Virus record (IMG/VR): IMGVR_UViG_3300028591_000105
DNA from: an uncultured virus (IMG/VR IMGVR_UViG_3300028591_000105)
Lineage: Duplodnaviria > Heunggongvirae > Uroviricota > Caudoviricetes
Reading direction: 5' to 3' (one strand)
DNA: 64,000 nucleotides
Part shown: piece after piece, positions 1 through 64,000 of the stretch
Layout: every line of letters starts with the position of its first letter
How positions within the stretch are numbered: position 1 is the first letter of the stretch
Made by a program: the position numbers and the translations under genes
The notes under the pieces: model-generated
The model's database searches: none
Told to the model about the DNA's origin: nothing
The model's input: only the letters and a program-made list of their open reading frames with translations

Positions 1-2691
1 GGTTCAATAGTAGGTCCTGGAAGAGGTAGCTCTGTATGTTTCTTATCTAATTATCTTTTAGGAATAACTTAGCTTGACCCGATAGAATGGGAGCTTCCCT
101 ATTGGAGATTCTTGAATGAAGAACGTGTTGAGCTACCCGATATTGATATAGACCTAGCTCCATCAAAAAGACCTGAAATATTTAAACGTATTAGAGAAGA
201 GCGTGGTGAATTAAATGTGCTTCAAGTATGTACTTTTGGCACAGAAGGTACAAGAAGTGCAATTGCTGCTGCCGGCAGAGGTTATCGAAGTGAAAAGTAT
301 CCAGATGGATTAGAGGTAGAAATAACTCAATATTTATCGAGTTTAGTACCAATGGAACGTGGCTTTCTTTGGTCAATAGATGAAGTTATTAATGGTAATG
401 TCGAAAAAGATCGTAAACCTGTACAAGCCTTTATAGATGAAGTTTCTAAATATCCTGGTTTATTAGAGCTGATTCAATCTATTGAAGGACTTATTTGCCG
501 CCGAGGCATTCACGCGAGTGGAGTAATACTTTATAATAATAGTCCTTTTGAAACCAATGCTATCATGCGCAGTCCTGATGGCACTCTCACAACATAGTTC
601 GATCTTCATCAGTCTGAGTGGGCTGGCGACGTAAAATATGACTATTTAGTTACTGAAATATGTGATAAGCTAACCTCTTGTATTGAGCTGCTCCAGCGCG
701 AGGGATTAATAGATCCGAATAAAAAACTGAGAGAGGTTTATAATGAATATCTTCATCCGGCAGTATTGAATTTGGACGATAGTAAATTATGGGACGCATT
801 GGCTGAAGGCTCTGTCCTTGATGTATTCCAGTTCAGTACGGGAGTCGGATTGGCAACGGCAAAGCAAGTTAAACCTCGTAATCCTACTGAATTAACTTCC
901 GCAAATGCTCTAATGCGTCTTATGGGAGAAAAAGGGAAGGAGCGGCCGCTTGATAGATATTGCCGTATTAAGCAAGATATAAATAGATGGTACGATGAAG
1001 TAAGAGCAATAGGTTTAAGTGAAGAAGAAATAAAAGTTCTTGAACCTTATTATGTACCTAATTACGGAGTGCCGGCTAGCCAAGAAGACCTTATGATGGT
1101 TTGTCTTGACCCAAAACTAGCTCATTTTACACTTAAAGAGGCCAATGCCGCGAGAAAAACCGTGGCTAAAAAACATATGGGCGAAATACCTGCATTACAC
1201 GATAAGTTTGTTAATCAATGTCCAAATACTAGACTTGGTGAGTACGTATGGGAAACTACCATGGGACCTTAGATGGGTTATGCATTTGCTCGACCTCACG
1301 CCCTTGCATACAGCTTCGTAGGTATCCAAACTCTCTATCTTGCCACCAACTTTCCACCCATCTTCTGGAATTGTGCTTGCTTAATAGTAAGCGCCGGCGG
1401 AACAGATTTGCTTAATATGGATTTTGATGATGAAGAGACTGATGAAAAGAAAAAGAATAAAAATGTCGATTATGGTAAAATTAGTAAAGCAATAGGAGAA
1501 TCAAAAGAAAAGGGAATTAAAATTGCTCCACCAAATATAAATCATTCTGACTTAATATTTAAACCAGACCTTTATAATAATCAAATCTTATATGGACTTA
1601 AAGGGATATCTCGTATAGGAACAGATTTAGTTTATGAAATATTTAAACATCGTCCATATACATCTATTTCTGACTTTTGCAAAAAGGTAAAAGTTAATAA
1701 ACTTCAAGCAACTTATCTTATAAAATCTGGTGCTTTTGACGATTTATACGGCGGTGACAGAGAAAAAGTGATGAAAGAGTACTTATCTTCTGTCGCTGAC
1801 CAGAAAAAGCGCATTACTCTTCAAAATATGAATATGCTTATAGAAAAAGATTTACTTCCTGAAAATTTAGACTTGGAAAAAAGAATATTTAATTTTAACA
1901 AGTATCTCAAAAAATTTAAGAAAGATAAGTACTACATTCTTGATGATGTGTCTTATAATTTCTTTACTAAAAACTTTAATGAAGATTACCTTGAAGATAT
2001 TCATGTTGAAGACAATAATAGTAGTGCAAAAATACTTCAAACAAAATGGGATAATATTTATAAAACTGCTATGAATCCAGTAAGAGATTGGATGAAAGCA
2101 AATCAAACAGAAATTCTTAATACTTTAAATACTACTTTATATCAAGAAACATATAATAAATATGCCTCTGGCTCGCTATCTGAATGGGAAATGGAATCAT
2201 TAAGTTTCTATTATCACGACCATGAGTTAGCAAATCTCAATACAAGAAAGTATGGAATAGTTGATTTCAAGTATCTTAGTGAAGAGCCAGTAGTTGACCG
2301 TCAATTCACAACTAAAGATGGTAATGAAATAACCCTATTTGAAATAAGCCGTATTGCAGGTACTGTTATAGACAAAGATAAGAACAAATCTGAAATTATA
2401 CTGCTGACAACAAGCGGTGTAGTTACTGTAAAAGTTTGGAAGAATCAATATGCCAAATGGGATAAACAAATATCTGAACGTGGTGAAGATGGTAAAAAGC
2501 ATGTTGTCGAGAAGAGCTTCTTCTCGAAGGGCACTAAGTTAATTATCACTGGTATACGCAGAGGAGATAATTTTATTCCTAAAAAATATAAGTCTACTGA
2601 ATATCCTTTATTTGAGAAAATAATATCTTTAAGTGAAGATGGTTCTACAATAGTAGACTTTGCGACTGAAAGAGCGGAGGTAGAAGAATGA
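1..2691 (+). CDS. dnaE: DNA polymerase III alpha subunit (5' end outside window), TAG=Gln
   Basis: GPGRGSS, GIT*LDP, RFLN.ER..LPDIDID, GIHASGV, KYDYL, GYAFARPHALAYS motifs; track ORFs 112, 766 and 1273 share one frame broken only by TAG at 70, 595 and 1270; ends TGA. Confidence 0.95.
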
Positions 2692-3626
2692 GTTCCATTG
2701 GACTCTATGATTTAGACTTGCTTCATTCTCCTAAATCTTGGCCAAACCTTGAGCTTATGAAAGTATATAATTACTTTCATAAGCAAGGAGACCAAGTAAT
2801 ACTAATGAATAAAAAGGAAGATGAAGGACGATATAATAAAATCATATATTTCAAAGATAATAAAAAACTTCAAATTCCAAAGGGGATAAATGTAATTGGT
2901 AGAAATAAATAGATATATGGAGAAGGTTTTTTTAATACCTTTTCCCCCTTGCCAGAAAAATATTCCATTTCGCCGCCGGACCCAATAGTTTATCTAACAG
3001 TTTGTAACAAATTTAAAACTATTAAATGGAATAATTTTATAAGAAGTTCAATTGTAAGATTTTCTAATAATGATATGACAGGTTATAAACCAGAAGCAAA
3101 AGACCTTTATATTGTTGATAGAGATTTTTGCGCACTAGAGGGCGCGGCAGATTTCTTACTAGAATACAAACAAAAAACAATTCACTTTTTCCACACTTTA
3201 AGAATAACTTCAATTGAAGATTATAATTTATTTAGTCGCTTTACTTTAATACTATCAAAACCTTTATTTATAGATTTTAAATTTAATAAGGAGTTTTTAT
3301 TAGAAAACATTAATGAAAAACTTCACTTTAATGTATATACCCCTCAAGCAGAAGAAACAGATAAGGATTTTAAAATAAGGACTATTAAAATGGGGATAAT
3401 TATAAAAAATAAAAAAGCACTATTTATTTATAATCAAATTTTTATGAGAGATAGATTTTAGAGCTATATTGCAAAATGGATTGCTGCGCCGGCATAGAAT
3501 ACTTATGCTTAGTATTATAAAGATAATAAAGAAGCCTTGGCTTTTATGAATAATGCCTCAACAGAAATACGCTTATTATTAAAATCTAATCCTTAGACTA
3601 CTAATATTGAAATAATTGACTTTTGA
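2688..3626 (+). CDS. hypothetical protein, N-terminus resembling phage radical-SAM-associated family (IGLYDLD...PNLELMK..YFH..GD), TAG=Gln
   Basis: track ORFs 2688 and 2949 in one frame joined through TAG; continues through further TAGs to TGA at 3624; no CxxxCxxC seen. Confidence 0.7.
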
Positions 3627-3644
3627 ATAAAAAGGTGGTATAAT
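3616..3644 (+). promoter_or_regulatory. sigmaA/sigma70-type promoter
   Basis: TTGACT-17 bp-TATAAT with TG extension, upstream of AAGGAGG RBS of 3670. Confidence 0.8.
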
Positions 3645-3669
3645 TATTATAAATAAAGGAGGAATAAAA

Positions 3670-3852
3670 ATGAATGAACTTAAAGATAAATTAGATATAC
3701 TTAATTTCAAACTAAAAACTAAAAAAGTTGAGTTAGATAGAATCTCAATAAATACTTTTACTTACAATCCTAAAATTACAGAACTATCTCATGAAATAAA
3801 AGAATTAGAGAAAGAAAAACATGAAATTCTTTCTCAGATGGAGGGCGAATGA
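3670..3852 (+). CDS. small coiled-coil hypothetical protein
   Basis: AAGGAGG RBS, 60 aa, stop overlaps next start. Confidence 0.75.
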   Translation: MNELKDKLDILNFKLKTKKVELDRISINTFTYNPKITELSHEIKELEKEKHEILSQMEGE

Positions 3853-4571
3853 GTAATTTATTTGATTTAACTCTAGAAGACGAAAAAGGCAATTTAAAGT
3901 CAAAAGAAGAAATATTAAAAGAGTTAGGAGATTTTTATGATTCTTTATTGAATCCTAACTAGTTTTCTGGTAAAGAATATTATGAAAAAATAACTAAACC
4001 TGCGGATTTATTAGATTTAGACTTAGTACGAGAGAATGATAATTTTTTCCAACGTGCAATTTATATTAATGAAGAAATGAATGATGAATTAGTTCAATAT
4101 GTCCATCAAACAATTAAGTTTTATAATATAATAGATAAAGACAAAGCTGTTGAAGAAAGAATGCCTATTAATATTTATATCAATACACTTGGCGGCGATA
4201 CAGATTGTTGTTTAGGCATTTGTTCTTCAATTTTAGCAAGTATTACTCCTGTATATACATGGAATATAGGTAAAGCATATAGTAGTGGATTTATTATTTT
4301 ATTATGTGGAACTAAAAGATTTGGATTCAAACATTCTCAATATTTATTTCATTTAGGTTATGCTTATAAAAGTGGAGATTATCATAAGTTTATGGATTTT
4401 GCAGATTATTATCCTACATATATAAAAGATAATATAAAAAAATTAGTTCTTGACCATTCTGAATTAACAGAAGAGGGATTCAACTCTTTAATAAAAGATG
4501 ACTGGTGGTTTTCATCAGAAGAGGCTCTATCATACGGTTTTATAGATGAAATTGCTGATAATATTATATAA
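3849..4571 (+). CDS. clpP: ClpP-like serine protease, TAG=Gln
   Basis: INIYINTLGG, GKAYSSG (catalytic Ser position), YLFH, DWWFSSEEALSYGFIDEI; ATG 3849 with GGAGG, one TAG at 3960. Confidence 0.85.
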
Positions 4572-4586
4572 TGGAGGTATTAACCA

Positions 4587-5411
4587 ATGGCAGAAAAAAT
4601 CGATATTTCAAAAAATTAGAATAACACTATTGAATCTTTTGTCAAAATAATGTCTAATAGCAGTGCTCCTCTTGACCAAAATTCTCTAGATGCTTTTACA
4701 GCAATGCTAGAGTTAGAGGATGTTAAGTTTGATGCGATATATGATACTCTAATGCAGGGTATCAATGAAGGATTTGAAAACGAAGGCGTTAGATAGGACT
4801 TAATTGCCGCCCTTCGTAGGACACCTATTACAAACATAGAAGAGGAAAGAAAATCTGCTGAGGATTTTATTAATAATATAAAGGAAGCAGACCTATCTAA
4901 AAATAAAAAGAACTTCCTTATCTCAATTGTGGAAAAAGGAATTTTAGCTGTTATTGATGTAATAGATAACCCAAGAGAAAAAGTTAAAGTTCAGATTGAA
5001 AAGATAGATCCAAATGCAAAGATTCCTGAATATGCTCATAATACAGATGCCGGCGCAGATGTATTTGCATTAGTAGAAACTACTATTTAGCCTGAAGAGA
5101 CGACTTTAGTTAAAACAGGATTGCGGCTAGCAATCCCTAAGGGGTATGAAATTCAAGTTAGACCTCGTAGTGGACTAAGTCTTAAAACAAATCTCCGTAT
5201 TGCAAATGCTCCTGGTACTATTGATGCAGATTATAGAGGCGAACTATGTATCCTTATGAGTAATATTGGTACAAAGCCTTATACCATTAATGCAGGAGAT
5301 AAAGTTGCTCAATTAGTAATAGCTCCAACACCAATGATGGTCTTTGAAGAAACTTCTATTTCAACTGAAACAGATAGAGGGGAAGGCGGTTTTGGAAGCA
5401 CTGATGCCTAA
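4587..5411 (+). CDS. dut: trimeric dUTPase with ~130-aa N-terminal extension, TAG=Gln
   Basis: DAGADV, RPRSGLS, GTIDADYRGE, GDKVAQLV, RGEGGFGST; ATG 4587 with GGAGG; TAG at 4617, 4794, 5088. Confidence 0.92.
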
Positions 5412-6142
5412 TGGGGAAACGTATTACCTATGAAGAAGTAAAAGAATCTATTGAAAGCCAAGGTTGGACGTTAGTATCTGAATCTTATAAGAATTTAAAA
5501 TCAGGCTTAGATACTCTTTGTCCCAATGGACATAATGTAAGTATAACCTACGAAGATTGGCGAAAAGCAAATGGAAGTTATGATTGTCCAATTTGTATAA
5601 GACAGCCTGTTAAAAAAATCAATGATAAGACTCCAAAGAAAAAAGAAGGTTTTCGCATCCTTGCTATAGACTAGGCAACTGGAACTAGTGGATGGGCAGT
5701 TATGGATGGAAAACGATTAATTAACTATGGAGATTGGTCTACTACTGCGAACCATTCAACAGGTAAAATTTCACAAGTTAAGGCTTGGCTAGACTATATG
5801 GTACAAACAGTTAATCCAGATGAAATTATTCTTGAAGATATTCAGCTTTAGAAGTTCGACGGCGGCGAAGCAGTAACAACTTATAAAAAACTTGCTCACT
5901 TATAGGGAGTATTAAAAAACTACTGTTATGAAAATGGTATTCCTTATAAAATAATTCCGCCAGCAACTTGGCGATAGTATTCAAATATAAAAGGAAAAAC
6001 ACGTACCGATAGAAAACATAGCGCTTAGTTAAAAGTAAAAGAAATTTATGATATAAATGCAAGTCAAGATCAAGCAGATGCAATATTAATTGCACGTTGC
6101 GCCGCCGCTGAAAAGTCGGCAAGTGCAATGATTACTTTTTAA
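5411..6142 (+). CDS. ruvC: RuvC-like Holliday junction resolvase with N-terminal Zn-ribbon, TAG=Gln
   Basis: CPNGH..CPIC then ILAID*ATGTSGWAV, IILEDI, DQADAILIA; ends TAA 6140. Confidence 0.8.
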
Positions 6143-6222
6143 AAAAAAGAGCCTAGTTAAACTAGACTCTTTTCATAAATATCTCCATTAAAGGGAGGGC
6201 GGCAATAGTCGCCCTCTTTTTA
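6141..6222. terminator. convergent intrinsic terminators
   Basis: AAGAGCCTAGTT-AAACTAGACTCTTTT and GAGGGCGGC-AATA-GTCGCCCTCTTTTT hairpins between converging operons. Confidence 0.75.
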
Positions 6223-6588
6223 TTTTACCTAATAAGCGCACCACATATATCTATTTGATGGATTAAAAGTATCATAAATAATTCCATCTATAATACAAGT
6301 AATGTGACCACTCATAGTAACTAGCCATCGTCCTGGAAGATTTAAAGTAGCAAAATCTCCTACTGTCAATACTTTTTCTTCAGTCTAGCAATAGCGAGGA
6401 TATTGTTTACTTAAATATTCATTAATAAATTCTACTTCTGAGAAAGTAATGCCCTAACTCCGAGCATAATCAGAAAGTTCTGAATAAGTAGTATCCCAAG
6501 AGCGACCTGTAGCTAGTGCAATTGCTCTAACTGCACAATCACTCACATGCCGCTCAAAGGGATTGTTATTATAATACTAATAATGCAT
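6220..6588 (-). CDS. conserved phage protein, putative Cys/His peptidase-like, TAG=Gln
   Basis: NNNPFERHVSDCAVRAIALATG...GHITCIIDGIIYDTF; absent from ORF track because of TAGs. Confidence 0.7.
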
Positions 6589-7085
6589 TAAACATTCTTT
6601 AACTTATTAATATACTTTCTAATTGCTTCTTTCTCCTAAGAAGTTTCTACATTATCCATCATGTATTCAACAAAATTTACTAATGCTCCCATAGCCATTT
6701 CTACACCATCAATCATTCTCTCTTTAGATTCACCATCTCGATAACGACGTCTTCCTTCATTATAATTATAAAGACCTTCTCTCATGCGCTCTAAATGTCT
6801 TTCTTCTCTATCATTAAGAGGATAGTATCTATCATGATTGTATGAATCTCCACGATAGTCTCCATTGTAGCTGCCGCGGCCTTCATCATAGTTATTATAG
6901 CGGCCTCTTGAATCTCGACCTCTTGCGCCATAAGAATCTCCACTCATATCTTCATAATAACATGCCTCTTTTATGTCCTTGTAAATATCTATTAGTTTAT
7001 AAGCAGTATCAAGATTTGATGAGGTGAGACCTTTTTCGCCTATGCTATCAAGTTCTTTCTTAACTTTTCTTAAAAGTTCGTCCAT
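6588..7085 (-). CDS. hypothetical protein (Arg/Gly/Tyr-rich, RGRDSRGRY), TAG=Gln
   Basis: track ORF extended through TAG 6636 to TAA 6588, overlapping next ATG. Confidence 0.8.
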
Positions 7086-7492
7086 TAACCTTCACCTCCT
7101 GTTGTTGCTGTATCTGCAGGAATTGGAATTGAGGGTGCGGCGGCAGCATTGCACCCATTGCATCCAATATTATCTAACAATCTAAAAACTCCACTTTGTA
7201 TATTAGTTCTCACCACACATGGATATATACTTCTTGATGCTATATTACAAGCACTTGCATTGGTGCAATTAGAGTTTACTAGAGGATAGATAGTTGTTTC
7301 ATCATCTCCGATTGTTATGCCCACAGAAGCAGCAATAGTTGTATCTTCAGGAATCTCCTAACCAATTACTAAGCAATATTTCTAACCATTATTGTAGCTG
7401 CCGGCTGGAATATTTATTAATAGATTAGGAGCAGTAAAGGTTACTGACTCTGAAAAGATAAAATTCTTACATAATCTGTTTGGACATGCCAT
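7085..7492 (-). CDS. Cys-rich hypothetical protein (MACPNRLC...), TAG=Gln
   Basis: AAGGTG RBS, ATG 7492, two TAGs, ends TAA overlapping next ATG. Confidence 0.75.
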
Positions 7493-7503
7493 TAGCAATC
7501 ACC

Positions 7504-8424
7504 TTAGAAATTGCCGCAGCCGCAACCATTAATTCCATTGTACCCAATAGACTGATATGGGCTAGCAGTAATATAAGCAGGTCTGCTTATTGGCTGTAGA
7601 GAGTTAAGAAGCTGTTCAGTTTGAGCTGCCTGAGAAATTTGGAACTTAGCGCTCTGAAGTTCAGTTCTAAGTTCATCCATTTCTTTCTGGTTCATGTAGT
7701 CAATTAATCTATCGCCAAGTCTATCAATACTTACTAATGTAGAGTTCTGATTCTAAGCCATTAGATACTTAATATCATCCTGACCACGTTCAATATCACA
7801 AGCATTGGTATTAATAGCAGTAGTAATAGTATTAAATCCAGCCTGATTATTGAAATTAGACTGCATGATAGCTTCACGGTTTTCACAGCAGCACTGTGCT
7901 CTCTGATAATCACTATTTGCAATTGCAGACTGGATAGCATTAAATCCATTATTGATATTTGAATTTAATCCGTTAAAACCATTACATAGTGAACTTTGTA
8001 CACCATTAAAACCTTGCAATGTATTCATATCTGATGCTGCAAAGCTAGCTTGAATTGCAGTACCTAAATTAGTAGTAGCAAGGTTATTCTGATAAAATCC
8101 GTCTACTACAGAGTCATGAGTAGATGTAATGCCATTACTTAAAGCATTGAAATTAAATGCATCAGTAACACCCTATTGTGTAGCAGGAGCGCAACAGCTT
8201 GTGCCGCCCCATCCACTGCCCCAGCCGCCAGTAGGAACAACAACAGTATTCACACCGTCACCTCCATTACCATAACCGCCAAATCCGCGGCCGAACATTC
8301 CGAGGAAAAGGATAAGAATAATTACCCACCAGGCGCCAGAGCCTCCTCCGAAAATGTTACCATTGTCATCATTGTCCCTAGACAGAGCAAGAGCATCTGC
8401 TACAGATAATCCTTTTTCGTCCAT
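7504..8424 (-). CDS. Gly/Asn/Cys-rich protein with N-terminal TM helix and C-terminal GCGCG, TAG=Gln
   Basis: track ORFs 8173, 7753 and 7504 share one frame joined by TAG; WWVIILILF, QCCCENR motifs. Confidence 0.85.
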
Positions 8425-8466
8425 AAAATACCTCCATTAAATATTATATATTTCACGCTTAATAGA

Positions 8467-8700
8467 TTATTTTAGTAAAGACATGAAATTACTAAACTCT
8501 TTATTTAAATCCATTCCATTTTGCTAAAACATCTAAGAAGCGAGATTAACTAAGCTATTTGTATCACCGCCCTAAGCAAACTCAATTAATGAGTTTATAT
8601 TAGGGTCATTAATACCATTGTTTTTTATCATTTGAAGTGCAACATTTTTAGGATCTCGCCCTCTCATGAGCGAAGCAAGTGTTGCTATATCTTTCATCAT
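8467..8700 (-). CDS. hypothetical protein (MMKDIATLASLMRGRDP...), TAG=Gln
   Basis: AGGAGG RBS, three in-frame TAGs, TAA stop. Confidence 0.75.
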
Positions 8701-9098
8701 ATATCAAAACCTCCTTTTTGTTTTGGTTTTGCCTATTCTAATGCGCTAATGCGTTCATCATAAGATTTGAGTTGTGCAATTAATTGTTCTATTACATTGT
8801 TCTCTTCACTCTGCGCCGGCGCAGCAACATTTTCTTCATTTCCTGTAAGTGGCTCTATTTTATAGGGATAAAATAGAGGATTGCCATTTTGCATTGTCTT
8901 TATATACATTACATTTTCTGGAAGACATAAAGCAATAGACATGCCGGCTCCCACAGGAACGTTTGCAACTTCTAAAGTTGAATTAATTTGATAAACGTTA
9001 CCTTGTGGCTAAGGAAAAAGTGGCTGAACTGTTTGATTTTGTGTCACTATGCCGGGCTGTGGCGGCATAGTATGATTTGCATTATAACCGTATGGCAT
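8697..9098 (-). CDS. Pro/Gln-rich hypothetical protein, TAG=Gln
   Basis: GAGGTG RBS, ATG 9098, two TAGs, TGA overlapping next ATG. Confidence 0.75.
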
Positions 9099-9233
9099 AT
9101 TATTCACCTCGATTTATTTTTCTTTGCATTAAATATGTGGAAAATACACAAATTCCATCGAGAGAAGATAAGTAAATTTTGTAAAAATTCTACAAAAACT
9201 AAAGGGCGGCAAGAAGTAGTTTGTTAAAAATAA

Positions 9234-9266
9234 ACAAAAAAAAAAGAGGACGCATAATGCGTCCTC
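9234..9266 (-). terminator. intrinsic terminator ending the virion operon
   Basis: GAGGACGC-ATTAT-GCGTCCTC followed by long T run on minus strand. Confidence 0.8.
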
Positions 9267-9287
9267 ATAGGAATATTAGTTATTCTT

Positions 9288-9665
9288 TTATTCTTTTATA
9301 AATGGTTCGAGTACTTCTAATTCACCGAGAGTTAAGCCTAAATTTTCAAGTTCGTCAAGTGAGAAATAGAGGTCTGGAATTTGAATCTCAACGGAATCTA
9401 TCTCTTCAATTGCTTGATTTAACTCGTCTACTTTATCTATCTAAACTCTTATGCCGCCATCCTCAGTGACAATTGGCTACCCATTTTCATCGAGTTCAAA
9501 AAAACGTTGAAGGCCGGCGCGTTGTTCGTGATAGATTTCAAGTTCTTCTGCAAGAGCTCTGTTGAGTTTTAGGAATTTATATTGAGTTTGAATAGAGAAT
9601 TGTTTTGAAGAAAGATTGGTGATAATCTGAGAAAGACTATCGAGTATTGAACGTTTAATTAGCAT
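9288..9665 (-). CDS. hypothetical protein downstream of tail-tip gene, TAG=Gln
   Basis: GGAGG RBS; reads through TAG 9477 to TAA 9288. Confidence 0.75.
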
Positions 9666-9678
9666 GGTACTACCTCCA

Positions 9679-12600
9679 TTAAGTATTATTTGAAATAAAG
9701 AATTTTTTACCTTTCATATGATGTATGATATGTGATATTGCTCTTTTTAAATTATCAATTTTAGTTCCTATATTTTCATTGTTATCATCATAAGGATATT
9801 CACCACTTGTTGCTCCATTCCAATCACTATCACTAGTAGGAAGAGTCCAAGTGTTATTCAACTTATTAGTTATACTATCAATAATTGACTAAACTGAATC
9901 TCCCTCTAATTTATCAACATCTATAATTAATGCATCACTTGTAATTTTAATACCTGCATTTGTAATATCTACTTCATCCTTACCAGTAAAACTTGTTCCA
10001 TTGTGGTCTTTAATTATTCCTCCAAAATAAGCCGTTCCATTTTCTGTGACAGTAAATAGATTCCTATTGTCATTACTTATTGAAAATACTCTATTAAGAT
10101 TACTAGTTCGATTAGTAAAATTTGTATTATTAATATAAACTTTAGTTTTTCCACTATATGCTTTCATCTATCCAGCCAGTTTTATAGTAGCTCCCTATCC
10201 ATCTTCAGAGGTTTCAAAAATTATATTTCCACTATTATCATACAGATAGAATCCAATATCTTGACCACAATCTTCTTCATCACTAGCTTTACCAGATGCT
10301 CCACTGTAAGCATATCCTGCACGAAGTTTAACATTCCCATTTTTAATAACAGATAGTCCAAACTTATTAAATAAAGCATAGTCATTAATATTATCACCGG
10401 TTGTAGAAGCATTTTGCGGGTCACGATATGCCGCTATGCCATTTTTATCCCACATAAAATAAACATAGTTGCCATCTACTATTCTTACTTTACTTGCATC
10501 AAGAGTACCTACTTTAATATAATCGGCATTAATACCGCTAGGTCCAACACCAACATTCCAACTCTAACCGCCATTGTTACTGAACTATAATCCCTATCCA
10601 TCTAACTAATACTAATTAGCATGGTTATTAATATCAGAACCCTTCTGGCCGCCGGCATCAAGTTGTATATTATTTTCACTTGTAGAAAGTAAAGTTAAAT
10701 TGTTACTGTCTAAAGTACCTTGCAAACTACTTTCTTCTACATTTTGCAACGAAGTAAAATTAGAAGAGCGTTTATAGATATTCTAATTAAACTATAAAGA
10801 TTGTACACTTGCAGTTACCTATTTAAATAAGTCCTCAAATTGTGTTGTAAAGTTCTATACTGTAATACTATCCTTTGAAGGTTCATCTAAATTTTCATTT
10901 AATTCTGAGATAAGTATTTTGAATTTATTAAGTAATCCACTCTTTTTATCTATACCAAATATTTCCTCATCTTCAATAAAAGAAGTGTCTGCAACGTCAA
11001 TTTCATAATCTTCATAGCCAGGTAGTTTAGAAATGCCGATTACTTTAATACTATATTCTACATTTGGAATTGCACCCTCTGCCGCGACCTCAAGCGCGCC
11101 ATGATAGTAAGCATTATCAGTAAGGTAATTACTATCAGTCCAAGTTCCTTCTTTTAAATATGGCTCATATTTTTTAAAGAAAGCGGATGAAATTTCATTG
11201 ATTTTCTTTAAGTAACTAGCCCTTTCTTTTTTCCACGCTTGTATCTAAAGAAACTCTCTATTAAACTGACCTAACATACCTTTCATATAAGTATGTTTAC
11301 CAAGCCATTTTTCTCGTATATCAGAAGCAAAATCAAAATTATTTATCCATTCAGTTGGACGGTTTGAATCTTCTGAGGTGACATTATTATCTATAACACC
11401 ATTTGTGTAAAAAGTATCAAGAATTAGCTAATTAAGAATTTGCTCTTGTTCACTATATTTTATTAAATAATTATTATAAGCATTAGAACTATTTTTATTG
11501 TCTTCACTAAGAGTTTTATTACTTTTATATTTCTCTAGTGTTAAAGCATATTTTCGTAGCTATTTAATTGCAGTCTCTATACCGTCTAAATTTACATTCA
11601 CATTAGCTTCTAATTCTGTATAAGAAGAATTAGTTAAATTAATAATTTTATTTGATAAGTTATCATATTGAGTATTGTAAAAACCTAATGTTTTTAAATA
11701 TCCATTTATCTTAGAATTACTATTCTTCTTAGTTCCATATAAATCCTATTCTACACTATCTTTATCTAGCATACCTTTTGCTATATAATAAGATAAGTCC
11801 AGTATAAAGCTATCTTTAGAAGGATTATCCTCTGCAGTCTTTATTGAACATAATCCAGTACGAGATATATCTGAATCAACATCTTGTACATATAATTTTG
11901 TCACAATTTTATCAGATTTAATAGTACGACTAATATCAGAAAGGTTTTTATGATATCTAAAACCAGCGAGACTATCATTTCCTTTTTCTTTAATAAAGAA
12001 AATACGTTTATCTGGAATGCCATCGTCATTAGTTTTAATACGACCTATGCTATCATGTTCTGTATGATAAATAGGATAGCACTCAAATACTTTACTTAGT
12101 TCTTGAGTTAAATTAAAACGATTAGACTTTTCGCCTTTAAGAGTTCTTATTTTACGACAGTGTTTTTCAGTCTAAAATCTATAAGGACAATATCCATATA
12201 GCTAATACATACAAACTCCCGTCTTATTATCAGAATGAGAGCAATCTTTTTCATTTACCCCAGCAGTCTGGCTATAATTTTCACAAAAGTCTAAATTAAT
12301 ATAATTAGTTTGTATCTCATAATCTTCCTCACTATATTTTGCCGCATCGAGGGGAAGTTTATTATTGCCAATATTTTTCGATGCAATAAACTCTTTAGCT
12401 CCCATTGTATCATAGCCTTTATTATTAACAAGTAATCTTTGAATATAATATTGCTAATACTCATAGGTATCACCTGGCATAATATCTTCTTCAAAAAGAA
12501 TCATTTGAGAAAGTTGTTCTTTTGTATATTCTCCTGAATAATAATACTTGCTATTCTCATGTGCCCATGTGGGATTAATCAGATTTCTTCCGCTGTATTT

Positions 12601-14892
12601 ATATTGAGCACTTGAAAACTAGTCTATACCCTTAGTATATGCTTCAAATAATTCTAAATCTTTAATTAAACAGCGCTTTGACGAACTAATTACAATGTAA
12701 GGATTTTTTATTGTGATTTTAGGAGAAAATAAAATATAACTTTGAGTAAATACAACGTTATCAGTTTTAAGTTTTACATTATCTTTATCTATTGAATCCC
12801 AAGGAACTTCAACTAAATTCCAAGTAAAGCAGTTAGAAGGAAAAGTAAGAGTTTTACTATCATTTAATTGATACTCATTGCTTGTTTTTAAACTTCCTTC
12901 TCCTATTCTTATGTTAAAACTTCCTCCCTCATACTTCGCTGCTAAACCAAGACAATAAATTTTTCCTTTTTCTAATGTCTTTTCTTGTGCTACTGCTCCA
13001 AAGTTAATAAAAGAAGAATAAATACCTAAATTTCCAATAGCTGGAATCATTATTTGTACAGTATCTGATAGTGCATTAGGATCTACAAAGGTAATAGTCT
13101 AAGTATTCTCACTAGGATATAATATTTCTTCACCGCCCTTTACTCCTTCGTTTTTTCTTATTGTTGATAAATCTATATCTTCTGCGGGAGTAAAGGTATA
13201 AATTGTTTTACTATCATTGGTACTTAATGTATAAAATAAATCTCCTTTCTAATAATACTAATAAGACGTATTATTAATTTTAACTGTCCATTTTATAGGA
13301 AGTTTATATGATACAGGAGTAAAATAAATCATACCACTATCTACAATAGATTCTCCTACACTATTTGTCTTTTCTTTATCATATAAAATCTTATACTAAA
13401 TTTTGGCTGAATCTAAACCGCCACTTCCTTCTAAGTTCATTACATCCCAGCCATCAGCAGAATTAATATTCACACCATTCTACACAAAATTTCTTGCCAA
13501 TTGCGGCACAATCTATCTTGTAGCCATCTTTGAACAAACTCTATAATCTCTATCACTTGTAGAATTAAATTCCCAATCATCACTAATATACAAATCACTA
13601 TAGTCACTTGCCAGATTCTTATAAACAGTTATATACTAATCAATCTCTTCTGAAATATTAATTTCAGTTCTATCCGAAATCTATATTTTTTTTCCTTTTA
13701 CAATATTAGAATTGTTCCATTCTGTTAAATATCCATCATAACGAACAATCTTATTCCCCATTGCTTTCTATTTATCAGTTGGATTAGTTAAAACTTTTTT
13801 ATCTAATCTGCTATAATTAATTCCTTCTATATTAACAATTTTTTTCTCTTCAAATATATACCATTCACTATTATTAACCGACTAATTCCACTAGTCTAAG
13901 GTCATAAAATAAATATGATTTTTATCAAGTATTAGTCCTGCTTCATCTATTTCAATCTCTTCACCAGCCGGCACTGCATAAAATTGAATTAAGTAATTAG
14001 GATTTACAGAGGGCGGCGCGAGAGCATAGGAATTACTATCAGAAGAATATGGCTCTTCTGTTGCTGCAATATCAAAAGGGGCTGGTGTAAAGGTTGGAGT
14101 ATAACAAAAATCAAGACAACTATAAGGAATATAAATATACCCATCATTTTCAGGTAAAGACAACTCGGCTTTTTTCAATGGTGTAGTGCCGCCCTTCTAA
14201 TCCCAGAAAATTCCCTCTTTTCTCGCCTAATCATCACCCATTTCAAGAGCACGTTCTTCTCCAGTAAAAATATTAGTAATTTTAGTAGGGCTATTTGTGC
14301 TAAAATCCATTTTATAACATTTTAAATTACTAAACTAATTTACGGGAATTTTATATAACTTATCTTCTATATACTCAGTAAAATCGCCCCAGTTATTTTT
14401 AGGCTCATAATACCAAATAGAATCTTCCAATATTTCTTCTGTAAAGGTACCAATTTCTTCTACGTTATTATATAACTCTTCATCAAAAGTTAGTCCATAT
14501 CCATTTCTAGATAGTTCATCAATGAAAGCATCCTAACAAGTAAAAGTTTTTAATATTCCTTTATGTTTTTTATCTTCTTTGACCGTTTTTACAAAAAATT
14601 CCAGCCACTTCTTTTTATAAAATAGTTTAATTTTTCTTTCTGCAAAAACTTCATCAATAAATTTATTATGAACATATTTTCCAATTTCACTATCAAAGTA
14701 TTCAGTAGGAATTTGGAAGGTCAACTCATGAGTTCCATTTATTTTTGTTTTTAATTTTATTGCAGAAGCACGCCCAAGATAGGTCATATCATGGGCGCCT
14801 ATTATAAATTTGCGAGATTCTGCTTTTTGTCCTTCTCCTTTTAACTCTTCTGACCATACACTTAATTCATATGGTTTTTTAATAATAGCCAT
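9679..14892 (-). CDS. large tail-tip / central fibre protein (~1737 aa), TAG=Gln
   Basis: seven track fragments (14533, 13891, 12619, 12202, 10195, 9889, 9679) in one frame; KINGTHELTF N-terminus and GINADYIKVGTLDA typical of siphophage tail proteins; follows Dit-like gene. Confidence 0.8.
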
Positions 14893-14910
14893 TAACTCCT
14901 TTCACCTCGC

Positions 14911-17478
14911 TTAATAATACTAAGGAATGTATTTTATTTCTGCTTTATTCAAAAAATCTGCATAAGCCCAATAGAGAGGAGGAAAGTTGTTCCAACTGAA
15001 GTTGTTAGCATTCCACCACCATTCACTAACATCATGCTCTGAATCTGGTACTCCATTTTCATTTAAATGGTTTACTCTCCAATAGTCTGCCAATGTTTTT
15101 AAGAATCCATATTCTGCTTGTTCAATTCTATTGCGCCAAAGTTCATAACCAAAATTAGAAGCATTACGGCTTACTGTCTTAGTGGACCAATCTTTATAAT
15201 TTGCATATGAAGAATCATTCTCATACCATCTGCGGAATTGAATAAAATCTTCAAGAGTTTCTAAACTATAAGAGCTTAATTGATTTTTAATTCCAACAGC
15301 AGAATAATTATTATCTGGAAATAAATTTTCTCCTATATGATCAAATACATCGGTTCTCTGTAGATTACATAAAGGACTCTTCTAAGATATATAATCAATT
15401 ATAGCTAACCTTTCATACTTATCAAATTTAGCTCGTTTATCGTTATCGCTTGTACCCCAATTAAAAGGTCTTGCGTCTAGCCATCTCTTACCGCCCCAAA
15501 GAGTTTCATCAACAACTGGAGCAATATCAATTAATGACCAGCCTGGCGGCAACAAAAACCATTTTCCTTTTACTATATTTTCAGTATAATAAACTTTATT
15601 CATTCCATAGTTTACATCATCTTCATTATTCTCTTTTATATTATACATCATTCTGGAATCAAAGTCAAGTATTAGATTTCTTTGCTCTGCATCTGTATAG
15701 TCTTCAGTATTATAATTATCTTTAAATAAATTCTCAAAATTATCATTGGTAATTTCAAGAAAATCATAGGTATAATACTAAGGTAAGTGAGCAAGATTAA
15801 ATTCAAATTCTCCATAGTTTAATTCTTCGTAGCTTGTATTATTATTTACAACGGGTTTTTGAATATTACGATAGTACTCAGGAGGATTGTAAATAAAATC
15901 ATATACAAAATCTTCCCAAGTATAATTTGTTGAGAAAAACTTCTTATTATTATTTGATTCTTCATCTAATCTTTTATATAGAATCAAAACATGATTAACT
16001 AATGTATCCCAATACAGTTCATTCTTTTCATCCTCAGTAATACACTATTCTAATAGTTCCTCATATCTATTAGCTAGTTCTTTTCCTTCTTCCCAGTCTA
16101 ACCACTTTGCGCCGGCCTACCTTGATTGCCAATAAAATAAACGGATAAAATAACCTAGCTTGTCTCGTGGAATAGGTTCTGCTATGTATAAGTAATTAGG
16201 GTGTGCCGCCTTTAAATGTCGGAATATTGGTTCAGCGGGATTATCCTGACTGGCACCTTCTCCTGGCTCAATTATGGAAACATAACGAGTACCATATTTA
16301 AAATCTTCTTCATCGTCTCTATTTTGAGTTCTCAATCCTGTCCAATCTACAGCCTACTCAGTGGAAAGGCGCTATACATTATAACGACTAATTCTAAATT
16401 TCTAAGTACCAGTAAGTTTTCTAAAATGGTCAAATTTATCTGATTGTAAATTAGATAGTTTAAGTTCAAAGGGAATTTCTACATCTCCTGGGTTATATAC
16501 TAAAAGACGACAGCCAATTAAAGCATTTTGCTGGTTAAGACCAGTTTCCATATTGTAGTAATTAGTTGTAGAGTATTGTGGCATATAGATTAAATTTTGT
16601 TCATAATCTAAAGTAGGAGTTGTTAATAATTTAGCAGTTGATTCCCATTGAGGAATATTATCCCAATAATGACGAACATCAACGATAATTCCAAGGTTAT
16701 TATTGTTTCTATCTGTTTGATACTCTGTTTCGCCGGCCGGCGCAGAGTAATAGAGATGGGTATCTACATACTTAGATTCTTCTTTTCCACAATTCATTTT
16801 GTAATCATTTTCATGGTTATTTAGTTTAAAATATAGTTCTCCCCATTGAACCTATTCAATAGAAGGATAGCCGCCTTTCCAGGGTGTACCCATATTGGGC
16901 TTTACATTATAATGGTCTTTAATTAAACCAGGTAGCATAGAAGGCTTTTCTTTTTTGCTATACGGATTGTCTTCAATAGAATTTGTAATAATATCCTATG
17001 GCTATGTGCATTTATAGAAATCAGCCGCGCGTACTATATATTTATTATAACAATAAGCATAAGGATGATATGCAATAAAGGTAAGAGTACCAGTACCTTT
17101 GTAAATTCTTTCTCCTGTAGTAGCATCTCTAAAACATACGTATTTAAATTCTGGTTTAGATTTAACTTTTGCTTTGTATACTTTATAAGGATTCTAATTA
17201 AATACTAAATCCTATAATTTATCTGTTGCAAATATTTGAGCCATTTTACGCCATTGCTATTCACCTACATTGTCAAATGCAACATTTACTTTAAATTCTC
17301 TATTTTTATAATACTATCCAAAATAGTACTACCCATCGCCGCCAGGCACATCAAGTGTGATGTCAGTAGGGGCCGGCAGAAGGTTTTGGTCATAATAATT
17401 ACTTGAACTAACTACTGTTAGTCCTAGCGTACTTAGGTCATGTAAACCAAAACGAACATCAGTGAAATCTTCTTTCAT
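14911..17478 (-). CDS. distal tail (Dit)-like protein with insertions (~855 aa), TAG=Gln
   Basis: DVPGGDG*YYFG, NPYKVYKAKV, GTLTFIAYHPYA; fragments 16402, 16117, 15778, 15382 in one frame; directly after tape measure. Confidence 0.75.
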
Positions 17479-17536
17479 TTTAACTCACCTCTATAGTAAG
17501 AGATAGCCCTAGGGTATTAGCCCTAGGGCCGTTTGA

Positions 17537-20500
17537 TTATTTACTTAGCATTATCATAGAACCAGGTTCATTGGTGATTGAGAGTATATCCTCATGCACA
17601 CGTTCCACCAACTGGTCTACATCATAGTCAGATGAAATGCTTTCTACATTTATGTCGATATTGAATATAGGGTCTCCAAGTGAAGTATTTGGTAAGTTGC
17701 TAAAACCATTCAAGATACTTTGAGCTTGTTCTGAGAAATTGAACTTTTGGAAGTCAATGTATTGACGTAGCATTGCAGTGTCGGAAGCGGATAGGAAGGC
17801 TTCGGGTTTGGATGGAGTGCCATCAACCCATGCTGGACCTGTGTAGTCTACTATACCGCCTGATTTAAAAAACGTATATTCACCTTCCAACTCTTTAAGA
17901 GCTGCTTTATATGTAGTGGATTTTTGTCCAGCAATTACCATTTCTTTATCAGTATTAGCGCCATGTAAGCCCAATTTTAATAAGAAAGAAATTAATTCTT
18001 CCACATTATTAAAATCTCCATCAGACAATAAAGTTGATATAGCAAATTTTCCATAATTTCCTTCTTTCTTTAATGGTTCAAGCTATTGCGCCATTCTGTT
18101 TCTATGTTCTTCTTTTTCTCTTTGCTGATAATGCTCATAATCCTATTGTCTTCTCTCTGGCTCATCGTCATCTGTATAACCGGGTGTAACATTCCCCCCG
18201 CCACCTGGAGCGGGTTGATTCCGAATTGCTTCATTATAAGCTTCCTATTTCTTTCTAGCCTCTTCCAATGCTTCGGCAACAGCTCTAGTAGCTTCAACAA
18301 CCTTATTCTTAGCATCTTCAACAGCTTTCTTTGCCTCTTCAACCTCTTCTCTACCTTTTTCTTGTGCTTCATGAACTTTATCCATAGTTTCATCTAAAGC
18401 TCTTTCCGATTCACTAGTTAATGTTTCACTTGTTTCTCTTACTTTTTCTTCTATTTCTTCTGAAGTCTAATTTATAATATCCTCATAGCTAATTCCCATA
18501 GCTTCAGTATATTCAACAGTATTATTATAATAACCCTCATAGTCTTCAAGCAATTTTGCAATAGTAGCATCCGAAGCGTTTATAAATTCTTCGTCAAACT
18601 TCATGAACCAAGCCTTAGCTTCTTCTACGCTACCCCAATTATTTATAATTGCAGTTGCTTCATTAACATAATTCTTATTATCTAATATTGCCTATCTATA
18701 TTCAATTTCAGCTTGTCTCGTTTCTTCTTGTTCTTCATACAGTTCTTTTAAATTATTAATTATATTATCAACTGCACTGTCTAATAATGATTCTCTAGTT
18801 TTAGTTATATCTTCTTGTGTTTTCCTTATTTCTTTTGCATTTGCGCCAGATGTATCTCTTTGTTGCAGGCTTAATTTCTTTTCTTTCTCTGCTAAATCAT
18901 CCCATTGGTTTGCCTAATTTCTTAAATCTCTTTGCTTCTTTATTGATTCTTCTAAAGCACTAGTATAATCATCATCAGCAGCCTTCATTCCATCATATTT
19001 GTCCTTTAAATTATCAAGTTCTTCCTGGTCTTTCTTTTTAAGTATTTCAATAACTTTATTTTCAGTTGCTATCTATTTGTCTCTCGCCGCCTTTTGCCAA
19101 TCTAAGAACTCTTTCTACGCTGTCTCAATCTTGTCCAAATTACTTTCATATGCTTCGCCATATTTATTTAAATTCTCAACCTATTGTTCAATAAAGTCGC
19201 TTACATCGTCAGGCAATTTAGCAGCATTAAGTTTACTATAATCAATATAGAATCTGCCATTTCTCTCATAATAGAAATCAGAAACATTTGTAGAAGTATC
19301 AACGGCCCCTTCTGCTTTAAGTTGCTCCAATCTCTATGACAAACCTTCATTAAGCATGCGTTTTTGATTTTCTATGTATTGTTTAATAACTTCATTCTGA
19401 GCTTTATAATTAGTAACTTCCTCACGAAGTGCGGCGACATAATCTTGAACTTTTTGATGGACGTCGTCGTCAGGTTTTAAGTTATCAAGAGCTTCTTTAG
19501 CTTTCTTTGCGTTCTATTCAAGCTATTCTAGTTCTGTATTATAGTTATATAGATAGTCATTTTGATTCTTGTGATTTTCTTCGCCATAATAAAGTTTTTG
19601 TAATTCTTCTTGTTTTTCAATTAACTCTTCTTCTTTTTCTATAACTTCCTGCTCCGCCTCTGCTACAGCTTCTTGCTTTTCTCTTACTGTATCCAGAGCT
19701 TCTTGCCATTCTTCATATGCAGATTGAATTTTTTCATTATAAGTTTCTTCTATCTCTTTTTTAGTTTCTTTAAATTCTTGCTTTAATAATTTTAATTGTA
19801 AGAACAAATCTTCATTTATTGATTCTCCTAGAAGTTTTTGCTCCATCATTGCTTGAATTAATTCATCTATGTAATCTGATAGAGAGTCATTATTTAGTTT
19901 TATTGCTCCATTTTCTTCATATAAGAAATCTGTAGCTGACTTTGTAGAAATTTTTAATCCGCCGAGTTTATCATTAATATCTTTAATAGTTTTACTAAAG
20001 GATTCCATAGAACTTGAAGAAATATGTCCAGTATCAGCTATCTCTTCATTCATTGTTTTATAGGCAGAAATTAAAGAGCTTATTGAAGATACTAGGGACT
20101 AATTCTGTTCTTGAAGTTGAGATGTAACATTTAATTCACTTCTGCAACTATTTACATACTCCTCAACTTCTTTTCTATGCTCTTTTAATGCTTCTAATGC
20201 AGTTTTATCTTCTTCTGTTAATTCTTCTCTTCCTTCAATTTCGCTTATACTCTAATCAATAACATCTAACTAACTTTTTAAGAATTTCTAAGTATCTGAA
20301 TATAGTTCTTTTGCATTTAATCTGTACTAGTTAGTAGCTTTATCATAATTATAATACTTATCTGTATTTAGTCCAATAGCAGTACCTAGTTCTTTTAAAG
20401 AATCAATTTCATCATTAGTAACATTAACAAAACCATCCTAGTCTGCTCTGCCTCTCCAAGCAGCAACATCATTCGCATTTTTTAATATACTCTCCATTTT

Positions 20501-23500
20501 TTCTGGTAAAGTTTCCATATATGAGTCAATTTTAGCCAAAGAATCTAAATAAGGAGAAAAGAATCCATTATCTTCTGCAAAATCAAAAACTGAATTTATT
20601 ATATTTTTAGCATCTGAAGCAGTGTATCCCAAATCCTCCAACTATTTTTGAATTTCTCCTGATTTCTCCTCAAAATTTGTTACATCAATATCTTCAAAAT
20701 TAAATAGAGACATGATTTGAGGTATATCTGCATTTTCAATATTAAGATGGGAAAGCATATTTGTAAAATCTCCAAATGCAGAGCGTATATCTGCATCTGT
20801 AGCATCTTTACCTAAACTATCAACAATATTTTGATAAACTTGTTTTAATCCCTCTGCTGTCTATTCTGAAATTTTATCAAGGTCAGAATCACTAAAACTT
20901 AAAAACTATCCTGTTTTATCTGTAGATGCAATTCCTAATAATTCGCCTATAGAAATTCCATTATCTTTATTAAGTATAATATCTCTAACATTTTGTCTTG
21001 CTTCATCAATTTGTGTTTTTAAAGCATCATCTAATACTTCATTTCCAGTTAATTCTAATCCAATTAATTCATTGTAACTCATTTCTCCAGATGAAATACT
21101 TTCTTTTAAGGACAAATATTCGTCATAAGTTTCATCTTTTATACTTTCCCAAAAATTATCTATCTAATCAGTTACTTCACTTAATTTAAGCATCTGATTA
21201 AAATCAACTTCTATTTCTCCCAAATCTAAGTCAGATGACATAATCTGTTTCCTTAATTCTTGTTCCCAATTCTCAACAGTAGTGTCTACTCCAAAAATAG
21301 GAGCTAAATATTGATTAAATTTAGAATTTTTAGCTAAAGAGGCTAAATCGGACGTGTTCTTAAAATTTTTAATTTCATCTTGCCATTCTTCTAAAATCTT
21401 TTGATTTTCTTGGTTTAATATAGTGTCATCTTTTAAAAAAGTCTAAGATGCCTATTCTGCTAAGTCTTTATCCATCTCATATAAGTCAACAGCATAATTA
21501 GCATATTCTTTTCTCTATGCTTCTATATATTCATCCCAAGCTAACTAACGCTTCTTTTCAGCTTCTTTTTCAATTTTTTCAGATTCATCTTCATTTTCCT
21601 GTATCAAATTATTATATGACTCTCCAAAATTTTCTGTTAACCATTTAGTTGATAAATCAATTCCATTCGCCATTCTTTCATATCGGCTTACATCTTCACC
21701 AGATAATATCTTATAAACTAAACGCCATCCTTCATCTGAATAATTTACTGCATTTTTGTTTTCTTTTATAAATTTTTTAATGATTTCTTCTTCTAAATCT
21801 TTCTTCTATTGTTCTGCTTCTAAGTCTACCTAACTTACTTCAGTTGCATAAACGCCAGTATTAACCTATTTTGCATCAACAAGTGCTTTTTTCTCTGCAT
21901 TTTTAGCAAGTTCCTAAGACAATTTAAGCTATTCTTCCATTACATCTCTTTGTAATGTTAATTCTCCCGTTTTCTTATTTTCAAATTCAATCCAATCGGG
22001 ATATCCTTTTTTTATTTCTTGAACTAATTCATTAAATTCTTCTTGTTCTTCTGTTGTTTTAAATTGTTTTTTGTTTAATTCATCGTATCTACTTTGTAAT
22101 TCTTCAATTGCATCCCTAGCATCTTTTGTCTATTTAGCAAACTCATTTGATTGCTAAGCGTCCTCAGACCTTTTAGATAATATATCCTATTCTTTTTTAA
22201 GCTAATCTTCTGCCATCTTTTCTGGATCAATTAACTTATCCCCAGCTTTCTTTATCTTTTCAGCAGCATATGTTGCTGCAGCGACTGCGGCTACAGCCAA
22301 TAGGGGTCCAAGTGCAGGACTTAAAAAAGTAATAATTTTAGGAATTATTACTTCAAGTGCTGCAGTTGCTAAATCAGATAAAGCAGGTAGGAATGCTGCT
22401 CCTGCCGCAGTAAGTCCCGCCTTCTTTGCCTCCTCTACGTCTCCAGAAGCAAAACCAGCGGTTACTCCTGTTATAACTCCAGCTTTCGCAGCATCGGCAA
22501 ATCCCGAAGCAATTATAGATTTAGCTTGTGAAGAAAAAGTTACTGCTTCTTCTCCTGAGCCTGGAGGCGGCGAAGATGAAGTACTTTGTTCTCCTTTATC
22601 TTTATCTTCTTCTTGATTTTTCTTCTTTATTGCTTGAGTTTCTTCTTCAATCTTGTCAATATTCTCTTGTCTGTTATTAATTTCCTCATTTAAATTTGTA
22701 ATAATTTCTTCTTGTTTTTCTCTTCGTTCTAATTCAGTTTGATACTCTTCCTACATAATCTCTAAATTTATATTATCTTTCTATGCCTCTTCCCGTAATT
22801 TTTCTAACCGACTATTTATTAATTCTAACTCCTTCTATTCATCTTCAAGTCTTTCTCTAATTGTATCATTCTAATGCTTCTACTCTTCTCTTTCTTTTTC
22901 TAACTGTTTTATTTTAAGACTATCCTTTACATTAGCTACAATCTATTTTGGAGAAAATGACACTTGTTTTTGCGAAGTTTTCTTTTCTGCATTTTTCCAA
23001 GCAGTTTCAATAGCAGTAGAAAAAGCCTTATTTAATTTTCCCTATTCCTACTAAAATCCTTTTATTAAATCTAATACGATATTTTTGCCAATTGATACAA
23101 TTGTAATACCTAAAACGACTAATTTCTTGGGGTCCATTTCATTTAATTTAGAAATTAAATTATTTAAAATATCAACTACATTTTTAAGAAAATCACTCTT
23201 TAAAAACTAAAGTCTTAATTGCTCCCAACTGTTCTATAGCCTTTTAAATTTATTTTCAAGAGTATCCTAATATTTTGCAAATTGCTCGCTGGAACGCCCT
23301 GCACTATCCTAAGCTATTCCAATAAGTTCTGTAGTACGTTCGTAGTTCTCCATTAAAGCAATAAATCTTGACTGTTGACGAGAACCCGCTGCAGTCGTTG
23401 CAATATATCTCTATGTATTTCTATCTAATGTATCCCATTTTTCACTTACATCCAAAAATACTTCATCAATATTTCTAAACTGTCCATTAGTATCTTTTAA

Positions 23501-25309
23501 TGAAACACCAATAGATTTTAATGCTTTATCAACTTTGTTATAATCTAAATCATCAAATTCACTATCTAATGCACTTACATTATCTTTTAACTCTGTAAAT
23601 CTAGCAATAACTGTCTTCATTGCAGTACCAAGAGTCTCAGGAGATTCCTGAGTTGCTTCTATCATAGTAGTAAGCATAGCAGATGTAGTTTCAAATTCCA
23701 TACCTGCAGAACTTGCAATTGCGGCAGTTCTACTCATCGCATTTGCAATTCCATCAACAGATGCTGCTGCATGAGCCGCCAATTCAGAATATACATCTGT
23801 TACATGTTCACCCTAAGACATTTCCATATGGAAACCACGAACGGCAGATGTCATAAGAGATGTAGCTTGCTCAAAGTCTAGACCAGCAAGAGTTGCCAAT
23901 TTCATTGTAGATTCAGTTAAAGATAACGCTTCTGCTTCTTCCAAGCCTTGTTGGAAATATAATCCAGATGCCTAAACAACTGATAAAGTAGACTATCCTA
24001 ATTTATTAGCAATTTCAGCATATGCGCTATATTTATTCCACATATCTTCAATGGAATAGTCAGTAACCATTGCAATTTGACCAAATGCTTTATCCAAATC
24101 TTGAATAACTGCAGAGGTCTATCTTATTTGAGAGACAATAGTATGAAAAATTGCACCCAAAGAAGTCATTTGAGTAATAGTACTTTTTATACTATCAAAT
24201 GCTTTATTAACATTATCCTAAGATGTTTTTTGTTCCTATAATAATTCTATATTTTTATCTGTTTCAACATTTAATTTTTCTTGATTTAATGCTGTATTAT
24301 TTAAACCTTGTGTAGCAGTCTAAGCATGTTGCTTTGCTGCTTCAGTCATAGCTCGTTCTCTATTAGCAATTTCTTGCTATAAAGGTTCAATAGTACTTAA
24401 TGCTTCAGCATATTGCGCAATATTTGCACTTGAACCAGTTGCCTAATAATTACCGCTAATATCAGTACCACCGGCAGAAGTCATTTTATTAACTGCAGCA
24501 TTGGCTAATCCCTTATTTACAGTATCATAATTACCTAATTCATTAACTAATGTTTTTAAATCATTTATATACTATTCAACAAATTCTGAAGATTCTGCAT
24601 ATTCAAGCTAATCTTCATCTAAAATTTTCTTTAACTCAGAAAAAGCAGACTCTACATCTTCTCCTGTAATAGCAATATTTAATAATGCTTGTCTATACTT
24701 TTCAATTTGGGCAGTATTTGTAAAAACATTACTGTCAATAATTGCTGCAGCACTCTATTGCTAGCTGTTTGTTGTTGAACTTAATTGTTTATTAAGAGTA
24801 CTCTAACCAGATGAAAACTACTAAGAAGCAATTTTAGCTAAAACAGATTCTAAATCTTTACCACTTTTAATTGCATCTGATAGCTCTTTTCTCATGTTCT
24901 TAGTTGAGAATTTTTCTACAGCATCAAGTGCAGATTGTTTTAAATCGTCCTAGGCAGAAATAGTTTCTTGTAGTTTACTTTTTAAATCATCTAACTCTTT
25001 TGAAAATTTTTTAAAGTTTTCAGGTTTTGCTAAATCTTCTAGTCCTATATTTACACGACTTAAAACCTAACTTAAATCCTAAAATTTTTTACTAAAACTA
25101 TTTATATCTTTTTGATTTTTAAAACCTGTTTGTATCTAAGCCATTAAGTCCTTTATTAAAGACTCTGCTTTTAATATATCTTTATCTACACCAGCAAAAA
25201 GATTAGAATCTACTCCATTCTTTTGCATTTCTGCACGAATATTTTTTAAAGAGGCGAGTATATTGCTAGCATCAAATTCGCCTCTGTATTTAATTACTCT
25301 ATCTGCCAA
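17537..25309 (-). CDS. tape measure protein (~2590 aa), TAG=Gln
   Basis: TTG start with GAGGTG; fragments 23411, 20906, 20438, 19523, 17537 in one frame; TP901-type core (MIEATQESPETLGTAMKTVIARF), coiled coils, C-terminal GGIVDYTGPAWVDG. Confidence 0.9.
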
Positions 25310-25323
25310 TTAACTCACCTCAA

Positions 25324-27630
25324 TTAAAAAATTCCTATACCTAGTTCAGATAAACTTAGTGTAAAACTCTTAAAAGTTGCACTAGTTTTTGCTAATAATT
25401 TTAATACATTATAATTATTTAAAAGGTAATCATCGTCACTTTTTTTACCATCAGAATAATTTTTAATTGCTTCCTCATCTACTGTACGATCTATTACAAT
25501 TAATTTCTCACCTAAACTCTTATTAACCTCTGAAAACATTTCAGCCATTTTTAAAAAAATTACTGAGGCTGGAACTACATGAAAGTTAATTAGATAAAAA
25601 TTATTTTTAATGTCTCCCAGTAATGATAAACCATCACTATATCTAATAAAATTTTCTAATCTTAAATTTAAAGCATTTAAAAATAACTAATCTGAATTAC
25701 CGTCTTGAATACCAACTTCTTTTAAAATTGTATTATTTAAAAGAAAAAATCTAAATGCCGTTAGTTCATCATTTAATTCGGCTGTTTTAGAAGTAGAACC
25801 AGAAGTTCTCAGATACCTTAAGGCATCATCTGTATTGAAATGAATAGTAGTATCTGAATATAATTTTATATCATCTTTATCATAAACTTTAGCTTGAATA
25901 CCAACATTTCCCATAGTAATATCGGCATGAGCACTTTGTCCTCTAACATTTTTTGTAGAGCCCTTTTGATAAAAATTATTTACATCAGTATCTTTAAAAA
26001 CAACGCTCTCAATAGCTGTTATAAAAATTTCTCCGATAGAACCATTAAAATTTGCAATATAACCTGATTTTTTATGACTTAATCTGTCTATTAATTTCTA
26101 TATTCCTACTTCTACTGTTTCTGATTTTTTTAAAAGACCTTCAATCTTAACCAATTCTTCTGCATCTTTAGCATCTTTATTTAAAAATTTTTTTGCTATA
26201 TCTAAAACCTCATTGACATCTATAGTTTCTTTTGAATCAAGAAAAAATTGTACTTTATTTATTGTATCTTTTAAAGTTTTTGCAGTTTCAATTGCCTCTG
26301 CTCCCTTTTTAATTTCAGAATGCATATCACTTACAGTCTCTTTTAATCTCTTATCATCTTCACTATCTCTGTGAACTAAAGCAATAACCTCCGCTAAAAA
26401 ATTTTTTTGATAATAATTCCAAGCGTTCTAATATCCTTTGTTATACATATACTTCTATAATGCTTCGTGATAAGTCTATAAATGAGATAGTATAATATCA
26501 TCAATTTCTTCTTTAAAGGTCTAATCTCTTAAATTTATTATTTGCAACTTATTATTAATTTCCATTGCATCCTATTTAATAACAAATGGAGCAATAATTT
26601 CAGATATTTTATCAGTATTTATACGAAATGCTGCAAGAGAATAAACAGTGTCTTCATCTTTTTTTCTTGAAGCGCCTTTGCTTCCATATGCAAAACCGTT
26701 TTCTTCTGCAATTGCTTCTAAAGTCTAATCACTTTTCTTTTTAGGAGTTGTCATAATCTCCCTAATAACTTTATAAAAAGTCTTTTTTGTTATACCTTTT
26801 TTTAAATAAGGCTAAACATCCTACCAAATATTTTCAAAAAAATCTGATACCATAAAATCCATAATATCTTTCCATTGTACTTCTTCTACTAAAGCTAATT
26901 CTTTTATTTTTCCCATTCGCTCTTGTCTACTAAGAGCTTTAAAATCGGCAGAATGCTCTAACTTTTTTATTACATCGCTCTAAATCTATTTTTTTTCCTT
27001 AGAGCTTAAATCCTCTGTTTGTATATAATTCATAATACGATTTTCATCAAAAACAGTATCAAAAATTTTTTTCGCTTCCGAATCGGACAAGGATGATGCA
27101 GTATTTTTTTCTTGTTTAGCAGTTTTCATTAAATTAGTAATATGCTCTGCAATAAAATTACCAACTATTTTTTCATTTTTTACTTCAACAGAGTCAATTA
27201 ATTCATTAGTATTTATATTTGATAAAACCTATAGCAGTTGAAATAATTGTTCATCTTGATTTTTACCAATTCCATAAAATACATTTGTGATAAGTTGCCC
27301 TATTGTAGTTCCCATACTTTTTTTCTTTAAATAATAAGGCGTATTATCATAGGCTTTATTTATTTCCTCAGCAATTTGTTCATCTATTTTTCTATATATA
27401 GAATATTCAATATTAAAACTTTCTTTGGCAAGTTTTTCTAAATATTCCTAAACTGTTGAAAAAGAACCGTCCTCTTTTTTTCTATAAAGTAAATTCTTAT
27501 TTTTTTCTGCAGCAGCAGTAATATTATTTGCTAAAGATTCTTCTGAATTTCTTATCAAAGCAAGATTATTTGCGTTAGGAACAATTAATCTATTACTTAA
27601 AGAATACGTAAGAATATTTCCATCTGCCAT
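25324..27630 (-). CDS. hypothetical virion-region protein (~768 aa), TAG=Gln
   Basis: AGGAGG RBS; fragments 27448, 26098, 25687, 25324 in one frame. Confidence 0.75.
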
Positions 27631-27673
27631 TGTTATACCTCCTTAAATAAAGAAAAGCGACATTTCTGCCGCT

Positions 27674-28576
27674 TTAAATATAATCTCCTGTTAATTCCTT
27701 ATCTAAGAAAGTAATTTTAGCTATAGTTCTATTCTCTCTTCTTTCATTTTCATCGGGATACCCAATGAAATAAAAGTCACTAACAGTAGAACTATCATAA
27801 TTCTTTCCTAGTCTCATTGATAAACTTGAAGATAACTAAATTTTCGGCATTTCCAATATCGCAGTGGATTCTTGTCCACTATTTTCATCCTTTACAGTCA
27901 TTTTAGCGTCTAAACGCATAAAACAATTTTGAAGTCGTTTTCCAACTTCAATTACCTTAATCCTATCTTCATAGGTAAATGTATAATCTACCAACACCTT
28001 TCTATAAGATTTCTTAAAGAAAATCCTATTTCCATATATTTTAAATTCCTTAATAGGAAAACCTGTTTCTTCATCATAACAAAATATCCATTTTGTTCTA
28101 CTAGGCGGCAAAGGCTTTAACATTAACTCTTCACGCCGCCCCATCGGTAATTCTTCAAAATCTGGATTTGGCTACGCTCCAATTATATCCGCACAAGCAT
28201 TAGGACAAAATTTCAAAACAATATAACAATAATTTTCATCTTCTATTGCTTGAGCTACTTCTTTATTCATAATTGATTTTCTATCTGGTTCCTACAACTA
28301 TGAATTACTTAGCAATGCCCAGCTTGTAGGTGATAACACTCCGTGAGTAATCGCAAAATCCATTTCTTTATCTATTTCCCAATTTATTAGAGGGTCATTA
28401 TTATAGCCGCCCCGTGCTTGAATATTTTTCTTTTTTTCATTAATCTAAGCAATTTCTGCTGTAGAAAAAGTTAATACACTCTCATTCATTTCATACTTTT
28501 TTCCGCCAATTTCTAAAGGGCGGCAGAGACGTAAAGAAACATCATAAAGTTCTTTCATGCCCATAAAATTTTCCAC
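27674..28576 (-). CDS. divergent tail-tube-like paralogue 5, TAG=Gln
   Basis: GTG start; GMKELYDV and ARGGYNNDPLINWE echo the GIKEVADV and GG.GN..LI.W blocks of the upstream paralogues. Confidence 0.65.
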
Positions 28577-28669
28577 GATTCTCACCTCTTTTCAAATTCT
28601 AACTATTAAGTAGAATTTTCTTCATACTTATCTAAAAATAAAAGCGGCGCAAATAATACGCCGCATAAG

Positions 28670-30136
28670 TCAATATATTTCATCGTTAGTAAAGTCAATT
28701 TCCTTTGGCTCTATTGTAGTAGGAGTATAAGTATAAGTACTCTTTTGTGGAATAATATGAGTGCCACCATGTACAACATCTTCGTCTACATCAAATTGTC
28801 TTAATTCTATCATATTTCCATTTGGTGGAGCTAAAACTTCAACCGACATACTAAATGTTGTTGGGTCTCCATCAGCCTAAAGAGTAATATTAGTATCACT
28901 AGAAACTTTTGCTCGATTAATAACAAATTGATACTTCTAATCCTAATTTGTTTTATATTCTCGAATTTGAGTTTCTCCAACTATTTTATATTCATTAGGA
29001 AATGTTTCTGCATCTATAACCAAAGTTCTACCGAGTATACCATCATCCGCTCCAACCTTGTGCTTAACGGTTCTAGACCATTTATAATACACAGTGCCGG
29101 CCTTGATAGTAAATTCATCTAAATCAATTTTTCCATCAAAATCTCTATCATAGCCCTCTATTAAACTATCTTTATCATATTGATTTTTTTCTTTAGCATC
29201 CCAGCTCTTAATCAGTCCTTCATCAGTAATACTAACTAAGGGTCTCATAGTTTTAGCATCATAGTAAATAATATAACTGGAACTCTTATCATCCTAATAA
29301 AATTTTAGAAGATTTTCTTTTTGCTAAGAAGTGCTAATAGTTAAACCATTTTTATTTTTAACCACACACTTCTCCATTCTATCAATGACTTCTATATCAT
29401 GAAAGTTTGTATCTATTTCACCAAAATGTTTAAAGTCTGTGACATAAGAAATAATAGTATTTAAGATACATTGAGGCATAGCAGATTGATTTGCTAAAGA
29501 CTCATTAGCTTCTCCATTAATTTCTATTAAATCATCTAAATGTTCACTATACCAATTTCTCTTTAAATAACGCTTTTTTAATTCGGTTCTATTCTACTCT
29601 ATGCGTTGAGTATCTTTATCATAGTATCTCGTCCAAAAACGTACATCTTCGACAGATGCATCTTTCTTAGTAAAATTCCAACAATTACTACCAGTTCCAC
29701 AACTAGTTCTCTACTCTTCCGCCGCCCTAAGAACAATTTCAATTTCCTTTTCATTGAGCGGCGGCGAAGGATAGGCTTTTGTAGAATAATGTAATCTGCC
29801 ATATTTATTTGCTATACTTAATTTTGCTATTGCTGATAAATAAGGAGACAATTTCGCTTGTAAATCTCCACCCCACATCATACTCATAGATGCAGGCGTA
29901 AATAGCGCATCCTCTAAGTTCAAGGAAATATCTCTGCCAAAATTCCAACCAATTAATTTTTTATTTGCATATCCACCAGAATTATTTACTTTTGTTTCTG
30001 TTTTATCAAGAGTGGAAACTTTTAAGGTGTCAAGGAAAAGAACTGGAATATAAAACTCTTCATCTTCAATACGCACAATGCTATAAAATACTACATCGGC
30101 GACTTCTTTTATTCCATATTTTTGAAATAAATTCAT
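28670..30136 (-). CDS. tail-tube-like paralogue 4, TAG=Gln
   Basis: MNLFQKYGIKEVADV, LDTLKVST, LEDALFTPAS, FPNEYKIVGET, ADGDPTTF. Confidence 0.8.
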
Positions 30137-30140
30137 AATA

Positions 30141-32261
30141 TCAACCTCCTGTAGTATACTTTATTTCTGCTTCATACTCATTTGAAGTAAGTATTCTAGT
30201 ACTTCCATCGCTAAAATGTCCAAGTACAATAAGTTTATCTCTATCAGGTTCGCTTTCTAAATTCTATGGCACAATAGTGGGTGGTTTTTTACCGTGTCCT
30301 TTTTCATCACCATAAGGTTCTAAACAGTCTCCAGGGACACAATATACTGAATTTGATAGAGGACTAAGAACTTCTATTCTAACTAAAGTTGCGTCTAAGT
30401 CAACTTCAGGACACTCATTTTCAATAAATAATGCATCCACAGGAACTACTTCATGACTGCCACTGCAATATCCATCATATCGAGCCTATTCTACATCATA
30501 TTGAGTTAATTTCATCATTACTCCATCTTCACGCTGTAAAACATTAAAAGTCATGTTAAAAGTAGTAGGGTCTCCTGCTGCCTCAAGAGTTAAACTTGTA
30601 TTAGAATTTAACTTACATAATGGAATTTCAAACTAATATCTCTAATCTTGCCCATCGTCTCTTGCACGAGCATATGTTTCTCCTACAAGACGAAAAGCAC
30701 CAGGAAAATGCTTTGCATCTACAATAATTTGTCTACCTAGCGATTTATATTTTGGAGCACGCCGGCGAGTCCATTTATAATAAACCTAATCTTCTTTTAT
30801 AAGACATAAATTACCTTCTACAATCTCACCATTTCTTCTATGAAAATGGTCTAAATTTGCTTCATAAGGTTTCATTGTTTTAGGATTGATAAAGACAGTT
30901 AACTCATTAGTATTATACTAAGGTAACTATCTCATTTGCTCCATACGCAAATTTCTATCTGCATTTATACAAAAAGTTTGTGTTGCAATACATTTTTCCA
31001 TTCGTTCTAAATAATTAACGTCTTTAATTCCATAATCTAGGGGATGAATAACATCCTCTAAATTACCCTAATAGTTTAATGGCTCAATAATATAAAAAGT
31101 TCCTACTAAAACTCGAATAAAATAATGTATTTCTTCGTTTTTTTCGTTTAATAAGGTATCTTTCCAATTTACATAAAAATTGATTTTTGAATCATAAGGC
31201 TCATATTTCCATTCTAATCCAGAATTCGCATTTCTTTTTAAATCAGTATCTGTATAGTATATAATTTCTGTTCCTTCTGAATTATATAGCCTTCTTTGTG
31301 ATGCCATAATTGTTTTACTTGCCTAATCAACTGGCATTCTATAACGTATATTAATACTCTTATTATAATAAGTATCCTATTCTCCTTCTAAGGAAATCAT
31401 TTTTATATCAGTATCTTGCCAAGTATATTGTAATTCCTCTATATTAGGCTCATTACAGTTTTTACTTTTTAATCCGTAAGCCTTGTTACATAAATCAACA
31501 TAGGTCGCTTCAACATTATCACCTTTTAAATCATAATGTAAAGCCTAGTAATCAAAATTACCAAAAGTATCAAGTATTAATTCAGCTTTTTCTGGACGTA
31601 CTCTATGTTTCATCATATATTCACAAGTATAAACAGAAGGTTTATAAGAATCTTCAATTATTTCTTTGTCTCTGTATTTTGTATAATTATTAGTCTTATA
31701 AGATTCTCCTTTAAAACAACCTTTATAAGGTCCACTTTCAATAATATCTTCATTTTCAGAAGCATATTTATACTTACCCTATGCCGGCGAATAAGTTACA
31801 TATTTCTTTTCACCATCACATGGACAGATAAAAGGAATATACAATTTCTTTTCTTCGAGTGTTTTTTGATTATACTCATTCTAAGTTATAACTATTTTAT
31901 TTACATATATAGGTTTTCCATATCTATCTTTTTTGTAAATATACGGATCCCAGGCGCCATATATCTTTTGTTTCCCTAATCCGAATAGACCATCCCACAT
32001 AAGGCTTTGACTCGCCGGCGAATACAGAGCATCCTCTAAAGTAACTGTAATTTCTTTATCAAAATTCCAAGTAATTAAATGAGGATTCCCTAATCCGCCG
32101 CGAGCAGAAGTTTCGCTTGCCTATTGTTCAAGGGTAGAAACTTTTAATGTATCAAAATACATTACTGGGATGTAAACTTCATCATCATATTTGTCAAGTG
32201 CGATAGCATAAAGAGTACAGTCAGCGACTTCTTTTATACCATATTGTTCAAAAATATTCAC
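30141..32261 (-). CDS. tail-tube-like paralogue 3, TAG=Gln
   Basis: GTG start; NIFEQYGIKEVAD, FDTLKVST, LEDALYSPAS, FPGAFRLVGET, AAGDPTTF. Confidence 0.8.
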
Positions 32262-32282
32262 ACTGACATCCCTCCTTTTATA

Positions 32283-34292
32283 TTACTCGCTCAACACTTC
32301 TGAAGAGCCATCTACCGCATAGTAGCAACCATTTTCGCCTTCTATCATTTTAGTGGCTATTTCATAAGCCGTTACTTCCATCATTTTTCCATTTTGAGGC
32401 TAAGCTACTTCAAGACTAAGTGTAAATACCACTGGGTCGCCGGCAGCTTCAAGTGTTAAAGTCTAATCTGCTTTTACTTTACATGATGGAATCCTAATCT
32501 ATAATCTTTCATCTTCTCCAGTATCACGAGAGCGTAGCCATGTTTCACCAACTAACATATACATACCTGGCCATTGGTCTGCGCGAACTACTATTTTATT
32601 GCCTTTTAACTACTTCTTCTCAGGAGCTAAAGTTAAAGATTTAATATAGTAAGCCTCTCCTTCATTAAACCAATAATCATCGTCATAAGGAGCCATTGTT
32701 CTTGGATTTACATAAGCCCACAACTTACCTTCAACTCTCGCCGCCTCATCATCAAGATTTTCATTAACTTTTGTTACATTAGTGTCAACTGCCCAATTAT
32801 CAACACCATCTTCTGTTAGTGCTCTAATTGTTGCAGATTTAATTGACATAATATCTTTTTCATATTTTGTAATTAAGAAATAAATCATTTCATTAATTGA
32901 ATCAAATCTAAGCCACATATCTATACCTTTAAATTGACTAACATCTATATCAATTGATGGCTTATACCAGATAACTTCATTTCTAGCAAATTCATCTTCT
33001 GTATTTTTGATTTCAGTAACTTTACCAACTAAAGGAGTATAATTATCATTATTATCTACAATAATAGCTAAGTACTGAGCATCTTTAATAGCACAAGTTG
33101 CAGTTACTTCATTAACTGAACCATAGTGGTCATCATATTTTAAATCTGTATGCGCATGATTCTACAAATAGTTCACTAAACTTCCATCAAAATAATCGGC
33201 TATAATTGTTGTTCTACAAGTAGGAAGGATATTTTCTACACCAGTTTCACTTAATTCAAATACTTTAGGTATGTACTTAAAAGTATAATGAGCCGGAGTA
33301 ATTACTTCGGTTTCTTCATCAATACTTTGAGGAATATAAGTTCCCTATATCTACTTATTAAATTTATCAAAAGGAATATAGTAAATTGTTTTTTCACTAT
33401 TACTAAAGTATCCTTCTTCATAAAGTATATACCCATTTTCTGATAATAATTTAGCTAAGCTAATTGTAGAATTTAAGTTCTCTGAATCATATTCTAATTC
33501 ATCTAAAGTTTTTACTTCACCCATATTTTCCATAGCATCATCAAAAATAATTTTTGCTAAAGGAGGAATATGACAAACTCCTTTATTATTTATTCTATAT
33601 ATAATGGCATCCTTATAATTCTCATAAGTTGGTAGAGAATTAACAGAAACTTTTCTATCCCAATCAATAGGATAGGATTTTCCTTTAATATCAAAAAATC
33701 TATCTGGAACAACTGCAATTGATTTTACTACCGACTCAATTGCCATTTTCCATCTATAAGTATGATTTCTAACCATACCAAAGCCTCGTATATCAGTGCC
33801 GTCAACAACAGAAGAAATCTTTAAGATTCCAAGGTCATTATCTACTGCATCTGCCTATACCTGAGGTAGTAAATGACTAATAGTTACACTACCTCTATCT
33901 TCACGAGGATAAAATACTTTTTCCATACGAGATACTGCTTTTAAAGGATTCTAACATCCGCAAGCATTTGTTTTAAAATTAATCTTAGCATCTTTCCAAT
34001 TTGCACTAAGTATACCATCCCAGCATAATCCTAAGGAAGCCGGCGTACAAAGAGCGTCTTCTAAGGTTACATTAATAGTTTTGCCGTGGTCCCAATTTAT
34101 TAATCGGGCATTTCCTAAACCACCCTCAGCCCATGTAGATTCACCAGTTTTCTCGGTTGTACTTACTTTTAACGTATCCAAATATAAAGCAGGAACATAG
34201 TATAAATCGCCACTACCATCTTGTTTCTTATGGATACTATATAAAGTAACATCAGCCACTTCCTTTATTCCATATTGGTCGAATAAATTCAT
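32283..34292 (-). CDS. tail-tube-like paralogue 2, TAG=Gln
   Basis: MNLFDQYGIKEVADV, LDTLKVST, LEDALCTPAS, WPGMYMLVGET, AAGDPVVF; fragments in one frame. Confidence 0.8.
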
Positions 34293-34371
34293 GCCTTACC
34301 CTCCTTATTATAGTGAAATTGGCTATTGAGCTAATCACTCAATAGCCAATTTTTCACTTGAATCTATTTAA

Positions 34372-37029
34372 TTAATATTCAGTTGCGCCGATATAGGTTT
34401 CTTCTTCACTATGAGCGCCACCTACCTTAAAGAGTTCAGCGCTATCAAGAAGATTTAAGTTCTCGGTACCTACAACCATAGTAGAACCATCATTCTCAGC
34501 TTCATTTTCAATTACATTGTACTGTACGAAACGTACCATTACTCCATCATCAGGACGAAGAACAGTTAAGTCCATATCAAATACAACAGGGTCGCCATCG
34601 GCTTCAAGAGTAATAGTTCTTTCACTATTCATCTTAGCCTGTGGAATAGTAAACTGGAATCTCTCTTCCTTACCAGTGTCCTTATTCTTAATATAAGTAT
34701 CACCGACAATCTTATAAGTTCCAGGGAACTTATCAGCAGAGATTTCAATTGTATGTCCAATAGACTGACCTTCATAAGCAACAGAGCGAGTATACTTTAA
34801 GAAGATTTCGCCCTCTGCAATAGGAGTACCATCAGGATATGGCTCCATAGTATTGGGGTCGATAAATACTGCCTGAGCGGTCTTATCAGCCTCAGTAGGA
34901 GTACCATTCTGATTGCCTTCTGGAACAATGAAACTTCTCTTAGCAAGAACCTTCTCTACACGGTCAATTGACTTAGTTTCCTTTACGCCCTTACGGAAGT
35001 CATCTCCATCATATGCACCAAGAGAGGCACTAAATGAAGCAGGAGTAAAGAGAGCATCTTCAAGGCTTAGAGTAATAGTCTTACCAAAGTCCCAACCAAT
35101 AAGATTTCCATTTCCATGTCCACCGGTTGCATATGCCTCTTCAGCAGTCTGCTCAATGGTAGAAACCTTTAATGTATCAAGGAATAGAACTGGAGTATAG
35201 CGGTTAGTAGTCTTTACGGTCTTACGAACTGAAAGACTCTTAACAGAGCAAGTAGCTTCAAAGCTCTCATCATTTGCAGTAATAGTAGTAGTATGGATTA
35301 AACCATTTGAAACAAGAGACTTAGCCTGCTTATCGGTTACAAAACCATTGCTACCTACCATCCAAGCTACTCTAGATACGTTTCTCTCACCATGACGATT
35401 AACGACAAAGATTAGACCCTTATTGCCAATAATTACTAGAGCGAGCCACTCTGTGCCGGCAAAAATCTTATCCTGGTAGTATACCTTATTACCCTTCTTA
35501 TCAGTAAAGCTAAATACACCTTCGGTATCAGTAGCTAATCTCTTATAATTCTTATTATGGAGTAAGTAAATATAAGACTGAGCGGCAAGACTTGCATTGG
35601 CAGTATTTACATATATTGCTCTATTAGATTCCTTACTTTCTGAATAATCAACTTCAATTTCTTTTCCTAATGCATCTTCGCTATAGCCTAGCGCGGCAAG
35701 AGCATCGAGCACAGCTTCAAGAGAATACTTAGAAGTTAATCCACTTACTACTTCTGCTCCACCATAGGAATAACTATAATTAGCATCTGCATCATCTGTA
35801 TCAGCATTGCCAATTTTTGGAATCTTCTGACCAGTTACTTTATAACCACCATAAAGTCCAACAATACCCATAGCAGAAGTACCATCTGCATCAAGAATCT
35901 TCTATTGCTGTCTTAGGGCTGCGATAGCATCATTAATAGAATAATGAGTATCTTCTCCCCACATTACAGCTCTTGCAAGAACATTATCTACATTATCAAA
36001 AGCAGTTGCATAATTTTCTGCACCAGTTTTCTCAAATGCACCATTATTATACTTCACGCCTAAGAACTTAGGATTGTAATAACCCATTTCATCTTCTACA
36101 ACAAGTTCAGCATAAAGGTCATAAGTAACGTCATAAGCCTTAGCAATAAATGAATCAGTTAATTTACCAATTTCTTCACTTACCTCTTCGACATTGTAGT
36201 TACCATCAGACCAACTTGCGGCGTCTTCGCCGGCGCTATTAATGCCTAAAACTACAGCTCTGTCATTAGAATTAGGTGTAACAGCATAAGAATCTTCAAA
36301 GGCTAAACTACCCATTAATTTAGCAGGATTCTTAAAGCGATAACGAACACCAGTTTTGTCAATTAAATTCTATCTCTTAGCAAAAAGCATAAATGCTTGC
36401 TCAGCATAAGAATATTCATGAGTACCAGGATTAGGGCGCTTATTTTTGTCTCCTTGAGTAGTTCCACGACTACCTACAACACCAGTACTTAATTCACCAG
36501 TAGTATCTTTAGTGGCTGTTGCAGTTGCAGTAAAAGTAACGTTATATACACCTTCTTCTTCAGTAGAACTGTATTTTACATTGTAAACACTAAAGGTAAG
36601 GCCTGTAATATCTGTTCCATCTGGTGTAATTACTTCACTTTGAGTATAATTTTCTACTCCTTCTAATCCGTCAGTAATTGTCGCTTCACTAACTCCTGAA
36701 ACAGTTTTTTTCTCTGTTGGCTCAGTGGTAGATTTAAAACTACCTGTAAAAGTGCTTGTAACTGTAATTCCTTCATCATCACAATCATAATTCTCGCCAT
36801 AAATTATATCAGCATCAGTAAAAACGTAAGCCTAGAAACCTTCGTCTCCACTAATACCATTATCATCAAAAGGATAAACAGTTCTTAGCTCAACTGCACC
36901 CCTTAAAACTGAAGCTACGCTAATATTTCTTTGTGCTTCATAAGTTTCTTCTTTCTTTTCAATACGATAGAAGGTAACATCAGCAACGTCCTTGATACCG
37001 TATTTTTCAAAGAGATTCTGTGTAGCCAT
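34372..37029 (-). CDS. probable major tail tube protein with large inserted domain (~885 aa), TAG=Gln
   Basis: fragments 36832, 35902, 34372 in one frame; same conserved blocks; capsid-like codon bias and its own downstream terminator suggest it is the abundant subunit. Confidence 0.75.
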
Positions 37030-37041
37030 CTTTCAACCTCC

Positions 37042-37794
37042 TTAATTATTAGAGCTTTCGCCCCAGTATTTGGTTTTTAGCTTTTTACTATCTGCGCCGG
37101 CGCAAAACATTTGCATATTAAGTTCCCATGTTTCACGAGCCTAATATCGAGGTAGCAGATGATAAATAGCATATAAACTTTCTTTCTTATAATCAATTCC
37201 ATAGACTTTGGCATTTTCAATTATATTCTAAATTGAAAACTCATTATTGCCTGATTTCTAAGCCTAACGCCTCTTTGCTTCAGCAACTCGCTCCGCATTA
37301 ATACGACGTTTACGCTCCCATTCAGTTTCATTCTCTGGCGGCGGCACAATAACGTCCTTATTATTATGAATTCTTATTATATTCTAAAATTCTTCAAAAT
37401 TTTTAGGAGTTATCAAACGTTTATCCGCAGGGTCTCCAACAACTATAGAATTTAGTTTAGGAAGTAGTATTATATCCTCCTTTATAAAAGTAGAGAATAT
37501 CTGCTACAGTTCTAAAAAAAATAAATCATTCTAATCAGCACTAAGTAGTAAATATTCCAGAGGATTAAATTCACCAAATTTTTCATCCCATTTGCCAATT
37601 TTTTCTTTAATAGAGCTCATTATTTGCTAAGTAGTTAAAAGTAAGGTTCCTACATATGAATTATATTTATTCCAACCAAGAGTAAATATTTCTTCCATAG
37701 TTAATGGATAAACATTACATACTCCACTTAAAGTACTTGGAACGCAAGAAAAAGCCTAGAGTTTTATATCTTCTATCTTCTCAGGAGAAAGCAT
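37042..37794 (-). CDS. hypothetical head-tail region protein, TAG=Gln
   Basis: ATG 37794, many TAGs, TAA at 37042; absent from ORF track. Confidence 0.65.
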
Positions 37795-38281
37795 TTATAC
37801 GAAACCTCATAGTATAACTACCCATTTCTTCTGTTAAAGTAGAAAGGGTAAAACCTTCATAGGCTATTTCTCCTAATCCATTAATGCGCTTATTTTGTAA
37901 AGACTTGCGCACTTCTGCCATAATAGCAAAAGGACGAAGATTATCTCCTGCAATATTCCACTCTTTAAAAGGACAAAGCACTTCAACTATAAATGATAGA
38001 TTCTCATTATCTGAATTCTAAGAACTAATTGTGCCGGTATCAAACAGTAACACAAGTTTTGATTTTGTACTCTATTCTTCTGCGGTTAATAAAGGAGTAG
38101 TTCTAATTAAAGTATTCCAAACAGAAAATCCATCAACTTTTTCGGGATGAACGGTTTTATTTAATGGCTCGAGGTCTGTATTCTATAATAGCATTACTAA
38201 ACTTTCATTTTTACATAGTCTTTTTGCCATTTTAATTAAATTAGGTCCAATCTCTTGTCCATATTTAACACTAGAATCCAT
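37781..38281 (-). CDS. putative tail terminator / completion protein, TAG=Gln
   Basis: GAGGTG RBS; position before tail tube; extends track ORF 37781. Confidence 0.6.
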
Positions 38282-38291
38282 TCCTCTCACC

Positions 38292-39017
38292 TCACTTATT
38301 CAGTAAGAAGAAGTTGGTATCTTCTCCTACTAATATATTTTCCGAAGAGCGCGGCTCCTCTTCGGTATATAATTTTTCTTGAATACAAGTAAATGCAACT
38401 CGTGGGATACTTATATTATCTTTTCCGCTAATCTCCCAACCTCTTTCATGGTAGGAGAAATACTTTCCTTTTTTCAAAAAGTCTGCGTCGGCAGTAATAA
38501 AAGTCCTATTACTCGCCGCCTCTCTATAGCCAATTCCAGTAGTATGGAATGTATCCTATATAAAGGTTGAAGTTGCACTTACGAATTTAACGGGAACAAT
38601 CTGTTGAGTATCACCATACTCATTAGTTAAATTAATTTCACCATCAAGGCAAATTATTTTAAAACACTAATATCCCTATGTAATGTTCTCTTCTACAAAG
38701 AGAACAAGCCAAATCTTATCGTATTCTACATTTTTTATTTTCTAAAATATATGTAAAATGTCACCAGTCTTTAATGCCGCAGCACTAGTAGACATGAGTA
38801 AATTTCCAATAAGATTGCTCTCGTTCCATTTATTCGGCTATAATGAACATACAGTATCCCTTGGTTCATCATTGACCTAATATAATAAACATTGATATTC
38901 TGTATTTTTTAAAAAAATCCTATCAAATTCTTTTTCTTTTCGAGTTTTTATTCGCTCTTGCCGAGTAATTCCATCTCGATTCATTCTTTTTAGGTATACA
39001 TCATTAAAATAATTCAT
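38292..39017 (-). CDS. putative head closure protein, TAG=Gln
   Basis: single frame through TAGs; position in head-tail block. Confidence 0.6.
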
Positions 39018-39286
39018 GGGCAATCAATCCTGTCAAATAAATTCATACACTCGAAAAGTGTTTTTCGATAATACTAAAAAGCTAAATATCTACAAGATGC
39101 CAACTTTGCATATAATGTATAATATTCAATAGTTTTACTATTATCACTATATCCTAATAATTCTATAAGAATGGTATCAAGAAATTTTTCCCATTCTCCA
39201 TTTTTCTCTCTTTCTCTCAAAAGACCAAAAAGACGCTTTTTCATTTTGTCTCGATATGCTTCTCGGACAATATCTACCTAATTCAA
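39014..39286 (-). CDS. small hypothetical protein, TAG=Gln
   Basis: TTG start overlapping previous TGA; YRDKMKKRLFGLLRERE...; TGA overlaps next ATG. Confidence 0.6.
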
Positions 39287-39747
39287 TATGTTCTACCCTA
39301 TCTTCCGCCAGCGAGACGACCATAATTAAATGGTCTGCGATTTACCGAGCGGTAATATACTCGTTCTATTGATTTAGCTTCTTCTATGACCTAATCTTTA
39401 AGAGAGATAAATGTTTTTAAAAGGTTAGCTTGAGAAAAATCTTTCTCTTCATATTGAGTTTTAATATTTTCCCAAGAATCAACTGTTCGCTTTAACCATT
39501 CTGCTTTCATATAAGTAGCAATAACTTGAATTTCTGCCTATCCCATTGAAGCATCTTTAAAGCATTGATTTTCTTCATCTATAGTAAGGTCACAACGAGG
39601 AAATTTAAAATATGGTAAAGCAGAATTTAAAAAAGCTCTCCAATCCTGTAAGAACCACTCTAAATCTTCTTCGGTATAGCATTGTGACCAATCATCTTCA
39701 TTAACTTTTGCCAAGAAAGCATCGTATACATCCATGAGTAGAACCAT
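39283..39747 (-). CDS. putative head-tail adaptor, TAG=Gln
   Basis: VYDAFLAKVNED...EIQVIATYMKAEWL; position after capsid. Confidence 0.65.
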
Positions 39748-39762
39748 AATATCTACCTTCTA

Positions 39763-40275
39763 TTAATGATTACGCTTCGCTGCCTCTGCTTTTTCTGCCG
39801 CGGCAACATCTTCACGAGTAGAAATTGCTTTTAGAATATCCTTCTTGGTAACTTCTTTTACCCAACTGCATTTTGCAGTATCAACAATACTATTAGTAAT
39901 AGCATACTCAATAAGAGAATCAGCCTGAACCTTAGTTAATTTACCAAACTGTACTTTAAAAACATCGAGAGGTAAATTTTTCCACATTTCTTCCATTTTC
40001 TTGGGGTCAAGATTGATGATATTAACTGGCTCAGTAACGCCTTCGGGTTCTAATCCTAAATCAATCTTATCCTTTAAACTTTCAATATAAAGATAACCAG
40101 AAGTAAAAAGATTTTTAACTCCAGTATCCCACATTGCTTCCTCAAGAATATCAAATGGGATGCGCATTTTTTGTCCAAACTGCTGCCATTGACGATTAAG
40201 TCCCAAATGGGGCTTTCTAATACTAATATTTCCATTAATCATATTGGTAACAATTACCTGTCTTACTTCACTCAT
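39763..40275 (-). CDS. hypothetical protein after capsid (no TAG)
   Basis: AGGAGG RBS, intact 170-aa ORF. Confidence 0.8.
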   Translation of the reverse strand: MSEVRQVIVTNMINGNISIRKPHLGLNRQWQQFGQKMRIPFDILEEAMWDTGVKNLFTSGYLYIESLKDKIDLGLEPEGVTEPVNIINLDPKKMEEMWKNLPLDVFKVQFGKLTKVQADSLIEYAITNSIVDTAKCSWVKEVTKKDILKAISTREDVAAAEKAEAAKRNH

Positions 40276-40380
40276 ATTTAATTCCTCCTTTTAACTCACG
40301 CCGGCCGCCGGCGCTGTGTAATTTAATAAAATAAAAATGTGGTGAGTGAGCATTACTCACTCACCACTAGTGATTAATAA

Positions 40381-41514
40381 TTATTCAAAATTAGTAGGGT
40401 ACTTGGTAGGATACTTACTCTGATCCTGTAGATCGGTATTTACATATACACACCAGTCATAATCAGTAAGAATTGCTACACCAATTCTCTGATAAACTTC
40501 AACTTCCATATTACGGTCTCTATGTCCTTCGGAAGCGCCCCATTCATTAATCTGAACAGGTCCTTCGATAACAATCTTGACAGGCTTTTCTCTTCCAGCA
40601 GGGAAAATATAAGCAACTGCAGGATTAGTTACATAAACCTCATTAGTCTCATCAGTATAAGACTGAGGCATTTCAACGATAGGATTACCGCGGAAAGTCT
40701 TAATTCTACCATATGCAGCAATTTCCTCAATATTTCTTGGGTTATAAACAGGAGTAGCATATCCAGGTGCAGAACCAGCAGTAGGATTTGCAGATAAAGC
40801 ATAGGTACCGTAAACTGGCATACCAATAGCGTCAGGGCCCATTGCGGCAACGAACTCAGGAGTAGCATAAATAGTTACGCCATTACCATAAGTTCCTGCT
40901 ACAGAACAAGCCTTAGCCATAAGGTCTGCATCGAAACCAGCACTTACATATCTATTATTAGCAGGTCTGCTCTGAGAATTTACAGAAGCAAGAAGAGCCT
41001 TCTGTACTTCACCGTAAATAGCTTCCTGGAGACCTTCAAGTAGAATTTCAAGAGACTCTGCAATATCTTCGGTATCCTCACCGCAAAGATAACGTTCAAA
41101 GTCAATATATGCAGCACCACCAATTGCACGTCCGCCTACTTCGAAGGTGTTCTTATCAAGTCTAAAGCTCTCATAAACACCAGAAAGACCAACTTCAGTG
41201 ATAAACTGCTTAGCACGTCTACGACCAGTCTTAATAACAAACTGTGCCTTCTGATTTAAAGGAACTGTTCTAATTTCTGCAAAAGTTCCCATGAAGTCTT
41301 CGATAGACTTAGGAAGAACTTCAGTCCATGCTTCCTGAGCAATCTAATAAACGTCCCACTTATTTTTCTGGAAAGAGTAATAATCAGGAGCAAGCTCCTT
41401 AAGAGCACTCTTTACTGTCTCTCTTACGTCGTCTGCTGAATACTTAGTAGGGTCAGGAGTACGTCCGTAGAAAGAGCATACAACTAAATCCTTAATAGCT
41501 TTTAAATCTGCCAT
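40381..41514 (-). CDS. major capsid protein, single TAG=Gln at codon 57
   Basis: AGGAGG RBS, MADLKAIK; fragments joined at TAG 41344; ~377 aa, follows scaffold and decoration genes, biased codon usage, terminator at 40331-40367. Confidence 0.85.
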
Positions 41515-41538
41515 AGTCTTTCTCAACCTCCTTTACTA

Positions 41539-42198
41539 TTAAGCCACAGGCTTACGAATAAATTGAATTTTGAATGAGAGAGTTGTGTCGGCATTTGTAT
41601 AAGCCTGAACAACCTGAGCATATACATCTCCGAGAGCATCCTCAGGATTTGCTCCAATAACGAGCTTACCGTCAGAACCCTCAAGAACACATGCGTATAT
41701 AGGAGTAGTAGGGTCAGTAGCAAGTGCCTGCTTTACCTACTGATACATCTGTACAGAAGGTGATACAGGAGAAGTCTCAGTTACAGTATATACAGTATCA
41801 TCCCACATTACAGTATTAGTACAAATTCTCATACCTGGCTCGGTATAACCAATTCTAGGTAGATATTCACCTGCAATCATGCAGAAGTTTCTACGACCAG
41901 GAGTGAACTAATTATAAATCTTTTCAGTAGAATAGTTAATTCCCATAGGATAACCAATATCAGACATATCCTTATTAGGAACAGTAGCAATCTTATTTTG
42001 CTTATCTACCATTAAGAAAGCACCAACTTCGGCATAAATCTTACCCTATGCAGCTTCTGCTGCAGTCATAGGGAAACTAGAAGCAAACTTCTCAGGGTCA
42101 AGATGACATTGAGCTTCTACCATACCTGCTCTATTAAACCAAGTCTGAGAAGGCTCGAGCTGGCCAAATCCTTTACAATCAAATGCTTGAAGTGCCAT
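41539..42198 (-). CDS. putative capsid decoration / auxiliary protein, TAG=Gln
   Basis: MALQAFDCKGFGQLEPSQTWF...; three TAGs; ends TAA TAG TAA; between scaffold and capsid. Confidence 0.7.
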
Positions 42199-43805
42199 TA
42201 TTTATTACCTCCTTTTTTGTATTTTTCCAAAAGTCTCTCTGCTCCACTTAAAGCCTTACCTTCATCGCCTACATTTTTGAAAATATAAGTAGGTTCTTCG
42301 GTCTTACTAAAAATAGATGGAGAGTTTTTAACAGCAGCAACACAAACTTCTTTTTCAAAGTCGCTTACACTGTAATTATCAATTGAATTTTTAAAGTTTT
42401 CAACTGCTTCATCAGTTAAATGCTCACCATATTTAGCAAGAATTTCTTCCTTTTGAGCAGTTTCAATATTCTTCTTAAATTCAAGTAAAGAATCTCTTTC
42501 AGATTCTAAGTCGGCTTTTTCACTTTCTACTCTAATTTTTTCAGATTCTAAAGTAGCATAGTTAGTTGCCGCTGTAGCAAGAGCTTCATCCTTTTCAGCA
42601 ATAGTTCCTTCAAGTTCAGAAACTCTAGCGGTAAAATCGACACTAGCATCTTTTGCCGCGCCATCGTCTTCATTAAAAGAATCTTCTGGAGTTTGAGTAG
42701 CTTCAAACTTTGCAGTCATTTCTGCTAAAGAATTTTCTAATGTAGCAATCTTTTCAGTAGCGGCAGTATAATCAGCATTTGCTGTTTCAAAACTACCACT
42801 TACAGATTTCATAGCTTCAAGGGCGGCACTTTCTGTAGCAGTTACATCTACAATATAAACATCTACAATATCTCCCATTGTGATATTATCGCCATCCTTG
42901 GTATAATAAGCACGCTTATATCCACCAGTTTGTACATCAGCAACGAGAGCATAGTCATCGTAAACATCAAGTACAATAGCAGACATTTCCCAATTTCCTT
43001 CTTCATTGAAATTAGGATTGAGTGCTTTAGCAATGAACTCCGCTTTTGCATTATCAGAAAGTCTGAATAAAGTTTTCTAATCCATATCTGCACTTTCCTC
43101 CTTTTTACTAAGCGTTTTTGTATATTTTATTAATTCTTCTAGGTCACTTTGTAAACTATAAAATGCCGCCCCTTCAAAACAAGGTTCAACTAAAGTTCCA
43201 AGTGCCTAAAGTCCTAATAAACAACCTTTATAAAAATGATAATATGGTTCACCATCTTCCCATATTTTCCATTCGCCCTCTAGATTATTTCTCCAAATTT
43301 CCATGGACTAGCTACTTCCTGGGATAAGTTTTGCTTCTGGATAGAGAGCGGTAAAATAAACAACATCTGCACATGCATATGTTCTTACTACTCCATCACT
43401 ATCAATATGGTCTTCCCAAGCAAAGTTAGGCTCTGCAGAAACAATTCCATAAATTCTACCATCGGTATTATCTTCACCGTGGTCTTCAAAGTCCATTTCC
43501 TCTTTGTTAAAAATACCTTTAACAGGACAATAAGGCAAGGATTCAATTAACTAATTTGCAAAATCCTCTGATATAAAAGTGCGATTTCTATTAAGACCCT
43601 TATAAAAAATTCGTACTCTTCCTGTAGATAAGGTCTCGCTTAAAGGCTTTAAATCAGTATAAAGAGTAACTTCTAACTTTACATCAGGTTCTTTATCCTG
43701 CGCCGGCGCAGAGTAATTCACTTTAAAATCAGAGCATGCTTTAGAGAAACGATTCCATGCCTCATTGAATTGTTTTAAACTAATTTCAAATTCCTCTAAA
43801 GTCAC
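42198..43805 (-). CDS. prohead protease / scaffold fusion, TAG=Gln
   Basis: RVRIFYKGLNRNRTFI, S*SMEI, VEPCFEGA then long acidic coiled coil; fragments in one frame. Confidence 0.8.
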
Positions 43806-45352
43806 TTATCGCTCCCTCCCTTCTCTTCCGATTTATCTTCTGTTTCTTCTTTTTCTTTATTATTTTCCTCTTCTTGGTTATTATTATTTTGTCTGTCCTA
43901 ACCATCAGAACTCTGTCCTTTTGTCTGTCCCATTGCTTCACCGGCAGCTTTACCAGACTAAGTATATGCAGACTGCAGAGGCTTAAGTATTTCATCAAGT
44001 TCTAATAAATCATTTTCTAACATTTTTAGATTAGCTAAATTAGTCTAATCTAATCCAGTAGATGTAATAGGTGTTAAGAAACTATAACCAAAAGCGGCAA
44101 GCTCCTTTGCCCTTGAGGTATAATCAGCCGAATTATAATAACTTAATGGTAAAATAATTAGTTTAAAAGAAACTCTATTATCTTCATATTTATAATTTAA
44201 TAATTCAGTAAAGAAGTGAGCAAATCTTTGTCCTAAAATCATTACCATTGCAATATCATTATTAACTGAATAAGCCAAGCCAGCTTCTGTGGTAGCAAAG
44301 AAAAACTCTTTTGATAGACCGGCAGATTCGTAAATTAAATTTTGCACAGAAGCAACTTCTGTTTTTTCATCATCAGAACTACTTAAATCAAGTAATTGAA
44401 CCTTATTATAGGTAGTAAGAACGTCAATATCAGGATTACTTGCCAACATTTCTAAGGCTCCTTCGTGCATTCTCTCTGCTTCTTCTGGCTCAAAAACTAA
44501 ATTCATTCCGTCAACTCCGACCTATTGAACTAATATACGTTTTAAAGCCTAGAGATTTCGTTCTTTATCAATTTCTTTGTAATCATCTAAATCATCCAAT
44601 AATGGAATTAAATCTAAAAAGAAAGGTCTTTCTTCAAAGAAAGAGAAATAAATTCCTATCTCGGCCGGCAGAAAAATCCATTTTGGTCCGTTGCGGAATT
44701 TATACTAATTATAACCTTTCTATATAAATTTAGGATAAGATTTAAGGATTTCTTTCCTTAATGCTTCATCTCGAATGTCATCAAAAAATTTTACACAAAA
44801 TTCTACTATATCAATATCCTAACTATTTTTAAATCGACTTCTACAATATTCAAAAGGTAAATCTTGTATAACAACATTATCTCCTTCTTCATGAATTAAT
44901 CCATAATATGCCCCTCTTACTAATACATCTTTAGCAAATAAGGCGCACTTACGTTCAATCTAAAAGTTAGTACAAAAATCAGCAGCTTCGTAATATTTAT
45001 TAGCAATTTTTTTATCACTAATTTTTAATTTACGATTCTTTAAATAAGGTACTAAAATCCAGGAATATGTCAAAAAAGTTGCATAATGAATAATAATTCT
45101 CTTATATAACCCATTAGTCATAAAGAAAAATTCAGATAATTCTGCTCGTTCAATTGCATCTCCTTGTGACACAATTCTATTTATCTCGTCTTTAGTGTAT
45201 ATCTTCTACTTCTATCTTCCTTGTTTATGGTCTGTTTTTTCATATGCAGATTTTGAAGTAGCAATCATACCATTAATCGCAGACTTAAATTTGGTTAATC
45301 TATCTGTTTTATATGATTCTGCTTGATTAATAATGCGCTCTTCATCAGCCAT
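43802..45352 (-). CDS. portal protein, TAG=Gln
   Basis: ~516 aa directly after terminase; fragments 44960 and 44045 in one frame; acidic low-complexity C-terminus. Confidence 0.8.
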
Positions 45353-47154
45353 CAGCGTCCACCTCCTGCTCTAAAGAACGTTAATTGTCTAGGAGCTAAT
45401 CCTCTATTACGACGCCTTGCAGTGGTAGCTTGTTCAAGCTAACTAACTCGATAAACTCCCATTTCTAATGCAGAAAATTTATCTTTTGTCATACGCTTAT
45501 TAATTGGTTCTACAGCAATCATATTGTTAGCACCAGCAGGCTTAGTTTTTAGATTCATAATCTCATCTATTAAGTGAGAAGTTAATTCATGAGGTATAAG
45601 TCTTTCATTTCGTTTTTCTGGTGTCATGCGTTGCCCAACTTTAGTTCCCATAATTTTACTACGTGCTTCTTTTTCTGTAATAAGAAAATTCAATTGTCCA
45701 GTATCTATTTTTGCATATAAAGTTGAATGCATATCTGAATTAATCTATGGAGTAGCTTTAATTCCATAAAGAATTTTTTGTGCATCTCGAGGCTATAAAG
45801 GTAAATATTCATCTCTATTAGAAAAACCATAAGCAGGAAATGTTTCTCCAGTTGCATAGTCATAAGTTGGTTGTATCATAGCATCAGCAAAGAATACACC
45901 AAGACCATTAATATCTATAACTACTTCTTGTGGCGAATAGAGTTTAATTAATCGTTTTAAAGCAATAACCTATTTATCAAGAACCTTTTCATCTTCAGTC
46001 TTGCCTAAAACAAAAAGGTTTACTAAATTAATTCTGTATCCAGAATTAGGAAAAACTTTTAAAACGGTTGCTACAGTTTGACAACCACGCCTTGCAACGT
46101 CAACTGAAATTACATAAAAGCATTCTATTCCTTCTTTAAAAATTGCTCGTACTTCGGGATTTATTAATTTACGATGGGTCATTATACGTTCATAATTAAA
46201 CCATGAGTCACTACTTGTTCCTACAAAACGGCTCATATACTCTTTTGCAAAAGAAGATTCACTAAATGTAGAAGACTATTTTATTTCATTTAAAAAGTCT
46301 TTTGGTAAAAGACCGCATTTAACTGGTACGCGGTAATCGCAACCCATGATCCAGGCTTTAGATGGATTAATTATTGCTAACTCCATAAGTTCTATAGTCT
46401 TATCATAACAATAAGTATTTTTCTCAGAAGCAGAAGAAATCCATATTTGAACCTGATGAGGCTCATTAGGATTAAGTAACCCATTTGACATAGGACGAGA
46501 TACGTTTAATAAAGGAAGCACTACCTCATTGAGGTCCTCGGGCGTGTGATCGCGATATTCATCTAGGATACCCGCATGACGACGTCCACCACGTTGTGAA
46601 TTAAGTGCAGATACTACATCAAATACCGAGCCATTCCGATAACTCAATCTAACGTAATCTACTCCGTAGTTACCATCGCCAACGAGCTCTTGTTTTAGTA
46701 GTGGGAATAGCTCGTATATTTCAAACAATTTCTCACGTGCTATCTTGGCACTCTAGGCCTTTCCAGGAGCACAGATAAATAATTTTATACCAGGTCTAAG
46801 CACGCACATAATATAAAGGGAGAGTATGGAGATGAAGCTTTTACTAAATGCGCGGGGAGCTATCGTGCAGATGCGAGCATGGCGCATTATTGCACGCATA
46901 AAAATACGCTAATAAAAATAGAGCTTAAAGTGAGAGGTAGATGGTGTAATTAAATCTATGAATAAATCAGGGTAACACATCCAATGATTATACAGCAACT
47001 CATATAATGCCCTATGATTTTCAATTCGCTTTGCTGTAATAATTGCTCCTTTTTCTAATTCAACTCCATTTTTATAGAATTTTTTAGCAACATTTTTCAT
47101 AACTGCTCCGGCGGCACTGAGTATCATATTGGGTTCTCGAATAATATTCTCCAC
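45352..47154 (-). CDS. terL: terminase large subunit, TAG=Gln
   Basis: LYFY*R (Q motif), APRAFSKS Walker A, GILDE Walker B, ISSAS, VISVDVAR nuclease, KDKFSA. Confidence 0.92.
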
Positions 47155-47155
47155 A

Positions 47156-48103
47156 TTAACTCAGCTCCAGTTTAAACTCTTCTTCTTCATCGTCTTCTTC
47201 TACTGCTTTCTAGAATCTCCTGAAGTCCATTTCATCAAAATCTTCGCCCTCTAATTCTGCCGCAACTTTTAAGTTCTAAATTCTTTGTTCTATTTCTTCT
47301 GCTACTCCAGTTTCATTAGTATACAAATATCTTAACCAATTCTTCATATTTTTCATCGTATAGTCTACTTCATCTCTTACTGCACCATCATAATACTCCA
47401 ATTCAGTACCAGTCTTTTCTAAATAAGCAAAAACCTCGCCAAAACTATCAAATTCATTTGCTTCTTTTACATTCTTAGGAGTAAGATTTGATAATTTTGC
47501 GAGTTCGTCATATGCCTTTAAATCCTTAGAGAAGTCAATTCCTTCTCTCATTTTATCTTCAATTATTAATGAAATCTTACACATTTTTAGTGCCTAGTCT
47601 TCATTAAGAGCGCCAACAACATTCTATGAAGTTAAAATGCCCTAGTGTAAATTTTCTAGATACTCTAACTCCTATTCGTCATAAGTATCTCCCCATTTTC
47701 TTCTTAGCTCTTCATTTTTCTTTTCTCTCAATTCAGGAATTGCATCTTCTACACGTCCTTCTTCTAATAACTACAAATATACTCTGTTATATTCTTCCCA
47801 ATTTAAATGTTTATATTCTTGTGCTCTAAAAATTGAACAGTAAGGTCCAAAACCATCAGCACCATAGCCCTAATAGCATTTTTCCCACTAGTCTGGAATA
47901 AAAGGGACATTAGCCCATTGACATATCTAATCTACAGTATTCCAAACTTTTGCTTTATTATCTTTCGCCGCGTCAGCAATAATCTTTTTAATACATTCGC
48001 GACATATTGGTAACTATTTATCATGTAGTAAAGAATTTTCTATTGCAATAAAATGAGCAATAGATTTTGATTCTCCACACTTCTAACAAATACGCTAAGC
48101 CAT
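47156..48103 (-). CDS. Zn-finger protein upstream of TerL (putative terminase small subunit), TAG=Gln
   Basis: RIC*KCGE...PICRECIK N-terminus; one frame to TAA 47156. Confidence 0.65.
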
Positions 48104-48170
48104 TTATTTCACCTCTTTAATTTATTACTCCGCCATTAAAGGCCGGCGTAACGTAAAGTGAATAGCAAGA

Positions 48171-48446
48171 TTAATTGTCTAATTTTTGAATATCAGTTTT
48201 ATTTTGGGACTCCAATCCCTTTTTTATATCCTAGTTAGCCTCCGCTACATCTTTAGCTAATTTTAATAGCTAACGACGCCGAGTTCTTGGCAACTTATCA
48301 AAATCAACTATTAAATTAGTTATAAAATCTTCAAAAGGTTCATCTTGTTTTATTTCAGTTCCTACAATTGCCGCCAAGCCTAGAATATCAGTAAATTCCA
48401 TCTGACCCATATAATTAAGGAGTTCCTTTTCTTTTTTTAAATTCAT
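48171..48446 (-). CDS. small hypothetical protein, TAG=Gln
   Basis: AGGGGG RBS, ATG 48446, two TAGs, TAA. Confidence 0.6.
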
Positions 48447-48567
48447 TTTATCCCCCTGTCTATATAATTACACTTCACGCCGCCATAGCTGTCTCTGGCT
48501 GCCAACTATCTAACCTATAACTTCCACTAACAAGGGTCGCGGCGAAGAAGTGTAATTGTACTTAGTA

Positions 48568-49758
48568 TCATAGTAAGCCCTTACGCTTTTTTGCATCACA
48601 AACTTTACATCTATTCGTAAAACCATCAGTAGATTTTGTTTTCCTAACAAAATTTCTTGAATCCTTTAACTTCATCTCTCCACAAGTCCTACATTTCTTC
48701 CAAGCCTTCTTATAATCCTTACACAAATATTCATCATAATTAAGTTCTACAGCTTCTACAATTAGTCCTACTGCTTTTTTCCAAATAGTACTAATATAAT
48801 TAACCTAATGGTCAATTCCCAATTCCTCATTAAGCCTAATTCTAATATCTTTATTACTAAGTCCTGCTTTTTTACCTTCTACAATAAGTCTCTACTACTC
48901 ACTTAATTTAGCTTTCTCAATATAAAAATCTAAAGTCCATAATAGCTCCCAAAGCGGCGCTTCAGGATAGTCCTCAATCCAACTACTCAAATCCTAATAA
49001 TGCAAAATCAAATAATACAAATGATTTTCATCTCTAAAATCAAAATATGGCTTTCCTTCTTTCTTTAGCTTTTCAATCTATTCTTCATCCGCAGCTCGCG
49101 CCGGCGCAGTGTCATCATAATAAGGCTACTAAAAAGTCAAATCATTTTCCGATTTACAAGTACCTCTAGGAAAGATAGGATAACTCATCTAAAACCTAAA
49201 CTAATCTTCATGATACTCACCCTTATTCTTTTTAGCCATAATAGTAGGATAATAACTATCCATTAAGTAGTACTACTAAGTTCTCAACTAAATCAAATGA
49301 TGCTTCAAATAGTACTATTCTCTAGTGCTTAGTTTAGGAGTTCCTTCTACCCATTCTTCTTTTCCGCTATTCCTATCTAGTACATGCTACATCTTCTCAA
49401 TTTCTTCCCAAAGTAGCTTCATACCAGGAATAGTTGCTGCTTTCTCTTTATCAATAGTTGGCTTAACTTTCTTATACTTAGTATTATCCTTCTACAAAAT
49501 ATTCTCGTCAAAAGTAGGGCTTTCCATCATTTCATCAAGTGAAACAAATTTCTATTTATTATACGAATTAAATTTAGTTTTAATTTGAATTTCTTTACGA
49601 TCTACTGCCGAAGTTCCATCAGCATCTTTTCCATATAATACATAATTAGATACTGTTTCTAATTCTGTAGGAGTTAATGTATCGAGTGGAATTTTACGAA
49701 TTGCCTCCATACGGTCTTCGATGGAGTAAATGTTAAAGTCAAGTTTGAATTTTTGCAC
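48568..49758 (-). CDS. putative transcription regulator (sigma region-4-like HTH plus C-terminal CxxC..CxxC), 16 TAG codons
   Basis: GGAGGTG RBS and GTG; translated by hand, open to TGA 48568; LSE**RLIVEGKKAGLSNKDIRIRLNEELG; CRTC...CKVC. Confidence 0.75.
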
Positions 49759-49781
49759 GAGGCTCACCTCCATTATAATTA

Positions 49782-49810
49782 GTATAACACAATTAATTAG
49801 AGAAGTCAAA
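49782..49810 (-). promoter_or_regulatory. sigmaA-type promoter of the TAG-rich regulator
   Basis: minus strand TTGACT-17 bp-TATACT with TG extension. Confidence 0.7.
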
Positions 49811-49908
49811 TAGTTGATTAGGGTGCAGATGCAGGTGAAAAAATTGGTTCGTGAAAATTTGTTGGCAGCCACTTTAGTATGCTAAAGTGTAAAAGTTTTT
49901 TCAAAAAA

Positions 49909-49974
49909 AGCTACCCCCCATACGTCAAAGCTAGAGCTAGAGCTAGATGGGTCCTACAGGTACTTGAAAGCTAC
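49909..49974 (+). repeat. AGCTAG microrepeat cluster 1
   Basis: AGCTAG at 49929, 49935, 49941 flanked by AAGCTAC. Confidence 0.7.
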
Positions 49975-50201
49975 GCGCGGGAGTTTTAACCAATCCTCGG
50001 GAAATACTTTAGCGATTTAAAGTGCTAAAGTTAGTAGTTGCAAACCACTTTAGCGATTTAAAGTGCTAAATAGTTAAATCTTTTAATCAAATAGTTGACA
50101 AATAATTATAGATATAAGTTTCACTCTATCTTGGGGCAAATATTTAGTTAAAATTTTTAACTAAGATAAAAGAAAAGGTAGACTTTTGTCTACCTTTGAT
50201 T

Positions 50202-50414
50202 TTAGTAAACCATATCAAGAAACCACATTTCAGTATACTTGAAATCTATGTTGTATTGCTTGCACAGTGCTTTCATGTCAGCAATTGCGGATTCGGTTCT
50301 ATCGTTATAGACTTTATCCCAAAGAGCAAGCAGTTTTGCATACTTCGTTCCAGTCATTGCATTGAGAATTGCAACAGTCTTTTTCATATCAGTGATGTTA
50401 TAGTTTTTTGTCAT
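50202..50414 (-). CDS. early hypothetical protein
   Basis: AAGGA RBS, TAA stop, terminator at 50171-50197. Confidence 0.75.
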   Translation of the reverse strand: MTKNYNITDMKKTVAILNAMTGTKYAKLLALWDKVYNDRTESAIADMKALCKQYNIDFKYTEMWFLDMVY

Positions 50415-50526
50415 AGTAATCATTTCCTTTCATAGTCGATTATTGATAGTTATTGATAGAAGTTAGATTTTAAATTTTTGGTTCTGTTCTGCTCTTGATG
50501 TTGAGCAGAACAGAACAAGTGTTTTA

Positions 50527-50700
50527 TTAGGCGTTGTCGTCTGCGGAGATGTTCTGTGCCATCATCTTGTTGTAAGTGGCGTGAATTAACTTCTTAGCGT
50601 ACTTGTACTCGGTGATACGGAAGAACTTAATAGTGTTCTTGTGCTCAAAGCCGAACTTGTTGATGATGTCATTCTGCATTGCGGTAATAGTCTTAGTCAT
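50527..50700 (-). CDS. early hypothetical protein
   Basis: own TTGACA/TATAAT promoter (50750-50778), RBS, terminator. Confidence 0.75.
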   Translation of the reverse strand: MTKTITAMQNDIINKFGFEHKNTIKFFRITEYKYAKKLIHATYNKMMAQNISADDNA

Positions 50701-50859
50701 AGTAACACAACCTTTCAAGTTTTGGGGGTTTTCCCTTTTCTCTAATACTATTATAGCATATGATAGTTAGTTTGTCAATAGGTTTTTGCAAAGTTTTTTA
50801 TTTTCTATGTTTTGCACAAAAGGATCGATTGTTGTTTGTGTAGTTTGCACAAATGAGAA

Positions 50860-51300
50860 GATTAGTAAGGAATAGAATAAGAATAGAAAATATTAGAAGT
50901 AAGAATAGTTGAAGATAATAGTGTTATATTAATAAAGTATGACAGAATATGGCTAAAGTGTGAACGTCGCTCCGGCGCAGGGCGACGCTTTAGCGAGTTA
51001 AAGTAATGAAGTAGAGTAAGTAGTAATATAAAGATTATTAGTGAAAATAGTTATATGTAACAGTGTTATAATGTTAGAAGTAGTATTATATAACAGTGTT
51101 ATGTTGATGTTGAAGTAGTTATATATAACAGTGTTATATTTAAGTTATAGTAATATGAATATTAGTATGTATTAGATAGATTGAATATAATAGTAGTAAT
51201 ATATAATAGTGTTATATAATGTTAGATAAAAGTAGGAATAAAATATAGATAAAAATGATAAAATAATAGCAAATAAATAGGGCTTGATATAAGGAGTATT
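50860..51300 (+). repeat. C-depleted AT-rich non-coding tract with iteron-like repeats
   Basis: about five copies of (TAG)TTATATATAACAGTGTTAT-like unit (near 50915, 51048, 51081, 51116, 51194). Confidence 0.65.
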
Positions 51301-51410
51301 TGGGGCGGCACTTTAGTGCTTTAAAGTGCTAAAGTATTATCAATACAAATTAGTTAAATTTTTTAACTAATAGGAAAAATAAAAAGGTTGAGTTTCCTCA
51401 ACCTTTGATT

Positions 51411-51650
51411 TTACACCATCTCTTCCTGCTCATCTACAAAAAAGTAGTCTATCTTATTCCAATCAACTTTCCCATAAGGCATTACAACGTCAGGCTTTTC
51501 ATTGTTGATTTTTGTCACATATTCAGTGAGTTCCTCTTTGGTTCTGCCATAGCAATAGAAAGCAAGGTAGGTATCATTAGAAGTCTCCCGAGGAGTACCT
51601 GCATTATAAACGGTCGGAACTTTAGTCTTGTAGCAAATAGTGTTTGTCAT
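51411..51650 (-). CDS. early hypothetical protein
   Basis: promoter -35 at 51707, AAGGAG RBS, terminator 51381-51406. Confidence 0.8.
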   Translation of the reverse strand: MTNTICYKTKVPTVYNAGTPRETSNDTYLAFYCYGRTKEELTEYVTKINNEKPDVVMPYGKVDWNKIDYFFVDEQEEMV

Positions 51651-51909
51651 ATTGAACAACTCCTTTTCTTATTTTCTATATTAATTATAGCATACTTTTT
51701 TCTATTTGTCAATAGGTTTTTGCAATTTTTTTTACTTTCTACCTTTTGCACAAAAATCGATCAGTTATTTGTGCAGTTGGCATATGCTAACCAAATGTTA
51801 CCAAAGTGTGAACTCTGTGCCAGCGCTAAGTAGCGGATTAGTTAAAATTTTTAACTAATTTAAAAAGAAAAGAAAGACTGGAATCTTTTTCCAGTCTCTT
51901 TTTTTTTAG

Positions 51910-52137
51910 TTAAATCTTTAAACCAAACTTGTGTATAGTCATATCAATGGCGTCAAGTATATCAGCCATTTCAGAATTTGTGACTCTTACAGAAATATCA
52001 GAGAGTCCGCCATTCTCGCACTGCTTGCAAAGTCTTACACCACCATAGGCATATTCAAGGGTGAGATTCAAACCATGTACAGTATTGATATTGTCTACCT
52101 TAGTTCTGAGGATTTCCTTTGTGATTCTCTTTGTCAT
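51910..52137 (-). CDS. early hypothetical protein (LEYAYGGVRL)
   Basis: promoter -35 at 52207, RBS, terminator. Confidence 0.8.
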   Translation of the reverse strand: MTKRITKEILRTKVDNINTVHGLNLTLEYAYGGVRLCKQCENGGLSDISVRVTNSEMADILDAIDMTIHKFGLKI

Positions 52138-52475
52138 ATAAATCAATTCCTTTCTTTAGGACTTCCTGTCCTTTACTATATATATTATAACATACTCTTA
52201 TTTATTTGTCAATAGATTTTTTTAATTTCTACCTTTTGCACAAAAATGCTATTCCATTTTATGCAGTTGGCATATATTAACTGAATATTGCCAAAGTGTG
52301 AACACTGCGCCGGCGCAGGGCAGCGCTTTAGTGCTTTAAAGCGCAAAACTATTTTAGTTTTACAAAATGTTAATAATTGTTCACAAAATATTAATTGCAA
52401 TTGATTCAATTTCATGTTATAATAATATCAGAAACAAGGGAAAGACTCTTGAGGATACCGAAAGGATTTGATACT

Positions 52476-52676
52476 ATGATGAACACTATTGCAAGAGAAG
52501 ATCTTATAACCCGCGCAGATTTCTATGAGAATGCTGCTATGAATCTGAGTCGCGGCGAGTTCGTCCGTTTCTTCGGTTGCGAGCCGCATGACCCGCTTAC
52601 TTTCGACTATTCCTTCGATAATGTAGAATGGAATCAGTCACTTGAATTTGCATATCAGGCATATCTTGAAAGTTGA
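52476..52676 (+). CDS. early acidic protein, paralogue of 53462
   Basis: TTGCAA-17-TATAAT promoter at 52395; GCEP.D...F.Y.FD....WN..LE.AY.AY shared. Confidence 0.8.
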   Translation: MMNTIAREDLITRADFYENAAMNLSRGEFVRFFGCEPHDPLTFDYSFDNVEWNQSLEFAYQAYLES

Positions 52677-52932
52677 TAAAAGTCAAGGTTGAGGAAACTC
52701 AACCTTTCACTTTTTACAAGTGTTTCACACTTTAAAGCGCTAAAATGCACCACAAGCAGTATGGCGTTCATATTTTTGTTATATATGTCTAAAACATGAA
52801 CCTCACGCCGGCGCCCGGCGTGGATAGAAAATGAATGGAATGTTGCTAATGTGTGAACGGCGGCGGCGCGAGTTAGTTAAAAGATTTAATTAAATAGCAA
52901 AAGAAAAGGTTGAGAAAACTCAACCTTTGACT

Positions 52933-53121
52933 TTATACTGGACAATAACTAAATTCAAGGTTATCAATTACATCGTCAAGTTCCTCACCAATTTCTAACA
53001 AAAAATCAGTTAAAGCGTTATCCATTGCTTCCGTAAAACTTGGTGCAGTAATCCTATATGATCTTTCAATATATCCATCTCCGTATCCCTCTATATAGCA
53101 TATACTGATTGAATAAGTCAT
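52933..53121 (-). CDS. early acidic protein, paralogue of 62060
   Basis: YIEGYGDGY.ER.YRI...GEELDDVID shared. Confidence 0.8.
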   Translation of the reverse strand: MTYSISICYIEGYGDGYIERSYRITAPSFTEAMDNALTDFLLEIGEELDDVIDNLEFSYCPV

Positions 53122-53134
53122 TTTTATCAACTCC

Positions 53135-53281
53135 TTATATTCTAACTATTTCATAGCTCTTTGCGCCGTAAATTTTAAGATGGGTTTCTGCAAAAAGTTT
53201 CAAATCTACATCTGAATCCGCCTTGAACTGTCTTTTATAGCAGATATTACCTTTTCCGTTGTAGAATAAGATTTTATTCAT
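53135..53281 (-). CDS. early small protein (48 aa)
   Basis: promoter -35 at 53332, AAGGAG RBS, TAA. Confidence 0.7.
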   Translation of the reverse strand: MNKILFYNGKGNICYKRQFKADSDVDLKLFAETHLKIYGAKSYEIVRI

Positions 53282-53461
53282 TTTTATCAACTCCTTTATT
53301 GTACTTATATTATACCATATTCAAAGTAAAATGTCAATCGTCAAAACCACCAAATATTTTCTAAAACTTTGTGCAATTTACCAATTGAAAACTTGTCTGA
53401 TTTGTGCTATAATATATATAGTAAAACAAACAACGACCCTGAACCTAAGGAGATGTTTACT

Positions 53462-53638
53462 ATGACAACCAGAAAAGAATTTTATGAAATGCTCGTTGAA
53501 AACTTAACCCATGACGAATTTGTCAATACACTCGGTTGTGAGCCTGCCGATATTCAGGCTTTCGAGTATGATTTCGACACTGACGTTACGTGGAATATGG
53601 CTCTTGAGTATGCATATAATGCATACATTGATAATTGA
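53462..53638 (+). CDS. early acidic protein, paralogue of 52476
   Basis: TTGAAA-17-TATAAT promoter, AAGGAG RBS, GCGGGC hairpin terminator. Confidence 0.8.
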   Translation: MTTRKEFYEMLVENLTHDEFVNTLGCEPADIQAFEYDFDTDVTWNMALEYAYNAYIDN

Positions 53639-53852
53639 ATCCTACAAATCCTTTCGGGGATGGCGGGCGAAATGCCCGCTTTTCTCTTGTATTTAGTTAA
53701 AAAATTTAACCAACTGCCGGCGGCCGGCATGGGTTCACACTCTCTTAATATATATCTAAACTATGAACAGTTGCAGGCCGGCACTTTAGCGCTTTAAAGT
53801 ATTAAAGTATTAAATAAAAAAAAGAGGAACAGATGTTCCTCTTATTATAAGA

Positions 53853-54038
53853 TTAGCCTTTTGCTAATCTTAATCGCGCCATCAAGCGCAAAGATGAAGT
53901 AATCCAAAGCAAATCTTGGTCATCTACATCAACCGCCTGATTGTGCCAATCAAGAGCATACTTGTAGATAACTTCTGCATTGGAGAAGTCCTCACCATTG
54001 ATAGTGATACCAACAAACTTATCAATATTCTTAGCCAT
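53853..54038 (-). CDS. early hypothetical protein
   Basis: promoter, AAGGA RBS, terminator 53821-53843. Confidence 0.75.
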   Translation of the reverse strand: MAKNIDKFVGITINGEDFSNAEVIYKYALDWHNQAVDVDDQDLLWITSSLRLMARLRLAKG

Positions 54039-54181
54039 AAAAACACGTCCTTTCAAGTCAGGTGAGGTTCCGGTCTCTCCGTCCCTCTCACTATATATAT
54101 TATACCACAAAGCAGTATATAATGCAATAGGCAAAATACACAAATTTTTATTTCTCAAATTGTACATAGTGCCAATGCCTG

Positions 54182-54590
54182 GGCGCCTAGCGCCCTGGCG
54201 CTCATATTTTAGCGCTTTAAAGCGCAGCCGCGCGAGCCGGCGATTTAGTTAAATCTTTTAACAAAATAGACAAAATGAAAGAGGGCGTTCCCTTACCCTC
54301 TTTCGCCGCCGACTACTCCATTACGCGCCGTCCTGGGGGAACAGGCTAAAGGCGCGGGCAAATTGCCTACTCCATTTATTAGGGCTAAACTACACCATTG
54401 GTATCGACCTTCTTTCTCGCCCTTACTGTAATTATATTATACCACATCTAAGTCTATTTGTCAATACTCTCTCGCAAATTTAAATGTAAATTGTTTATTA
54501 ACTCACCGTTGCTAAATCGTGAACGCGGCGCCTAGCGCCCTGGCGCTCATATTTTAGCGCTTTAAAGCGCAGCCGCGCGAGCCGGCGATT
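54182..54590 (+). repeat. perfect 64-bp direct repeat pair (54182-54245 and 54527-54590)
   Basis: GGCGCCTAGCGCCCTGGCGCTCATATTTTAGCGCTTTAAAGCGCAGCCGCGCGAGCCGGCGATT identical in both copies. Confidence 0.95.
54272..54430 (-). ncRNA. candidate structured small RNA / TAG minigene transcript
   Basis: TTGACA-17-TATAAT promoter (54436-54464), three hairpins plus terminator, AATGGAGTAG twice; only ORF is ATG GTG TAG...TAA. Confidence 0.45.
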
Positions 54591-54766
54591 GTTCACAGTT
54601 TCGACATATGGTATTACTAAACTATGAACACTGGGAGGGACCGAGTTAGCCTATGCTAACTTTAAAACATTAAAGTGGTGTGCTCATATGAATATGCATT
54701 CATATGAATATATACTCATGTCTGATTTAGTTAAAATTTTTAATCAATTGGTAAAGCAAAAGGGCT

Positions 54767-55237
54767 TTACGCCCTTTTGATTAAATTCATCAAAGTTTTT
54801 TCATTGGTAAATGTTGCCTTTTCATATTTAATTTGGTAAGCAATTCCATTTACTGTAACGTCACCGTCCTCGGTAAACTTCTTATTATCCTTTTTCCATT
54901 CTATACCATTTATTTCAGTATAGAGCTTTTCAAAAATCTCCCCTTTGTTATACTTGCTATTTTCTACCATATCATTAAAGTACTCGGCAGAACAGATTAA
55001 AACAGGATTGAACAAAGTGAACATTAATTTCTTAATCTGCTTTGTGGGCTTAAATCTCAATGCCATTCCTGCGCCCCTGCTTGCTCTATCTAACGTGAGC
55101 AGAACGTCAAGGTGCTTTTCATCAGTAACCACATAATATACGTTCTTCTCCCACTCAAACCCGAAAACATAGTTGTGAGTATAAGCAAGCCTATTGTACC
55201 ACTCTATCATAGTCAGCAGAAGATTGATGTTTGTCAT
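54767..55237 (-). CDS. early protein, possible PD-(D/E)XK nuclease fold
   Basis: NKGEIFEK...GDVTVNGIAYQIK pattern; own promoter at 55309. Confidence 0.6.
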   Translation of the reverse strand: MTNINLLLTMIEWYNRLAYTHNYVFGFEWEKNVYYVVTDEKHLDVLLTLDRASRGAGMALRFKPTKQIKKLMFTLFNPVLICSAEYFNDMVENSKYNKGEIFEKLYTEINGIEWKKDNKKFTEDGDVTVNGIAYQIKYEKATFTNEKTLMNLIKRA

Positions 55238-55710
55238 ATAATCAAGTCCTTTCATTTTTAAGGTTTACCCTTGCTTTCTGATACTATTATAACACATAAA
55301 AAGCCGGTTGTCAATAGATTTTTGAAAAGTTTTTCATATTCTCTGTTTTGCACAAAAAAGTTGAATTATTTTGTGCACATTGTCTGTCAACCATTTTCCT
55401 TTACAAAGAAAGAGGGCGTGTCAAGTGATCCGCTTGACACGCTTATTTAATGTAAAGTATTTCTACTTTACAAAGGTGTTTGCTATTTAGTTAAAATTTT
55501 TAACTAAATCGCCGCCAGCGCTCAGTGTGGTGTTCATAGAATAGACATATGTGACTAAAGTGTGAACGGCGCGCCTCTTGCATGTTCATAGATTAGACAT
55601 ATGTGACTAAAGTGTGAACACATGGAGGGACTCGAGTTAGCCTATGCTAACTCATATCTCGCTTTAACGCTTTAAAGTGTTAGTACTTTACCATGAGTAA
55701 GTGGCTTTGT

Positions 55711-55838
55711 CCGGGCACGACTGGGCATGACCGGGCGAGCTGGGCTTTATCGTGCCCGGGCAAGCTGGGTTTGCCTGGAGAGCTAGAGGGCTCCTAGAGA
55801 GCTAGAGCTGAGCTAGAAAGCTAGGCTAGAAAGCTAGT
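55711..55838 (+). repeat. GC-rich CYGGGC repeats plus AGCTAG microrepeat cluster 2
   Basis: CCGGGC/CTGGGC at ~10-bp spacing then about six (A)GCTAG units. Confidence 0.7.
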
Positions 55839-55892
55839 GTTTAATTCACTACCTCGGCGCCGTGACCCTCACGACGCCCTTAATCTATATCT

Positions 55893-56060
55893 CTAATCCC
55901 ATTTACTCAATTGAACAAAATTGTGAGTATCCTTGCAGAATGGACAATACAAATTCTTCAAATGTTCCTTAGAAGTCATACGACTTGACTTCTTATATGC
56001 AGTAGCAACATAACCACAAGTTGGACATTTAAAACGACGTTCAGTAGTTGTCTTTTTCAT
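55893..56060 (-). CDS. Zn-ribbon protein resembling ribosomal protein L33, ends at TAG
   Basis: FKCPTCG...HLKNLYCPFCKDTHNF; GAGGTG RBS; 55 aa. Confidence 0.65.
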   Translation of the reverse strand: MKKTTTERRFKCPTCGYVATAYKKSSRMTSKEHLKNLYCPFCKDTHNFVQLSKWD

Positions 56061-56245
56061 TATTCGTTCACCTCACTTGCATAATCAGTCAGAATAATAA
56101 TTATATTCCAATCAGAATACTGTTTATAATTCCTATCACTAACATGATTTTTAGTTGCTATATCTATAAAACTTATAGCAAACCACATGATAAACATAAT
56201 AGCAATAGTCAACAGAAAATACCCAATCTTTTTAATTCCGTTCAT
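56060..56245 (-). CDS. early membrane protein
   Basis: single hydrophobic helix; promoter -35 at 56300. Confidence 0.7.
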   Translation of the reverse strand: MNGIKKIGYFLLTIAIMFIMWFAISFIDIATKNHVSDRNYKQYSDWNIIIILTDYASEVNE

Positions 56246-56430
56246 TTGGAACACTCCCTTTCTCTTTACTATAATAATTATAACAAAATTTTATAAAAAA
56301 GTCAATGAATAAATTGTAAATAATTATTAAAGATTTTATTACCATGCACCGGCGCAGCGAAGCATTTGGTTAAAAAATTTAATTAATTAATAAAAAGAAA
56401 ATTAAAGCGGACACTTACGTCCGCCTTAAA

Positions 56431-56943
56431 TTATTCTGCATAACAAACCATGTGCTTAAATCTACAGTATTCGTCTCTTTCGTTGCTCTTCCTAATAAAG
56501 AGGTGTTCAGTTTTGCCAAAACATGAAGTTACCTGACCGTGCACGTGAACAACACTCATAACATTTGACGGAGTAACGTCAAACTTTTCTGCGAGAACAT
56601 AAACGGACTGCTGACCATTTACCTTAATGTATTTCATTAACTTATTATACAGAACATATCCATAATCTTTTGTTTTGTATTCAATCTTTTCATCATCTCT
56701 AAGTGAAACGCAAAATCTTGCAATCTGCTGAGAAGTTGCATTGAAATATTTTGCAATATTAGCAATATCTTCTGTTCTGACAAAACCGTTATACTTTTCA
56801 AGTATATAATTAAGAATCTCATTCTTTCTTGCATTCAACTTCATTTTATCAAGTCTTCTCTGTGATACACTAATACTCGTTGTACCCTCTGCTTTAAGAA
56901 GATTTGCAAACTCGTCTACAGTAATGTTAATTCTCTTTCCCAT
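56431..56943 (-). CDS. early tandem HTH-like protein
   Basis: IAKYFNATSQQIARF and VLAEKFDVTPSNV helices; similar layout to 63111. Confidence 0.7.
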   Translation of the reverse strand: MGKRINITVDEFANLLKAEGTTSISVSQRRLDKMKLNARKNEILNYILEKYNGFVRTEDIANIAKYFNATSQQIARFCVSLRDDEKIEYKTKDYGYVLYNKLMKYIKVNGQQSVYVLAEKFDVTPSNVMSVVHVHGQVTSCFGKTEHLFIRKSNERDEYCRFKHMVCYAE

Positions 56944-57336
56944 AATGTACCTCTTTCTACCACTTTTGTGGATTTGACTTTTTTATTCGTGGGGTTCTTT
57001 CCCCCTTACCTTGCAATATTATTATACCACACCCACCAATAAAAATCAATAAGAAAATCCAAATAATTTTTAAAAGAATTATGAACGACTTCCAAAAAAT
57101 ACCAACCTCATTCCAACCCCTAACGCAAAATAATATGACCCCATTGTTAAATAAATATGACCCCTTTGTAAACAGCGGCCCGGCATAAATCAATCCGCTT
57201 TAAAGCATTAAAGTGACCCCTTTAAAAAAAAACAAGGGGAAATTAATACCCCTTGTTATCCAGTTAAGTAAACGTAACCGCCAGTTATTATCCCCGTACT
57301 TCAAACGCCACTTAACCCTTAAATTATGAAACTTTC

Positions 57337-57486
57337 TCATTTGTTTTCACTCTCCTCAAACATCTCATAATCTACATATTCTGTACCACAATATGGACAA
57401 GTATTATCTTCCGCAAGATTTGCAAATTCTGTGCCGCACTCGGTACAAAGATAATACTCACCGTCAAAAATTATCAGAGGTTCCAT
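57337..57486 (-). CDS. small Zn-ribbon protein (49 aa)
   Basis: YLCTECG...TCPYCG; ATG overlaps previous stop. Confidence 0.7.
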   Translation of the reverse strand: MEPLIIFDGEYYLCTECGTEFANLAEDNTCPYCGTEYVDYEMFEESENK

Positions 57487-57659
57487 TATACTTCTTTCCT
57501 TTCTTTTACTACACACGCAGATATACAGCGCGGATTTTGCTTTATCTTATGCATTTGACTAAATGCTATTTCCTTATTAGTATTAGAATAGTATCGAATC
57601 ACTTTTATAGAAGTGCCAACCTTAAAACGAATGATTACAGAATAGAACTTCTTCTTCAT
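57486..57659 (-). CDS. early basic small protein (57 aa)
   Basis: AAGGAAGTG RBS, TAA stop. Confidence 0.6.
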   Translation of the reverse strand: MKKKFYSVIIRFKVGTSIKVIRYYSNTNKEIAFSQMHKIKQNPRCISACVVKERKEV

Positions 57660-57663
57660 TTTA

Positions 57664-57849
57664 TCACTTCCTTAATGCCTTTTTCTTGTCCATTAAATAC
57701 CAAATAGCAGATTGAATTTTTTCTGCTTTTTCACTATCAGTCGTATGATACATACAAACCGTAAGAAACTGAATTAGAATGTCAAACTCTTCTTGAATCT
57801 TAAACTCATATGCTGAAATTATCAGTCTTGCTAACTGTCTTTCTGTCAT
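57664..57849 (-). CDS. early hypothetical protein
   Basis: promoter -35 at 57900, AGGGG RBS. Confidence 0.7.
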   Translation of the reverse strand: MTERQLARLIISAYEFKIQEEFDILIQFLTVCMYHTTDSEKAEKIQSAIWYLMDKKKALRK

Positions 57850-58016
57850 TCTTATCAACCCCTTTACTGTAATTATATTATATCATATAATCACAAAAAA
57901 GTCAATGAATATTTTGTAAACAATTTGTTAACTTGCACCGGGCGACACGTCGCCCTTTAAAGTGCTAAAGCGCAAAAAGCAAAAGAAAAGGGCGCGTAGT
58001 GCGCCCTTAGTTGATT

Positions 58017-58424
58017 TTACTCAACCTCGGCGGAGGGCTTGGTATAACCCTTCACCGTGTCCTTCTTCTTGCCCGTGGGCGTGAACTCACTGACAATGAT
58101 ACCATTCATCTTGGACAGCAGACCAGTCGCCTTCTGTGTAGAACTCAGACCGAAAAGGTCGGCAATTTCCTTTGCAGTATAAGTCTTGTCGAACTCCATA
58201 CCGTCAAAAATCTCGGCTCTCTTTGCGGCAGTTTCCTGCGCACTCTTGGAAGTGCCGTTCTTGCGGTTCTCATTGGCAGTGTCGAGTGCCTTGATACGAC
58301 CCTTAGCGAACTCAATCGCAGAATCGGTAAAAGTACCGTCCTCGTTGAGAACCTTGATGATTGCGCCGTCCTTAGTGGTCGCAGAACCATTGATGATAGC
58401 AGTGAAGAACTCTCTCTGTGTCAT
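58017..58424 (-). CDS. early winged-HTH protein
   Basis: MTQREFF N-terminus; TAKEIADLFGLSSTQKATGLL; promoter -35 at 58531. Confidence 0.75.
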   Translation of the reverse strand: MTQREFFTAIINGSATTKDGAIIKVLNEDGTFTDSAIEFAKGRIKALDTANENRKNGTSKSAQETAAKRAEIFDGMEFDKTYTAKEIADLFGLSSTQKATGLLSKMNGIIVSEFTPTGKKKDTVKGYTKPSAEVE

Positions 58425-58588
58425 AGTGTACCTCTTTCTCTGTTTTTAGGAGTTTGTCAGCTCTCTCTAATTTTGTTTTAGGGGCTTTCCCCTTACCTTA
58501 TGTATTAATTATACCATACTTTCTCTTGTTTGTCAATTAAGTTTCTTTTAAAACTTTTTGAACTTTTTGTTAAGAGATTTTTGGTAAA

Positions 58589-58659
58589 TACGCCCACCGA
58601 GAATCGAACTCGGATTGATAGATTAAAAGTCTACTATTCTACCTTTAAATTATAGGCGC
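58589..58659 (-). tRNA. trnK: tRNA-Lys(UUU), divergent, CCA not encoded adjacent
   Basis: GCGCCTA/TGGGCGT acceptor, ATTT/GAAT D stem with GG, GTAGA-CTTTTAA-TCTAT anticodon arm, CCGAG-TTCGATT-CTCGG T arm; upstream TAGACT-17-TATAAT. Confidence 0.85.
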
Positions 58660-58852
58660 ATTGGAGAGGTTTTCTATTTTTCTCTCTCTCTCGCTATATA
58701 TATATTATAGCAGATTTTTAGAAAAAAGTCTATAGATTGATTATTAATTTTATATATTTTTTACGTGAATTAGTTAAAATATTTAACTGAACCGCCAGTG
58801 GCCGGCGCATCGTTCACATCTTGTTAATAAAAAAGAGGGGCACTACCCCTCT

Positions 58853-59047
58853 TTAATATCCAGTATCAATTTCAGTGCCGTCCTCTGTGACTTCATAGAC
58901 ATGGTATTCATCATAATCAGTATGCGCAATAGGGCGGTGCATATCACTGTCAAATTCATCGTATGCTTTATTAAATGCCTCCTCTTCGTCCTCTGCTTCT
59001 ACAGAATAGGAATAACTTTGAATAAAATTTACGTAGTACTGTGCCAT
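58853..59047 (-). CDS. early acidic protein (VEAEDEEEA)
   Basis: AGAGG RBS, terminator 58829-58854. Confidence 0.75.
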   Translation of the reverse strand: MAQYYVNFIQSYSYSVEAEDEEEAFNKAYDEFDSDMHRPIAHTDYDEYHVYEVTEDGTEIDTGY

Positions 59048-59049
59048 TT

Positions 59050-59289
59050 TTATATACCTCTTTTCTTAAATTTTATTATTGTCTTTTTGAATTTATATAC
59101 ATTCATACCATGCTTATCTACTGCCTTTTTTATTTGATTTTCCTCAACTAAAGCCGTACAAATAGAAGTCACTTTATAAAAATTTCCGTTTACTTCTGAG
59201 GCAATTTCTCTTATAGAAAAATATTCCTTTTTATTTCTTGCCAAAAAATCCATAATTTCTTTTGCAATTTCTTTGTTTTCAATATTCAT
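59050..59289 (-). CDS. early winged-HTH protein
   Basis: FSIREIASEVNGNFYKVTSICTALVEENQI. Confidence 0.7.
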   Translation of the reverse strand: MNIENKEIAKEIMDFLARNKKEYFSIREIASEVNGNFYKVTSICTALVEENQIKKAVDKHGMNVYKFKKTIIKFKKRGI

Positions 59290-59290
59290 A

Positions 59291-59557
59291 TTACTACCTC
59301 TTTTCCTCTTTAAATTCTTCTTCTTGTGTATAACAACAAACTTGCCGCTCACCTAAATACCCCTTGAAAAATTTTTCATTGTTACAAAATTCATTTGTCA
59401 TTTCATCTATACATTCTTTTATCTCTTCTTCCTCATAATAATAATGCTTACCGTGGTCTTTAAGTATATCAGTCATAAATTCAAGTGCTTCTTTTCTATC
59501 AGTAAAAACTATAGGTTCATCATGACTATCAGACATTATATAAATTGTTTTCTTCAT
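59291..59557 (-). CDS. early acidic hypothetical protein ending TAG TAA
   Basis: promoter -35 at 59628, AAGGA RBS. Confidence 0.75.
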
Positions 59558-59802
59558 AGTATCAATCCTTTCTACTTTATAAGGTTCTCTTTTACTGTAA
59601 TTATATTATATCATATTCAAGAGTAAAAGTCAATGAATATTCTGTAAATTATCTATTAATACTCCACGCCGCCCTGCCATATTTTACCAGAAATACCATT
59701 TTTTAGTAGGGCGGCACTTTGTGACGGAACTATGAACATATGCGATGCCACCGTCGCAAGTGTTCACATTTGGTTCATAAAAAAAAGAGGGCATTGCCCT
59801 CT

Positions 59803-59973
59803 TTATATAAACTCCTGCCAATCGCCTATATATACGCTTTTTTCACCGCCAATTTCTCTTATCTCACAATCTGCGGGAACTGCCCAGAGACAATCATCAT
59901 CACAGCACGTTACAGTTACTTCCATATCATCGTCACACTCTTCTAAAAAGTCCTTTAATTCTTTTACTGTCAT
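59803..59973 (-). CDS. early acidic small protein (MTVKELKDFLEECDDDMEV)
   Basis: AAGGAGTG RBS, TAA, terminator. Confidence 0.75.
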   Translation of the reverse strand: MTVKELKDFLEECDDDMEVTVTCCDDDCLWAVPADCEIREIGGEKSVYIGDWQEFI

Positions 59974-59979
59974 ACTAAA

Positions 59980-60234
59980 TCACTCCTTTAATTCAGTTTC
60001 AAATAAAATATAATCTCCTACTTGTCCTGTTTCTTCCAAAAATTTTTTATCTTTTTCAATGATACAGCATAATTGGTCTAAACCATCTTCATATTCATCT
60101 TCATAATAAAGATACTCAATATTTTCGTAAGCATTTAAAGCACTTTCTTTTGTTAAAAATACTCCATAACACTCATGAAAAATATCTCCCTGTTCATAAT
60201 CATCGTTTCCCTCATATAAAACGTATACTTTCAT
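59980..60234 (-). CDS. early acidic protein (MKVYVLY...YGVFLTKESA)
   Basis: AGGAG RBS, intact ORF. Confidence 0.75.
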   Translation of the reverse strand: MKVYVLYEGNDDYEQGDIFHECYGVFLTKESALNAYENIEYLYYEDEYEDGLDQLCCIIEKDKKFLEETGQVGDYILFETELKE

Positions 60235-60235
60235 A

Positions 60236-60457
60236 TTAAATTACTCCTATCAAAAATTTAATTACATAATAAGTATTCATACCGCCTAATGCCCCATTAA
60301 TCAAAATCGCATTAAAGTTCTTTTCCTTTATACCGTCTATTAAACCGACAATACAAGTATAAAGAAAAACGAAACTTCCGACAGGAGACCCTGCGACAGT
60401 TAAACACGCGCCAAGGATAAGTACCCAAGCATTGATAGCAACTAACTTCTCTAACAT
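60236..60457 (-). CDS. early multi-pass membrane protein
   Basis: hydrophobic helices; promoter -35 at 60506. Confidence 0.7.
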   Translation of the reverse strand: MLEKLVAINAWVLILGACLTVAGSPVGSFVFLYTCIVGLIDGIKEKNFNAILINGALGGMNTYYVIKFLIGVI

Positions 60458-60654
60458 TGTCTCACGTCCTTTCTTTAATACTATTATATCATATAGAAAA
60501 CCAAATGTCAATGAATAAATTGTAAATTATTTGTTAACTCGCGCCGGCACGAGGTATGAACAAAATATTAACACTTACGATGCCACCGTCGTGGTTGTTC
60601 ATATTTTAGAAACATAAAATAAGGCGGAGTTCATTCTCCGCCATTAATTATTAT

Positions 60655-61092
60655 TTAGTTATTAAATTCATAGTAATGCAATTCAATAATTTTAGGATTT
60701 TTCCACCACCCTAATTTTTGAATTTCAGCATTCCAATCCTTTTTATCAAAATGCACATAAACAGTCACGCCGCTATATGATGAATATCCAATATGAACTA
60801 TCTTTTTATTCTTAAAACTACTATCTTGATTAAAGCGGGAATTTATTAAATTCACTCTTGTATAGCCGTGTTCTATTTCACCATGATGAACTCCATGTGT
60901 AATATCAACACGAGAATCTGCACAACAATCAAATTTAGTTATAATATTTTTATCTATCAATTCATTTACTATTATGGTTTCTCCTTTTTCTATTCTTTTT
61001 TTAATTTCATGGACAGAACATTCAATTGCATTATCAAAAACTTTTCCATCAAAAGATTCAAATTTTTCTACCATAACTTTAATTTTTTTCAT
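60655..61092 (-). CDS. early hypothetical protein (FESFDGKVFDNAIECSVHE)
   Basis: promoter -35 at 61166, RBS, terminator. Confidence 0.75.
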   Translation of the reverse strand: MKKIKVMVEKFESFDGKVFDNAIECSVHEIKKRIEKGETIIVNELIDKNIITKFDCCADSRVDITHGVHHGEIEHGYTRVNLINSRFNQDSSFKNKKIVHIGYSSYSGVTVYVHFDKKDWNAEIQKLGWWKNPKIIELHYYEFNN

Positions 61093-61272
61093 AACATCAA
61101 AACCTTTCTGTTTTATAGAGTTTTCTCTCTTTCTTTAATATTATTATAGCATATAAATACTCAATTGTCAATGAATATTTTGAAACAAATTGCGAAATTG
61201 TTATGAACATCTGCGACGCCACCGTCGTGGTTATTCATAAAATATTAAAGCGGGCGCAATGCCCGCTTATCA

Positions 61273-61584
61273 TCACCAAAAAATATGGAGTAAAAATTCT
61301 TCTGGAATATTTTTCTTCTTAATTTCATCTACTACACAATTGAGTATATTGACTGTACCATAATCTCCTTCCTCTACTGCCGTATCAATTGTCTCATAAA
61401 TCATATCCAAGTCCCATATTTTATAACTGTTATTCGCCTGAAATTCTGCAAAGATAGACCATAAAAGTCTTGGTCCCTCAAACGAGTCAAGATTAGAAAT
61501 AATCTCTCTATACCTTTCATTATCCATGAAAAACCTTTCAAAATATTCCATTTCAATAACCTTATACTCTTTGTATTCAATCAT
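61273..61584 (-). CDS. early acidic hypothetical protein
   Basis: promoter -35 at 61663, RBS, terminator. Confidence 0.75.
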   Translation of the reverse strand: MIEYKEYKVIEMEYFERFFMDNERYREIISNLDSFEGPRLLWSIFAEFQANNSYKIWDLDMIYETIDTAVEEGDYGTVNILNCVVDEIKKKNIPEEFLLHIFW

Positions 61585-61690
61585 AATATCAATCCTTTCA
61601 AATCTTTAAGATATTCTCTATATCTTTTACTGTAATTATATTATACCATATTCTAAGTCGTCTGTCAATGAACAAATTGTAAACTTTATT

Positions 61691-62041
61691 TTAATTTATT
61701 GAGTAGTTAATTAAAGTTTTGTCCGTCCATTTAGTATGTGTAACTGTTTTTGTTACTTCAATTTCATTGTTAATTTCAATATCGTTATACAGATTAACAT
61801 TAATAGTAAAAGTCTGTTCGCCGTCCTCTGTATCTATTACTACATAATATTTTCTAATATTTGTTTTACCACTGCGAACACATCTTGTATACTTATCCGT
61901 AACAGTTACATATACTGTGGCGTACTTAGATTCACCGAACATAAAATCAAGAGTGAAAAACGATAAAAGACCGATTAAAGCAATTGAAAATATAAGAAGT
62001 ACAAAAAACTTTATTATATCCTTTACATTTGATTTTGTCAT
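61691..62041 (-). CDS. early membrane-anchored protein
   Basis: N-terminal TM helix then beta-rich domain (VTVTDKYT...YYVVI). Confidence 0.75.
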   Translation of the reverse strand: MTKSNVKDIIKFFVLLIFSIALIGLLSFFTLDFMFGESKYATVYVTVTDKYTRCVRSGKTNIRKYYVVIDTEDGEQTFTINVNLYNDIEINNEIEVTKTVTHTKWTDKTLINYSIN

Positions 62042-62059
62042 TTTTTTCTCTCCTTTTTA

Positions 62060-62248
62060 TTATACTAAACGATAAGACCATTCAATATCATCAATTACAT
62101 CATCAAGTTCTTCACCAAGTTCTGCGAGAAATTGCGTTAAAGCACTGTCTAAAATGTCTGTGAGATTTTCCCCTGAAATACGATAATCTCTTTCAAAATA
62201 ACCGTCACCGTATCCCTCAATATATGTAATTGTAATTGCATATGTCAT
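62060..62248 (-). CDS. early acidic protein, paralogue of 52933
   Basis: shared YIEGYGDGY and GEELDDVID; promoter -35 at 62303. Confidence 0.8.
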   Translation of the reverse strand: MTYAITITYIEGYGDGYFERDYRISGENLTDILDSALTQFLAELGEELDDVIDDIEWSYRLV

Positions 62249-62411
62249 ATTAAACACAACCTTTCTTTACTGTAATTATATTATACCATATTCTAACTCA
62301 ATTGTCAATGAATATTTTGTAAATATTTTGCGAGATTGTTATGAACATCTGCGACGCCGCCGTCGTAACTGTTCATAAAAAGTTAAAACGGGCATAATGC
62401 CCGCTTTACAT

Positions 62412-62759
62412 TTATACTTCTGTTTCTCCTATCTTTTCCTGAAAATTTATATAATAATCAAGTATCATTTCATATTTTTCAATAACCTCTTCCAGTGTAT
62501 ATAACACTAAATCATCAAAAATGAAAATATTATCGACAGAATTTTCATCACTAACATCAAACTGATAAAACTCAACATCATCAAGTCCCGCTGATTCATT
62601 GTACAGATAAAGTAAAAAACGTTCCTTATCATCATCAGTGCAGTCTGCAAATTTAAAAGGACGTTCCTCTAAAACTACCTCTTCATAAAAAGTATCAAAG
62701 TCAAGTCCATTTTCTACCTCTACCCACTTGTTTTCCTTGTTAAATAACATTATTTTCAT
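62412..62759 (-). CDS. early highly acidic protein
   Basis: very D/E-rich; promoter -35 at 62834. Confidence 0.75.
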   Translation of the reverse strand: MKIMLFNKENKWVEVENGLDFDTFYEEVVLEERPFKFADCTDDDKERFLLYLYNESAGLDDVEFYQFDVSDENSVDNIFIFDDLVLYTLEEVIEKYEMILDYYINFQEKIGETEV

Positions 62760-63110
62760 GGTATCAATTCCTTTCTGTTTTATAGAGTTTTCTCTCTTTT
62801 CTTTAATACTATTATATCACACATAAGCCGTTTTGTCAATGAATAAATTGTAAACTATTTATTAATACTTTTTGCCGCCCTACCACATTCTGTCAGGAAT
62901 ACCAATTTTTGGTAGGGCGGCGCTTTGTAACTAAATTGTGAACATATACGATGGCAACGTCGTAAACATTTACAATTTAAATTCAAATTGTTTACATTTT
63001 ATTCATTGACTTCTGCTCAGATATATGCTATAATATAATTACAGTAAGGGAGAAAAAACTCCACGAACTGAAAAAATCAAATCCCTATAAGGGTAGAAAG
63101 AGGTATTATT

Positions 63111-63629
63111 ATGAAGATGAACAGAGAGTATTTTAACAAGTTAGCAGACATTATGTTTAATGGTGACGATGAGGTTGACGTTCCCGAAAGTTTTCGTAAA
63201 GCAGTCATGCATGGCGTTATTAAGGGAGAGATAAAAAAGGTAGCAGAGGAACTTTATCCTAATCATAAGCTTCCCAGTATTAGTGCTTCAACCACAATTG
63301 CAAAGAAACTGGGAAGAAATGCTAATCAGGTAGCTTATTATCTTAGTGAGTTAATACATGAAGATGAAATTTTTAATTGGGAATGGGAGCCTACTAATAC
63401 TAAGTCTGCAAAGGTTAATGATTTACTTAACAAGACTTTTTCTGAAAAAAATGTTCAGTACATGGACGTTTATACACTCGCAGAGCTTTTTGATATGACT
63501 GTAAATTCTATCATTGCTTGTGTAAGTAATGCCAATAGTCGTTGTGAAAAGTATTTTATAGAAACTCTGGATTGCTACGATGAAAGAGGTAGACGTATGA
63601 TTTATGTAAAACATTATAAGAACAGATAA
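63111..63629 (+). CDS. early tandem HTH-like protein
   Basis: TTGACT-17-TATAAT at 63006; IAKKLGRNANQVAYYL and TLAELFDMTVNSI. Confidence 0.75.
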   Translation: MKMNREYFNKLADIMFNGDDEVDVPESFRKAVMHGVIKGEIKKVAEELYPNHKLPSISASTTIAKKLGRNANQVAYYLSELIHEDEIFNWEWEPTNTKSAKVNDLLNKTFSEKNVQYMDVYTLAELFDMTVNSIIACVSNANSRCEKYFIETLDCYDERGRRMIYVKHYKNR

Positions 63630-63811
63630 TCTAAAGTGGGCGCAAATGCCCGCTTTCTTTTATCCTAATTATTAACAAAATGTTACAAAATGCCGGCGCG
63701 CCATAATAGAAAATTCATAAAATAAATACAATTTATTGATGATTCTAAAGGTGAGATATGGTATAATATAATTACAGTAAAGGGCAAAACCTAAAGGAAG
63801 GAATTGATATT

Positions 63812-64000
63812 ATGGACTATGTAAAAATTGACGTATATATGGAGCAGATTAATTTTGATTATACCAATCTGTTTAAGATAAGAAGGCACAGAAGCTTTTC
63901 AAGTATGGAACTTCTTTATGCTCATCTTCTTTCATCGTGTATCTCAGTTGTTGAAATGGACACAACTAAGATTGAAGATGAAACGAATAAACTTAAAGAG
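63812..64000 (+). CDS. early hypothetical protein (3' end outside window)
   Basis: TATAAT at 63762, AAGGA RBS, open frame to window end. Confidence 0.65.
   Translation, partial: MDYVKIDVYMEQINFDYTNLFKIRRHRSFSSMELLYAHLLSSCISVVEMDTTKIEDETNKLKE

Follow-up and report, generated by a model that had tools for sequence, protein, structure and literature searches.

Why should GCCGGC, a palindrome of G and C alone, recur throughout the genome of an AT-rich gut phage? The window, the whole 64,000-nucleotide stretch analysed here, covers part of the genome of a large tailed phage in which TAG serves as a sense codon; its G+C content is 33.1%, not the ~30% assumed in the first-pass annotation. That annotation put GCCGGC at about 39 copies. 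We find 40, all 25 of the coordinates it listed among them, against 1.3 expected from base composition. None of 100 dinucleotide-preserving shuffles reached 40 (mean 1.80 ± 1.23, maximum 5), and Markov models of orders 1 to 4 predict 1.85, 3.2, 13.8 and 35.7 copies. As had been noted, copies lie in genes on both strands and in early spacers (28 genic, 12 intergenic), and many other 6-bp palindromes are depleted, those containing GATC above all. Per-gene synonymous codon shuffling (n = 300) yields 2.08 ± 1.30 genic copies with a maximum of 6; confining the shuffle to blocks of 100 or 40 codons raises this to 3.67 and 7.48. Because the excess persists under codon-preserving shuffles, the proposed refutation, its disappearance under a Markov or codon-aware null, fails: the excess is real. 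The data support an effect at the level of DNA (or RNA) rather than protein, the word being written into genes through rare codons.

The sites in genes are listed below with the strand of the gene and the residues encoded; G001 is a related phage.

271..276, DnaE-type polymerase gene (1-2691, +), GCC GGC, Ala-Gly
1071..1076, polymerase gene, GTG CCG GCT, Val-Pro-Ala; same aligned place in G001
1393..1398, polymerase gene, Ala-Gly; also in G001
3488..3493, gene 2688-3626 (+), GCG CCG GCA, Ala-Pro-Ala
5049..5054, dUTPase gene (4587-5411, +), Ala-Gly in ...TDAGADVF...; also in G001
7400..7405, gene 7085-7498 (−), Ala-Gly
8811..8824, gene 8697-9107 (−), perfect 14-base palindrome CTGCGCCGGCGCAG, Ala-Ala-Pro-Ala-Gln
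8943..8948, same gene, Ala-Gly
9513..9518, gene 9288-9665 (−), Ala-Gly
10651..10656, tail gene 9679-14892 (−), Ala-Gly
13967..13972, same tail gene, Val-Pro-Ala
16111..16116, Dit-like gene 14911-17478 (−), Ala-Gly
16732..16741, same Dit-like gene, overlapping pair GCCGGCCGGC, Ala-Pro-Ala-Gly
17372..17377, same Dit-like gene, Leu-Pro-Ala; also in G001
29096..29101, gene 28670-30136 (−), Ala-Gly; absent from the first-pass annotation
30761..30766, gene 30141-32261 (−), sole copy in the CGG (Arg) frame
31783..31788, same gene, Ser-Pro-Ala
32014..32019, same gene, Ser-Pro-Ala; also in G001
32439..32444, gene 32283-34292 (−), Ala-Gly
34039..34044, same gene, Thr-Pro-Ala
35455..35460, gene 34372-37029 (−), Ala-Gly
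36229..36234, same gene, Ala-Gly
37096..37101, gene 37042-37794 (−), within the 12-base palindrome TGCGCCGGCGCA, Ala-Gly; also in G001
43698..43711, gene 42198-43805 (−), 14-base palindrome CTGCGCCGGCGCAG, Ser-Ala-Pro-Ala-Gln
44664..44669, portal gene 43802-45352 (−), Leu-Pro-Ala; also in G001
49100..49105, sigma-like gene 48568-49872 (−), GCGCCGGCGC, Ala-Pro-Ala
63692..63697, end of a doubtful small ORF (63683-63889, −)

Nine of the 12 intergenic copies lie at 52.3-60.6 kb. The spacer copies are a separate matter, the word there being part of potential G/C hairpins and putative repeated regulatory modules:

40300..40312, spacer after gene 40381-41526 (−), twin GCCGGC-C-GCCGGC, possible 5-bp G/C hairpin
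48142..48147, spacer 48104-48170
52305..52318, early-region spacer, 14-base palindrome CTGCGCCGGCGCAG directly after AAAGTGTGAAC
52807..52812, early spacer, within ACGCCGG-CGC-CCGGCGT
53716..53728, early spacer, twin GCCGGC-G-GCCGGC, then GTTCAC
53777..53782, early spacer, TGAACA on one side and a GCRCTTTAG... repeat on the other
54236..54241, in copy 1 of the direct repeat AGCGCTTTAAAGCGCAGCCGCGCGAGCCGGCGATT
54581..54586, in copy 2 of AGCGCTTTAAAGCGCAGCCGCGCGAGCCGGCGATT
58801..58806, early spacer, then GTTCAC
60543..60548, early spacer, CTCGCGCCGGCACGAG, an imperfect 16-base palindrome

GCCGGC stands out most in a small family of words made of G and C alone, which this phage clade builds at synonymous sites. 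Across the whole window (1..64000) there are 110 runs of at least seven G/C bases (18.5 expected), and 12 permitted hexamers fill 237 of the 413 all-G/C hexamer positions. Counted as double-stranded sites, GCCGGC (40) stands beside GCCGCC/GGCGGC (50; 2.6 expected for the pair), CGCCGG/CCGGCG (45), CGGCGC/GCGCCG (38) and CGCCGC/GCGGCG (36). Enrichment is 31x for GCCGGC, 19x for GCCGCC, 17x for CCGGCG, 15x for CGGCGC and 14x for CGCCGC; a palindrome has half the chance expectation, hence the largest fold excess. Words that contain CCC/GGG or GGCC reach about 3x or less, as do most words with CGCG, the exceptions being CCGCCC (8x), CGCGGC (7x) and CGCGCC (6.5x). The tetramers in excess correspond exactly to (GCC)n read in its three frames, and the hexamer ranking is identical in two complete relatives. 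The GCCGCC/GGCGGC variants were said to fill a gap in GCCGGC at 17.4-30.7 kb: nine do lie there, but so does the missed GCCGGC at 29096.

A context rule goes with the family. In Ala, Gly and Pro codons a synonymous third base with two G/C bases on either side (SS_N_SS) is G/C two to four times more commonly than elsewhere, which closes short G/C runs; in GCN codons the G/C frequency at the third base is 0.40 before two G/C bases and 0.11 before two A/T bases. The effect is absent from ACN, GTN, TCN and CTN codons. When each codon's strong/weak pattern is kept, the expectation for genic GCCGGC in the window rises from 2.1 (full synonymous null) to 14.5 ± 2.7 against 27 observed, with 55.4 against 103 in G001 and 39.9 against 68 in a second phage, G008C4, a decomposition that cannot separate cause from effect because selection on the words themselves would also yield the strong/weak pattern. 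The remaining, roughly twofold, excess comes from avoidance of CCC/GGG, GGCC and CGCG.

As one explanation for both the word family and its context rule we favour, with a probability of roughly 0.4, a context-dependent bias towards G/C introduced by the replication or recombination repair of the phage itself. Correction of mismatches would be most effective between G/C-rich flanks. The words that result depend on exclusions, in this phage of triplets of a single base, of GGCC and of CGCG, and in other lineages of different four-base palindromes; here these exclusions leave 12 of the 64 all-G/C hexamers. Under this account restriction avoidance, and codon selection in the most expressed genes, would then filter the outcome. 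Several results count against this account: we identified no enzyme able to produce the bias, and with the strong/weak pattern fixed GCCGGC retains a higher residual than any other word tested (1.86x, 1.86x and 1.70x; z 4.7 to 10). Nor is use of the word even: of 16 encodable sites in the tape-measure gene none is used, versus 26 of 74 elsewhere (p 0.004), and the capsid-region and terminase genes use 0 of 5 each, an unevenness not expected from a uniform mutational bias.

The first-pass annotation had suggested a Chi-like recombination signal. In such a role GCCGGC would tame a host AddAB/RecBCD-type nuclease while the phage grows by recombination, and like the known Chi words it is short and G/C-rich. 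Known Chi sites, however, are asymmetric and active in one orientation, whereas GCCGGC reads the same on both strands, and its non-palindromic kin lack strand bias in the window (GCCGCC versus GGCGGC, 28 to 22 on the + strand). Some kin are strand-biased in G008C4 (GGCGGCAC, 13 versus 52), but a codon-aware null matches that bias (122 versus 88.7 and 31 versus 34.9). Host Chi can be abundant in phages that lack a recombination module of their own (PMC3784561; PMC12315714). We consider the Chi-like role highly unlikely. Least probable of all, in our estimate, is an effect on RNA, with G/C-only words as self-complementary clamps that structure or stabilise AU-rich phage messengers. G/C hairpins could form from the twin copies that follow the capsid-region gene or lie in early spacers, and any GCCGGC could pair with any other on the same transcript; yet 27 of the 40 copies are bare hexamers without further symmetry, and the non-palindromic kin face either way with respect to the coding strand (16-18 versus 19-20).

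Could GCCGGC instead be a recognition site, read by a dimeric phage protein (an organiser, regulator or replication factor) and retained by selection wherever the proteins allow? Occupancy of encodable sites is high (Ala-Gly 14/60 and x-Pro-Ala 12/30 in the window; 56/186 and 38/85 in G001), the word is written with three consecutive rare codons, and its residual preference and its conservation between relatives (see below) point the same way. So do the denser spacers of the window (2.15 per kb versus 0.48 in genes), seven early-region copies that lie 3-9 bases from GTTCA/TGAAC and adjoin other repeated palindromes, and the 14-base palindrome that encodes x-Ala-Pro-Ala-Gln in two unrelated genes. 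Against this reading, flanks are not conserved (the +1 base is G at 50% of the sites in the window and A at 47% of those in G001), the sites are spaced in a Poisson-like manner (CV 1.23 for the window and 0.99 for a complete relative), and the non-palindromic kin are equally frequent as double-stranded sites. Spacers in G001 are no richer than genes (0.52 versus 0.67 per kb), one close relative has not a single GCCGGC, and we found no candidate protein. We consider a recognition site unlikely, and the single selected mark proposed at first does not fit a word that is one of 12 permitted.

Related phages carry the same G+C-only signature. The dominant palindrome varies with lineage (GCCGGC, GCGCGC or GGCGCC), and there is none where CCGG itself has been eliminated: L090 has no CCGG, GGCC or GATC and lacks GCCGGC, and retains (GCC)n words. 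GCGCGC reaches 37 in its lineage (8.1 expected, rising to 26.1 when the strong/weak pattern is preserved) and GGCGCC 12 in its own (1.9, or 6.9). Runs of at least seven G/C bases exceed synonymous shuffles 3.7x in the window and 2.6x, 3.0x and 3.1x in relatives; run closure is weak (1.3-1.4x) in the lineages further away, those with GCGCGC and GGCGCC, which speaks against the repair-bias explanation.

The pattern is a moving equilibrium: in the SS_SS context gain of G/C is higher and loss lower. Between two relatives at 88% identity, G/C frequency at four-fold sites is 0.45/0.37 in that context versus 0.13-0.21 elsewhere, G/C retention 0.60 versus 0.45-0.49 (p 5e-5), and the share of W/S differences 0.18 versus 0.07-0.10 (p 1e-7). 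Two comparisons of site conservation count against the favoured account: this pair keeps 32 of 69 GCCGGC, where synonymous turnover predicts a fraction of ~0.22 (p 7e-6), and 8 of 22 window sites have a counterpart at the aligned position in a relative that shares 56% protein identity. Of the other all-G/C hexamers the 88% pair keeps 280 of 815 (p 0.05).

The closest known case is that of the alternate HIPs, GCCGGC/rCCGGy, GGCGCC and GCsGC, described in three cyanobacteria (PMC4390886), words identical to those enriched in the phages. The same source discusses HIP densities of ~1 per kb, near the phages' 1 GCCGGC per 1.4-1.6 kb, and a methylation-linked conversion proposed for these words. Here a host cytosine methyltransferase would mark GCCGGC (or CCGG/GC), and methyl-directed or very-short-patch-type repair would convert near-cognate words. 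The shift of dominant palindrome by lineage resembles that of methyltransferase specificities; GCTGGC/GCCAGC, the inner-transition neighbour, is the most depleted A/T-containing neighbour in G001 (13 versus 28.8, z −3.1), and 11 of the 12 listed single-transition alternatives between two close relatives are GCTGGC or GCCAGC. In the window, however, this neighbour is undepleted (7 versus 7.9), and a third-base C is as changeable before G as before A (0.44 versus 0.43). A search of the window found no cytosine methyltransferase or Vsr, nor any other methyltransferase; the C5 family (PF00145) is absent from all five relatives searched, and PF01555 and Vsr (PF03852) from both complete GCCGGC-rich records and the G006 phage contig. 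GCCGGC is missing altogether from the one relative that carries three PF01555 genes, and the drive leaves (GCC)n unexplained. The HIP1-like comparison made at first is apt; the drive itself seems unlikely, and the first-pass interpretation as a whole is partly supported.

The pattern is a property of the phages: the bacterial contigs that share bins with two relatives lack it. In the G006 bin, which may not represent the host, 34 of 41 GCCGGC lie on the 167-kb phage contig and 7 in the remaining ~1.5 Mb, a scarcity that counts against the methylation-linked drive by the host; bacterial-type contigs in another relative's bin show no run closure (0.8x). If the repair-bias explanation is true, GCCGGC itself would require no function.

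The hexamer GCCGGC occurs 40 times in the window (64 kb, 33.1% G+C), where base composition predicts 1.3 copies. The first-pass annotation had claimed such an excess from the sequence alone, and all 25 coordinates that it listed are correct. Markov models of orders 1 to 4 predict 1.85, 3.2, 13.8 and 35.7 copies, and dinucleotide shuffles (n = 100) give 1.80±1.23, with 0 of 100 reaching the observed count. GCCGCC and its complement GGCGGC together number 50, as compared to 2.6 expected.

Read with the standard code the window yields short frames; if TAG does not stop translation, they extend to as many as 2,590 codons (1-49872). TAG is a sense codon here, found in frame 310 times in the called genes, which are the longest frames, uncurated; we assumed that it encodes glutamine. 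There is no suppressor tRNA in the window, the sole tRNA being tRNA-Lys(UUU) at 58588-58660, and the majority of frames at 50-64 kb contain no TAG. The earlier description of the sequence as a phage with early spacers was fair, given the family matches, the kin of the terminase, and the short frames and repeated spacer elements at 50-64 kb.

Features of the window
1-2691: DnaE-type polymerase (family match)
17537-25309: tape-measure protein (family match)
27674-37029: five tandem paralogues of 303 to 885 codons, one virion structural protein family (phrog_2729)
43802-45352: portal (family match)
45352-47154: large terminase
48568-49872: sigma-like protein (family match)
Elsewhere in the window: Clp-like protease, dUTPase and RuvC-like resolvase (family matches)

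The five tandem genes match phrog_2729 mostly via common N- and C-terminal parts. The terminase shares 31-39% identity with its closest named relatives, which come from large tailed phages of Geobacillus, Enterococcus, Bacillus and Brevibacillus. Megablast against cultured phages found no close DNA relatives of the window, and an exact-match scan of metagenome contigs with its first 38 bases gave no match. The segment 49800-64000 is dense in repeated spacer modules: about ten promoters of the TTGACA-17-TATAAT type, read on the minus strand, at least eight copies of the palindrome TTAGTTAAAANNTTTAACTAA, 11 of GCRCTTTAGYGCTTTAAAGYGC, seven of AAAGTGTGAAC and five of the inverted repeat TGAACA...GCGACGCCRCCGTCG...TGTTCA.

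Under the codon-aware null proposed together with the original claim, the 28 genic copies compare with 2.08±1.30 (maximum 6 in 300 per-gene shuffles). Synonymous shuffling within 100-codon blocks gives 3.67 copies and within 40-codon blocks 7.48. The excess survives because all codon-aware shuffles stay far below 28, and neither protein sequence nor codon usage explains it. G001, a complete relative of 180 kb with terminal repeats, carries 117 copies versus 4.7. The excess is real and independent of codon usage.

Fifteen of the 28 genic copies are written as GCC GGC (Ala-Gly), 12 as xxG CCG GCx (x-Pro-Ala) and one via CGG. The codons concerned are rare in the window (GCC accounts for 10% of Ala codons, GGC for 18% of Gly codons and CCG for 9% of Pro codons), and GCC GGC for Ala-Gly is expected 1.1 times. 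The places able to encode the word are filled in 14 of 60 cases for Ala-Gly, 12 of 30 for x-Pro-Ala and 1 of 37 for the Arg (CGG) frame; the figures for G001 are 56 of 186, 38 of 85 and 9 of 92. Filling differs between genes: the tape-measure gene fills 0 of 16 encodable sites versus 26 of 74 elsewhere (p 0.004, on counts from two slightly different gene-call sets), and both the capsid-region gene at 40381-41526 and the terminase fill 0 of 5. Within genes GCCGGC shows no positional trend. From one copy to the next, gap length varies with a coefficient of 1.23 in the window and 0.99 in G001, like random placement, and regular spacing was rejected on these Poisson-like gaps.

Copies are denser in spacers (2.15 per kb, 12 copies in 5.6 kb) than in genes (0.48 per kb), and 27 of the 40 are bare hexamers. 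A 14-base perfect palindrome, CTGCGCCGGCGCAG, is present at 8811-8824, 43698-43711 and 52305-52318. Two of the three lie in genes unrelated to each other and encode x-Ala-Pro-Ala-Gln in both, so that the peptide there may owe its form to the DNA word. GTTCA/TGAAC lies 3-9 bases away from seven spacer copies. Several spacer copies are twins or long palindromes able to form G/C hairpins, and, judged from sequence, the twins at 40300/40307 and at 53716/53723, like the palindrome at 52305-52318, are capable of pairing. An intrinsic terminator or RNA hairpin formed by spacer copies would be a looped inverted repeat, rich in G/C, at the end of a gene. An RNA-level effect, on which such pairing might bear, is a most improbable source of the excess.

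GCCGGC does not stand alone: its one-letter neighbour GCCGCC/GGCGGC reaches 13.6 times the order-1 expectation. G/C runs of at least 7 bases number 110 versus about 19. The raised tetramers are CGCC, CGGC and CCGC, that is, the three frames of (GCC)n, and CCGG, CGCG and GGCC do not rise in the window. Among all-G/C hexamers the raised ones are GCCGGC (31x), GCCGCC (19x), CCGGCG (17x), CGGCGC (15x), CGCCGC (14x) and CCGCCG (8x), whereas hexamers containing CCC/GGG or GGCC, and the majority of those containing CGCG, are near or below 3x, with the exceptions of CCGCCC (8x), CGCGGC (7x) and CGCGCC (6.5x). The ranking is identical in two relatives. The 12 hexamers lacking CCC, GGG, GGCC and CGCG make up 237 of the 413 all-G/C hexamer positions. 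GCCGGC is top in fold excess partly because it is a palindrome, which is worth a factor of two; as double-stranded sites there are 40 GCCGGC, 50 GCCGCC/GGCGGC and 45 CGCCGG/CCGGCG.

The family follows a rule at synonymous positions. In GCN, GGN and CCN codons, G or C at the third base is 2-4 times commoner before two G/C bases (for GCN, 0.40 when the next two bases are G/C versus 0.11), and ACN, GTN, TCN and CTN codons show no such effect; both flanks must therefore be G/C pairs. We refer to G or C at a synonymous third base with two G/C bases on each side (SS_SS, where S is G/C and W is A/T) as run closure. When synonymous codons are shuffled with the S/W pattern of each codon fixed, 14.5±2.7 GCCGGC are expected in the window and 27 observed, with 55.4 and 103 in G001 and 39.9 and 68 in a further relative, G008C4 (contig 4 of binned genome G008). 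On this null, the fourteenfold excess splits into a factor of about seven from run closure and a factor of about two from choosing C or G. For both Ala-Gly and x-Pro-Ala any other C/G choice creates CCC or GGG. A force that selects the word itself would also yield this strong/weak pattern, and the decomposition describes the excess, not its cause.

Phage genomes avoid restriction sites, and such avoidance accounts for the missing GGCC and CGCG, the lack of CCGG in one relative described below, and the loss of GATC. However, avoidance removes words and cannot alone close G/C runs, and GCWGG-type words are mildly reduced while GCCGGC is up 13 fold. The idea that closure comes from avoiding SS-W-SS restriction words was rejected, as GCWGG-type pairs are just mildly reduced and closure occurs in non-palindromic contexts too. 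GATC is nearly purged from the window (21 in genes versus 128 in synonymous shuffles) and GGCC is halved (20 versus 39). Six-base palindromes containing A/T are rare as well: GAATTC 3, AAGCTT 4, TTCGAA 1 and TGATCA 1.

Relatives of the terminase are numerous in metagenomes, and an alignment of 35 of them led to 80 loci on viral contigs and a further 64 in binned genomes; the portal protein alone as query found no relative among viral contigs. For most relatives the sample was a stretch of about 20 kb surrounding the terminase, and full-length analysis covered three genomes in addition to the window. Among the loci, L042/43/44, L002/3/53 and L091/92/93 form clusters at 95% identity or more. At loci with a terminase at least 55% identical, GCCGCC, CGCCGC and CCGCCG are nearly always the commonest all-G/C hexamers. 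The leading palindrome, judged against codon-preserving nulls, differs between lineages: GCCGGC in L012/L016 (7 versus 0.6-0.7) and L038 (8 versus 0.5), GCGCGC in L062 (37 versus 8.1-8.8), L075, L039 and L057, and GGCGCC in L066 (12 versus 1.9) and L023 (8 versus 0.7-0.8). Among the other complete or near-complete relatives, G008C4 (172 kb) has 79 GCCGGC versus 4.6, and G004 (164 kb) has 42. Locus L090, with a terminase 71% identical to that of the window, has no GCCGGC, CCGG, GGCC or GATC in 21.8 kb, yet retains the excess of G/C runs and the (GCC)n words. Since L090, which is free of CCGG, has no GCCGGC, the four-base palindromes that are tolerated decide which six-base palindrome is possible.

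Run closure exceeds synonymous shuffles 3.7-fold in the window, 2.6-fold in G001, 3.0-fold in G008C4 and 3.1-fold in L090. In lineages led by GCGCGC or GGCGCC, which are more distant, it is only 1.3-1.4-fold, and this weak closure counts against one common cause. The cultured relative Enterococcus phage H1 has no clear run closure (13 versus 9.2), and thus no laboratory model was found. Three other apparent words were set aside: GAATTC in L058 is a protein repeat, Glu-Phe-Ser x17 (43 versus 34.3 in shuffles), CCCGGG in L006 and L017 lies mainly in spacers (6 of 8-9) and is another kind of repeat, and AAGCTT in L007 is weak (13 versus 7.0).

Individual relatives carry further repeats. G001 (L081-L089) has 25 copies of the 10-base palindrome CGCCCGGGCG and 30 of GCCCGGGC, a second iterated word that is missing from the window. 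G008C4 (L164-L172) has the strand-biased, non-palindromic 8-mers GTGCCGCC (65 versus 0.5) and TGTGCCGC (57 versus 1.0), and 42 copies of the palindrome GCCGCGGC. The G001 genes at L083-L085 include gyrase A and B, an anaerobic ribonucleotide reductase and its activase, ThyX, an ATP-dependent DNA ligase, a PhoH-PIN protein and two RNA ligases, a set that points to an anaerobic host. A 385-residue G001 protein (L088:2596-3753) weakly matches adenylosuccinate synthetase over its N-terminal half only (E 2e-11). The adenylosuccinate synthetase family is the origin of PurZ, an enzyme of 2-aminoadenine phages.

How the words turn over can be followed between G008C4 and G004, which align over 143 kb at 88% identity. 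GCCGGC is kept at 32 of 69 sites, compared to 35% for the whole class of all-G/C hexamers and 57-63% for AT-rich ones; where the word is not shared, the alternative is mostly GCTGGC (7) or GCCAGC (4). Retention of C or G at four-fold sites is about 0.45-0.5, and because the word rests on two such sites the neutral expectation is about 0.22, which the observed retention exceeds (p 7e-6). Relative to the other all-G/C hexamers (280 of 815) the difference is marginal (p 0.05). A protein-binding site maintained by selection, a reading that such retention would favour, is in our view improbable as the source of the words.

At four-fold sites with identical flanks in the same pair, the SS_SS context has a G/C frequency of 0.45 in one genome and 0.37 in the other, compared to 0.13-0.21 elsewhere. 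Retention of G/C is higher in SS_SS (0.60 versus 0.45-0.49, p 5e-5), and so is the share of W/S differences (0.18 versus 0.07-0.10, p 1e-7). The two phages differ 1.6-1.9 fold in G/C runs (257 versus 157) and GCCGGC (79 versus 42), so that the strength of the force changes fast. Against G001, whose proteins are 56% identical, 8 of 22 sites of the window are at the same aligned place, and conserved Ala-Gly or Pro-Ala is written as GCCGGC in 11 of 29 cases in the window and 15 of 29 in G001. Simple CpG hypermutability was rejected: at four-fold sites C changes as often before G as before A. The G/C words of the clade are in a moving equilibrium.

The pattern belongs to the phages rather than to bacterial contigs binned with them. 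In binned genome G006, 34 of 41 GCCGGC are on a 167-kb phage contig and 7 in the remaining ~1.5 Mb. The bacterial-type contigs of G008 (200 kb) have no run closure (0.8x), and the phage contig binned with them has another four-base avoidance profile. They hold 40 GCCGGC versus 8 expected, because GCGC and CGCG are almost lost (0.02-0.03x) and CCGG is rich, not because of run closure. A bias shared with the host was rejected on these contigs, whose link to the phage is binning only. The bins that carry relatives have many different taxon labels, and bin membership need not mean host.

The suggestion that GCCGGC is a methylation-linked iterated palindrome fared poorly on the phage side. The METHYLTRANSFERASE search found no methyltransferase, C5 type included, among the window proteins scanned (22 against PHROGs and 48 against Pfam). 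None of the five relatives searched, including two complete ones, has a C5 methyltransferase (PF00145). Neither PF01555 nor Vsr occurs in the two complete genomes rich in GCCGGC or on the phage contig of G006, and Vsr is missing from all five records, binned genomes included. Among 68 non-structural proteins of G001 the sole methyltransferase match is a D12-class adenine methyltransferase. Three matches to PF01555 (N4/N6-type methyltransferase), one of them with four in-frame TAG, are on contig 1 of G007, which we take, from its record number and the in-frame TAGs, to be the GCCGGC-free phage of L090. Within the window proteins and relatives searched there is no phage-borne cytosine methyltransferase.

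Very-short-patch repair by Dcm/Vsr in E. coli affects word counts. As in that system, the T-for-C neighbour GCTGGC/GCCAGC is depleted in one relative (13 versus 28.8 in G001; 7 versus 7.9 in the window). Unlike it, Vsr and a C5 methyltransferase were not found here, and the effect is far larger than that on CCWGG.

We know of no agreed cause, after three decades, for palindromes of the HIP1 type, the highly iterated palindromes (HIPs) of cyanobacteria. Part of the work of Elhai (2015; PMC4390886) describes alternate HIPs: rCCGGy/GCCGGC in Oscillatoria PCC 10802, GGCGCC in Calothrix PCC 7103 and GCsGC in Cyanothece PCC 7822. In that part each is accompanied by a matching methyltransferase in the same genome, and methyl-GC-dependent mismatch repair is proposed to make the words as a by-product. 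The likeness to the alternate HIPs in that part (PMC4390886) is considerable: identical words, G/C-rich, mostly palindromic, at about one per 1-1.5 kb, written into genes, and with a dominant word that varies by lineage. The differences are that the carrier here is a virus, that the window proteins scanned and the complete relatives contain no matching methyltransferase, and that the word family is tied to run closure at synonymous sites. A methylation-linked drive run by the host would supply the enzyme from outside the phage genome; we hold it unlikely.

HIP1 itself (GCGATCGC) is treated in part of the article by Xu, Lawrence and Durand (2018; PMC5861425), which argues for selection from conservation and periodicity. 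On the evidence of that part, HIP1 resembles the phage word in over-representation (15-300 fold in cyanobacteria, about 30 fold here) and in retention between genomes beyond neutral turnover, which in the phages is only marginally above that of other all-G/C hexamers. In contrast, HIP1 has eight bases with GATC at its core and is reported to be periodic at 10-90 kb, whereas the phage word is a hexamer in a window purged of GATC, with Poisson-like spacing over the scales that 64-180 kb of sequence can resolve.

A recombination signal akin to Chi, also proposed in the first-pass annotation, has in its favour that Chi, too, is a short G/C-rich word far above expectation in phages: Chi enrichment in phages without recombination modules appears in part of Bobay et al. 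(2013; PMC3784561), and the portion of a 2025 Genome Res article on Chi-rich lambdoid phages (PMC12315714) used here names GCCGGCGC solely as a near-Chi octamer of a Pseudomonas phage. Chi, however, is asymmetric and orientation-biased, while GCCGGC is palindromic and its kin have no strand bias in the window (28 GCCGCC to 22 GGCGGC on the + strand). A Chi word would, moreover, have to be recognised by RecBCD/AddAB of the host. This explanation is very improbable. A full-text literature search found no description of such iterated G/C words in phages.

The observations comprise a word family, a synonymous rule that requires both flanks, pruning of avoided words and lineage-specific outcomes in related phages. 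As their cause we favour, at a probability of roughly 40%, a phage-borne, context-dependent repair bias toward G/C, filtered by restriction avoidance. Such repair would close G/C runs at synonymous sites according to context, and avoidance would then prune the resulting words. Jones, Wagner and Radman reportedly found in 1987 that mismatch repair works better between G/C-rich flanks.

A broader proposition is doubtful: that this TAG-recoded gut phage clade has a drive of its own that writes HIP-like, G/C-only words without a cytosine methyltransferase. One candidate would be correction by the replisome and repair proteins of the phage (DnaE-type polymerase, RecJ-like, UvrD-like and RuvC), biased toward G/C according to context; an alternative would be a protein that reads DNA and changes its specificity from lineage to lineage (GCCGGC, GCGCGC, GGCGCC).

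The results carry a warning that a 30-fold palindrome excess is possible without the palindrome being the signal. Two layers, run closure at synonymous sites and pruning by restriction avoidance, are separated here. Words known as HIPs (GCCGGC, GGCGCC, GCsGC) are found in a virus clade with many sequenced relatives, in which the dominant word switches between close lineages, complete relatives have no matching methyltransferase and co-binned bacterial contigs lack the pattern; in this system population data could tell biased repair from selection. If the phages do have a drive of their own, iterated palindromes would need no methylation, and small, fast-evolving genomes with many natural variants could settle the origin of HIP-type words.

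What the first reader, a model, noticed from the sequence alone, without database searches (positions are those of the whole stretch)
50202..64000. Sharp boundary: early cassette genes are code-neutral, with no internal TAG
Seen: about 25 small genes right of 50 kb hold roughly 40 Gln codons, none of them TAG, whereas almost every gene left of 49.8 kb has at least one. Even the capsid and major tail genes, which otherwise prefer CAG/CAA, keep a TAG near the 5' end (codons 57 and 66). Inference: the host uses the standard code and the phage switches code during infection; here replication genes (DnaE, dUTPase, RuvC) are gated too, not only structural genes.
Basis: partly seen in the sequence, partly recalled or inferred. 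Interest (0 to 1): 0.7.

Follow-up and report, generated by a model that had tools for sequence, protein, structure and literature searches.

The report
TAG-free early cassette, amber-recoded phage
A large gut phage that reads the stop codon TAG as glutamine in its late and replication genes keeps a block of about 31 small genes with host-type promoters free of internal TAG, an instance of the already described two-code layout of recoded phages.

Summary
Left of 49.8 kb, 34 of 36 genes carry in-frame TAG: 285 TAG in 16,261 codons, and none ends in TAG. Right of 50.2 kb, 31 genes preceded by a Shine-Dalgarno (SD) ribosome-binding site hold 49 Gln codons and no internal TAG, and two of them end in TAG (Fisher 1.4e-11). 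The result is not circular, because no credible TAG-bearing gene hides in that region.

TAG means Gln. Two standard-code sister phages have the same residue profile at the window's TAG sites as at its CAA/CAG sites.

The TAG-free block also holds all 12 perfect TTGACA-17-TGnTATAAT promoters of the window. It has 37 terminator-like sites against 6.2 expected.

Replication genes do carry TAG. The "5' gate codon" in the capsid-like and tail genes is neither conserved nor more than chance. No suppressor tRNA lies in the window. Three recoded relatives each have a tRNA(CUA) elsewhere in the genome.

This layout is already published (Borges et al. preprint). The new detail is that the first recoded gene at the boundary is a TAG-dense sigma-like regulator. 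It has its own host-type promoter and is recoded in all four recoded genomes examined.

The parts
50202..64000 (.). Early cassette compatible with both codes: 31 small genes (27 on the - strand, 4 on the + strand) and one tRNA. No internal TAG.
   Evidence: 28 of 31 genes match no PHROG family. 27 of 31 have no tblastn match in five relatives. Two paralogue pairs support real coding.
50750..63034 (.). Span holding about 17 sigma-A-type promoters with an extended -10 (TTGACA-17-TGnTATAAT). 12 are perfect, all on the - strand, with -35 hexamers starting at 50778, 51712, 52212, 53337, 54464, 55314, 58536, 60511, 61171, 61668, 62308 and 62839. Intrinsic terminators follow most units.
   Evidence: 12 of 12 perfect sites, and 18 of 21 sites with at most one mismatch, lie right of 50.7 kb. 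Terminator-like sites: 37 found against 6.2 +/- 2.7 expected.
55893..56060 (-). Early zinc-ribbon gene (55 aa, phrog_1257) that ends in TAG (55893-55895). The next in-frame stop is 8 codons downstream.
   Evidence: The G002 homologue (65% identity) ends at the same residue, also with TAG.
59294..59557 (-). Early gene (87 aa) that ends in TAG (59294-59296). The next in-frame stop is one codon downstream.
58588..58660 (-). tRNA-Lys(UUU), the only tRNA in the window. It is not a suppressor.
   Evidence: A promoter-like site lies at 58732-58704.
49759..50201 (.). Boundary region without a gene. It holds three copies of the CACTTTAG..TTTAAAG repeat, two copies of the TTAGTTAAA..TTTAACTAA palindrome, the terminator of gene 50202-50414, and the promoter-like site and SD of the sigma-like gene.
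48568..49758 (-). First recoded gene: sigma-factor-like protein (396 aa from GTG 49758). 16 TAG, the first at codon 69. It has its own TTGACT-17-TATACT promoter-like site (49809-49781, TG upstream of the -10) and a GGAGGTG SD.
   Evidence: (phrog_5767, E = 2e-23).
6220..48446 (-). TAG-recoded late operon. It includes small/large terminase region genes (TerL 45352-47154), portal 43802-45352, capsid-like 40381-41526, five phrog_2729 paralogues 27674-37029, tape measure 17537-25309, Dit 14911-17478 and the 1737-aa tail protein 9679-14892.
1..6142 (+). Replication and nucleotide module that carries TAG: DnaE-type polymerase (cut by the window's left end) 1-2691, a 312-aa gene, a ClpP-like protease 3849-4571, dUTPase 4587-5411 and RuvC-like 5411-6142. 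17 TAG of 62 Gln codons.
41344..41346 (-). The single TAG of the capsid-like gene (codon 61, or 57 from the ATG). Glu in all five relatives.
36832..36834 (-). First TAG (codon 66) of the tail-tube-like gene 34372-37029. Glu at this site in the four relatives whose alignment covers it (G001, G003, G004, G005); G002's match does not reach it.

Best explanation
The window is about 64 kb of a siphovirus-like phage of roughly 150 kb. Its host is a Bacillota (probably Clostridia-type) bacterium of the ruminant gut. The phage reads TAG as glutamine in its late genes and in most of its replication genes.

The segment 50.2-64.0 kb is its host-polymerase-driven early cassette. It consists of about 20 short transcription units, each with a near-consensus sigma-A promoter and an intrinsic terminator, and encodes small, fast-evolving proteins. 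These genes are translated by the unmodified host apparatus, where release factor 1 stops at TAG. They therefore carry no internal TAG, and two of them still use TAG as a terminator.

Genes to the left begin with a sigma-like regulator directly at the boundary. They can be completed only once a phage tRNA with anticodon CUA has accumulated. All three recoded relatives have such a tRNA. In this phage it would lie outside the window. TAG therefore acts as a translational delay on middle and late functions.

Shown: the TAG distribution, TAG = Gln, the promoter and terminator architecture, and the same partition in relatives. Inferred: the order of expression, the presence of the suppressor in this phage, the host's code, and that the pattern is maintained by selection.
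For: TAG PARTITION. 285 TAG in 36 genes on the left; 0 internal TAG in 31 genes on the right. The result survives a non-circular re-reading.

TAG = GLN.
- At the window's TAG sites, standard-code relatives G003 and G004 have Q 37/34%, K 15/14% and E 10/10%.
- At its CAA/CAG sites they have Q 41/40%, K 13/14% and E 9/9%.
- Gln is the best assignment by 139-149 log-likelihood units.
- Counting TAG as Gln raises the Gln content from 2.4% to 4.2%, against 3.7-3.9% in the orthologous regions of G003 and G004.

HOST-TYPE SIGNALS MARK THE SAME BOUNDARY.
- 12 of 12 perfect TTGACA-17-TATAAT sites, all with TG upstream of the -10, lie right of 50.7 kb.
- Terminator-like sites number 37 against 6.2 expected.

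TAG STILL TERMINATES IN EARLY GENES. Two of 30 early genes end in TAG. The zinc-ribbon gene and its 65%-identical G002 homologue end at the same residue, both with TAG.

THE FAMILY HOLDS BOTH CODES (ORF density under code 11 / code 15).
- G003 0.883/0.886 and G004 0.888/0.897. Neither has a suppressor tRNA.
- Window 0.555/0.915, G001 0.715/0.878, G002 0.75/0.892, G005 0.59/0.866.
- G001, G002 and G005 each have a tRNA(CUA).

THE PARTITION RECURS IN RELATIVES.
- In G005 the cassette next to the sigma-like gene (140-153 kb) has 0 TAG in its 7 genes of at least 100 aa, and sigma-A-like sites are enriched there.
- Among 67 reciprocal-best G001/G002 gene pairs, 27 are TAG-free in both, 25 carry TAG in both and 15 are discordant (Fisher 7e-6; Spearman 0.59).
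- Individual TAG sites are rarely shared: 12%, 7.5% and 18% of the window's sites are TAG in G001, G002 and G005.

LITERATURE. Passages of the Borges et al. preprint (10.1101/2021.08.26.457843) describe this model.
Against: - No suppressor tRNA, release factor or aminoacyl-tRNA synthetase is in the window. The rest of this genome could not be retrieved, so the switch machinery of this particular phage is unseen.
- There is no expression data. No listed holder of the sequence is an RNA run. 'Early' rests on promoter consensus only.
- The sigma-like gene also has a host-type promoter, so promoter type alone does not separate the two blocks.
- TAG avoidance is also seen in late genes with strong CAG preference. 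The capsid-like and tail homologues of G001 and G002 have 0 TAG. Early genes share that CAG preference: 65% against 24%. Part of the depletion could therefore reflect selection for efficient translation rather than timing.
- The cassette turns over quickly. 27 of 31 genes have no homologue in five relatives, and there are strain-level insertions and deletions. Recent arrival from standard-code phages could also keep it TAG-free.
- In relative G001 the endolysin has no TAG, which does not fit a strict 'lysis timer'.
Confidence: 0.75

Rival explanations
1. Expression-level codon selection, not timing. Suppression of TAG is slow or leaky, so TAG is purged from any strongly expressed gene. The cassette is TAG-free because its genes sit behind consensus promoters and are highly translated, as the capsid-like gene is.
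For: - Early genes prefer CAG (32 of 49) as the five CAG-preferring late genes do (52 CAG, 17 CAA, 9 TAG). The bulk of late genes have a CAG share of 24%.
- The capsid-like and tail homologues of recoded G001 and G002 have 0 TAG.
Against: - Even at the low TAG rate of those five genes (9 of 78), zero TAG among 49 Gln codons has P = 0.0025.
- This idea does not explain why TAG is retained as a terminator at a conserved C-terminus in two phages.
- It does not explain why the switch coincides with a promoter and terminator architecture boundary.
- It is not exclusive of the main explanation.
Confidence: 0.12
2. History, not function. The cassette is a mosaic region with rapid turnover that is exchanged with co-circulating standard-code relatives. 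Its genes have not resided long enough in a suppressor background to acquire TAG by drift.
For: - 27 of 31 cassette genes have no tblastn match in five relatives, whereas 33 of 36 left-hand genes match in at least three of the five.
- Contigs of related strains skip whole cassette genes.
- Standard-code sister phages exist.
- TAG sites in general are young, with only 7.5-18% shared between relatives.
Against: - TAG-free status is concordant between orthologues that have diverged to 25-76% identity in two recoded phages: 27 are TAG-free in both (Fisher 7e-6). Residence time is therefore not limiting for those genes.
- The conserved zinc-ribbon gene keeps a TAG stop in both phages.
Confidence: 0.1
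3. There is no switch. The host itself reads TAG as glutamine, and the phage simply mirrors its host.
For: None found here. The host is unidentified.
Against: - Early genes avoid TAG completely, and two end in it.
- Sister phages G003 and G004 use TAG only as a rare stop (4 of 188 and 7 of 178 genes).
- The recoded relatives carry their own tRNA(CUA).
- rpoB has no internal stops in the three MAGs with which relatives were binned.
- From recall, not from a call: no bacterium with TAG = Gln is known to me.
Confidence: 0.02

Closest known systems
Alternatively coded (TAG->Gln, code 15) gut phages with a standard-code-compatible early block. Sources: Borges et al., bioRxiv 10.1101/2021.08.26.457843 (passages read). 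crAss-like phages, Yutin et al. PMC7886860, and Mgcod, 10.1101/2022.06.29.495998 (search listings and abstract starts only).
   Same: - In-frame TAG is concentrated in structural and late genes.
- A contiguous block is free of the recoded stop.
- Hosts are predicted to use the standard code.
- Relatives carry suppressor tRNAs.
- Close relatives use different codes.
- Replication genes are 'variably' recoded.
   Different: - Here the TAG-free block is additionally defined by about 17 near-consensus sigma-A promoters and by terminators.
- The first recoded gene is a sigma-like regulator. The words 'sigma' and 'RNA polymerase' occur 0 times in that preprint.
- The preprint's supplementary tables were not seen, so I cannot say whether this lineage is one of its named clades.
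phAss-1 / proposed Phassvirus and its wider group, which includes Enterococcus phage EF1. Source: Babkin et al. 2023, PMC10607447 (abstract and sections 2.1 and 3 read).
   Same: - Phages of about 136-170 kb from gut samples, with hosts presumed to be Clostridia or Bacillota.
- TAG->Gln in TerL, portal, tape-measure and some DNA-processing genes, with tRNA(CUA) genes.
- The window's capsid-like protein matches phAss-1 at 33.5% identity (E = 3e-46).
- TerL and the sigma-like protein match Enterococcus phages EF1, H1 and VRE9 at 25-36% identity.
   Different: - The relationship is distant: no nucleotide-level match to any record in the phage collection.
- That paper reports 28% of ORFs recoded. 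It does not describe an early/late code boundary or promoter architecture in the parts I read.
Host-takeover early gene modules of large Bacillus phages, for example SPO1. Recalled from memory, not from any call.
   Same: Many small, fast-evolving genes in short operons behind strong sigma-A promoters, followed by phage-encoded sigma-type factors that redirect transcription.
   Different: - Those phages use the standard code throughout.
- No homology between their early genes and the genes here was tested or seen.

Membership tests
Code-15 (TAG->Gln) recoded phage with a standard-code early block | Conserved phage genes are broken by in-frame TAG under code 11 and are restored to full length when TAG is read as sense. 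| tested here: met
   ORF density is 0.555 under code 11 and 0.915 with TAG as sense. TerL, portal, tape measure, Dit and DnaE are recovered full length and match PHROG families.
Code-15 (TAG->Gln) recoded phage with a standard-code early block | TAG corresponds to glutamine. | tested here: met
   At 198 and 216 aligned TAG sites the residue profile in the standard-code relatives equals the profile at CAA/CAG sites. Gln is the best assignment by 139-149 log-likelihood units. The Gln content becomes normal when TAG is counted as Gln.
Code-15 (TAG->Gln) recoded phage with a standard-code early block | A phage-encoded suppressor tRNA(CUA) or other code-change machinery. | tested here: inconclusive
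   None in the 64-kb window (ARAGORN; Rfam; PHROGs). The window is under half of the genome. Three of three recoded relatives have a tRNA(CUA), 30-59 kb beyond the sigma-like gene.
Code-15 (TAG->Gln) recoded phage with a standard-code early block | A contiguous gene block lacks the recoded stop. | tested here: met
   0 internal TAG in 31 genes and 2,585 codons, where 45 would be expected at the left-hand rate.
Code-15 (TAG->Gln) recoded phage with a standard-code early block | The host uses the standard code. | not testable with these tools
   The host is not identified. Indirect evidence only: standard-code sister phages, TAG stops in early genes, and open rpoB in the MAGs with which relatives were binned.
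Code-15 (TAG->Gln) recoded phage with a standard-code early block | The TAG-free block is expressed before the recoded block. | not testable with these tools
   No listed holder of the sequence is an RNA run. The order is inferred from promoter type only.
Sigma-70 family factor (gene 48568-49758) | A region 4 helix-turn-helix domain. | tested here: inconclusive
   VIA-align places residues 263-345 on region 4 of SigB (Z 6.2, rmsd 2.4, 69 residues aligned), on ECF sigmas and on T. aquaticus sigma-A (Z 5.2-6.2). The tool itself calls such Z values middling. Foldseek found nothing at E <= 0.001. The model has mean pLDDT 67.8.
Sigma-70 family factor (gene 48568-49758) | A region 2 domain (core binding and -10 recognition). 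| tested here: inconclusive
   No Pfam family at E <= 0.01. The PDB profile search found no sigma factor. No sigma region 2 rows appear. The only positive evidence is phrog_5767 'sigma factor' at E = 2e-23 and 'sigma factor' annotations in Enterococcus and Geobacillus phages.
Sigma-A (housekeeping) promoters of Bacillota | TTGACA, a 17-nt spacer, TATAAT, with TG upstream of the -10. | tested here: met
   12 perfect 12/12 sites, all with TG, plus 6 more with one mismatch, all within 50.7-63.0 kb. Whether they function was not tested.
HK97-fold major capsid protein (gene 40381-41526) | The HK97 fold. | tested here: inconclusive
   The AlphaFold model is unusable (mean pLDDT 34.2). There is no Pfam or PDB sequence match. 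phrog_4088 has no assigned function. The label rests on the gene's position and its codon usage.

The most novel reading that the evidence does not exclude
The code switch may be wired upstream of transcription. The sigma-like regulator that heads the late gene array is transcribed from a host-type promoter. It is among the most TAG-dense genes: 16 TAG in 396 codons here, and 11, 6 and 9 TAG in the three recoded relatives, against 0 in the standard-code ones. Its mRNA would then be present early but untranslatable until the phage tRNA(CUA) accumulates. In that case the suppressor tRNA, not a protein, would be the first timer of the middle/late programme, giving a translational lock on a transcriptional cascade. 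After the switch, the early proteins that end in TAG would also gain short C-terminal extensions.
Probability: 0.3. Interest if true: 0.6.

Novelty: new member of a known kind. Interest (0 to 1): 0.35.

Why it matters
The window is a clean, well-delimited example of a two-code phage genome in a Bacillota-infecting lineage that has standard-code sisters. The code boundary coincides to within about 450 nt with a boundary in promoter, terminator and gene-size architecture. That makes the published model (early genes in the host code, later genes behind a suppressor) directly testable, by timing the cassette against the sigma-like gene.

It also corrects an attractive over-reading. Single TAGs near the 5' ends of abundant structural genes are lineage-specific substitutions, not conserved gates.

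For annotation, the practical point is that the region must be called with two codes. Under code 15 alone, two early genes are over-extended and spurious antisense ORFs displace the true small genes.

Tried and rejected
RETRIEVING THE REST OF THE GENOME, TO LOOK FOR THE SUPPRESSOR tRNA.
- No whole genome is held for the window.
- Exact end-of-window patterns found nothing in viral contigs, metagenome contigs or genome contigs.
- Megablast of 40-62 kb against the phage collection gave no match.
- The search of earlier findings returned no earlier notes.

EXPRESSION. No RNA holder was listed for 48-58 kb. The laid runs are contigs only, so they give no start, end or level information.

SIGMA-LIKE PROTEIN.
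- Pfam gave no hit at E <= 0.01.
- The PDB profile search gave only a chance-level row (E = 0.17).
- Foldseek gave nothing at E <= 0.001.
- Only VIA-align gave middling region-4 matches.

CAPSID-LIKE PROTEIN. The structure prediction failed (pLDDT 34.2), so no fold search was run on it. The PDB sequence searches of the capsid-like and tail-like proteins gave nothing useful.

GENE CALLER. A greedy length-based caller with TAG as sense miscalls the early region, preferring antisense read-through ORFs (window bins 50-60 kb). I replaced it there with SD-anchored calls.

REJECTED IDEAS.
- The tRNA-Lys(UUU) in the cassette is not the decoder of TAG. Its anticodon is ordinary, and the same tRNA is present in the standard-code relatives.
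- A hidden suppressor tRNA does not lie between 58425 and 58587. That gap holds a perfect promoter for the next gene, and Rfam found nothing there.
- TAGs are not biased to the 5' end. One post-hoc hint is not significant after any correction: all 3 capsid-like TAGs in the window and G005 lie in the first quarter of the gene.

Full report
WHAT THE WINDOW IS.

Read with TAG as a sense codon, the window resolves into a dense phage genome segment. On the + strand, 1-6142 holds a replication and nucleotide module:
- a DnaE-type polymerase cut by the window's left end;
- a 312-aa gene;
- a ClpP-like protease;
- a dUTPase;
- a RuvC-like resolvase.

On the - strand, 6220-49758 is one long array. It holds a sigma-factor-like gene, TerL, portal, a capsid-like gene, head-tail genes, five paralogues of a tail-tube-like 'virion structural protein', a 2,590-aa tape measure, Dit and a 1,737-aa tail protein (PHROGs).

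Starts are preceded by GGAGG-type Shine-Dalgarno sites. TerL is 39% identical to that of Geobacillus virus E3. It also matches large siphoviruses of Bacillus, Enterococcus, Lactococcus and Clostridia (146 records).

Relatives of 144-172 kb exist in IMG/VR (17 loci, TerL 56-69% identical). One more lies on a 153-kb contig binned with a Clostridia MAG (TerL 71%). The sequence itself is held in full by a sheep gut metagenome run, and parts of it or of relatives are held by goat and bovine gut runs.

CHECKING THE OBSERVATION.

Left of 49.9 kb, 36 genes hold 285 in-frame TAG in 16,261 codons, against 301 CAA and 96 CAG. 34 of 36 genes have at least one TAG, and none ends in TAG.

Right of 50.2 kb I called genes by requiring an SD site before the start. 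This gave 31 genes and 2,585 codons. They hold 17 CAA and 32 CAG, and no internal TAG. Their stops are 22 TAA, 6 TGA and 2 TAG.

The contrast is far beyond chance:
- Fisher 4e-17 by genes;
- 1.4e-11 by Gln codons;
- 2e-5 even against the lightly recoded replication genes alone.

Calling genes under the standard code forbids internal TAG by construction, so I repeated the scan with only TAA and TGA as stops. The TAG-containing SD-preceded ORFs of 30 aa or more fall into three groups:
- tiny ones with weak SD sites;
- frames buried out of phase in the called genes;
- the two TAG-terminated genes, extended by 8 codons and 1 codon.

The result is therefore not circular. Only 57% of the region is coding (7,839 of 13,799 nt). 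Two paralogue pairs among the small genes argue that they are real genes.

Contigs from three runs bridge the boundary, so it is not an assembly join.

WHAT TAG MEANS.

Two relatives, G003 and G004, are entirely standard-code. Their ORF density is the same under both codes and they have no suppressor tRNA. They serve as a ruler.
- At the window's TAG sites they have Q 37/34%, K 15/14% and E 10/10%.
- At the window's CAA/CAG sites they have Q 41/40%, K 13/14% and E 9/9%.
- Gln beats every other residue by 139-149 log-likelihood units.
- Counting TAG as Gln brings the Gln content of the late genes from 2.4% to 4.2%. The orthologous regions of G003 and G004 have 3.7-3.9%.

WHAT ELSE CHANGES AT THE BOUNDARY.

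All 12 perfect TTGACA-17-TATAAT sites of the window lie between 50.7 and 62.9 kb. Every one has TG upstream of the -10, and all are on the - strand. So do 18 of the 21 sites with at most one mismatch. Terminator-like hairpins number 37 against 6.2 +/- 2.7 expected.

The region is thus about 20 short transcription units with host-type signals. Its genes are small and mostly orphans. 28 of 31 match no PHROG family, and 27 of 31 have no match in five relatives. Related strains differ by whole-gene insertions and deletions.

This is the architecture of an early, host-polymerase-dependent module. The timing itself is inferred, not shown.

EVIDENCE THAT TAG STILL TERMINATES THERE.

Two early genes end in TAG. 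One is a zinc-ribbon protein (phrog_1257). It has a 65%-identical homologue in the recoded relative G002 that ends at exactly the same residue, also with TAG, followed by a terminator hairpin.

In the standard-code relatives TAG is a rare stop (4 of 188 and 7 of 178 genes).

THE FAMILY CONTEXT.

G001, G002 and G005 are recoded and each has a tRNA(CUA) in a tRNA cluster. In G001 and G002 that cluster lies in a TAG-poor region with many sigma-A-like sites. By synteny it lies 30-59 kb beyond the sigma-like gene, which is outside this window.

The window's only tRNA is Lys(UUU). That tRNA is also the only one of the standard-code relatives.

In G005, the closest and equally heavily recoded relative, the cassette adjoining the sigma-like gene again has no TAG in its 7 genes of at least 100 aa. 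The late array there has 11-25 TAG per 1,000 codons.

Between G001 and G002, TAG-free status is concordant in 67 orthologue pairs: 27 are TAG-free in both, 25 carry TAG in both and 15 are discordant (Fisher 7e-6). Individual TAG sites, in contrast, are rarely shared. That argues for gene-level constraint rather than shared history alone.

In G001 the TAG-free set includes RNA ligases, a polynucleotide kinase, an RtcB-like protein, a thymidylate-synthase-like protein and a primase/helicase. It also includes the endolysin.

The single TAG of the capsid-like gene and the first TAG of the tail gene are real. Both sites are Glu in all five relatives. The capsid-like and tail homologues of G001 and G002 have no TAG, and G005's TAGs in these genes are at other positions.

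Over 33 genes the first TAG is where uniform placement predicts (0.216 against 0.210). TAG and CAA/CAG positions do not differ (p = 0.10).

The labels 'capsid' and 'major tail' are plausible from position, codon usage and one 'tail tube protein' annotation. I could not confirm them.

'Replication genes are gated too' is true for the genes in the window. [quoted passage not shown] (section 3). In G001 the DnaE homologue has no TAG, and in G002 it has one. This phage is simply further along.

THE MOST INTERESTING DETAIL.

The first recoded gene, 48568-49758, abuts the boundary.
- Its start is GTG at 49758, preceded by a GGAGGTG SD.
- A TTGACT-17-TATACT site with TG upstream of the -10 lies at 49809-49781.
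- The gene has 16 TAG in 396 codons, the first at codon 69.
- Its homologues have 11, 6 and 9 TAG in the three recoded relatives.
- PHROGs and some deposited annotations call it a sigma factor.
- A mid-confidence model places residues 263-345 on sigma region 4 with middling scores.
- Pfam, the PDB profile search and Foldseek are silent.

If it is the late transcription factor, the suppressor tRNA would gate transcription through translation. I found no such proposal in one five-term full-text search or in the Borges preprint. That is a narrow search.

RIVALS.
- Codon selection in highly expressed genes. Early genes share the CAG preference of the abundant structural genes. This reduces the significance but does not remove it (P = 0.0025).
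- Rapid turnover of the cassette. This is countered by the conserved TAG-free orthologues and by the conserved TAG stop.
- A host that reads TAG as Gln. This is contradicted by everything above.

The first two may well contribute alongside the main explanation.

VERDICT.

The phenomenon is an instance of a published kind, in a lineage close to one where TAG recoding was already reported. The 5'-gate claim is not supported. The switch machinery and the timing remain unseen for this phage.

Noticed in passing
window 50005-57972: 14 copies (0.01 expected) of a repeat, CACTTTAGYGMTTTAAAGYGC, occur only in the left two-thirds of the early cassette. Three of them lie just upstream of the sigma-like gene. 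They could be binding sites or promoters for a phage factor.
   Followed up: partly
window 50070-58790: 12 copies (0.6 expected) of an AT-rich palindrome, TTAGTTAAA-N3-TTTAACTAA, mostly lie directly downstream of the intrinsic terminators of early units. They look like operators.
   Followed up: partly
window 59728-62977: Five copies of a hairpin-forming repeat, ATGAACAT..GCCACCGTCG..TGTTCAT, lie between early units in the right third of the cassette (family D10).
   Followed up: no
window 58588-58660: A tRNA-Lys(UUU) with its own promoter-like site sits inside the early cassette. A tRNA-Lys(UUU) is the only tRNA of the two standard-code relatives, and it adjoins the suppressor tRNA in G001.
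   Followed up: partly
window 27674-37029: Five tandem paralogues (303-885 aa) of phrog_2729 share N- and C-terminal domains. The C-terminal domain is annotated 'tail tube protein' in one Bacillus phage. Only the last paralogue (34372-37029) prefers CAG.
   Followed up: no
window 25324-27630: A 768-aa gene with 14 TAG lies between the tape measure and the tail paralogues. It has no PHROG or Pfam family and no tblastn match in any of five relatives.
   Followed up: no
window 50202-64000 against 1-49872: Early proteins are poor in Gln (1.9% against 4.2% with TAG counted). They prefer CAG (65%) where late genes prefer CAA (CAG 24%). At the window's TAG sites the standard-code relatives mostly use CAA (about 75%), so TAG behaves like the AT-rich synonym.
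   Followed up: partly
window 55893-56060: The TAG-terminated early zinc-ribbon protein matches phrog_1257, annotated 'ribosome associated inhibitor A; zinc finger domain' (host takeover category), at E = 9e-12.
   Followed up: no
L050 (G001 27510-27603), L041 (G002 23440-23520), L081 (G005 43941-44015): The suppressor tRNA(CUA) genes of the three recoded relatives differ in build: 94 nt with a long extra arm, 81 nt and 75 nt. They may not share one origin.
   Followed up: no
window 56355-59303: Contigs of related strains (runs X3 and X5) skip 57341-57485, 56356-57496 and 58871-59302. Whole early genes therefore come and go between strains (table 8).
   Followed up: no
window 3616-3644: The only near-consensus sigma-A-type site with TG in the left 50 kb lies inside the replication module, just upstream of the TAG-free 60-aa ORF 3670-3852 and the ClpP-like gene.
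   Followed up: no

Follow-up and report, generated by a model that had tools for sequence, protein, structure and literature searches.

The window analysed here, a stretch of 64,000 nucleotides, belongs to the genome of a large phage in which TAG is a sense codon. ORFs of at least 150 aa number 17 in the window under the standard code and 34 when TAG is translated as glutamine; the latter include minus-strand frames of 2,590 and 1,737 aa between 9.6 and 49.9 kb, and the long frames exist only with TAG as glutamine. The late genes contain 248 TAG among 12,987 codons (19.1 per thousand), along with 237 CAA and 68 CAG. Matches to PHROG families in the window comprise a DnaE-type DNA polymerase, a portal protein, a Dit-type tail protein, virion proteins and a sigma factor. 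The region from 49.9 to 64 kb is an array of small promoter-to-terminator units built on a common plan, with a near-perfect TTGACA-17-TGnTATAAT promoter, a common leader, a strong Shine-Dalgarno (SD) sequence, a short ORF and a terminator. No TAG occurs among the 2,039 codons of the 24 SD-led ORFs in this early array, and two early ORFs use TAG as the terminal stop, in one case with TAA directly after it. The GC content of the genome is ∼33%, and a tRNA scan with ARAGORN yielded only a tRNA-Lys gene (58588-58660). A complete relative of 127.6 kb with terminal repeats (G003) is also TAG-recoded and carries 23 tRNAs, one of them with the anticodon CUA. The public sequencing runs with pieces of the region are ruminant-gut metagenomes.

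This layout resembles the model put forward by Borges et al. for gut phages that read TAG as glutamine (preprint, 10.1101/2021.08.26.457843), in which, according to the parts of the preprint used here, early genes keep to the standard code, late genes are recoded, and in-frame stops postpone translation until the suppressor machinery is made. Indeed, the early genes of our phage are compatible with the standard code and its structural genes are rich in TAG. The cases of gating in those parts of the preprint are structural, lysis, and integrase-versus-lytic genes, and a 25-codon frame in an early-promoter cassette, such as the one described below, is not among them; the words 'non-coding' and 'leader' have no occurrence in the same text. 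In a literature search, we came across no account of amber mini-ORFs or of small RNAs for recoded phages.

One unit of the early array is a real, intact and unusually small cassette, read from the minus strand and framed by two copies of a direct repeat (Table 1). The first-pass annotation had described a self-contained cassette whose cargo lacks a standard-code gene, and this description was borne out. All the features that it listed are present on the minus strand where it had placed them: the AGGGC..GCCCT stem sequence, the ribosome-binding site followed by a Met-Val-amber frame, and the 25-aa frame that, after recoding, ends at the TAA at 54321. The promoter is one of 20 TGn promoters in the window (repeat families D1-D4) and consists of a -35 element TTGACA (54464-54459), a spacer of 17 nt, and TGG plus TATAAT (54441-54436); judged from this sequence, transcription probably starts near 54429. 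The cargo contains its own SD sequence, the mini-ORF, the motifs described below, the hairpins and most of the terminator stem, and a repeat search found no other copy of this stretch within 49-64 kb. Its SD-ATG module matches the GAAAGGATTGATAC(C/T)ATG of the sibling cassettes. The TAA of the 25-codon frame sits 17 nt ahead of the terminator stem. No SD-led standard-code ORF lies ahead of the terminator in the cassette transcript, and the gene after the cassette has its own promoter.

Table 1. Features of the cassette and its flanks, in the order in which the minus strand is read
Feature	Position	Strand	Remark
Upstream 64-nt direct repeat	54527..54590		100% identical to 54182-54245
Promoter-upstream module, GCGTTCAC plus AT-rich tract	54465..54526	-	Travels together with the promoter
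Sigma-70-type early promoter	54436..54464	-	12/12 consensus, TGn present
Initial transcribed leader, ATAATTACAGTAAGGG	54420..54435	-	Same leader after sibling promoters
Cargo proper, 139 nt	54281..54419	-	Bounded by comparison with a contig from run X2
Shine-Dalgarno sequence, GAAAGAAGG	54408..54416	-	9 nt ahead of the ATG
Motif copy 1, AATGGTGTAG	54390..54399	-	Contains the start codon
ATG GTG TAG, Met-Val-stop in the standard code	54390..54398	-	Inside motif copy 1
25-codon frame with TAG as Gln, putative peptide MVQFSPNKWSRQFARAFSLFPQDGA	54321..54398	-	Stop TAA 54323-54321
Motif copy 2, AATGGAGTAG, ATG GAG TAG	54367..54376	-	No SD sequence upstream
Small hairpin, GGCAATTTGCC, GGCA-AUU-UGCC	54357..54367	-	4 pairs, weak; variable position 54363 in the loop
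Central GC hairpin, CGCGCC-UUUAG-CCUG-UUCCCC-CAGG-AC-GGCGCG	54324..54356	-	Predicted pair probability near 1
Motif copy 3, AATGGAGTAG	54313..54322	-	Its ATG overlaps the TAA of the frame (TAATG)
Intrinsic terminator and T-rich tail	54266..54304	-	10-pair stem 54304-54277
Post-terminator spacer, imperfect palindrome TTAAAAGATTTAACTAAA	54244..54265		Repeat families D8 and D10 (6 and 7 copies)
Downstream 64-nt direct repeat	54182..54245		Same repeat family (D20) as the upstream copy

The cassette contains three copies of the motif AAUGGNGUAG. The first-pass annotation had noticed this repetition, which is real, and had counted two copies instead of three. Exact matches to AATGGNGTAG occur five times on both strands of the whole window, and three of them fall within an 87-nt stretch of the cassette. 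All three ATGs of the transcript continue with GNG TAG. The sequence AUGGA is present in two of the copies and AUGGU in copy 1; according to the folding ensemble, the 5' AAU of every copy and most of copy 3 are predicted to be unpaired. The second and third ATGs share a frame, which with TAG as glutamine would encode 52 aa and run through the terminator; we do not regard frames of the cargo longer than 25 aa as credible. The promoter, the terminator and the triple motif are more than chance would produce. A gapped pattern of the motif retrieved 42 stretches from IMG/VR, all of them unrelated and mostly repeats that resemble coding sequence, and the cassette motif is not enriched in the ORF-less units of the relatives once this element itself is set aside. 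AAUGG-N-CGG, as a motif shared with ORF-less units of three related loci (L008, L009 and L067), looked promising by eye, and it was not enriched either. The conserved ORF-less unit of L008 and L009 exists in only two distinct copies, which is not enough for an analysis of covariation.

The first-pass annotation had also suggested that the cargo is a structured RNA, of which only a part stands. The terminator (z -3.81; 1 of 300 shuffles equally stable) and, marginally, the region of the central hairpin (z -1.77; 5% of shuffles) are more stable than shuffled sequences. The rest is not: the transcript body minus the terminator has a z-score of +1.26 and the region of the AGGGC/GCCCT stem one of +0.46. 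For the whole transcript we obtained z-scores of -1.39 (18 of 200 shuffles equally stable) and, in a second estimate, -0.86, and the overall folding energy is not exceptional. A search with the covariance models of Rfam 15 gave no match at the element at E≤1 (49-64 kb) or at E≤10 (54240-54480). Only two variable sites are known within the cargo, both neutral with respect to structure. The proposal of a CsrA-type sponge is unlikely. It relies on two AUGGA sites, the third being AUGGU, and none of them is located in a hairpin loop; the copies lie between the stems and are partly paired, which differs from the many loop-borne GGA motifs of CsrA/RsmA sponges. A suppressor tRNA or tRNA-like cargo was rejected, with ARAGORN calling only the tRNA-Lys gene noted above and Rfam returning no tRNA match at the element. 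A T-box or riboswitch was ruled out by the lack of an Rfam match, and no type III antitoxin-like or abiF-like RNA was found at the cassette. One of the relatives has an Rfam abiF RNA above threshold.

We aligned Logan contigs of four runs to positions 53850-55260. The key comparison is a single contig of 2,284 nt from run X2 (depth 30.5), which joins position 54186 directly to 54532 (345 positions skipped; 59 letters fit both sides). This join is an empty site, with the neighbouring genes, a single copy of the repeat and no cassette. The same contig has the cassette at another place (54236-54529), with differences at 10 of 294 positions, compared with 72 of 729 and 14 of 109 in the neighbouring stretches. 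The cassette is therefore about three times less diverged than its neighbours on one and the same contig. This contig, record 1 of X2, also has a second copy of the promoter module (54420-54530, no differences) ahead of a different cargo, and identity stops at 54420. There, the joint from 54280 to 54420 skips 139 nt, and the same flanks enclose a different body (∼258 nt, from the record coordinates), which then runs into the same post-terminator spacer. The shared flanks around a swapped body define the cargo as 54281-54419 and show that it moves as a module, and by these limits the SD sequence and the start codon belong to the cargo and not to the shared promoter. Hence, the cassette cargo of the first-pass annotation can be recognized as a swappable module of 139 nt. 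The spacer palindrome TTAAAAGATTTAACTAAA follows other cassettes too, as a kind of punctuation mark, with two further uses on record 1 of X2.

Parts of the cargo occur in runs from three further studies (X2, X6 and X8). The pieces from X6 and X8, which come from two of these studies, have 0-1 differences and lie on short contigs of low depth with no link to a genome. The cassette is thus retained in related phages, as near-identical copies from ruminant-gut runs only, and searches for homologues beyond these copies found none. This holds for blastn at a distant setting against GenBank phages, for exact patterns from four parts of the cassette and from the promoter module in IMG/VR, for a 22-mer in the JGI metagenome collection, and for two patterns in GTDB genomes; one 17-mer of the cassette had six matches in IMG/VR, all unrelated by context. 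When the 409-nt unit was compared by BLAST with three IMG/VR relatives, it matched them at the level of the promoter only (best E 0.0019). In 441 kb from more than 80 related loci, nhmmer at E≤10 returned no match, and blastn-short only matches of 18 nt or less. We also considered whether the cargo is a decayed fragment of a longer protein gene, the case that the first-pass annotation had named against its own reading. A six-frame tblastn against the 441 kb of related early regions and the rest of the window lent this no support (best E 0.14), and the 52-aa frame had no tblastn match in phages. One run labelled metatranscriptomic, and marked 'probably DNA', covers only promoter-like pieces of the region.

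This behaviour resembles that of PeSLs (promoter-early stem-loops), mobile regulatory cassettes described in T4-type phages (Arbiol et al. 2010, PMC2839356). As summarized in that paper, PeSLs have a strong sigma-70-like early promoter and an adjacent stem-loop that acts as an effective terminator, and relatives differ by insertions, deletions and replacements at repeated modules. Our cassette has such a promoter and a predicted terminator stem-loop. The counterparts of the exchanges, seen in one contig of one run, are an empty site that retains a single 64-nt repeat and a promoter module that recurs ahead of another cargo. The likeness is one of behaviour, and PeSL describes a vehicle only and says nothing of this cargo. 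Unlike the T4-type phages that carry PeSLs, our phage has a DnaE-type polymerase, a Dit-type tail protein, its own sigma factor and TAG as glutamine; unlike PeSLs, the punctuation here adds a GC-rich 64-nt repeat, a TTAGTTAAAA-TTTTAACTAA palindrome and GTTCAC inverted repeats. Because the PHROG matches bear no T4-like mark, we take the cassette to behave in the manner of PeSL shuffling without assigning it to that group. By analogy, the vehicle may be viewed as PeSL-like and the cargo as amber-gated or akin to a minigene.

Two precedents for the arrangement of the cassette exist in the genome. Of the 20 TGn-consensus promoters in the window, 19 have an SD-led start after them, and 17 of these lead to ORFs without internal TAG, one of which ends in TAG-TAA; at one of the 17, our script settled on a two-codon ATG that shortly precedes the real start (61092). 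The remaining two lead to the sigma-factor gene and to this cassette. The sigma-factor gene (49758 to 48568, phrog_5767) encodes 396 aa from a GTG at 49758, contains 16 TAG, the first at codon 69, and is preceded by a sigma-70-type promoter at 49809. Hence, the phage already uses an early-type promoter with an amber-containing frame once; the sigma factor presumably acts in late transcription. The second precedent is a gene of 315 aa at 48103, which starts with AAAGAGGTGAAATAA-ATG GCT TAG and matches phrog_3314 from residue 4. Further candidate ATG GCN TAG starts, from SD-based start picking, are located at 25144 in the window (giant protein) and at a 186-aa ORF in G003. The first 35 codons of 26 recoded genes contain 5 TAG against 15.5 expected (Poisson p 0.002), so that such starts are exceptions to a scarcity of early TAG. 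Among 536 SD-led ORFs, TAG at codon 3 was seen 4 times with ∼3.4 expected and is not clearly over-represented. The amber at codon 3 of the cassette is thus less exceptional than it first appeared and not special in itself. The earlier idea that the cassette senses the code switch loses force for the same reason, as TAG as the third codon also opens ordinary recoded genes like the one at 48103.

The two displayed cargo variants can be read against the 25-codon frame. At 54335, the RNA has U in place of C, and codon 22 then reads TAG instead of CAG; at 54363, G replaces A, and codon 12 becomes CAG instead of CAA. With TAG as glutamine, the two changes are synonymous in the frame (2 of 2, with 8 of the 10 X2 differences not displayed); random changes in the frame would be synonymous in 20% of cases for substitutions of any kind and in 35% for transitions. 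In the +1 frame, too, the change at 54335 is synonymous. Both variants are neutral for the predicted RNA, where 54335 turns the G42-C35 pair into G-U and 54363 is a loop base. In one X8 contig (depth 3.6), a base is missing at 54363; this may be an error and, if real, breaks the frame. The GC3 of the frame is 0.67 compared with 0.22 for the phage, the GC being located at the hairpin; two of the 24 early ORFs have a GC3 of 0.62-0.73, so that a GC-rich cargo is not unique. With its 25 codons the cargo would be by far the shortest, the next shortest having 46-49 aa, and scoring by codon usage did not separate frame 0 from frame 1.

Tentatively, and with a probability of about 0.35, we favour the interpretation that the cargo is an amber-gated micro-gene of 25 codons carried by an autonomous, movable cassette with an early promoter. 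Host RNA polymerase would make an RNA of ∼150-165 nt, from ∼54429 to the terminator, with a T-rich tail ending at ∼54266, and ribosomes would load at an SD-ATG module of the type usual in this phage. While the standard code is still in force, they would release after Met-Val at the UAG; once a glutamine-inserting amber suppressor of the phage is active, they would read 25 codons through the GC hairpin to the UAA and make the peptide MVQFSPNKWSRQFARAFSLFPQDGA. The cassette would then belong to the same delayed class as the sigma-factor gene, with an early-type promoter and an amber-laden frame. What was observed is the build of the cassette, its mobility as a module, its presence in relatives, the lack of TAG in early genes and the precedents given above; transcription and translation of the cassette, the reading of TAG as glutamine in its frame and any activity of the peptide are what we infer.

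We ranked the micro-gene first because it alone explains the cargo-borne ribosome-binding site, has two precedents in the genome and fits both visible substitutions. The SD-spacer-ATG lies inside the swapped cargo and looks like the initiation regions of the siblings, and a gene acting only as RNA would not need it. The use of TAG as a sense codon by the phage (248 TAG vs 237 CAA in late genes), the better conservation of the X2 cassette relative to its neighbours and the occurrence of the cargo in X2, X6 and X8 also count for the micro-gene. The scarcity of TAG among early codons, the GC3, the extreme shortness of the cargo and the possible frameshift in X8 count against it, and simple coding does not explain why the triple motif spans two frames or why GNG UAG follows every AUG.

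These last features are better accommodated if the cassette produces a non-coding early small RNA, whose three single-stranded AAUGGNGUAG sites around the GC hairpin would serve as decoy or sponge. The target would be a factor with affinity for UAG or for sequences that look like a start or an SD, such as a ribosomal subunit, a release factor, an RNA-binding protein or a sequence-specific RNase. In that case, the Met-Val-amber frame belongs to the first motif site and is not a gene. The concentration of three of the five window matches within 87 nt, the GNG UAG carried by every AUG, the predicted unpaired state of each 5' AAU and of most of copy 3, the GC-rich cargo in a genome of ∼33% GC and the structural neutrality of both visible variants all agree with such an RNA. 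Moreover, promoter units without an ORF are common in the early regions of relatives (133 of 1,011 promoter-like sites, by script), with several in G003, and the abiF RNA of one relative indicates that small RNAs do ride in such regions. We nevertheless consider the small RNA a doubtful candidate, though one to be taken seriously. Its folding matches that of shuffles save for one hairpin and the terminator, Rfam gives no match at E≤10, and two variable sites leave no room for covariation. Three sites are few for a sponge and lie outside hairpin loops, copy 1 has GGU rather than GGA, the motif is not enriched in the relatives' ORF-less units apart from this element, no partner has been identified, and the canonical SD sequence at the right spacing inside the cargo is left unexplained. 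A related but far less probable idea, and the only form in which the sensor of the first-pass annotation still stands, is that the RNA serves the code switch itself, as an abundant early transcript with three AUG GNG UAG units that imitate the starts of recoded genes, which they resemble in the ATG GCT TAG starts at 48103 and 25144. On this idea, the units would tie up or divert host termination at UAG, or signal its state, ahead of the reading of the amber-laden sigma-factor and structural genes.

The cassette might instead be inert or decaying: what is left of a small cargo gene, or a side effect of the recombination by which these modules are shuffled, kept only as it is young and flanked by recombining sequences. 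Its site is empty in a related contig, so that it is optional, and it is absent from 80 related loci, three IMG/VR relatives and every collection scan. This narrow distribution, at 97-100% identity, would have left little time for selection to show, and the lack of a standard-code ORF and of a significant global fold, together with the possible 1-nt deletion in X8, fits decay as well. We regard an inert cassette as rather unlikely, though only a little less probable than the small RNA, since its promoter, SD sequence, frame, hairpin and terminator are all intact and the X2 phage has the whole unit at another location, threefold less diverged than its neighbours there (10/294 vs 72/729 and 14/109). 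In addition, no frame matches a protein of the relatives (best E 0.14, and none for the 52-aa frame vs phages), the cargo is not a patchwork of other repeats of the window, and a threefold 10-nt motif is unexpected in a remnant. There is, finally, a slim chance that the mini-ORF works in cis, as a two-codon minigene or a translation-coupled attenuator in which release at codon 3 or read-through to 54321 sets the outcome at the terminator, so that transcription would run on to the next cassette only after the code switch. With a strong SD sequence, AUG, a single sense codon and a stop, it has the layout of axe-txe mg2 and LEE1, as given in the part of PMC8708949 used here. The read-through frame stops 17 nt before the terminator stem, and the leader AGGGCG is complementary to two other stretches, GCCCU just past the mini-ORF and the terminator's 3' arm. 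These alternative pairings are, however, 5-6-mers without statistical weight (z +0.46 for the stem-1 region), the next gene has its own promoter, no downstream cistron is within reach of the mini-ORF, and the X2 cassette sits in another context; an attenuator would also assume transcription-translation coupling in the host.

Phages that reassign TAG must switch from the code of the host to their own within one infection. For the timing of this switch, the window offers a clean test bed, with a TAG-free early array, a sigma-factor gene with 16 ambers behind an early-type promoter and a cassette that combines a start, an amber and a hairpin. If translated only after the switch, the cassette would be the smallest amber-gated gene in nature and could serve directly as a reporter of suppression. 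Acting as RNA, it would be a new phage small RNA with a start/amber-like motif, and even an inert cassette would show that PeSL-like shuffling of modules occurs in phages other than the T4 type.

Two-codon minigenes are known from phage lambda, where the bar minigenes are an example. Read in the standard code, the cassette has exactly the layout of such a minigene, with GAAAGAAGG, 9 nt and ATG GTG TAG (Met-Val-UAG). The axe-txe mg2 and LEE1 leader minigenes (PMC8708949, used in part) likewise consist of an SD sequence, AUG, one sense codon and a stop. Minigenes of these kinds act in cis on a cistron lying a few codons further downstream or are toxic via peptidyl-tRNA drop-off. Unlike in those minigenes, nothing translatable in the standard code follows the stop of the cassette, the unit ends in a terminator, and its stop is precisely the codon reassigned by this phage.

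Sponge RNAs of the CsrB/RsmZ type carry many GGA motifs, typically in hairpin loops. The cassette shares with them a short purine-rich GGA motif repeated between stems and a small RNA under a strong promoter. It differs in having two AUGGA and one AUGGU, all outside loops, and no Rfam match. RAPP-like arrest peptides have R-x-P-P or a similar sequence at the C-terminal end of a tiny leader ORF, and the cassette has in common with such leaders the general layout of an early promoter, a strong SD sequence, a tiny ORF and a putatively structured RNA. Unlike them, it contains no R-x-P-P in either code, whether as MV* or as MVQFSPNKWSRQFARAFSLFPQDGA. In relatives of our phage, ORFs of 5-9 codons (MRDPPN, MRAPPK, MPNAPPS and others) lie behind the same type of promoter and SD sequence, and some of these ORFs are followed by a GC-rich RNA or a tRNA gene. 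Across 10 related loci, two of which are the same contig, 12 mini-ORFs have an R-x-P-P-type motif.

Codons near the starts of the phage's recoded genes were examined for TAG, which this phage reads as Gln. Across 26 recoded genes of the window (at 112-6142 on the plus strand and 9679-49758 on the minus strand), TAG was depleted in the first 35 codons, with 5 observed where the rates of the individual genes predict 15.5 (Poisson p 0.002), and in most of these genes the first TAG lies beyond codon 45. Three gene starts consist of a Shine-Dalgarno (SD) sequence and ATG GCN TAG (Met-Ala-amber), two in the window and one in G003, a complete TAG-recoded relative; the start at 48103 is supported by a phrog_3314 match that begins at residue 4, and the other two are candidates. 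At the opposite end of a coding sequence, one early gene has a terminal TAG followed immediately by TAA, a tandem stop that still stops translation once TAG turns sense. The sigma-factor gene (phrog_5767), which starts with GTG at 49758, contains 16 in-frame TAG codons despite a sigma-70-type promoter (TTGACT-17-TATACT with TGn), and its transcript might be made early but stay untranslated until amber suppression begins.

Coordinates of the features described here (L handles are early-region loci of related phages; L115 = L008)
Feature	Sequence	Position	Strand
Met-Ala-amber starts	window	48103; 25144	minus
Met-Ala-amber start	G003	~66893	plus
TAG-TAA early gene	window	59294-59557	minus
Sigma-factor gene with promoter	window	48568-49809	minus
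Pro-Pro mini-ORFs	L067	2552; 5672	
Pro-Pro mini-ORFs	L075	6421; 6550	
Pro-Pro mini-ORF	L086	7592	
Pro-Pro mini-ORF	L091	7976	
Pro-Pro mini-ORF	L103	6400	
Pro-Pro mini-ORF	L104	5591	
Pro-Pro mini-ORF	L110	6314	
Pro-Pro mini-ORF	L128	3479	
Pro-Pro mini-ORF	L008/L115	6460	
tRNA-Lys	window	58588-58660	
tRNA-Lys	L067	2107-2181; 7380-7452	
tRNA-Lys	L103	6608-6680	
tRNA-Lys	L115	6713-6784	
tRNA-Lys	L128	6533-6604	
abiF RNA match	L115	5139-5175	
ORF-less units	G003	~119-126 kb	minus
ORF-less units	L008	4560-4700; 5270-5500	
ORF-less units	L009	1590-2140	
GC-rich island	window	55700-55900	minus
Punctuation	window	49864-57977	

Conserved ORFs of 5-9 codons, preceded by consensus promoters and strong SD sequences, were found in relatives (12 across 10 loci, two of which are one contig). 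Their products (MRDPPN, MKDPPN, MRAPPK, MRDPPS, MRDPPT, MRDPP, MPNAPPS, MPNAPPR and MRDPPKLAH) share a Pro-Pro pair and resemble R-A-P-P arrest peptides. Some are free-standing units ahead of the next promoter, and others have a GC-rich RNA and a tRNA gene downstream. The window and G003 contain no such Pro-Pro mini-ORF. Cassettes that combine an early promoter with tRNA-Lys (anticodon UUU or CUU) recur in this phage group; tRNA-Lys is the target of some anticodon nucleases.

Several promoter-driven units of the relatives lack an ORF. Their 5' end is TGTCAAGGGGA and the other end runs into CCCCTTGACA of the following promoter, so the two ends could pair. One unit, for which the analysis turned up just two distinct copies, is common to L008 and L009 (E 8.8e-16). 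In a related phage, the 3' end of a short early gene matches abiF RNA (Rfam RF03085; 45.1 bits vs a gathering score of 37), and the match is possibly a phage-carried copy of this defence-associated RNA. The window itself has an ORF-less island of up to 64% GC, with a small gene upstream, in which CTAG-rich repeats (ctagctttctagcctagctttctagctcagctctagctctctagg) precede a gcccag..gcccgg unit that is present three times.

Repeated punctuation separates the cassettes of the window (repeat families D5, D6, D8, D10 and D13). It comprises the palindrome TTAGTTAAAA(A)TTTTTAACTAA 3' of terminators (6-7 copies), GC-rich blocks with the cores CTTTAGNG/CTTTAAAG (7-11 copies) and inverted repeats GTTCA..TGAAC. 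These elements are possible operator or recombination sites, and related motifs are present in L007.
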